Origin: Chiloscyllium plagiosum
Taxonomy: Eukaryota
Length of the DNA stretch: 39,680 nucleotides
Direction: 5' to 3'
NCBI RefSeq assembly: GCF_004010195.1
Contig: NC_057751.1
Coordinates: 13,499,327-13,539,006 of the forward strand
The notes beneath the pieces are model-generated. The model searched no databases and was not told where the DNA came from. It saw only the letters and a program-made list of their open reading frames with translations. Shown here in pieces: positions 1 to 39,680 of this stretch. Within the stretch, counting starts at the first letter, position 1; the number at the start of each line of letters is the position of its first letter. The position numbers were made by a program, and so were the translations under genes.

Positions 1-2420
1 ATAAGACCTTCCCTCCAGACCAGGCAACATCCTGGTAAATCTCCTCTGCACCTTTTCCAATGCTTCCACATCCTTCCTGAAATATGGGGACCAGAACTGT
101 ACACAATATTCCAAGTGTGGCTGCACCAGTGTTTTGTATAGTTGCAACATGATATTGCGGCTCCAGAACTCAATCCCTCTATAAATAGAACCTAACATAC
201 CGAATGCCTTCTTAACAGCACTATCCACCTGGGTGGCAACTTTCAGGAATCTATGTACATGGACTCCAAGATCCCTCTGCACATACACACTACCAAGAAT
301 CTTTCCATTGACCCAGTACTCTGCTTTCCTGTTATTCTTCCCAAAGTGCATCACCTCAGATTTAGCTGCATTGAACTCCATTTGCCACCTCTCAGCCCAA
401 TTCTGCAGTTTATCCAAGTCCCCCTGCAATCTGTAACATTCTTCCAAACTACTACTCCACCGACTTTAGTGTCGTCTGCAAATTTACTTATCCATCCACC
501 TATGCCTGCGTCATCATTTATAAAAATGACAAACAGCAGTGGTCCCAAAACAGATCCTTGTGGCACATCACTAGTAACCAGACTCCAGGCTGAATATTTT
601 CCATCAACCACCACTCACTGCCTTATTTCAGAAAGCCAGTTTCTAATCCAAACTGCTAAATCAATTTCATGGCTCTGCATTTTCTCCAAGAGCCTACCAT
701 GCGGAACCTTATCAAAGGCTTTACTGAAGTCCATGTATACCATGTCAACAGCCCTAACCTCATCTACATGCTTGGTCACCTTCTCAAAAACTCAATGAGG
801 TTTGTGAGACACATTCAGAAAGCCAGTTTCTAATCCAAACTGCTAAATCAATTTCATGGCTCTGCATTTTCTCCAAGAGCCTACCATGCGGAACCTTATC
901 AAAGGCTTTACTGAAGTCCATGTATACCATGTCAACAGCCCTAACCTCATCTACATGCTTGGTCACCTTCTCAAAAACTCAATGAGGTTTGTGAGACACA
1001 ACCTGCCCTTGACAAAACCATGTTGACGGTCTGAAATCAAATTGTTGCTTGCTTGATGATTATAAATCTTATCTCTTATCATCCTTTCCAAAACCTTTCC
1101 TACAACAGAAGTAAGGCTCACTGGTCTATAATTACCTGGGTCATTTCTACTGCCCTTCTGGAACAAGGGCACAACATTTGCAATCCTCCAGTCCTCTGGT
1201 AGTAAACATTTCGACAATGACGACTTAAATATCAAAGCCAAAGGCTCTGCTATCTCCTCCCTAGCTTCCCAGAGAACCCTCGGATAAATCCCACCCAGCC
1301 CAGGGGACTTGTCTACTTTCGAGAATTGATAACACCTATTTGTAACTAACCTCGATCGTTTCTAGTCTAATATCTCGTACCTCATTCTTCTCCTCTACAA
1401 TATTCTCCTTTTCCTGAGTGAAAACCGATGAGAAATGTTCGTTTAGCACCTCTCCGATCTCCACAGGGTCCACACTCAACTTCCCACTTCTGTCTTTTCA
1501 CACTCAACTTCCCACTTCTGTCTTTGACTGGCCCTATTTCTATCCTAATCATCCTTTTATTCCTCACATACCTATAGAAAGCTTTAGGGTTCTCCTTTCT
1601 TCTATTTGCTAAAGACTGCTCGTGTCCTCTCTTTGCTCTTCTTAACTCTCTGTTTAAATCCTTCCCAGCTGACCAGTAACTCTCCATCGCCTCATCTGAA
1701 CCATCTTGCCTCATCAAGACATAAGCCTCCTTCTTCTTTTTAACAAGTGATGCAATTTCTGTAGTAAACCATGTTTCCCTTATCTTATCACTTCCTCCCT
1801 GTCTCGCAGGGACATACCTATCAAGGGCATGCAAAATCTGTTCCTTAAACCAGCTCCACATTTCCATTGTCTGCATCCCTGCATTTTGCTACCCCATGCA
1901 TCCTAATTCTTGCCTGATCACATTATAATTGCCCTTACCCCATCGATAACTCTTGACCTGTGGCATGTACCTATCCCTTTCCATCGCTAAACTAAACATA
2001 ATTGAATTATGGTCACTCTCTCCAAAATGGTCACCTACATTTAAATCAAACCTGGCCTGGTTCATTACCAAGCACCAGATCCAGTGTGGCTTCCCCTCTT
2101 GTTGGCCCTTTGATATACGAGTGTCAGGGTTTCCAGTGTCAGGAAACCCTCCTGCACACATTGGACATCCGACGTACTGGAGTTATAGCATTTCCAGTTA
2201 ATGTTGGGGAAGTTAAAGTCCACCCTGTTCCTTTCACTCCTGCCCAGAATAATTTTGCCAATTCTTCGCTTCCAACTCCCTGGAACTCTGCAGAGGCCTA
2301 TAAAAAAACTCCAAGTAGTGTGACCTCTTCTCTCCTGTTTCTAAGCTCAGCCCACACTACCTCAGTAGATGAATCCTCATCAAAAGTTCTCTCAGCCACC
2401 GTTATACTATCCTTGACTAA
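1..2420 (-). mobile_element. Decayed CR1-clade LINE (ORF2 endonuclease to RT), running off the left edge
   Basis: Minus-strand ORF fragments with CR1 motifs: GESDHN (EN), [45 protein letters not shown]; frameshifts and stops throughout. Confidence 0.95.
627..1000. repeat. 187-bp tandem duplication inside the CR1 RT region
   Basis: 627-813 and 814-1000 look identical by eye (ttcagaaagcc...gtgagacaca). Confidence 0.95.
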
Positions 2421-2845
2421 CAAATACTATCCTTGAAGTTTACTGAGGATGGTGAATGGCTGGTGAGTCAGAACAGCATTTGAGCAGTCAAAGTTAAAGG
2501 TGAGAAATGCAAAAATCCTGACTATAGCATTTTAAGGACAACGATAGAACAGGATATTGACACCGTAATTGTGGAAATCAGCAATCTTAGCAATGGAAAT
2601 CATCGGATCATAGAAATTGTGAAACTTGGGTCAAATAGAATGCCAAAAAATCTGATTTATTACAAAACAGGGAGGGAAATGAAACTGGTTATGAGGCTAA
2701 AATTAATGGCTTTGGCAATCCCAATATTTATCTGTTGGAGACTAGATGCTGAACGAGTATTCTATCAACATAGTTGACTCAGAAGGGATATGGTGAGATG
2801 CACAATAGATAGAAGTGAATATAGTTGACCGAGATGTGAGAGTTG

Positions 2846-3059
2846 AGTCAAGATTGGAGTGGTGCTGGAAAAGCACAACTGGCCAGGCAGCATCCAAGGA
2901 GCAGGAAAATCGACATTTCGGGCAAAAGCCCTTCATCAGGAACACTTTTTGCCGAAACGTCAATTTTCCTGGTCCTTGGATGCTGCCTGACCTGCTGTGC
3001 TTTTCCAGCACCACTCTAATCTTGACTCTAATCTTCAGCATCTGCAGTACCCACCTCTG
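2846..3059. mobile_element. Palindromic PLE-terminal derivative, family A, with HHR motif
   Basis: Arms are reverse complements meeting at about 2943; the minus strand reads CTGATGA-A-GGGC-TTTT-GCCC-GAAATGTC; flanked by agatgtgagagttg (2832-2845) / agatgtgggagttg (3063-3076). Confidence 0.85.
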
Positions 3060-3737
3060 CCTAGATGTGGGAGTTGCCCTAGTCTTTGCAGATGATACAT
3101 GAGAAAACGAGAAACTGAAGAAGGAGGAGTAAGGATAACTTGTTGGGGAAGACGCCAAAGATAACAGCCTGGGTGCAGAAAATAAGCAGACACTGTGGAG
3201 ACAATATTCTTCCTATGTTCAGATTGGTAAGAATGAACAAAGGCAGTTGCACTCCGCTGCACCAAGGGGAGTCATGTATAGTGGGCCACTATGTCAAAGA
3301 CTGTAGACTGATGCGTGTGATATGAAATAATACACTGTAATTAGTGGTTATCATTTGTATTTCCAGTTAGAACCGTTTCAGTCTGACTGGGACAGAAATA
3401 CAATCAGAGGTTCAAATCTGTAGCTGCAGAAAGATAGGTATAGGTTTAGTTTGATTTGTGGACTGGAAAAGGAAAAATGAGTACACTGTATTTGTTTTTG
3501 AAGATGGAGCGATAATGGTAGTTTCCAATGTGGAGGAATAGCACCTGAGAGAGGTAATGTACTGGGATATACTATGTACTAATCCAGCTTGTTAATTGAT
3601 CTTTGAAATTCAGTTTTTAAAACTGAAAATTTCTTCTCGATGCATCTAGGTGAGAATTAAATGAGCAGTTTGGTACTTTTCAATGTGCTTAAGAGATCCT
3701 CAAGAGAATCGAACTTCCTCTTATGCACTCATAGGTA

Positions 3738-3858
3738 AGAAGGGCTCATGCCCGAAACGTCGATTCTCCTGCTCCTTGGATGCTGCCTGACCTGCTATGC
3801 TTTTCCAGCAACACACTTTCAGCTCTGATCTCCAGCATCTGCAGTCCTCACTTTCTCC
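3738..3858 (+). mobile_element. Single-arm PLE-terminal fragment, family A
   Basis: agaagggctcatgcccgaaacgtcgatt...ctgcagtcctcac; imperfect flanking direct repeats at 3716-3737 and 3856-3876. Confidence 0.85.
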
Positions 3859-4038
3859 TCTTTGCACTCAAAGGTACTAAAGATTACTTTCGTTGAATCA
3901 CTTACTTTGTTTTTCATTCATGGATTTGCAATACTCCTTTGTTAAAAAACAATGAAGAATGGTATACTAAAGGCAAGTGACAAGTAGTGAAAACTATTTG
4001 ACCAGCAGTCCTATACTGCATAAACTATTGCAATAACA

Positions 4039-4263
4039 AGTTTGCACATTCTCCCCGTGTCTGTGTGGGTTTCCTCCGGGTGCTCCGGTTTCCTCCCACA
4101 GTCCAAAAATGTACAGGTTAGGTGAATTGGCCATGCTAAATTGCCCATAGTGTTAGGTGAAGGGGTAAATGTAGGGGAATGGGTCAGGGTTGGTTGCTCT
4201 TCGGCGGGTCGGAGGGTTGTTGGGCAGAAGGACCTGTTTCCATACTGTAAGTAATTTAATCTA
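4039..4263 (+). mobile_element. 5'-truncated HE1-like V-SINE
   Basis: V-domain tttgcacattctccccgtgtc...ggtttcctcccacagtccaaa, plus a CR1-derived tail (cctgtttccatactgta...aatctaa). Confidence 0.85.
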
Positions 4264-4494
4264 AAAAAAATGTCCAGTTTCAGAAAGTATAGAATTATAG
4301 AATCAAGATTCCCAAAAATACAAACTTACTGTATGTTTCATTACCAAATTCAAATTTAACCATCTAAAAATAACCTCAGGTGGGTGAGCATGTGGACGAG
4401 GGTTATAGGACCCTTACTGGAGGAAATACCATCAAAATATGGATGAAATAATACTCAAATTTGGAAACAACATGCTCAGTCTGGAAACAATATT

Positions 4495-5190
4495 ACATGT
4501 TAGAAGTAAGCCATTAAGTCCTTTGAGCTAATTACACAATTTAGTTAAATCTTGGCTGATGTAAATTTTAAGTGAAGGTGAGGACTGCAGATGCTGGAGA
4601 TTAAAGTCAAGATTAGAGTGGTGCAGGAAAAGCACAGCAGGTCAGACAGCATCCGAGGAGCAGGAAAATCGACTTTTCGGGCAAAAGCGATGAAGGAATT
4701 TTACCCGAAACGTCGAAGTTCCTGCTCCCCGGATGCTGCCTGACCTGCTGTGCTTCACCAGCACCACTCTAATCTAGATGGAAATTTTAACTCCATTTAC
4801 TCATGTTCATTCAATTTCACTGTACACCCCTGCCTAACCCATCAATCTTAGTTTTGAAAATTTCAACACTTTAATTTCCACAGTTTTTCAATCGAGCTTG
4901 GTTGGGGGTTGGGGGTATGCTCAGATTTCCACATGTGGAAGAATTGCTTCCCACATCACTGTTGAATCCCCAAGTCTAATTTTAAGATTATGCCCCTTTG
5001 TTCTGGAGTTCCTTGAAGACAATACCTTATCAAATCCCTTAATCATCTTAAATACATCCAGCAAGTCATCCTTTAATCTTTGACACTTGAGGAAACACAA
5101 ACCTATGTAAACCTGTACTGTGCTATTTATTTGACTCTTTTAGACCCAGTGTCATTCTAGTGAGTCTGTGTTGCAGATCCTCCAAATGCA
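4495..5190 (-). mobile_element. Old, highly degraded CR1-type 3' end, interrupted by the 4572-4776 element
   Basis: Remnants such as ttaagattatgcccctttgttctgga and ccttatcaaatcccttaatcatctt resemble the reverse complement of the CR1 3' ends elsewhere in the window. Confidence 0.5.
4572..4776. mobile_element. Palindromic PLE-terminal derivative, family A
   Basis: Inverted arms joined at 4689/4690 within HHR stem II and core; flanks gatgtaaattttaa (4558-4571) / gatggaaattttaa (4777-4790). Confidence 0.85.
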
Positions 5191-5250
5191 ATAGGTTAGT
5201 CACTTAAAAAGAGTGACTATGAACAGTCTGGATCGCAACATAGATGCGAA

Positions 5251-5465
5251 TTGATTTGGAGATGCCGATGTTGGACTGGGGTGTACAAAGTTAAAAATCA
5301 CACAATACCAGGTTATAGTCCAACAGGTATAATTAGAAGCACCAGCTTTTCAAGCACTGCTTCCTCATCAAGTGGACAATCACCTGATGATGGAGCAGCA
5401 CTCCGAAAGTTAGAGCTTCTAATTAAACCTGCTGGACTATAACCTGGTGTTGTGCGATTTTTAAC
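5251..5465. mobile_element. Palindromic PLE-terminal derivative, family B, with two opposed HHR motifs
   Basis: 5290-5374 is the diverged reverse complement of 5381-5465, with a 6-nt spacer; same family as 15731-15850. Confidence 0.8.
5381..5415 (+). ncRNA. Minimal type I hammerhead ribozyme motif, family B (degenerate)
   Basis: CAC-CTGATGA-T-GGAG-CAGCA-CTCC-GAAAGTTA-GAG; the sister copy at about 15735-15760 supplies AGCTA-GTG, which restores the palindromic stem III and the CAC/GTG stem I. Confidence 0.7.
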
Positions 5466-5809
5466 TCGGTGCTAATTTTTAGTATACAACAAAGAATTGT
5501 GGATGCTGAAAATCTGAAAAAAAAACTAAAATTGCAGGTCTGTCAGCAATTTTCAAAGTAGCTAAAGATAGTTAGGCTGAAAACACTCCACTGAATCATA
5601 CGAGGACAATGACAGAGACTTTGCTGCTATACCACAGTGATGGTTATTTTGTTAGTGCTTTGTATTCTGAGGACAATCAGTTCACATAATTGAACTATCT
5701 CAAAATTAACATCATTCACATATTTTGTCACGATGCAGCATGGAACTGGCAGGGTAATTCCCAGTTCCTGTCTCTTCACAGTGATATATTTTTAAATTAA
5801 TTATTTTCA

Positions 5810-5900
5810 ATGTGGGAATTCAACACTAATTGCCCTTGGAAAAGTGGTGGCGAGCCATCTTCTTGAATCGCTGCAGTCCGTGTGATGTCAGTAAACCATC
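5810..5900 (-). mobile_element. Fragment of an old LINE/SINE 3' tail
   Basis: ctaattgcccttggaaaagtggtgg is the reverse complement of the tail family seen at about 33700-33760. Confidence 0.5.
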
Positions 5901-6591
5901 CCATGGAAAATGTGAACGTGAGTGATGTGTGACAATTTCATTTATAATCCAGGCAAATGTAAAACTAAGAAATTGAAATAGGAGCTTATGCATAAGTAAC
6001 AAGTTATACCCGGTTATTTTTGTTGAAAATAAATAGCTGTGCTCACAAAAGCTTTCTTAAGACATACCCCTTCCTAAATATCGTGGTTTCTATTTTCATT
6101 TTGGGTTTCAAAATTCTTTGAAAAAAACATTCAATCATCTGAAAGCATTTCTTTCCAATGGCTCCTCAGCAGAAAGATAAGTTCTACTCCATATTGTGTC
6201 TAATTTGAATACAAAATTAGTGAGATTAATCTTATATTTGTAACATATGAGTGGATGTTTGATGGGGAAAAGAGTATCTTCTGTCAATGGATAAAATAAT
6301 AATTTACAACTAAAAATGAAAGCAGTTTCAAACACAAATTAGTGTGCATGTTCTTTGTATTTTTATTGAATGCATATGAAATTCTGGAATTTGCAGGTTA
6401 TTAATAGTTTACTTTGCTAAATTATTTTCATTCTCTTTATGACTGTCAAACTCAGTAAATGTGGGGACATCTGAAGGAGGTTATAAAATTTAATCCTTGG
6501 TCAGAATTATAGTTTGATCAACTTCACATTTAATTCGAGACACAAATGGCACAACCATTGATTTTAAAGAGCACTAATTCTTTCAACTTAC

Positions 6592-6776
6592 CTGCATAAT
6601 GTTATTTTAAACTGTGTCCCTCACCTCAGACTTACAATGGAAAAGAATAACGCGACTTGGTTATTCATTAATAAGCACCTAAAGAACACCTGTTGGAATA
6701 GAAAGATCTGACAAATATTTCTTTTAAAAAACGGAACTCGAATGGAACTGCCCAGCTGCACAATGAAGCTGCTTCC
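6592..6776 (-). other. Candidate exon of an unidentified transcript, with alternative donors
   Basis: Acceptor poly-T ctctctcaataag|G at 6776; donors ATT|GTAAGT (6636), GAG|GTGAGG (6625) and ATGCAG|GTAAGT (6592). Confidence 0.45.
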
Positions 6777-6905
6777 CTTATTGAGAGAGAAAAAAAAAAA
6801 ATCACTCTTGGAAAAGTACGATTCTTTCTTCGATCAAAATATTATTTATTCTTCGGGCGCCTCTTGTATGGTCCTTCTGCTACATGCCTTGATATGATGA
6901 CTCAC

Positions 6906-6981
6906 AGATGACGTGTGCAGGAGTACTGTTTGTAAACCTCAAGCCCATGTGCGTGCAGCCAGCATGACTTGCCAAGACTGC
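6906..6981 (-). other. Candidate 76-nt exon
   Basis: Branch-point-like gctaac then tgtttggcag|GCAGTC...CATCT|gtgagt; locally GC-richer than the flanks. Confidence 0.35.
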
Positions 6982-8703
6982 CTGCCAAACAGTTAGCATG
7001 CCATCTCTCTAACCTTTCCATGAGGCCTCTTTACCACGTGAATGTCAGAGCTAAACATAATTTCAGTATTAGTACAAAAAAACCAAAAGTATTTACCATG
7101 TCCAACCACCACTCTCCTCATCAACTGTATTTCATTTACAAATAGTTCATTTACTTCAGAATTTCGTAAATATGATTTTTTTTCCTAAAATACAGCATGT
7201 TAAAAAAAATTAATTTGGAAGCAAAACCTTGAGCTGTTTTTGACTCATTATCAAGTATACGTCTTTCCATTTGCACAGACCATATCATCAAACATTTGTG
7301 ATGCAAGTTGTCACTGTTATTGTTTGTTCATGAGATCCAACCATTTTACTACATCAAATCTCAGCATTTCACGCTGACCTACTGATTGCAGACAAATAAA
7401 TGGAAAAGTATAGCACTTCTAATTTTAGAAAAGATAATTAAATAAAGACTACTCCTGTCAATTAATGGATCAATATAAGTATTACACATGCAAATAACTA
7501 AACATAATTATGATTAATTTAGTGATATTGTGAATCAATTACTTTTTCTAAAACATCGACAAGACTGACCCAATCCTTGGAAATTATAGCGAGATTATTT
7601 TTGGGGCAACTAACATTTCATCAAATACATCAGATAATGCATAACTAATTGCTCATTCATGAACAAATTAAATGCCTTGTCAATTTGAATGTGAAAGAAT
7701 ACATGATGCACATTGGAAAACATTGTAGTTAATTAATCTTAAAAGTTTAAATACAGACTGCCTTTCTGTTAGTTTTGTGAGATGGAAACTCTCATAAAAA
7801 AAGAGGAAGGTTAGCATGCAAAAGCACTTGACTGAGGAATTACTTAAGACATTGGGCACACTGCAACAGCACGCCCCTCTAGACAACCCTTTTCAATAAT
7901 TACCATACCAGAAAAAATGCATCTGCTAACTCTTGAAACACTATTTAATCTCTTCAGTAACATCAAACAGTGAAACAAAAGCACAGAGGATGACACTTCA
8001 ATTCAGAATGCAATTCCTGGCATATTTTGTTTGTTAAAGTTTGAGTTTTTTGCATGTTTTATAGTGTTAACATTTAAATACAACATCAACCGACGGCTGC
8101 AAAGTCCAAAGAAATTTCAGTTGCTAATTTATAACCTTGGTACAACTCTCCAAGCTAAAATGAAAAACCATCCACTAGATCTTACAGAAACAGTAACAGT
8201 ACTCCAATATTACTAAAAAAGTAGCCTGAAATGCTTTACACAAATAACTTTGTGCCAAGGTTATGAAGGAACAAATTCCAAACACATGCAGAACCTGGCT
8301 ATTAAACAGAGTGTCCTTTTTCACAATCCTCACTAGTATTTTCATAGACACTTGTGTATGCTTTGATATTTTTTAGTTTGGTGCTTCCTTTGTTTCTGCC
8401 CTGCTATCTTTGGCTTCATAGCTGTTGTACATAATTCTTATCTTTCAGAAGAAAATTTACATTACCTTGTTTTCTGACAAGGTAAGCTTTTGTTGGCCAC
8501 ACCAGAGAATTTTTTTCAAATTCTTCTTCACATCAAAAAAAAACAATTTCTATTTTGAATCATAATACAGCAGATATGAATATATGACGATGTTTCCCTC
8601 TTGTTCTTCACACTATTTCCACTGGAGTCAGAGCTTTGATCCCTCTCAATTAAAATTATTGTCCACATTAAAGTAAAGCTTTCAAAAAATGCACTGAATT
8701 TAC

Positions 8704-8760
8704 CTTTTCAGCCAGTGTTTGCTTCTTTCTCTGAGCTTTTGTATTGTCTTTGTTCCCCAC
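8704..8760 (-). other. Candidate 57-nt exon (VGNKDNTKAQRKKQTLAEK if phase-0 coding; may be UTR)
   Basis: Strong acceptor (long U tract, ttttctctgcag|G) and donor AAG|gtaaat; peptide not recognised. Confidence 0.6.
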
Positions 8761-9057
8761 CTGCAGAGAAAAAAAAATCAAGCACAAAAAAAATCAATTA
8801 AAAAATTCGACAGAGAAATCTAACACAAGCGAGCCCATAACACTGAAAATGGCAATAAAATTGACCTGGATGCATGGTCATTAAACTAAGAGATACATTT
8901 TGCAAGCATAGGCAACAATTATCTATTTCAAAAATTAGTATATTGTGAATAGTTTGCAGTTCGTTAACAATATAACAAAATATAACACCAGATGGAGCTG
9001 GGAACTAGAGCCCTTTTTTTAAAAAAATAGCCTTCAAAAGCTTCTAAAGATATATAC

Positions 9058-9234
9058 CTACACTACACCCTCTATCTTGCAACACTCCTCTGTAACAGTC
9101 TCTACTTCCTCCATCAGAGGTAGACGCTACCAGGCAGCCATCTTGCCTCCTTCTCCTTGAGCTATGTTACGGGCACCCGTGGTACATTAGGTTTTTTTAT
9201 CCTGACTTGAGCATCATTATCGTACTGCTGAGCG

Positions 9235-9265
<31 letters not shown>

Positions 9266-9600
9266 ACTCACTCTAACCTTCCCAGCCCCCACTTCCCCCT
9301 CTACCAGTCGCGACTTAAAACGTGACAAGCATGTCCACTGCCTACTCAGACTCCTCCAGAACAACCAATCAGCAAAAACCCGGAGAAAGAGAGTGGAGGA
9401 TGGGCTGGTTATGTTAGTTACTTGTCAAGTATCTTCCTCATTTAAGCTTCCTAAACAATACTACCCCTATGTGGTATCTGTGCAAGCCATCAGCATGAAA
9501 TCAGCAGTAAACTGTGGAGTGGAGTAGCGAACGGAAGTGCCGGCTCAAAACCAGCTGCACACAGCTGAACTAAGACCCATTTCCTTATGAGTCACGTGTA
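9058..9600 (-). promoter_or_regulatory. Candidate promoter and first exon of the - strand transcript
   Basis: NF-Y box AACCAATCAG (CCAAT 9365-9369), ETS CGGAAGT (9532-9538), CAGCTG twice (9552, 9562), TGAGTCA/CACGTG (9588-9598), G-rich tract at about 9282-9300 on -, YY1-type CAAGATGGC on - (9137-9145), donor TAG|GTATAT at 9058. Confidence 0.45.
9235..9260. repeat. (CT)13 microsatellite
   Basis: Read directly; followed by (CACT)3. Confidence 0.95.
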
Positions 9601-10321
9601 AACCCTGTAATTCTAGATGCATTTGGGGGAAGGGAGCACAACATAGCCATAGAGAAATGAGGCATTGTTCGGAATTGTTCTTTAAAGGTTTTGCTGTTGC
9701 CTGTTAATTTTTGGAATCAAACATCTGACAGTTTTTTTAAATTTACTAACTCTCTTTACACTTAGTGTGTTGCATAAGAAAGCTGTGCCTCACACTTCAC
9801 AGCGTGTTGCATATAGCCTCATATCCTGGATCAAAGGTCAAAGTTTGCTACAATAATAGTACCGCCACATATTGTTCAATCTATTTCTGCTCCCGCAGCA
9901 ATTTTAAAAAGCACTGCTTAGAAACTGATTCTAATGGGACAAAACAATTTTTTTAAAAAATGTAAACGTAAGCTGGAATTCTCAGGAATTTCGGATCAGA
10001 AGCAAAATGCTTCCATCACTTCAGATTCTCTTGGCTTCAGTATTTACCACCGTTTCTTTATATTGACTCAGGTTGATCTGTTCCTGTTCACTTTTGATTT
10101 CTTGAAGGTCGTGTTTCTGAATTGCCATTGTTTGCAAGTAGCTCCTGATATTCCATCTCTCACTGCTGTTTTCAGGCTGAAGCTCCTCTTTTAGCTTTTG
10201 ATCGTCTCTTTTGACTGCGTTCTTTTACTGTCTTCAACTACCCCTTTTGTCCTTGTGGTTTCTGTTTTTCCTTATTTCCCAACACATTCTCCTAACATGT
10301 ACTGCTTTCATAATTACTTTC

Positions 10322-11952
10322 TGTAGTGAATGGAACGACGTCTCATTGAATTTGAGTTCCTTTATTGGAGCTGTTAACCTGGCACAATCAGGGAGCCCTG
10401 GCTGACTGATATAAACAGGAGTGTTAGGAGTTCTGCTCACTTTAGGATCCAGCTCTGTGCGAGCTGGGACAGTGTCATATGGTATACACGTGTAAATGGA
10501 TTTTAAATAAATGGTGAACCTCTCATCTCAGCTGGATAAATACCCTTTCCCTCGCATACAGGACATATACGCAAAACTGGCTGGGGGTTGCTGACCTTCT
10601 CAAAGCTAGACACGAACCATGTGTACCTGCATTTGCTATTAGGTGGTGATTCCCAGAGGTATGCTACAATTAACATCCATAAGCATATGAGGCTATCTTT
10701 TGGGGTATCATTAGCCCGAGCCATTTTCCAACAGATGATGGAAAACATTTTACAGGGTCTACCTTTATTTGGATGACGTGCTAATCACCTGGAAGATCAA
10801 TAATAAAGACCACTTAGAGAACATGGACATAGTGCTTAACGGTTTCTCCAAGATTGGGGTTCACCTTAGGAAGGAAAAGTGTTCCTGGCACCCCAAGGAA
10901 GCTACTTGGGGTACAGAGTCAGCAAGATCACGTTTCACTTGTTGGAAGATAAAGAGAGGATTATCAAAGGTGCCCCGGCTCCTTCGTCTGTATAGAAGCT
11001 TAGGCTTTTTACTCCGGTTGGTGAATTATCATGGAAAATTCATTCTGGCACTCTTACAATTGCTGTTGAAAAAGGTTCAGCCTTGGGAATGGACTCACAG
11101 CCAAGATGTAGCCTTTCAGGATGTGCAGCAGCTGTCGTCACATTACGATCCCAAGCAAGATGCGATGCTGATGTGGAATGCCTCTCCGTATGGTTTTGGT
11201 GCAGTGTTGGCTCAGTTTAGAGGAATGGCCAACAGCACATGCTTCCCGGACTTTGGTTGATGTCAAACGAAGACGGGCCAAAAAGAGGAGGAAGGATTGG
11301 CGGTCATTTTTGGTGTGAGAAAGTTCCATCAATACGTTTACCAACATAAATGTGTAATAGTAACAGACCACAAACCCCTGCTAGGGCTACTTAAAAAGGA
11401 TAGGGCCATGCGCCCAAAGCTTCAGATCAAATTCAGTGGTGGACTCTTATTTTGAGTGCATACAATCACAAGTTGGAACAATATCCAGGAGGCCAAATGG
11501 CAAATGTAGATGCCTTGAGCTGTCTCCCATTGGTAGATATACCACTGGTTGTGCCACCACTGGAAGAGGTCCGTAATGGTTTTCTGGACACCCCCTCACG
11601 ACTGATAATATCTTACTTGGATATCTTACAAAAAAGATCCCATTCTGACAAAACTAAAACAAATGGTGGTGATGGGGGAAACAAAAGGGGCATCACAACC
11701 AGAATTGAAACCTTTCTGGACCCAGTGAGACCAGATCACCACAGAGCACAGCATATTATTAAGGGCAGCAAGAATGATTGTTCTAAGCAAAGTCAGCAAA
11801 GATACTGGGTGAACTCCACCAGGGTCATCCAGGGGTTTCCAGAATGAAGATATTGGCAAGAAGTTACGTCTAGTGGCCAGGATTGGATGCCGACATAGCC
11901 GCATTGGTGGGGCAGTGCCCAGAGTGCCAGCAAGGACAACTTTACTGACAGC
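10322..11952 (+). mobile_element. Outer Ty3/Gypsy element, left part (probable LTR piece, RT, RNase H, IN zinc finger); gag/PR deleted
   Basis: YPFPRIQDIYAKL, FSKLD, RLSFGV, YLDDV (about 10765), ASPYGFGAVL, TDHKPL, NVDALS, CPECQ; TG-initiated LTR-like stretch from 10322 (boundary uncertain). Confidence 0.85.
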
Positions 11953-12582
11953 TGTTATGGACCAGGCCAGACCCCCTCAAAACATTTCAAGGAAGAAATC
12001 CAGATCCTAACTTTGCTTGTTGTTTTCAGCAGGTGTCAAGTGGATATTCCAGGAGTAATGCAGCTGGTCAAACCACTTGGTTTTAAACAAAACAGAATTT
12101 ATTTACAAGATTTCCAAATGAAACACAAATAAAAGAGAACAGAATAACTTAACCTATCCAAACGCCTTACAGATTATCCCAATATAATGATGCTGTTCCA
12201 AATACCTGCAGCAATCCCCATAAACGTCCCTTGGCTTGAAAGGTAAAATCAAACACAGGGTCTTACAGAAGAGATGTCAGAAACAGGGAGGATCAGCGTG
12301 GACCTGATTCTTTTGGTCAAGCAGCTTCACAACTCTGCTTAGTAAAACAAAACCAAACCAGAGTAAAGCTGAGCTGAGAGAACTGGCCACTCCCCTTTCA
12401 TCGTACAAGTGTTTTCTTTAAAATTTGAAAGCCTTTTGCCTGAGGCAGTATCTGTTAGCTATTATCAAACTGGCCCTAAACCCTTTCAAACCTCGACTTT
12501 TTGGAATTGCCGCTTTTATGACCTATCTGAAAAAAAGAAGCCAAGGACAGCAAAACCTTGTTAAAAGAGCAGCATCGTCACA
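11953..12582 (-). repeat. 3' LTR of the Gmr1-like element
   Basis: tgttatggacc...gcatcgtcaca; abutting PPT aaatgggggaag on - (about 12583-12594). Confidence 0.9.
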
Positions 12583-12764
12583 CTTCCCCCATTTAAAAAA
12601 ATCAATATCCAAACATGGTTTCATTTTAAAACCCCTTAATCTTAAATTGTTCATACACTACAGCACACATATACATCACATTGACAATAATCATGTAAAC
12701 ATGCACGACTACATTCTGTTTCAGTCTGTCTAACTGCTGCCACTAAACGCCTCCATTTCTCACT

Positions 12765-14030
12765 CAAGTCTCGACAATGTGTCGGCAATCATGTTTTCTC
12801 GTCCTGGCACATGCACAATCTTCAAATTCAATGGCTGTAACAACAAGCTCCACCTAAACAGTCTGGTATTTTTGTCCTTAAATTTCTCCACAAACGTCAG
12901 TTATGATCAGTGTATATGATTGTCTCAGATACAGTACTGGTAACATAAACATTGAAATGTTGTAACGCCAACACCAAGCTCAAAGTGTCCTTCTCAACTG
13001 TCGAATATTTCTGCTGATGAATGTTCAATTTCCTGGTAAAATACCTGATAGGTCTTTCTATCTTCTCGTCCTGTCCTTGCGAGAGCACAGCACCCACACT
13101 CACATCATTCACATCGATAGCTACCTTGAAAGGCTCTGCGTTATTAGGTCTGGCTAATACAGTGGCTGTGGTTAACACAGCTTTCAGGCTATCAAGTGCC
13201 TTCTGACTGTCCGCTGTTCACTGAAACCTCTTGCCTTTCTTTAGCAATTCAGTGAGTGGAGCAGCCACACTGCTAAAATTTGGGACAAATTTTTGACAAA
13301 ATCCATTCAATCCCAGGAATTGTAGTACTGCTCTTTTTGTCGATGGTGTGGGAAACTCCCAAATTATCTTTGTTTTTGCATTCCGTAGGCCATTTGTCCG
13401 TGCCTAATAACATCACCCAGGAAGGTGACTTGGCAAATTCACTTTTAGCCAGGTTCATCACCAAACCTGCATCCCGAAGTCATTCTAATAAATGTTGCAA
13501 TTATTCCTTCCATGTGTGACTAAAAATCATCAGGTCATCGAAATATATGACACAATTGGGTAATCTGGCAATGACCATATTGGTTAGTCTCTCAAATGTG
13601 GCTGGTGCATTTTTCATACCAAACAGCATGACTTTAAACTTATACAGTCCATTCAGCATTACAAAAGTTTAAATTGTCTTTCTGACAAAGGTACCTGCCA
13701 GTATCCTCTGAGCAAGTCCAAATTAGAAATATAAATCACTTGTCCCACCTTCTCAACACAGTCTTCCAAACGTGGAATCAGACATGCATCAGTCTTTGTA
13801 ACTGTATTGATTTTGCAATAGTCGGCATATAACCATTGGGTACCATCTGGTTTTGACACCATTACTATGAGTGAGCTCCAGTCACTGTAACTCACTACAG
13901 TTATGTTGTCTTGGAATGTGCGTTGAATTTCGTTTGAACCTAAACCAACTTCAGAGGGTTATGCCTATAAGGATGGTGCTTAATCAGAACAGCATCTCCT
14001 ATTTCTACATCACACATGATTAGATAGTGA
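12765..14030 (-). pseudogene. RT and RNase H remnants of the Gmr1-like element
   Basis: YADYCKIN, LDLLRGYWQVPL, VIYFDDL (13531-13551), AIDVNDVSVGAVL, YTDHN, ENMIADTLSR. Confidence 0.9.
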
Positions 14031-14230
14031 TCTAATTTCCCAGCTTATTTCCACATATGTCCCGATATGATAGCTATCACTAGAAGTAACTGATCCCCGA
14101 CAGCATAATTGCGAGTTTTTGATTTCTTATCTGCTTCCTGTTTCATTGTTTACTGTGATACTTCTAAATGCTGTCCAGCCATCTCCCCTGCTTTACTCAA
14201 TTGTTCCTAAAAATTTGACACATAGTCCAA

Positions 14231-15100
14231 TTATGTGGCCTCTGAATTTTGACTTACCAATTTCTCCCTAATCAATTTTAATGGTCCTCTCACTTCCTGC
14301 CCAAAAACTAATTCAAATAGACTGAATTTGATCATTTGGTGCATCTCTGATAGTAAAAAGCACAACAGAATTCCCTTATGCCAATCATCTGGATTGTCTT
14401 GACTATAAGCCCTCAACATGGTCTTAAATGTCTGATATCACTTTACTAGCACTCCCTGCAACTCCAGATGATATGCAGTAGATTTGAATTGTTTTATACC
14501 TAAGCTGTCCATAAATTCTTTGAATAATTTTGATGTGATGTTTGAACCTTGATCTGATTGTATCTCTGTGGGTAGTCCATATCTAGTGAAAAATTTGAGT
14601 AATTCTCCCATAATCCTTTTAGCTGTGATATTGCGGAATGGAACAGCCTCTGGAAATCCAGTGGACTCATCCATTATTGTTAACAAATACTGATTCCGAC
14701 TTTTTGTTTTAGTTGGGGTCCTACACAACCAATTATGACTCTTGTAAAAGATTCCTCAAATGTAGGAATAAATATTAAAGGTGCGAGTTTTAATACTGCC
14801 TATGGTTTTCCAAATACCTGACATGTATGACATGGCTGGCAAAGTTCAACTACATCCTTGTGCAGTCCAGTCCAGTAAAAATGTTTTTGTATTTTAGCTC
14901 GTTATTTTCTTATGCCTAAATGATACCCTGCTGGTAGCTTATGCGCCACTCACAACACCTCTGTTCTATAACCCACAGGCAATATGACTTGATGAACTTC
15001 TACCCATTTCGCATCAGCCTGAATATGTGATGGTCTCCATTTCCTCATTAAGATATCATTTTTAAGATATTAGCCTTCAGGGCTACACTCAGATTCTTCC
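14231..15100 (-). pseudogene. Integrase remnant lying upstream of RT
   Basis: YHLG...FYW...CQPCHTCQ zinc finger, YLLTIMD, IQSDQGSN, STAYH. Confidence 0.9.
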
Positions 15101-15730
15101 TGCATGTGTGCCTCTTGATACAATTGCTTTAAATTTCTACCTTTCTGCTATGACTCAGTTAATTTATCTGAGCGAAAGATGTTTGCTTTATCATCTATCT
15201 GCTCCTGGCTTGTCTCAACCATCTGATCAAACAGGGTCTCCATTAATTCCACTTCAACTTTCTTATCTGTACTGTTTGATCTTTCCTGTTTCAACTGGTG
15301 ACTTTGTGACCTTGTTACTACACATTCTGGAAAAATCCTAGGATACGTGTCCTGCAATAGTTGAGTTGCCTGAGTTTCCACTGGCTTTTAAACTATGGTA
15401 GGCAGCACTCCTACCTGTGAACCAGCTATATCGTTTGCAAGGACAAATTATATTCCTGGAGCTGAGAGTTTGTCCAGTATTACTACTACAACTTCTCCAC
15501 TCTTCACTGGACACTCCAACCTCACTCTACATAAGCAAGCGCTTCTTGTCTCATTGTGATTTCCTATTACAAGCACCTTTTCTTTCAATAGTCCTTCAGA
15601 GGTACATCTGTCTTCATCTTTCAACATCACAGATTGAGAGGATCCTGTTTCTCTGAATATTGTAACCTCTTTCCTGCTGCTCTTGGTCTATGTGAGTAAA
15701 CTTTACCTTTGCAAATATATGGTTTAAGAA

Positions 15731-15850
15731 GGTGAAGGAGCGTCGCTCCAAAAGCTAGTGTGCTTCCGATTAAACCTGTTGGACTATAACCTGGTGTTGT
15801 GTGATTTTTAACTTTGTACACCCCAGTCCAACACCAACATCTCCAAATCT
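15731..15850 (+). mobile_element. Single-arm PLE-terminal fragment, family B, inserted in the Gmr1-like element
   Basis: gaaggagcgtcgctccaaaagctagtg...ctccaaatc; reverse complement of 5252-5365. Confidence 0.8.
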
Positions 15851-16010
15851 TGATTTATGGACCAACTCATAATCGTCAATCGTTTTAGTTGCTAATCTTG
15901 CTGTTTTAACTCTCTGCACTTTCATGAGTTCTCACTACTTCAGGAAGTGAATTTTTGAATTCCTCCAAAATAAGCATCTCTCTAAGAGCATCATGGGTTT
16001 GCTCCTTTTT

Positions 16011-19000
16011 AAAAATATATTTTCATCAAAAAATAGATTTTTAAATATTACAACAAATACAAACAAAACAATTCAAAACTACTACAAAGGAAGAACACCA
16101 AGAAACATTTTAAAAACCCAAACTGCCCTCAGAAACAAATGCATAAATATACAAAACTATATTTAAAAGACCCAACTGCTTAACTAAATAAATAATAACT
16201 AACAACAAACGAATAAATAATAATAATTCAGGTCAGCAAAACAAAATACTAACTCTTGAATATCGAGACTATTACTTTCCACATATTCATATGTTTGCAG
16301 TTCCCCCTCTCTGGATATTGGACTCGTCCAGCACAATTGTTATGGCTATATAAAAGCCCTTATTAGTGTGACAGACAAATCTGTGTCCAGGTAGTCCAAA
16401 TAGGACCGCCATGTCTTGTAGAAGTTCTCAGTTTTGTGGTGTACCATAGTTGTAAGAAAATCCAAGGGGATATACTCCATAACAATCTTACGCAACCTGA
16501 CAGCCTGGGGATTTTCAGACACCCAACCGAACAAAATATTCTTTATTTTGCAGAAAGTGAGGATGTTGAAAAGTTTTATCTGTGGCGCATCTACAGGGAA
16601 CACACTGGGCTGGTCAAGAAGTAGAGAGATCGGGTCCTTCTCCACCCTTACACCCAAAATCCCCTCCATTGCACCTGTCACAGCACTCCAGCATGTTTCA
16701 AGCCTACCAAAGGACTAGAGACAATGGGTAAGAGTGCCTGTACTAACTTTACACTTCGGGCATGTTGAAGATACCCCTGGTTTAAATTTTGACAAAAGAT
16801 CCAGAGCCAAGTGGACTCTGTGGAGAATTTTCAACTGTAAAGCATGGGTCCTATTGTAAATTGAAATCTTTCTTGCGTTTTACCAAATATTTTCCCATGC
16901 CTCTGAGCAGATCTCAACACCTAGCTCTCTCCCACCACACCCTGCAAAGTCGATCAAACTCATCTGAGGGATCGCCCACCAACTGATGATATAAAGTGCT
17001 GACAGAAAGTGCATTCTTTGCACTGAGCACCCTCCTTTCTATGTCAGATTTATAGGGATCAGTCAAAAGTGCTGTCCTTTTTTGAATAAAATCCCTAACT
17101 TGAAAAAAACAAGTTAGTCCCTGCTAGATGGCTCGTATTTCCACACTAACTGATCAAAATACATCACTGAGTCTCCCTCAAATAAATCATCCATGCAAGG
17201 TGTAAGAATTGATGTTTTGCCAGAATTGCCTTCCCTCTGCCAAATTGCATTCCATGCTTTAGTAGTATTGATAACTATTGGGTTATGGCAATATTCCTTA
17301 ACTGTCCTCATTTTGTCCAAAATCAGCAAAATAGTAAGGGAGCACTTTGCCTGAGCGGTTTCGATATCTAACCATATTGAAAAAGGGTCCCTACAAGCCC
17401 AATCATTCACCTAAGATAAAAGAAAGTTTAGTTGATAGGTTTTAATGTCCAGGAGATCCACTCCCTCCAGTCTGTGAGGGAATTGCAGTTTAGCTAACTT
17501 AATAAGGGGCCACTTACGATGCTAAATAAAAGAGCTGAACCAGCCGTTCAGTCTCTTGAATGTTTGCTTATCGAAAATTAGGGGGAGCATCCGTATAGGA
17601 TATAACAAATGGTTCGGGAATAATCATCTTAATAAGAGCGATCCAACCTAACCATGAGACCAGAAGCGCCTCCCATCTTTGAAGGTCTTGTTTGAGTTTG
17701 TCAAATAATTGAACAAAATTAGCTTTAAACAACTGATCGAGAACTAGAGTGATGAATATGCCCCAATACATAAACACCCCTGTGACCACTTAAATGGGAA
17801 TCGAGATTCGCCCTCAAGACCAAGCACCTTCGTAAGATCACCCATAGGATAGCCTCTGATTTTACAAAATTAATCTTGTACCCTGAAAGGGTGCTAAACA
17901 AGCTGATGCATTATATAAGGCAAGCACTGAAACTGCTGGATTTGACAAAAAAAATGAGGACATCGTCCATGTACAATAAAATCTTATGTAATCTGGAGCC
18001 ACTTCTGGAGCCAATATACTGGGATCACTATGAATGGCCTTCACCAATAGCTCAATCACCAATGCAAAAAGCAATGGTGAAAGGGGCATCCATATGCTAA
18101 AGTTGCTTGACTGTACCCCATTGGTGATGACTGCAGTGAGAGAGTCACTGTAAAGAACCTTTACCCATCTTATAAAGGCTTCACCGATGCCAAACCACTC
18201 CAGAGTATAGAAAAGATATGGCCACTCAACTCTGTCAAATGCCTTCTCTGCTCAAGCTGCACCACAAATGCAAGCAGAAAAGAAAGAAAAAACATTATGA
18301 AATAACAAAGTGAACAAAGACATTTTGAAAAAAAAAGGTAAGTACCTCCCCATCCTTTGATATAACTTAACTTAGAAATTGAAAGTACGCATCCCAACTG
18401 CCCCTGAGCATAGTTGAGACTAGATGGTTACCAACAAAAACAAGGAAAAGAAAGCCCCCGACTGGACTTCCCTTTTTCTTAAAGAAAAGTAGAGATATGC
18501 CCAAATAACAATACTATTTGTACATACTAAATTGTTCAGATCAAATTAATTTGTCCACAAAGTCTCTTGCCTTCTCTGACATATCAAAGAGATGTACAGA
18601 TCCATCTAAGGTGATCCAAAGTACCGCCAGATCCTGAGTTCCCTCAGTCTTTTCTTGATGCTGTCATAGGATTTTCTTTTCCGGATCACTGCCGCTGAGA
18701 AGTCCTGGAAGAGCATGATCTTAGAGACCTCATAAACTAGGGCCTTTGGATCCTTCCCCTGGGTTCCAGAAGCTTCCACGATTCCCTCCTTATCTCTATA
18801 GTGGTGAAACTGCACCAAAACAGGATGAGGACATTGGTCCAGATCTGACCTCCACGCTGTGAGCTGGTGAGCCCTCTCAATCTTCAAGCTATTCATTCCA
18901 GCCTCCAAGTTAAGAAATTTCGGCAACTAGTCCACAATACATGCCACCGGTCGCTCACCTTCCTTACCCTTGGCAGACTGACGATCGGAATATTTTTTCT

Positions 19001-19519
19001 CCTGTCCCTGTTCTCAAGGTCATCAACCTGGTCAAGCAAATTACAGATGTGCTTCTCCAGGGCCTGGATTCTATCCTTGGAGGAACTGGTAGCAGTTTCC
19101 ACCTCCGTGACTCTGTGTTCTGCCTCATCTCTCCTTTTGTCCAGGTCTCCGAGCTGCTGTTCATGCTTCTGCAGCATGATAGAGATCAGGACCAGCTTCT
19201 CCTCTGTCTGCTTGCCCAACACATCACACAAGACTTCGCGAGCTCCTTTACCAGGGCCTGGTACGAAATAGAGTCCGAGGATCCTGCAGGCTCGGCCGCG
19301 GGCCCAGCCTCGGACGTACCTCCTCCCTTCTTCGGCATCCCTGGGCAGCGAAAACCAAGGTAAATTGCTCTCTGACAGTTTCCTGGGACTCCACAACATT
19401 TCCAGAGTCCCAGGATATCACAGTGATCTGGTTGGGTGGGTGAAAACTTAGTCCCGCTTGCGCTGCGGTGCGGAAGTCTGCAACGCGATCTTCCCAGATT
19501 GCCGCCATCTTGGATCTCC
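16011..19519 (-). mobile_element. L1-clade LINE with intact 5' end and internally deleted ORF2
   Basis: 5' end ggagatccaagatggcggc; ORF1 motifs DDLENRDRRKNI, IERAH, FQDFS; ORF2 motifs AEKAFDRVEW, LSPLLFAL, YMDD; TSD AAAAATAGAGC (19520-19530) / AAAAAGGAGC (16001-16010) at a TT/AAAA site; EN domain not found. Confidence 0.9.
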
Positions 19520-19530
19520 GCTCTATTTTT

Positions 19531-20411
19531 AATGCCTTTATCCACCTCTCAAAATTACTTTGTTTGATCCTTTCAAACTCAGTGTAGGTTTGACCAGGGT
19601 CCCTCCTTAGATTCCTGAAGCATTGTAGGCTTCTGGCACAAGCTCATATGCATTAAGATGGCTTTCTTCACCTCCTCATATGCCCCAGATGCCTCCTCTG
19701 ATAGTGATGCAAATACCTCACTAGCTCTACCTCCAATTTTTGTTTGGATCAACAAAACCCACATGGTCACTGGCCACCGCATTTGTTTAGCCACCTTTTC
19801 AAATGAGATGAAAAAGGCTTCCCTGTCCTTCTCCTCAAATTTGAGCAATGGTTGAATATATTTAAACTGTTTCTCCCAAGGCCTTTGGCTACCATGGGTT
19901 TGTTCATCCTCACTCCCTTAGTCATCAAGCTTCCCTTCAGCCTTCATCTCCATCCTTTTCAGCTGAATTTCCTGTCGAAGTAACAATTTCTGAAGTTCAA
20001 ACTCTCTCTTTCATCCTTTCCACTCTCTCCTTGTCTCTCTCTTCTCTCTTTCTTTCTCCCTCTTTTTCTTTTTGTTCTGCTCAAGCAATTCATTCTTTTT
20101 CTCGTTGTTATGCTTTCAATTGTAATTCAAACAATTTCATTTCTTTTGCCCTTTCCTTTTCGGTTGCCACGAGTTCAAGCTGCTCCCATTTTCAATTAAC
20201 TTTAGCCATCTCTTAAGATTCCGATGGTGTTTCCAACAACTTTAAATGCTGAGCTGTTGCTGTTATTATCTCTCCTTTCCTTACGAAATGAAGCAGCTCA
20301 CATCCAAGCTTGTGTGCAAATTGTAGCAGCTTGTCCCTAATCACCATTTGTAAAACCTCTCAAAGTCAGTTCTTCCACCCTCAGAAAACTCTTAGTGACT
20401 GGAAAAGCCAT
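19531..20411 (-). pseudogene. gag remnant of the Gmr1-like element (continues at 15860-16000 beyond the L1)
   Basis: Coiled-coil region then FEEKDREAFFISFEKVAKQMRWP...YEEVKKAIL; joining across the L1 restores ALKIEQTHDALREMLILEEF. Confidence 0.8.
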
Positions 20412-20533
20412 TGCTTTCTGAAACACTGCTTCAACTACCACAAAATCAACCCCTAAAAGCAAAAGTTACTAACCCCTTCCACTCACAGCCTTTGAGTCTT
20501 ACACCCTTATCCTAATTTGGATATATAGAACAA

Positions 20534-20552
20534 ATCCTGCAAAGAACCCCCA
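20534..20552 (-). other. Degenerate primer-binding site (tRNA-Pro type)
   Basis: tgggggttctttgcaggat 3 nt after the 5' LTR, versus canonical TGGGGGCTCGTCCGGGAT. Confidence 0.65.
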
Positions 20553-20555
20553 ATC

Positions 20556-21192
20556 TGTTATGGACCAGGCCAGGTCCCCTTAAAACATTTCAAGAAAGTA
20601 GCCCAGACCCTAATTTTGCTAGTTGTATTAAGAAGGTATAAAACGGATATTCCAAGGGTGGGACTGCTGGCCCAACCACTGAGTTTTAAACAAAACAGAA
20701 TTTATTTGCAAGATTACCGAATGAAACACAAACAAGAGAGAACAGAATATAGAATAACTTAACCTATCCAAAAACCCAACAGATTTCCCCATCTTAATAA
20801 TGCTGTTCCAAATACTTGCAACAATCCCCATAAACACCCCTTTGCAAAAGAAGTCCAACACAGGTTCTTCCAGGAGAGATGTCAGAAAGTGGGATGGTGA
20901 GCATGGGCCTGCTTCTTTGGATTCAGCAGCCTCACTAAAACTGCTTGCTAAAACCAAATAAAACCAAAGAAAAGCTGAGCTGGCAGAACTGGCCAGTCGC
21001 CTCTCATGTTACAAGTGTTTTGCTTTTAAACTTGAAAGCCTTCTGCCTGAGGCAGTATCTGTTAGCTATTATCAAATTGGCCCTAAAACCCTTTAAACCT
21101 AGACACCCCGGAACCCGTGTCTTGACAACTGATCTGAAGAAAAAAACCACCAAGGACAACATAACCTTGTTAAAAGGAGCAGCATCATCACA
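20556..21192 (-). repeat. 5' LTR of the Gmr1-like element
   Basis: Colinear with 11953-12582; TG...CA ends. Confidence 0.9.
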
Positions 21193-21820
21193 CAGCAGCC
21201 TCCCCACATTCATAGAAATGGCTGGATATACCCTGGATTCACGTCAAATAAACCGGTCCTGTCATGGAGTCCATGTTTTCAATCATTATGGACATCCATT
21301 CAAAGTTGTTGGACGTGCATAGAGTTCATTCATTGAACCCGCGGACAACAATAGAAAAACTACAAGCATCTTTTGCAATACACAGACTCCCTGAAACGTT
21401 GGTCACAGACAACTGGCTACTGTTTACCAACAGGAAATTTAAGCATTCCCTAAAGTCAAATGGCATTTGGCAGGAAAGGACAGCTCCATACCATCTGTCA
21501 TCCAATTGTCTAGCAGAAAGAGCCAACCAAACTTTGAAGGCAGGCTTAAAGAAACAGCTTACAATGTCACTAGGTACCAAACAGCCCCTGTTCCTGTTTG
21601 ATTATAGGACCACCCCTGATGCAACTACAGGGACAGTGTCAGCAGAGTTAGTAAAGGTGAGAAGACATGGCAGCAGGTTAAATCTGATTTTCTCAGACCT
21701 CGGGGGAAGGGGATGAAATGGCATCAATGCCAGACACTAGACTCCTCTATGTGAGAGAGGCAGTTTACTTCAGGGGACAAAGTTTGTCAAAATCATGGAA
21801 ATGGCTGTGCATGGGCAAAA
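21193..21820 (+). mobile_element. Outer Gypsy element, right part (integrase core)
   Basis: IIMDIHSK, LPETLVTDN, TAPYHLSSNCLAER, YRTTP; resumes directly after the zinc finger left at about 11940. Confidence 0.85.
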
Positions 21821-22622
21821 GGATTCCATTAGAGCATAGCAAACTGAAGCAACTAGACTGGGTCTTATGTAGCTAGTGGCTAGTAGAACGTGGAAGTCAA
21901 GGGATAAACTGCGCATGTAGACCTAAGCCTGATTTAGAGTATTTGATTCAAGGCAAACTTATAGAGTTAAATTAAGAGTTAGGGCTACACGTGGATTAAG
22001 TAAAGTCAGATAAGTTGAAGTTAAATGAAGTGAGTTAAAGTTCGGTTAGACGAAAAGAGAAGTAAATGTTGCCACAAATGTATGCTTTAATTAAGTATTG
22101 GTACTTAAAGCATTAAATAAAGGAGGGTTTGTTGAATTAAAATCTGAATTAGTTCCCTATCTTTTGTCTGTCACACAAGGGAAGGACACCTTGGAAGAGA
22201 TTGAAAATGCCTTTTTGGGGATCAGAAGCATTTAATAATACACAGAGCCTTATAATTGGCAGACAGAAATAGAATGAACACAGATTATGCCACTTTCAAT
22301 TCAACAACATCAGTGACAGCCATTCCCTGATTAATTTCTGCAATATCTTGACCTATCAGAGTCATCATGCCTGGTTTAAAATTGAAACAAAGTTGAGCAA
22401 TCACCTGCCCATCGTCTGACTTGTGCATTCTCCCTGGCAATGCCTCAAATAATCAGAGTCTACTTGACAACCAGTCAGCACTCTCTTCTCACACAGAGTT
22501 TTCACTTTACACTGGTGTTGTGAATTTTCCAAATCAAAAAGCTTCCACAGTGTGTGTCTTTGTTCAATACTCAAATGGTATTACTTTATTTAATGTACAG
22601 ATATATGTGATTTTAGAGAAGA

Positions 22623-23187
22623 TTTGTAGCTTAGGTTGTAAATGAGGTTGTAGGATTGCTCACTGAGCTGGTAGATTTGTTCTCAGACGTTTCACCACCA
22701 TGCTAGGTAACATCATCAGGAGCCTCCAGTGAAGTGCTGTTTGCTACTTACATGTCTTGGTCGGTTGTGGTGGGTGATATCACTTCCAGTTCTTTTTCTG
22801 AGAGGTTGATAAATGGGGTCCAAATCAATATGTTTGAGAGAAAGAGGGACACCAGTTCAACTGGGACAATTCATCTATCCTGGGACAGGCTAAACAAAGG
22901 ACGCGCACAGAAATTCCTAGAGGCCTGGTATTCAAACCAGAACTCCATTAACAAGCATATTGATGTGGACTCCATCTCCCAATCTCTCAGAAAAAGAAAC
23001 GGAATTGATATCACCCAGCACAACAGACCAAGACACATATATAGAAAGCGGGACATAACACCAGTGCTTCATCGGAGGCTCACTGATGATGTTACCTGGC
23101 ATGGTGACATCACTGATGATGTTACCGTGCATGGTGAGGAAACGTCTGAGATCAAATCTACCAGTTCAGTGAGCAAACTTACAATCA
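22623..23187 (+). mobile_element. 5'-truncated Penelope-like element, family C, preceded by an inverted copy of its own 3' end
   Basis: KFLEAWYSNQNSINKHIDVD matches the PLE endonuclease C-terminus; about 22643-22836 is the diverged reverse complement of about 22952-23187. Confidence 0.85.
23079..23150 (+). ncRNA. Minimal hammerhead motif, family C, with a 30-bp tandem duplication of core and stem II
   Basis: CTCA-CTGATGA-T-GTTACC-6nt-GGTGAC ... CTGATGA-T-GTTACC-6nt-GGTGAG-GAAACGTC-TGAG; antisense copy at 22682-22723. Confidence 0.75.
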
Positions 23188-23619
23188 GTACAGATAAAAT
23201 TATTGATGCTGTGAGCAGGCAAGTTCTGAATACATTTATAGTAAATGTTGCTGTAACTTTTAAAATTCATTAATCAAGTTATCTATTGGCTTCAGCTAAA
23301 TGAGAAAGGAGGATCGCATGAAGCATTCAGCAGCTATTGACAAGTCAGTTATCAATGAAGGCTTTAATTTATGTCATATTCATCAGAAGATACTTGTCAA
23401 ACATTATACATATATAATTTCTCAGTTTCTGACCTGAAACATTTCAACCATTTTTTAACCATTTTCAACTATCTTTTTAGGATGATAACTGCAAATGATA
23501 GAGAAAATTATTACTCCTTGTCATTGAAAGTAGTAAATAATCTTGAGAATATTAGAATGATTGTCATGCAAGGAAGTAAAGATATTTATCCATCAGGGTA
23601 TCAGTATGCTACATCATGC

Positions 23620-23737
23620 AGCGGTGGCTCAGTGGTTAGCATTGCTAGTCAAAGGGAAATGGATCTGAGTGGGTTACTCTTTGGAGGGTTAGTGTGGACT
23701 CATTGGATTAGATTACTGTAGGGAATCTAATCTAATC
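23620..23737 (+). mobile_element. Internally deleted HE1-like SINE (A-box head fused to tail)
   Basis: ggtggctcagtggttagca, then gggttactctttggagggt...ctgtagggaatctaatctaatc. Confidence 0.7.
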
Positions 23738-24759
23738 ATGGAGCAATGGCTCCTGCATTCAGGCAAGCCAACATCTATTTATTGCTCATTTCTCCTTGAT
23801 CTTGGCAAGCTGATAATATACCTTCTTAACCAATGGTCTGATCATGTCCAACCGGGTGCCTTCTCAGTTACTCAGAGAGAAGTTTAGACAACTGAACACA
23901 TGTTCAGCAGCGAGAAACACTATGTCTTACATTTCAGCAGCTTACTACATAGTTCTTCTACCATTTCTTCAATTTTGTTCCTTCAATTTTACAACTCTTC
24001 AGTGCTTTCTACAGTTGTTTCAAGCTGTAAAAGAGAGTTTGGTGCGGCAGGTGCTTACAGCATTGTTGGTGATTTCACGTCTTCTACACCAATCACCTGC
24101 CCCAAGTATCGGTTCCCTGGTAGGCAATCCATGGAATGCAACATGATTCAGAGAATCAATAGAAGTCATGTGGGGAAGGACTGCCTGTTGGAAGAGGAAC
24201 AAGGAGACAGGCCCTGAGAAGGATTAATTATCCCCATAACAATGTTGAGGGAGCAATTGTCCTTCCTAAACCTCAGTGAAGACCAATGTGTAAGACGTCA
24301 GTGCTCCAGAGTATGAAGTAAATGTGTATTTACTTGTTAAGAAAATCTAAATCCTTAATTTGTACAAATGTTATTTAGTCAAATTTAGTTTGCAGTTGGC
24401 ATTAAATTGAAATGTGCAGTTAAAATTATGTTGGTACTAGCCTTGCATAGAATATTTTTCAGAAAGCCTACAGTGAAAGAGCAGATTAATTAAGAACCAG
24501 CTCAAACTAGATCATTATTAAGTGACTGAGTTAGTCCCTTTGCTGGGGAGGCTGATAAATTCAGCTAGCAAACTCATTTGAAGCTAGGATTTAGTCCATG
24601 CATTTGCTGGGTAAGGAAGTCTGAATCCTGAATCTGTAAAAACATAATGTAGCCGAATTTAGTTTGTAGCAACTTACAATAGAGTGTTAGAGTTGAGAAT
24701 CTCTAAATTTTTCTCTTTTACCTAAAAACAGCTTGTTAGGTATTGTTGGTTGCAGACAT

Positions 24760-26095
24760 GGCACCCCAGCTGGGGGAGGCACAAGTTATCTCAACACTTA
24801 AATCCAGGATGGAGGCACATCCCTCAGATTTCATAACTGGTTTGTGATCAGGTACCAGGTGCATATGACTGCAGGTGTGGTATTATGGGGTCCCAAAGGG
24901 TAGCTTTCAAAGAAGTTCAGTCCCTGCATTTGTACAACAGTTAAGAAGTTGTTGCAAGCTGCATGGATGACAGTGGGGACTACAGGGAGAATGAGCAAAT
25001 TGACCACAACCCTGTGGGGCAAAAAGCCATTCATTTAAGTGGGGGCAATCATGGTGATGGTAGGGGACAGTGTGATTAAGGTTTTAGATACTGCTCTGTC
25101 CAGCTGTGACCATGAGTCGTAAATGCTGTGTTGCCTGCCCAGGTTCAGGGTCATCTATTCCGGGTTGGAGAGAAACTTGGGAGTGGAGAGATCTAGTTGT
25201 CATTATCCACATTTGTACCAATGACATTGACAGGACTACCAAGAAGATTCTGCTGAAGGTGTTTGAAAAATTTGGGGCAAGATTTAAAAGCACAGCCTCC
25301 AAATTAATCTTGACATGACAATCAGAGCCACAGGCAAACTGGCAACAGTGTGAATAAAGCCAAGGAGTTACATGCATGGCTCAAAGATTGGTGTGGGAGG
25401 AATGACTTTCAGTTGATGGGGCAGTGGCACCAGTATTGGACTAGAAGGAAGCTGTTCTGGTGGTACGAGCTTCAGTTGAACAGTTTTGGAACCAATGTTC
25501 TAGAATCGAATAACTAAGGCAGTGGAGAGGACTTTCAACAACTTGGAGGTGGGTGGGTTCTGGAGAGGGGATATGTATGCTTCCAATGAAAATGATACAG
25601 CAACTATTTAGGTACTCACACCTTGAGTGGGACAGGAAGGGACAGCATGTGAAAACATTGAAAAAGCATCAAGTAGGGTCAAAGGGGAAAAATCGCAAAA
25701 AAAAGTTAATGGTGCTGTCCTTCGCTGCATTTAGAATGTGAAACAAGTAAATGAAGTAACAGTGCAAGTAGAGGTTCATGACCTTATAACCATTACAGAG
25801 ACACGGTTACACCAGATCAAAACTGGAAACTAAATATTCAGTGATACCATACTTTTTGAAAGATGATGCAGGAAGGAGACTATTGTGGGGTAGCTTTTTT
25901 AGTACTGAATAGGATAAGTACGATACCAAGAAATGATCTTGGATTGGATGAGCTGATACCAGAATAGATTTCGATTTCCAAAAAGCATTTGAACAAGGTA
26001 CTACACAAGGCTGAGGATGATATGAGTACAGATGGAAAATTGGTTAACTAATAGAAAACAAAGTGTATGGATAGGGAAGGCATTTTCTGAATAGC
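24760..26095 (+). mobile_element. Old CR1 LINE remnant: ORF1 with SGNH-esterase domain, ORF2 start and RT scraps
   Basis: MVGDSVI (about 25057), CCLP, IHICTNDI, ITITET; gatttccaaaaagcatttg. Confidence 0.75.
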
Positions 26096-26404
26096 TGTTA
26101 GGTTGTTTTTCTTGAGATTCTTGCACACTTGATGCAACTGCAATATGCCAACTTCTGTGAACAGCCAAAATGTATTAAACAAGTGCAAACTGTGGGGGAA
26201 CCCTTTACACTCTTCGCAAGACTTCCCTAATCTTGTACTCTTGTGCCTTTGAAATAAAGGCCAGAATTCATTTTGATTTTATGCATAAGAACCTCCAATT
26301 CCCTGCGTTGCAGCTTTCTGCAGTGTTTATCAATTTAAATAATATTCAATTCCTACCAAAGTGCATAACCTCACATTTTCCAAGTTATATACCATTACCT
26401 CAAA

Positions 26405-26455
26405 TAGTGAAAAAACATCTGAAAATGAACCTTCCAGCTCAGTGGGCAAACCTAA
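26405..26455 (+). mobile_element. Short family C PLE-terminal fragment
   Basis: gtgaaaaaacatctgaaaatgaaccttccagctcagtgggcaaacct resembles 23134-23180. Confidence 0.5.
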
Positions 26456-26502
26456 GTCCAGTTTTCATGCATCTGTTTTGAGCCAGGCTGGAATGGAGAT
26501 AT

Positions 26503-26620
26503 TGAGCTTTTGCCCGAAACGTCGATTTTCCTGCTCCTCGGATGCTGCCTGACCTGCTGTGCTTTTCCAGCACCACTCTAATCTTGACTCTAATCTCCAG
26601 CATCTGCAGTCCTCACCTTC
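26503..26620 (+). mobile_element. Single-arm PLE-terminal fragment, family A
   Basis: gcttttgcccgaaacgtcgattttcc...ctgcagtcctcacc. Confidence 0.85.
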
Positions 26621-27138
26621 ACCATATTTGCAACATCTTGTCAGTAGTTTACTATCGTTCTTGAGTAATGAGGTGACTCAGAGTCTCTACTCATTGAGAG
26701 CTAACAGCATTTCATTAAACCTTGCCAGAGACTATTAAGTGGATTGAACAGGCAGCTTTGCAACTGTTATAGACTTCCATGATACACAGTGCCACTGATT
26801 TAATGTATGTCACTCGCTGGACACTGTCTATCAATTCTGCTTGATACGAGAGTGGAGAGAAATGACATTTGCTCAAGAAATAACTGATGTATAACCAAAG
26901 GTGACGAATTGTACTAGGTAATGCCCATTATCTTCGTTAGTTATTCATTCTTCATTCTCCAACAATTCACTGTGCCAGCTACATTTGAGCCAACATAGAA
27001 ACTGAAGGATGGCTACAAGTTGACAAAGGTCAACCACTGATGACATATGTGCTGATACTGATGGAAAGCACAATGTTGTATTAAGAGGGATACAGCAGGG
27101 GTTTGACATGCTGAAATAATGCTTCCACTGCCTGGAGG

Positions 27139-27257
27139 AGGCGTCTTGTGGTGCAGTGGTAGTGTTCTCACTGCTTGACCAGAGAGACCTAGGTTCAGGT
27201 CCCACCTCTTCAAGAGGTGTGTAATAACATCTCTGAACAGGTGGATGAGGAAACATA
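27139..27257 (+). mobile_element. tRNA-derived SINE-like head
   Basis: A box tggtgcagtgg and B box ggttcaggtcc at tRNA-like spacing; no cloverleaf evident. Confidence 0.55.
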
Positions 27258-27999
27258 GGTTCAATAAAAAACCTCCATTGTCTGGACCATTCTGAAAGAG
27301 CCCAGAGGTACTCAATAAAACAGGCATCACAATTGCATAATCTTGATATCAAGGGAGAACAAACCATGCCACCATTTGATGAGAATAAGCATGAGGAGGA
27401 GAAAGTAAAAAGAAGAAGGGAGAAGATGAGGAACAGGCTCCTTTGGCCGGATTCTGAGTGAAGAACTCAACTGAGTGTAAGATCAGTAACTGAAACGCAA
27501 AATTCCTCTTTCATCAGTAATTCCCTTCTGAGTTTGCCTTTGAGCTATTACAACAACTGCTTGGCCACAATGTAAAACAAAAATAAACCACAAAATATTA
27601 TTTCCAAGACAGGTTGATAAGTGAATTCATAGTAAACGGAAGTAATCAACCATATACATCAAGTTGCCATGGACAGGAGCTGTCTGCTTTAGGTGATTGG
27701 CAGTGTGAGTTCTATTTTCTTGCTCACTGATATATATTTTGCTCTTCTGCTGATTTTCTTGAATATTACTAAAGGAAATTGCATAATTTCTTCCACTCAT
27801 GTGTAAATAGCATCCTAAGGTTATTGATTCACAGAATTCAAATCATGAGTGGAATTTTGTGCTATTCTGGAAATGGGAAGAAAGGTGACAGGAAAATTTA
27901 ATTGGGTGGGAAGCCAGATTTCAGAGTTTTGACAGGATGAGCTTTTGCAATTAAATTCACCGAATTTTAAAGGCAGGTCAATTTTCCTGCCATCAAGTG

Positions 28000-29411
28000 T
28001 TTAAGAAAGGTGGTAAGAAAAGGGCAGGGAACTATAGACCAGTGAGCCTGATCTCGGTGGTGGGCAAGTTGTTGGATGGAATCCTGAGGGACAGGATTTA
28101 CATGTATTTGGAAAGGCAAGGACTGATTAGCGATAGTTAGCATGGCTTTGTGCGTGGGAAATCAAGTCTCACAAACTGGATTGAGTTTTTTGAAGAAGTA
28201 ACAAAAATGAAGGCAGAGCAGTCGATGTGAGCTAAATGGACTTCAGTAAAGCATTCGACAAGGTTCCCTATAGGAGACTGATTAGCAAGGTTAGATCTCA
28301 TGGAATACAGGGAGAACTAGCCATTTGGATACAGAACTTCCTCAAAGTAGAAGACAGAGGGTGGTGGTGGAGGGTTGCTTTTCAAACTGGAGGCCTGTGA
28401 CCAGTGGAGTGCCACAAGGATCAGTGCTGGGTCCACTGCGTTTCATAATTTATATAAATGATTTGGATGTGAACATAGGAGGTATAGTTAGTAAGTTTTC
28501 AGATGACACTAAAATTGGAGGTGTAGTGGATAGCAAAGAAGGTTACCTCAGAGTACAATGGGATCTTGATCAGATGGGCCAATGGGTTGAGGAGTGGCAG
28601 ATGGCGTTTACTTTAGATAAATGTGAGGTGCTACATTTTGGAAAAGCAAATCAGAGCAAGACTTAAACACTTAATGGTCAGGTCCTGTGGAGTATTGCTG
28701 AACAAAGAGACCTTGGAGTGCAGGTTCATAGTTCCTTGAAAGTCGAGGCACAGATAGATAGGATAATGAAGAAGGCATTTGGTACACTTTCCTTTATTGG
28801 TCAGAGCATTGAGTATAGGGGATTGGAGGTCATGTTGTGGCTGTACAGGACATTGGTTCAGCCACTTTTGGAGTTCTGTGTGCAATTCTGGTCTCCTTCC
28901 TATCAGAGGGATGTTGTGAAACTTTACAGTGTTCAGAAAAGATTTACAAGAACGTTGCCTTGGTTGAAGGATTTGAACTGTATGGAGAGGATGAATAGGC
29001 TGGGGCTGTTTTCCCTGGAGCATCGGAGGCTGAGGAGTTACCTTATAGAGGTTTATAAAATCATGAGGGGCATGGATAGGATAAATAGACAGGGTCCTTT
29101 CCCTGGGGTGGGGAAGTCCAGAACAAGAGGGCATAGGTTTAGGGTGAGAGGGGAAAGATATAAAACAGACCTAAGGGACAACTTTTTCACGCAGAGGGTG
29201 GTGCATGCAATGAACTGCCAGAGGAAGTGGTGGACGCTGGTACAATTACAGCATTTAAAAGGCATCTGGATGGGTACATGAATAGGAAGGGTTTAGAGCG
29301 ATATGGGCCAAGTGCCGGCAAATGGGACTAGATTAGGTTTGGATAACTGGTCGGCATGGACGAGTTGGACCAAAGGGTCTGTTTCCATGCTGTTCATCTC
29401 TATGACTCTAT
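28000..29411 (+). mobile_element. 5'-truncated CR1 LINE with 3' tail
   Basis: [39 protein letters not shown]; tail ctctatgactctat. Confidence 0.95.
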
Positions 29412-29782
29412 CTCATTTTGCATGCTGATTAAAAGCCCAGCTCACTGGAATTAAGTTCCCCCAACTGAATATTATCAATGTGCAGCTCGACGTTGGAGTA
29501 AATATTCACTGCTTTGACGTCTTTAGGAAGCAGCTCAATGCCATGCAATGATTGAGGACTGGGTGGTGGTAATTTAAGTTGCATCTTGCAGAATGGTTGG
29601 ATTGTGACGGGCATGAGTAAAGGAAGCTGCCCAAGGATGGAAGTCTGTTTGGCTAAAGAAGCAGGCTGACCTGGAAAGGGAGACACAATGACCAGAAAAT
29701 CATGGAAGGTTCAGACAGTTGAGCTGCAGCTTCCATTGTATACAAAGATCAGCTGTCTGGATGTCTTCTAAATATATATGCT

Positions 29783-30716
29783 TTTCGTCATTTTTATAAA
29801 CGACCTGGATGAGGGTAGAAGGGTGGGTTAGTAAATTTGAAGACGACACTAAGGTCGGTGGAGTTGTGGATAGTGACGAAGCATGTTATAGGTTACAGAG
29901 AGACATAGATAAGCTGCAGAGCTGGGCTGAGAAGTGGCAAATGGAGTTTAATGCGGACAAGTGTGAGGTGATTCACTTTGGTTGGAGTAACCGGAATGCA
30001 AAGTACTGGGCTAATGGTAAGATTCTTGGTAGTGTAGATGAGCAGAGAGATCTCAGTGTCCATGTACAAAGATCCTTGAAAGTTGCCACCCATGTTGACA
30101 GGGTTGTTAAGAAGGCATACAGTTTTTTAGCTTTTATTAATAGAGGGATCGAGTTCCGGAAGCATGAGGTTATGCTGCAACTGTACAAAACTCTGGTGCG
30201 GCCGCACTTGGAGTATAGTGTACAGTTCTGGTCACCACATTATAAGAAGGATGTGGAAGCAAGGGTGCAGACGAGATTTACTAGGATGTTGCCTGGTATG
30301 GAGGGAAGGTCTTATGAGGGACTTGAGGCTGTTTTTGTTGGAGAGAAGAAGGTTGAGAGGTGACTTAATAGAGACATATAATATAATCAGAGGGTTAGAT
30401 AGGGTGGACAGGGAGAGCCTTTTTCCAAGTATGGTGATGGCGAGCACGAGGGGGCATTGCTTTAAATTGAGGGGTGATAGTTAGAGGACAGATGTCAGAG
30501 GTAGTTTCTTTACTCAGAGAGGAGTATGGGTATGGAATACTTTGCCTGCAATGGTAGTAGATTCGCCAACTTCAAGTACATTTAAGTCGTCTTTGGACAA
30601 GCATATGGACATACAGGGATCAGTGTAGGTTAGATGGGCTTCAGATTGGTATGACAAGTCGGCGCAACATCGAGGGCCGAAAGGCCTGTACTGCACTGTA
30701 ATATTATATGTTCTAT
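29783..30716 (+). mobile_element. 5'-truncated CR1 LINE, second subfamily
   Basis: FEDDTK, WQMEFNADKC, RPHLEYSVQFWSP; tail ggcctgtactgcactgtaat...gttctatg. Confidence 0.95.
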
Positions 30717-30906
30717 GAAACTTCCACCCCAGGAAGTTCTGGAGGGATCATGCACTTCCTGTCCATCACATCAACAAGATTCCATTAATTACTCACATAT
30801 CCACATATACAATGTAATGAGCTGAGAACCATGTGATCATGCAACAGAAGCCAAATACACCCAAGCAGAAGCGAAGTCCATTTTCATGTTTGACACTCTC
30901 AATAAA

Positions 30907-32670
30907 GTGTGGCACTGGAAAAAGCAAAGCAGGTCAGGCAGCATTTGAGAGCAAAAGAGTCAACATTTTGGGCATAACCCCTTCATCGTGACTGGGGAGG
31001 GAGAAGGGGGCTAAGAAATAAATGGGGGAAGTGGGGATGGGGCTGTAGATGTACAGTAGATGGGATGCCAATAGGTGGGTGCAGGTAGGCGGTGATTGTG
31101 CTAGGTCGGTGGGAAGTATGGAGCAGACAGGTGGAAAGAAAGAGGGACAGGTAGGTCAGGTCAAGAGGGCAGTGCCATGTTGGAGGGTTGAATCTGGGAT
31201 GGGGATGGGGAGTGGGGAGATTTGGAAACTGGTGAATTTAATGTTAAGGCTGTGTAGTTGGAGGCTCCCAAGGCGGAAGATGAAGTGTTCCTTCTCCAGT
31301 TTGCAGGTGGCCTTGTTTAGGTAGTGAAGGAAGACCAGAATGGGTGTGTCATCAGGGGAGTGACAGGGGGAGTTGAAATGGATGGCCACCAGAAGGTGGG
31401 GTTGGTTGGTGCGTATGGACCAGAGATGACCCTGAACAATTCCGTGAGTTTGCGCTCAGTCTCTCTGATGTCGAGGAGACCACATCCAGAGCAACAGATG
31501 CAGCAAATGAGGTTTGAGGACATGCAAGTAAACTCTGCCAGATTTGGAATGATCCTTTGGGGCCTTGGATGGAGATGAGGCAGGTTTTGCACCTCTTACA
31601 GCAGTAGGGGAAGGTGCCAGGTGTGGAGATGGGATTGGTGGGAATGTAGACCTAACGAGGGCTTCGCAGAGGCAACAGTCCCTATGGAGCGCAGATAGGG
31701 GAGGAAAATATATTTTTGATGGTGGGATCTGACTGCAGGGGTGAAAGAATGGTGGAGGATGATATGCTGGATTGGGAGATTAGTGGGATGGAATGTGAGG
31801 ACCGGGGGATTCTATCCTTGTTGTGGTTGAGGGCTTGGGGTTTGAGGGCAGGGAGTGCGGGAAATGTAGAAGATGCGATTAGGGCATTATTGATCACAGG
31901 GGAGGAGAAATTACGGTCTTGAAGTAGGAGGACACCTGGGGATGTCCAAAGTAGAATCGCTCATCCTGGGAGCAGATGCGGCAGAGGTGAAGGAATTAGG
32001 AGTAAGAGATCACGTTTTTACAAGAGGACCATGGGAGGAAATGTAGCCAAGGTAGCTGTGGAGTCAGTGGGTTTGAAATAGTTGTCAGTGTTGAATCAGT
32101 CACCGGGGATGAAGACAGAGAGGTCCAGGAAGGGGAGGGAGGTGTCAGAGATGGTCAAGGTGAATTTGAGGTCAGGGTGGAAGATGTTGGTGTAGTGGAT
32201 GAACTGTTCAAGCTCCTTGTGGGAGTGTGAGGGCAGCACTGATATAATCATCGATGTCACAGAGGAAAAGGTGGGGGATTGTGCCAGTGTAGCTGTGGAA
32301 GAGGGACTGTTCCACATATCCTACAAAGAGGCAGGCACAGCTGGGACCAATGCGGGTACCCATAGCCACCCCTCTGATTTGTAGGAAGTGGGAGGATTCA
32401 AAGGCGAAGTTATTTAACTTGAGTACCAGTTCCGCCAGTTGAATGAGAGTGTTGGTGGAGGGAGACTGGTTGGGTCAGAGGTGGAGGAGGAATTGGAGGG
32501 CTTTTTGGCCCTCTTCATGGGGATAAAGGTGTAGAAGGATTGGATGTCCACGGTGAAGATGTGGTGTTGGGGGTCAGAGATTTGGAAGTCATGGAGGAGG
32601 TGAAGAGCATGGGTGGTGTCTTGAACGTACGTGGCGTGTTCCTGGACCAAGGGGTACAGGAAAATGACAG
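30907..32670 (-). mobile_element. Decayed Penelope-like element (RT plus Cys-containing GIY-YIG endonuclease) ending in a family-A-related terminal repeat
   Basis: TYVQDTTH, FTVDIQSFYT, GVAMGTRIGP, LPFLDL, FTCMSSNLICCICC..CG, KEHFIFRLGSL; HHR remnant at 30957-30994. Confidence 0.9.
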
Positions 32671-32859
32671 AAGTGGCATTTACGATAATCTGCCCACCAA
32701 AGGTAATTTTGGGTTCCAGCAGGACCAATTGCTGTCAATGTTACTGTAATCATTGCCCAAACATGGGCTGAAAGTGACTCTTAACAGTAAAACAACATTT
32801 GCCTAAATAGGGCATGAAGGAAGCACAGATCAATTGCAGTCAATTGCAGTCAGGGAAAA

Positions 32860-33765
32860 TATTCTCCACCTAATACAAGGGAGGCATTTAACTCAACCCA
32901 AGGCATTGTTGTAGAATCTTTTCGTCCATCCACCTTCAGCTACTTCATCAACGATCTTCTGTCTATTATAAAACTAAAAGTGGGAGATTTACTGAACAGT
33001 GATCATTTCCATCACAACTCCTCAGGTAGTAATACACTGCATCCTCAGCTGCGACATACAAGACCTGGACAACATTTCGACGTAACTCCTCAGTGTCATG
33101 TGATGTTTGCCAGACACTTGTGTGGTACAATTAGAATCTCCAACAAGAGACAGGTAACAATCTCGCCTGACATTCATTGGCATTGCCACCATGAATATAT
33201 TACAATCAAAATCCTGAACTTCTTAATGACCAGAAACCTAAACCAGTATTCTGTGGCATGTGACTCAACCCCTGACTTCGCAAACTCGTTTTATCATTTG
33301 CAAGGCACAAATAAGACAAGTGAGTGAATACCATCCAGTAGCCTGGATGACTGCTGCTCCGACAACGCTCAAAGGCTCAACGCCATCAAGATCAATTATG
33401 GACTAACACCTCATCCACTGCATCAACATTGACTCCTGCCACCATTATCAGACTACAGGATGGGTTGCAAGTTGTAATTCTAAGATTGCAGTAACTCAGC
33501 AAGCATCTTTTAACAGTATCTCCAAAACTAGTGACTTTCACCATCTTGGAGCACAAGGGCATCAGGTGCATGAAAACACCACCACCTCCAAACTCCCCTT
33601 CACATCACACACCTTCCCAACTTGAAAATCAATACCCTGGAACTCCTGTTGGATTTGACTTTACCACAAGGATCGCAACTGTTCAACAGGTGCCTCACTG
33701 CAGCCTTCTCAAGGGCAGTTAGGAATGGACAATAAATGCGGGTCTTGTCAGTGATGATGAAATCT
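32860..33765 (+). mobile_element. Old CR1/L2-group LINE 3' portion
   Basis: ttcagctacttcatcaacgatctt (F..FINDL); tail ccttctcaagggcagttaggaatggacaataaatgc. Confidence 0.6.
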
Positions 33766-34496
33766 GTATTAAAATATTAGCAGTCTTTGTCAAAACTACC
33801 CAATAATTAAGTTTAATTTTCACAATTCAGACACAGTGTTTCGTTCCTGTATGCTGTTGCCCAGTCCCAAGCAAGCTGTCAATGCTTAGCATGGGTGTGA
33901 AGTCAGCCCACACTATGCAAATAAGGTTGGCTCTGCAGGATCAGGCATGGTCAGAACAGAACCAATCATGATAACACATCATCTGCTATGTCATGATAAT
34001 AAAATGACTCAGTTCTCGAAGAAATCCTTTTTTTGGATCAACTATACAGCAGGAGTACCTGCTGTATGTCAAGTTATGTCAAGGTACATTTCCTCCATTT
34101 ATTTTCCTTCAAAATGATCACTTGTTCCTTCAGAAAACATTGCTTTAATTAAATAAAAATAAATGCTGCAAGTGAAAGGTCCACCTTGCATGCTGCACAA
34201 TCCTTAACGGACAATCAGAAGTGAGTTGATTTAGATAATCTGAATAGCATTTTCTGGACTGAACTCCCTCATGTGCACCATTCCAGATTGAGAGCAGAGC
34301 CACTGACGTCTTCTGATTCCAGGTGTGTGCCTGTGTGCCAGCTGGAAAAAATGAACTTAAATAATTTTCCTTTTTATTGTCCCTGTTTTCTTTTCTGTGG
34401 GGTACCACTAAGCCTCTGCTTGGCACTTAAGCATGATGGCTAAGGTTAAAAAAACCACCATACTAGGATTCATAAAGGTGACTCTGTGTACACAAG

Positions 34497-36276
34497 TCAA
34501 AGAGTCATTGAGAGGTACAACTCATCCATGCCGACCAGATATCCAATCTAATCGAGTCCCATTTGCCACTACTTGGCCCATATCCCTCTAAACCGTTCTT
34601 CTATACCCATCCAGATGCATTTTAAATGTGGTAATTGTACTAGCCTCCACCACTTCTTCTGGCAGGTCATTCCATACATGTACTACCCGCTGTGTGAAAA
34701 ATTTGCCCCTTATGTACCTTTTATATCTTTCCCCTCTCACCCTAAACCTACGCCCTCTAGTTCTGGACTCCCCCACCCCAGGGAAAAGACTTTGCCTATT
34801 TATCCTATCCATACATCACTGTCTGCATGAAAATGTTGCCCTTAAGGACCTTTTTACATCTTTTCCCTCTTACCCTAAACCTATACCATCTAGTTCTGGA
34901 GTCAACCACCCCAGGGAAAAGACTTTGTCCATTTATCCTGTCCATGCCCCTCATGATTTAAAAAACCGCTGTCAGGTCACCCCTCAGCCTCTGACACTCC
35001 AGGCAAAACAGCTCCAGCCTATTCAGCCTATCTCTATAGCTCAAATCCTCCAACCCTGGCAACATCCTTGTCAATCTTTTCTGAACCCTTTCAAGTTTCA
35101 GAATGTCCGTCCGAAAGGAAGAAGACCAGAATTGCACACTATATGCCAAAATTGACATAACCAACATGACTTCCCAACTCCTATACTCAATTCTTTAACC
35201 AATAAAGGAAAGCATACCAAATGTCTTCTTCACTATCCTATTGACCTGCAACTCTACTTTCAAGGAACTGTGAACCTCCAAGGTCTCTTTGCTCCTGCTC
35301 TGATTTGCTTTTCCAAAATGCAGCACCTCACATTTATCTAAATTAAACTCCATCTGCCACTCCTCAGCCCATTGGCCCATCTGATCAAAATCCTGTTATA
35401 CTCTGACATAACCTTCTTCGCTGTCCACGACACCTCCAATTTTGGTGTCATCTGCAAACTTATTAACTATACCTCTTATGTTCACATCCAAATCATTTAT
35501 ATAAATGACGATAAGTAGCGGATCCAGCACTGATCCTTGTGGCACTCCACTGGTTACAGCCCTCCAGTCTGAAAAGCAACCCTTCACCACCACCTTCGAC
35601 CTTCGTGCCTTTTGCATTCAAATGGCTAGGTCTCCCTGTATTCTATGAGATCGAACCTTGCTAACCCGTCTCCCATGGGAAACCTTGTCGAACGCCTTAC
35701 TGAAGTCCATATAGATCACGTCCACCACTCCGCCCTCATTAATCCTCTTTGTTACTTCTTCAAAGAAATCAATCCAGTTTGTGAGACATGATTTCCCATG
35801 CACAAAGCCATGCTGACTTTTATGCATTTCAAGACATCCAGCACCACCTCCTCTGTAATATGGACATTTTTCAAGATGTCACGATCTATTTCCCCACATT
35901 CTGTATCTTCCATGTCCTTCTCCAAAGTAAACTGATGCAAAATACTTGTTTAGTATCTCCCCCATCTCCTGTGGATCCACACAAAGGCTACCTTGCTGAT
36001 CTATGAGGAGCCTCATTCTGTCTCAAGTGACCTTTTGTCCTTAGTGTATTTATAAAATCCTTTTGGATTCTCCTTAACCCTATTTGACAAAGTTATTTCA
36101 TGTCCTCTTTTTGCCCTCCTGATTTCCCTCTTAAGTATACTCCTACTGCCTTTATACTCTTCTAAGGATTCACTCGATCTCTCCTGTCTATAGCTGCCAT
36201 GTGCTTCCTTCTTTTTCTTAACCAAACTCTCAATTTCTCTTGTCATCCAGCATACCTACCAGCCTTTCCTTTCACC
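34497..36276 (-). mobile_element. Internally deleted CR1 LINE with a diverged internal duplication
   Basis: QHGFVHGKSCLTN, YMDFSKAFDKV, SGVPQGSVL, FADDTK; about 34691-34816 repeats at about 34824-34950. Confidence 0.93.
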
Positions 36277-37363
36277 AAGCCACAACTCAGTTGGTGGCAC
36301 CATCACATTTTTAAGAGTTTGTGGGAGCTTGTGTGAAATTACTGCTACATTTACATCAATTACCAAAGTTAAAATAATGTGTCACTTAATGCAATGCATT
36401 TTGCAATGACACGGAAGTCCTGAAGGACATCGTTTTCACTTCCATTCAAAGGCACAACGTTCTCGAAATTGTGCTGTGCAAAGTTGCTTCAAATCTATCA
36501 CAATTCAGCACTGAGATAAACCTTGCAATACAAATAGTGACATTTTAACATTTATGCTTTGAAGACAAGCATTAAATATTCCTGACCTACGGAAAACAGT
36601 AATCTGTTTTGCTAACAACTAAGCAAAGCTTCTATCCAGACATCAGGTTGTTTGGACCTCTTGCAGATAATTATGTCATTCAGTCTCAGAAAAGAAATCT
36701 TTCTGATTAACAAAGACCTGATTGATGGAAATTGATTTTCAGTCTCAGCATAAGATAAACTGGGAAAGCAGTAATTGGACACAAGACACACATCGATAAG
36801 TATTTTTTGGTATGTTCAATTTTATAATAATCCAGGCTTGAAATGCAGAAGGCAAATTGACCTATTAATGAGACCTCATTCTCTAAATAAATTCATTCCG
36901 ACACCAGTAGTCATTCTCTGCTATGCAGTATCCAACACAGGCTTTATTGTGGATTTCTCTCCAGCTATCGTTTCTTAAAGTGCCATCATTTTGAGAAGAC
37001 ATATTTTTACCGTCCAAATAAATAGCCATGCAGATATTCACTTTCCATTGCCATCAAAGAAGAGTGCATTTTATTCCCAGTAGAGTCAGGAGCTGAAATT
37101 TCAACATGGTATGCTCTGATGCAACAATGGCATACAGAGCACCTCCTCCTTCTCTGCTGTCACAGGTATGTTGCCCCCTTCTTGCTCCTTTAAATGTTCT
37201 CCCCTTCCTGTTCACTCTGACAGTTCTCACACATTTATGCTTTGGAGATAATAGTAACATTTTAACATTTATGCTTTGGAGACAAGCATTATACATCCCG
37301 ACTTCCGGAAAACAAGGGTCGTGACAATTTTCAAAGTGTTGAGATGGGGTCACAGTGGGGTCG

Positions 37364-37379
37364 AGTTTGGGAAACACTG
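37364..37379. mobile_element. hAT/Charlie-like terminal inverted repeat (right end only)
   Basis: agtttgggaaacactg is the reverse complement of CAGTGTTTCCCAAACT; preceded by gggtc repeats and followed by acctacat (central TA). Confidence 0.5.
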
Positions 37380-37815
37380 ACCTACATAACAAGGACAGAT
37401 AGAACCAAATTCTGTGTCTGCCACCACGTGAATTAGAATGACTGAAACTGAAATAATAGCGCAGTGAGAGGTTTCCTATTTGTCTGAGCTATCTGCTAAT
37501 TCTCTGATCTATAACCAGGAAATATAAAAGTGCAAATTATACTGCAAAGCTGTTTGAGATGTAAATCTCACACTGATTCAATTCCAAAATGAAGCATGAT
37601 ATAGAAATCTTCGGTCTGGTCACATGGTTCAGCATGACTTTAGAAGTGCAACTGCGACAGCTAGTTCAGTCCAGAAAATGTAAAAATGGTTGACTTAAGA
37701 GATATTATTCTTCCTGGCATATTTTCTTTTACTTGCTTTTGAAATTCTTTCCTTGAAAATTTAATGATACCACCTTCCACTATCATAATGGTGCAAATCA
37801 TCACCATTTAGGTTA

Positions 37816-38010
37816 TGGAAAAGCACAGCAGGTCAGGCAGCATCCGAAGAGCAAGAAAATTGACGTTTCAGGCAAAAGCCCTTCATCAGGAATGAGGCTT
37901 TTGCCCAAAACATCGATTTTCCTCCTCCTTGGATGCTGCCTGACCGGCTGTGCTTTTCCAGCACCACACTAATCTTGACTCTAATCTCCAGAATCTGCAG
38001 TACCCACCTC
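37816..38010. mobile_element. Palindromic PLE-terminal derivative, family A
   Basis: Minus strand CTGATGA-A-GGGC-TTTT-GCCT-GAAACGTC; arms meet at about 37895; flanks caccatttaggttatgg (37802-37818) / caccatttaggtcatgg (38011-38027). Confidence 0.87.
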
Positions 38011-38276
38011 CACCATTTAGGTCATGGCTTTCATATCAACACAACAGCAATGTTGACTCACTGTTAATGTTATTGAGGGTTATTTTTAATCAATGATCTT
38101 GTTTCCAGGCAACAACAATGCCAATATGATGATATGATGTCAATATTTCATCAGTCATGCTGCTGAAGCCCAGCTAAAGGTTCTGGTACAGTAGACATAG
38201 TCATGAGTCGAATCTCATACAAAGCCAAACTGAACTCTACTGGAAATCAGCCTGTGGAAGAGAACAAACAAAAATA

Positions 38277-38574
38277 GACAGTACAGTGACTCAGTGGTTA
38301 GACTGCAGTCTCACAGCACCAGGGACCTGAGTTCAATTCCTGCCTTGGATGACAGTCTCTGTGGACTTTGCACATTCTCCCTATCACTGCATGAGTTTCC
38401 TCTGGGTGCTCTGGTTTTCTCCCACAATCCAAAACATGTGCAGGTCAAGTGAATTGGCCATGATAAAATGCAAAATCAGGGGTAAATAATGGGTCTGGGT
38501 GGGTTACTCTTCAGAGGGTCAATGTGGATTTGTTGGGCTGAAGGGCCTGTTTCCATACTGCAGGGAATCTAATC
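38277..38574 (+). mobile_element. Near full-length HE1-like V-SINE
   Basis: A box tgactcagtgg, B box gagttcaattcc, V-domain, CR1-derived tail ending gggaatctaatc. Confidence 0.88.
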
Positions 38575-39282
38575 ATGAGTAAACATTTATGTGACTTATT
38601 AAACTGGAATTGTCAAAGTTCCCATAACTACTTTATGTATTTGTGGGGAACAATCTCTGCACTACTTCCTCTCGCTTTCAGAGGGAGCAGTTGTTTCTGG
38701 ACCAGTTCCACAACATGCTAACCTAATTATAAGTGACCAAAAGTAGTGATATCAGACAATCAACCTTTTTGTTACCTAAGATCCACGCCTCTTGTGTAAA
38801 TACTCCACAGTGTGGTGTCCTCTATCATTGATCACTTGATAGATCCAAAACAAAGCAGAGCAAAAACAAAGCAGAATTGATATTAACAAAACACCTTGAA
38901 CAAACCTTACCAAGTACTACACACAGGTTGAAATATCATAAGGTACCAGGAATGGTCATCTGCAAAGTGATCTACCAGTAATCTGCTAAAAGTTGATGCA
39001 AAGAAAATAAAAATACTTAAAGTACTTCAGGCTTTTAGTCAGACAGCACCAGCACAATAGAAAAATTCAAGGCCTTTAAAATTAGGATTGTTGTTTCGTT
39101 CTGGTTCTCCAACCCATACCATCTCAACCCAAATAGAAATGCAGTATTCACCCTTGAAACTATTTCATCATATACACACAGAAAGGCCACTCCACAATGC
39201 TACATTCATTCACCATGGAGACAGACAACCAAAATAAACCAAATCGGCCTTTCTACCTCTGAATTAGCAACACGGTGAAATT

Positions 39283-39463
39283 TGTTTTGGTCCAGGCCAG
39301 ACCTCCTCAAACATTTCAAGAACGTAGCCCAGACCCTAACTTTGCTAGTTGTTTTAAGGAGGTGTAACGCAGATATTCCGGGAGTGGTGCAGCTGGAAAG
39401 ACCACTCAGTTTTAAACAAAACAGAATTTATTTACAAGATTACTGAATTAAACACAAACAAAA
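39283..39463 (-). repeat. Third copy (partial) of the Gmr1-like LTR
   Basis: Matches the first ~180 bp of 11953-12582 and 20556-21192. Confidence 0.88.
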
Positions 39464-39680
39464 TCCAGAGAAAGTATATTCCTATCAGGCTGAAAGGGAA
39501 GGCTGGTAGGTATAGGGAATGCTGGATGACTAAAGAAATTGAGGGTTTGGTTAAGAAAAAGAAGGAAGCATATGTCAGGTATAGACAGGATAGATCGAGT
39601 GAATCCTTTGAAGAGTATAAAGGCAGTAGGACTACCCGTAAGAGGGAAATCAGGAGGGCAAAACGGGGACATGAGATAGC
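39464..39680 (+). mobile_element. CR1 ORF2 fragment abutting or interrupting the LTR, running off the right edge
   Basis: WMTKEIEGLVKKKKEAY...REIRRAKRGHEI, same region as 36013-36246 on -. Confidence 0.9.

Follow-up and report, generated by a model that had tools for sequence, protein, structure and literature searches.

Worn end-pieces of three Penelope-like element lineages with minimal hammerhead motifs in a shark genome

Ten insertion units of three families

The window analysed here is a stretch of 39,680 nucleotides from the genome of the shark Chiloscyllium plagiosum. Over the span 2846-38010 it holds ten insertion units with 15 arms, which fall into three families (A, B and C; Table 1) and bear out the sequence-only reading of this DNA, which had counted about ten loci with a hammerhead layout. 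Family A comprises three palindromes, two solo stubs and one A-like arm that ends a decayed open reading frame (ORF), family B one palindrome and one solo stub, and family C one inverted pair and one remnant. The copy number of these end-pieces is very high: contig records over the A and B stretch number 120,338 and 105,804 in two species (records, not copy numbers). Target-site duplications (TSDs) of 9-22 nt flank five of the ten units (p <= 0.0103) and are clear in four of the five palindromes. The family B solo stub has one long direct repeat of an LTR-type element on either side.

Table 1. Insertion units and associated features in the window (positions of the window; minus and plus starts are relative to the predicted cut; E, covariance-model E-value)
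Feature	Position	Strand	Arms and core	TSD
Family A head-to-head unit	2846..3059	.	E 7.5e-8; minus arm: complete core, CUGAUGA 2939-2933, cut predicted after 2912, AUGU as palindrome, 3' end short (66 nt past cut); plus arm: begins within stem II, long end 98 nt	17 nt, 2829-2845 and 3060-3076 (score 12, null p 0.003)
Family A solo stub	3738..3855	+	E 4.8e-5; begins within core (~-23 from cut), long end	21-22 nt, 3716-3737 and 3856-3876 (p 0.002)
Family A head-to-head unit	4572..4776	.	E 0.018; minus arm: starts -18, long end 99 nt; plus arm: starts -26, stem II broken, short end 62 nt	14 nt, 4558-4571 and 4777-4790 (p 0.003)
Family B head-to-head unit	5252..5466	.	E 0.003; plus arm: complete core 5384-5412, palindrome and stem I lesions, short 54-nt end; minus arm: decayed, with long 91-nt end	not significant (p 0.13)
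Family B poly(A) signal position	5313..5333	-	AUUAAA in read majority, AUUAUA (decayed) in this arm	
Family B solo stub	15731..15849	+	from ~-25, long end 92 nt, G12 changed	not significant
Family C head-to-head unit, long arms, ~580 bp	22606..23187	.	plus arm: C-terminal part of GIY-YIG-type endonuclease frame, 30-nt tandem duplication of core and stem II (~23077-23136), short end 41 nt; minus arm: core at 22719, stem I one base short, long end 80 nt	9 nt, 22595-22603 and 23188-23196 (p 0.010)
Old family C-like remnant	26395..26454	+	75% over 60 nt, starts at stem II	not significant
Family A solo stub	26505..26623	+	from -18 (in stem II), long end 100 nt	not significant (p 0.70)
Decayed, 5'-truncated, putatively Neptune-type element with A-like arm	30904..32695	-	A-like arm ~30904-30995, 76-79% identical, dead hammerhead, cut position 30962, stem I AGUC/GACU	not significant
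Family A head-to-head unit	37819..38010	.	E 2e-5; minus arm: complete core from -36, changes at G1.1 and C11.1, short 43-nt end; plus arm: starts ~-19 to -25, long 96-nt end	17 nt, 37802-37818 and 38011-38027 (p 0.002)

A minimal hammerhead, worn in every copy

The stems and palindromes named in the sequence-only reading are present, namely GGGC/GCCC with ACGU-C in family A, GGAG/CUCC with AGCU-A in family B and GUUACC/GGUGAC with ACGU-C in family C, and all three families have a stem II with G10.1-C11.1 and an extra A or U after position 9. Stem I measures 3 bp in B, 4 bp in C and in the A-like arm, and 2 bp in family A, where it is weak, two Watson-Crick pairs being followed by U-U in the read consensus as well. 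Minimal type I hammerheads of Penelope-like elements (PLEs) were described, in fish, coelacanth and Xenopus among others, by Cervera and de la Pena, whose text reports the same layout, with an extra base between 9 and 10.1, G10.1-C11.1, a palindromic 15-16 segment and several families per genome, mostly as single motifs from truncated PLEs, with opposite-strand pairs ~100-700 bp apart. The stem I of family A differs in being shorter than their 4-5 bp, and resembles the 2-bp helix of D. virilis. No shark appears in the parts consulted of that text and its supplement.

The invariant core (CUGANGA, GAA, A15.1, U16.1, H17) is fully kept in 5 of the 15 arms (2939-, 37889-, 5381+, 22719- and 23113+), each of which has a stem or palindrome change. 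In agreement with the earlier statement that every copy is lesioned, a strict descriptor scan of the window finds no lesion-free family motif; the single loose match of the descriptor (22550, minus strand) lies outside the three families, and 0.7 such matches are expected per shuffle. Part of the damage is accounted for by CpG decay (6 of 32 differences in eight A arms, CpG sites being 10% of positions). The motifs in the window stubs are predicted to be inactive in these copies. Public reads bear on the state of the family consensus. The ACGU palindrome of family A is restored in 885 of 1064 RNA reads at 4674 (one run); for family B the read majority restores 304/329 at 5410, in the AGCU palindrome, 210/217 at 5414 and 292/307 at 5391; and a loose-end read consensus supplies the CUGA(U/A)GA core of both. 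The proposal that the consensus is intact while the copies are not therefore stands for A and B, the family C core being known from its two window arms alone. Read starts and ends do not pile up, and oligo-dT-primed single-cell reads and contigs are in any case unable to show a cut. No clean hammerhead dimer emerged when five real arms were cofolded under an energy model that leaves out the tertiary contacts of the core.

We built a covariance model from 32 minimal hammerheads of metagenomes, all outside this genome (48 loci matched, 38 unique; 6 were dropped before modelling, four with AGGU and two with fewer than three stem II pairs). Its core letters are partly circular, because the scan pattern was written from families A and B. 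Among 24 matches at E <= 10 in the window, the best five (E 7.5e-8 to 0.018) are all A or B arms and the next has E 1.7; the model did not match family C, with its 6-bp stem II. Covariation of the stems, which the earlier reading had put forward as a check, is present in the 38 unique outside motifs at positions that the scan pattern left free: 26 Watson-Crick pairs at stem I position 3 (10.4 when shuffled) and 32 at stem II position 3 (13.7 when shuffled). Stem I position 2 pairs in 23 of the 38, and so is imperfect there too; overall, 86% of cells pair, as against 67% shuffled and 20-46% slid. Rfam returned no hammerhead in the window, a blank that is uninformative since it also misses 20 of 20 outside minimal hammerheads. 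A PLE protein was matched by tblastn within the 400-nt flanks of only 1 of the 48 outside motifs, so that their PLE origin is mostly inferred, and an inverted copy is present at 3 of 34.

Links to Penelope-like elements

The sequence-only reading took the loci for pieces of PLE terminal repeats with minimal type I hammerheads, which the ORF links of the A-like and C arms and the architecture of B uphold. Shark proteins with a reverse transcriptase (RT; PF00078) and a GIY-YIG domain (PF01541, just below the cut-off) cover 32695-31258 by tblastn, directly upstream of the A-like motif. The element reads as RT motifs, a CxxC linker and a GIY-YIG region with frameshifts and stops, followed by a 3' UTR. 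The CxxC-type linker precedes GIY-YIG both in the window translation and in comparison protein P0010; a CX2-5CxxC linker is a feature of the Neptune clade, common to Nematis, according to the sections consulted of PMC8557442. From its sequence, the element is probably a Neptune-type PLE.

Searching a profile library with the frame upstream of the C motif yielded 19 proteins, five of which have a sub-threshold GIY-YIG match just before the aligned stretch; one of these five, from a fluke, extends into residues that look like a translation of the C hammerhead. With the same frame, word-based protein searches found no match, and Pfam gave no meaningful match for nine short window frames. The link for family C covers the C-terminal part of the endonuclease only, and with only this end present the label Penelope/Poseidon, a clade marked by RT phylogeny and by the lack of a CX2-5CxxC linker, is tentative. 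No family B arm reaches an ORF within the window, and the PLE origin of this family therefore rests on its architecture.

Arm ends and the published insertion unit

Past the predicted cut, the arms of A and B end at 91-100 nt (long) or 43-66 nt (short), and those of C at 80 and 41 nt. The long end exceeds the short by 32-39 nt in four of the five palindromes and by 53 nt in the other, and the solos share their ends with the long arms. At the 5' side, the starts of 12 of the 15 arms fall in a 22-nt interval between 16 and 37 nt before the cut; no arm starts at the cut, and three extend far into the ORF. The short-ended arm extends further 5' in all five palindromes (sign test, p 0.03), and each arm therefore holds sequence that the other lacks; this polarity is partly circular, because in three of the five one of the two arms was itself the reference for 5' extent, a reference backed by reads (A, B) and by protein homology (C). 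The three A palindromes have three different centres and the reads hold further junctions, the diversity of junctions resting on these three copies and on 15 of 803 joints examined.

The five palindromes are the inverted-pLTR-plus-tail insertion unit that has been published for PLEs (Arkhipova et al. 2013, PMC3846280; Craig et al. 2021, PMC8557442). As those papers describe it in the parts consulted, this is a head-to-head inverted, 5'-truncated copy with a TSD round the whole unit and a 30-40-bp tail at one end only. The window units differ in their TSDs (8-10 bp there, up to 22 nt here) and in their arms, which are usually cut to 90-130 nt, so that the unit is a ~200-bp hairpin without an ORF. 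The arm-end difference matches both this tail and the two RT start sites described in part for Poseidon_Ac (PAc) of Anolis (Frangieh et al. 2024, PMC11167929).

Two further claims of the earlier reading found no support. It placed a hammerhead on both strands, and the core is on both strands in only two of the five palindromes (B and C). The CUGAUGA half is on both arms in these units alone, the B minus arm having C3, G12 and H17 changed, and in all three A palindromes one arm begins within stem II or the core. It also expected a ribozyme motif together with a long hairpin from either strand; the arm-to-arm hairpin is predicted to beat the ribozyme-compatible fold by 20-48 kcal/mol, with stem II pair probabilities of ~0 in 9 of the 9 strand folds in which the motif could be located. 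Hairpin and ribozyme would thus be alternatives, not co-products. Nor can one transcript form a dimer, because in a head-to-head arrangement each motif lies on its own strand.

How the units may have arisen

It is likely that the ten loci are 5'-truncated PLE end-pieces with worn minimal hammerheads, the palindromes having been built afresh at each insertion. They may arise by two-sided priming, a mechanism on which we are evenly divided. The RT-endonuclease of the element would nick both target strands, and one cDNA would be primed from each nick on RNA left uncut by the ribozyme, one beginning at a distal and the other at a proximal internal start site. Synthesis of both would usually halt at the hammerhead or shortly before it, and head-to-head joining would give inverted arms, one of them with a tail. 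The role of the ribozyme, if any, would belong to full-length or tandem element RNA, which it would cut slowly as a dimer or with protein help, and in the window stubs it would be a passenger. PAc, in the account consulted, is alike in having two internal sites, downstream of the hammerhead, at which RT starts, in the use of uncut RNA as main template, with which the absence of starts at the cut is consistent, and in the cutting and extension of both target strands. It differs in being intact, with a hammerhead shown to cleave with protein help, whereas the window copies are decayed, and the A-linked window ORF has the Neptune/Nematis-type CxxC linker.

A possible, if less probable, alternative concerns the mechanism only and is compatible with PLE end-piece identity: a single cDNA would snap back near the hammerhead hairpin and copy itself, the endonuclease later trimming the first end. 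Self-priming has been proposed for head-to-head pLTR palindromes (PMC3846280, in part) and endonuclease-mediated resolution for the tail (PMC8557442, in part), and fold-back with trimming also predicts the arm polarity seen in all five palindromes. Without trimming, however, it cannot give each arm sequence absent from the other, and in vitro, in the sections seen of PMC11167929, both sites serve PAc directly as starts of reverse transcription and both target strands are extended.

We think it unlikely that the stubs derive from a short transcript, begun a little 5' of the hammerhead at a pLTR promoter or processing site and mobilised in trans, its ~120-nt module being a SINE-like partner of the PLE. 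The clustering of 5' ends at the hammerhead would be as expected, the solos would be a semi-independent short element, the read consensus fades ~16 nt upstream of the A core, and transcription start sites are reported in the pLTR of Penelope and Chlamys (PMC8557442, in part). Yet the starts spread from -16 to -37, several of them in stem II, which is better fitted by RT stalling or joining at the hairpin, and three arms run on into the ORF.

Far less probable is the earlier proposal that the ~200-bp palindromes are a non-autonomous PLE family spreading as a unit, with ribozyme and hairpin in either direction. The presence within 40 kb of five similarly built palindromes, of which four have clear TSDs, their abundance, and the existence of non-autonomous PLE derivatives (PMC8557442; bioRxiv 10.64898/2026.07.22.740005; each in the part consulted) speak for it; the differing junctions, the extra 32-53-nt tail on one arm, the rarity of two-strand cores, the predicted dominance of the hairpin and the ends shared by solos and long arms speak against. 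Non-LTR retrozymes (Li, Clavereau, Pollet 2026, bioRxiv 10.64898/2026.07.22.740005), which that preprint, in the part seen, reports in one chondrichthyan genome, are likewise non-coding, PLE-derived and equipped with a type I hammerhead, but are arrayed as direct tandem repeats, each unit having a complete hammerhead, whereas the window units are solo or inverted. We rejected a retrozyme identity, the only tandem piece being the 30-nt duplication, with one cut site. The portions seen of Schostak 2008 (PMC2377424) and Kojima 2018 (PMC5753468) hold nothing decisive on these units. Finally, an accidental or pattern-fitted likeness of decayed repeats to hammerheads, as the strict descriptor, the Rfam blank and the two-pair stem I of family A might suggest, is exceedingly improbable and already contradicted, since the core recurs in three unrelated tails whose complementary stems differ, and is restored by the read majorities, the outside motifs covary where the pattern was free, and Rfam misses those motifs as well.

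A poly(A) site past the family B cut

Oligo-dT-primed family B reads end at 5313, where a GU/U-rich stretch follows, and 388 reads have a poly-T loose end before this position (one run), placing a used poly(A) site ~29 nt past the predicted cut. The hexamer A(A/T)TAAA follows 11 of 33 outside hammerheads, against which stands a contrary interval with 7 of 30 at -225 to -180; hexamers of this type are absent from the family A and C tails in the window. The geometry is that of the Clec2 3'-UTR hammerhead, as outlined in part of a review (PMC6765202), in which the cut site also lies upstream of the poly(A) signal, so that cleavage would remove the signal; that ribozyme differs in being split and in lying in a host gene, not at a retroelement end.

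One might speculate, with considerable doubt, that in many PLE lineages a hammerhead placed shortly before the poly(A) signal of the element itself acts as a switch of RNA fate. Polyadenylation ~29 nt past the cut would yield an mRNA without either RT start site (in family B these lie at +54 and +91), cleavage by the ribozyme would rob the mRNA of its tail, and only read-through, uncut RNA would be copied into DNA. We did not find this pairing of ribozyme cut and poly(A) site stated for PLEs in the literature searched, mostly open-access, or in term look-ups of PLE papers. If the switch is real, the many family B stubs would also seed poly(A) sites across the shark transcriptome.

Meaning

The units are ordinary worn end-pieces of three PLE lineages, with a known minimal hammerhead motif in copies predicted to be inactive. 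We found no description of the three shark families in the literature searched, and the extension of the 2014 observation to shark PLE families is a modest gain. In the abundant stubs both ends of the arms are preserved for every insertion, and a genome-wide count could separate two-sided priming from fold-back. The poly(A) site just past the family B cut offers a testable role for the PLE ribozyme.

The hammerhead motifs and their families

The sequence-only reading recognised minimal hammerhead motifs of Penelope-like elements (PLEs) in this vertebrate-type, repeat-rich DNA, and these are real and belong to a known kind, already published (PMC4209133). The literature searched and two supplementary files of that paper yielded no shark families, though its file 1 may bear on the matter; a 2026 preprint (bioRxiv 10.64898/2026.07.22.740005) reports tandem retrozymes in one chondrichthyan. 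A retroelement reverse transcriptase (RT) frame in the window matches Chiloscyllium and Stegostoma proteins at ~70-75% identity, on which ground the DNA is called shark-like. Self-comparison of the window gave 10 insertion units, with 9 family A or A-like arms, 3 of family B and 3 of family C or C-like (see table).

Features of the window (~, approximate)
Feature	Position (strand)	Remark
Family A palindrome	2846-3059	
Family A palindrome	4572-4776	
Family A palindrome	37819-38010	
Family B palindrome	5252-5466	
Family C palindrome	22606-23187	
Family A solos	3738; 26505	
Family B solo	15731	Within the putative LTR-type element
A-like arm	~30904-30995 (-)	Predicted cut 30962; stem I of 4 pairs
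C-like remnant	26395-26454	
Decayed PLE	32695-31258	Directly upstream of A-like arm; frameshifted RT, CxxC linker, GIY-YIG region
Duplication in family C unit	23077-23136 (+)	30-nt tandem; two CUGAUGA-stem II units, one cut site; stem II perfect in the first, G10.1-C11.1 pair missing from the second
Putative family B poly(A) site	5313-5333 (-)	Element sense: ~15 nt after AUUAAA, ~29 nt after predicted cut, then GU/U-rich stretch
LTR-type element	~11950-21190	Putative; its apparent ends are two long direct repeats separated by ~8.6 kb, with pieces that are 79-90% alike; by eye, LINE-like insertion at ~16000-19500
Third piece similar to these repeats	from ~39281	
Duplication in LINE-like fragment	627-1000	187-bp tandem, 100% identical; either recent or an assembly artefact

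Aligned on the predicted cut, the arms show the layout described from the sequence alone, and the accompanying claim that every copy carries at least one lesion also stood, as none of the 15 arms was lesion-free in the descriptor scan and arm comparison. The invariant core bases are all kept in five. Closest to intact is the 2939 (-) arm, whose sole motif change from the family majority, ACGU to AUGU, could still self-pair through G-U. Stem I of family A has 2 pairs followed by U-U. Read-majority letters, which cover families A and B, gave ACGU in 885 of 1064 RNA reads at 4674 and restored GGGC/GCCC at 4697 (22/26 reads), 4698 (23/26) and 4703 (26/31) in family A, whose loose read ends carry CUCAUUC and then the core; in family B they restored the extra A (292/307), AGCU (304/329) and the stem I partner (210/217). 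The modules of families A and B are highly abundant: the stretch 4540-5500 was matched by 120,338 and 105,804 contig records in two organisms, these being records and not copy numbers.

Comparison with chance

A search pattern written from families A and B recovered 48 metagenome loci, 38 of them unique. At the positions left free by the pattern, the 38 unique motifs form 26, 23 and 20 Watson-Crick pairs in stem I (positions 3-5), against about 10 in shuffled sequences, and 32 and 26 in stem II (positions 3-4), against 13.7 and 10.3. A covariance model was built on 32 of these outside motifs, six being dropped, and 86% of cells pair in the kept motifs, against 67% when shuffled and 20-46% when slid; its core letters are partly circular, since the pattern came from A and B. 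With this model five window arms had rough E-values of 7.5e-8 to 0.018 and everything else at least 1.7, and the family C arms had no match in the window scan. Rfam matched neither the window motifs nor any of 20 outside motifs. The hammerhead likeness exceeds chance.

A marine metagenome motif, at L005:401-431 and L011:401-431, agrees with family B in stem I, in the ends of stem II and in AGCU-A (85% identity over 34 nt); its tail is unlike that of family B, and AATAAA follows here too. An inverted copy of motif and tail lies nearby in 3 of 34 outside hammerhead loci (L019, L027 and L028), and in L015 the motif is preceded by a match to the GIY-YIG region.

PLE origin

The proposed PLE origin is backed by an open reading frame link for the A-like arm, which directly follows a decayed PLE with a CxxC linker, a marker of Neptune or Nematis (PMC8557442), and for family C; family B has no such link within the window. 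Upstream of the C plus arm lies a frame with matches to 19 proteins, and in five of these a sub-threshold GIY-YIG match stands just before the aligned stretch. One of the 19, from Clonorchis, continues into a peptide resembling the translated C hammerhead, which suggests that a fluke element may carry a motif of this type.

Formation of the palindromes

Target-site duplications of 9-22 nt, significant relative to random window pairs (p <= 0.0103), flank whole units in 5 of 10 cases, among them four of the five palindromes. In every palindrome the 3' end of one arm is longer than that of the other (by 32, 37, 53, 37 and 39 nt), all three A and B solos have the long end, and contig joints in the A/B stretch also occur at both end positions. 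The palindromes are the published inverted pLTR with a one-ended tail (PMC3846280, PMC8557442), and their ends match the pair of internal sites at which RT starts in Poseidon_Ac of Anolis (PMC11167929). A single fixed unit is not supported: each of the three A palindromes has its own centre, and the reads hold further junctions (among the 15 listed of 803 joints). Twelve of the 15 arms begin between 16 and 37 nt upstream of the cut, and no arm begins at the cut itself, so that the templates were likely uncut RNA; Poseidon_Ac templates are uncut in vitro (PMC11167929).

The short-ended arm extends further 5' in all five palindromes (p 0.03, partly circular for three). Two-sided priming would yield this pattern and is favoured, since Poseidon_Ac in vitro extends both target strands and begins RT at both sites (PMC11167929). 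Snap-back of a cDNA followed by trimming can yield the same 5' extent, with which plain snap-back of one cDNA is incompatible. A ends are also found joined tail to tail with B ends, at 4574-5252 in 11 and 17 contigs and at 4578-5289 in 6 and 7 contigs of two species, possibly through repeated insertion into one target site.

A putative poly(A) site in family B

In one oligo-dT-primed RNA run of one sample, the loose ends of 388 reads, lying immediately before 5313, are poly-T (median 67 nt, agreement 0.81), with an excess at this point of reads whose first mate is on the plus strand; no such end was found among the DNA rows listed. Internal priming at a particular family B copy is a possible source. 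The site lies upstream of both family B insertion ends. Of 33 outside motifs, 11 have A(A/T)TAAA no more than 45 nt past the cut, as do 10 of 23 clusters of tails. Shuffles predict 2.0 such motifs, the antisense strand has 3, and ten other windows together have 15 of 297 (Fisher p 5e-6, relatedness ignored); one contrary window, upstream of the motifs, has it in 7 of 30. The hexamer is missing from the window tails of families A and C. In both arms of A and B, element-sense reads of this run exceed antisense reads ~1.3- to 4.6-fold in most bins and about equal them in two B bins, polarity being assumed from the poly-T reads.

Ribozyme function of the copies

The suggestion that transcription in either direction would yield a ribozyme was not borne out, as the core is present on both strands only in the B and C palindromes and the hairpin is predicted to outcompete the ribozyme fold. 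In equilibrium predictions both directions give a long hairpin, stem II has a probability of ~0 in all 9 cases where the motif could be located, and folding in a way that allows the ribozyme would cost 20-48 kcal/mol. In nascent RNA the motif could fold briefly before the second arm emerges, depending on direction. Head-to-head motifs lie on opposite strands, so that no dimer is possible within one transcript, and the activity of such motifs has been published as low and dependent on dimers or protein (PMC4209133, PMC11167929). Given the opposite strands, the favoured hairpin and this low activity, we treat the motifs in these copies as passengers.
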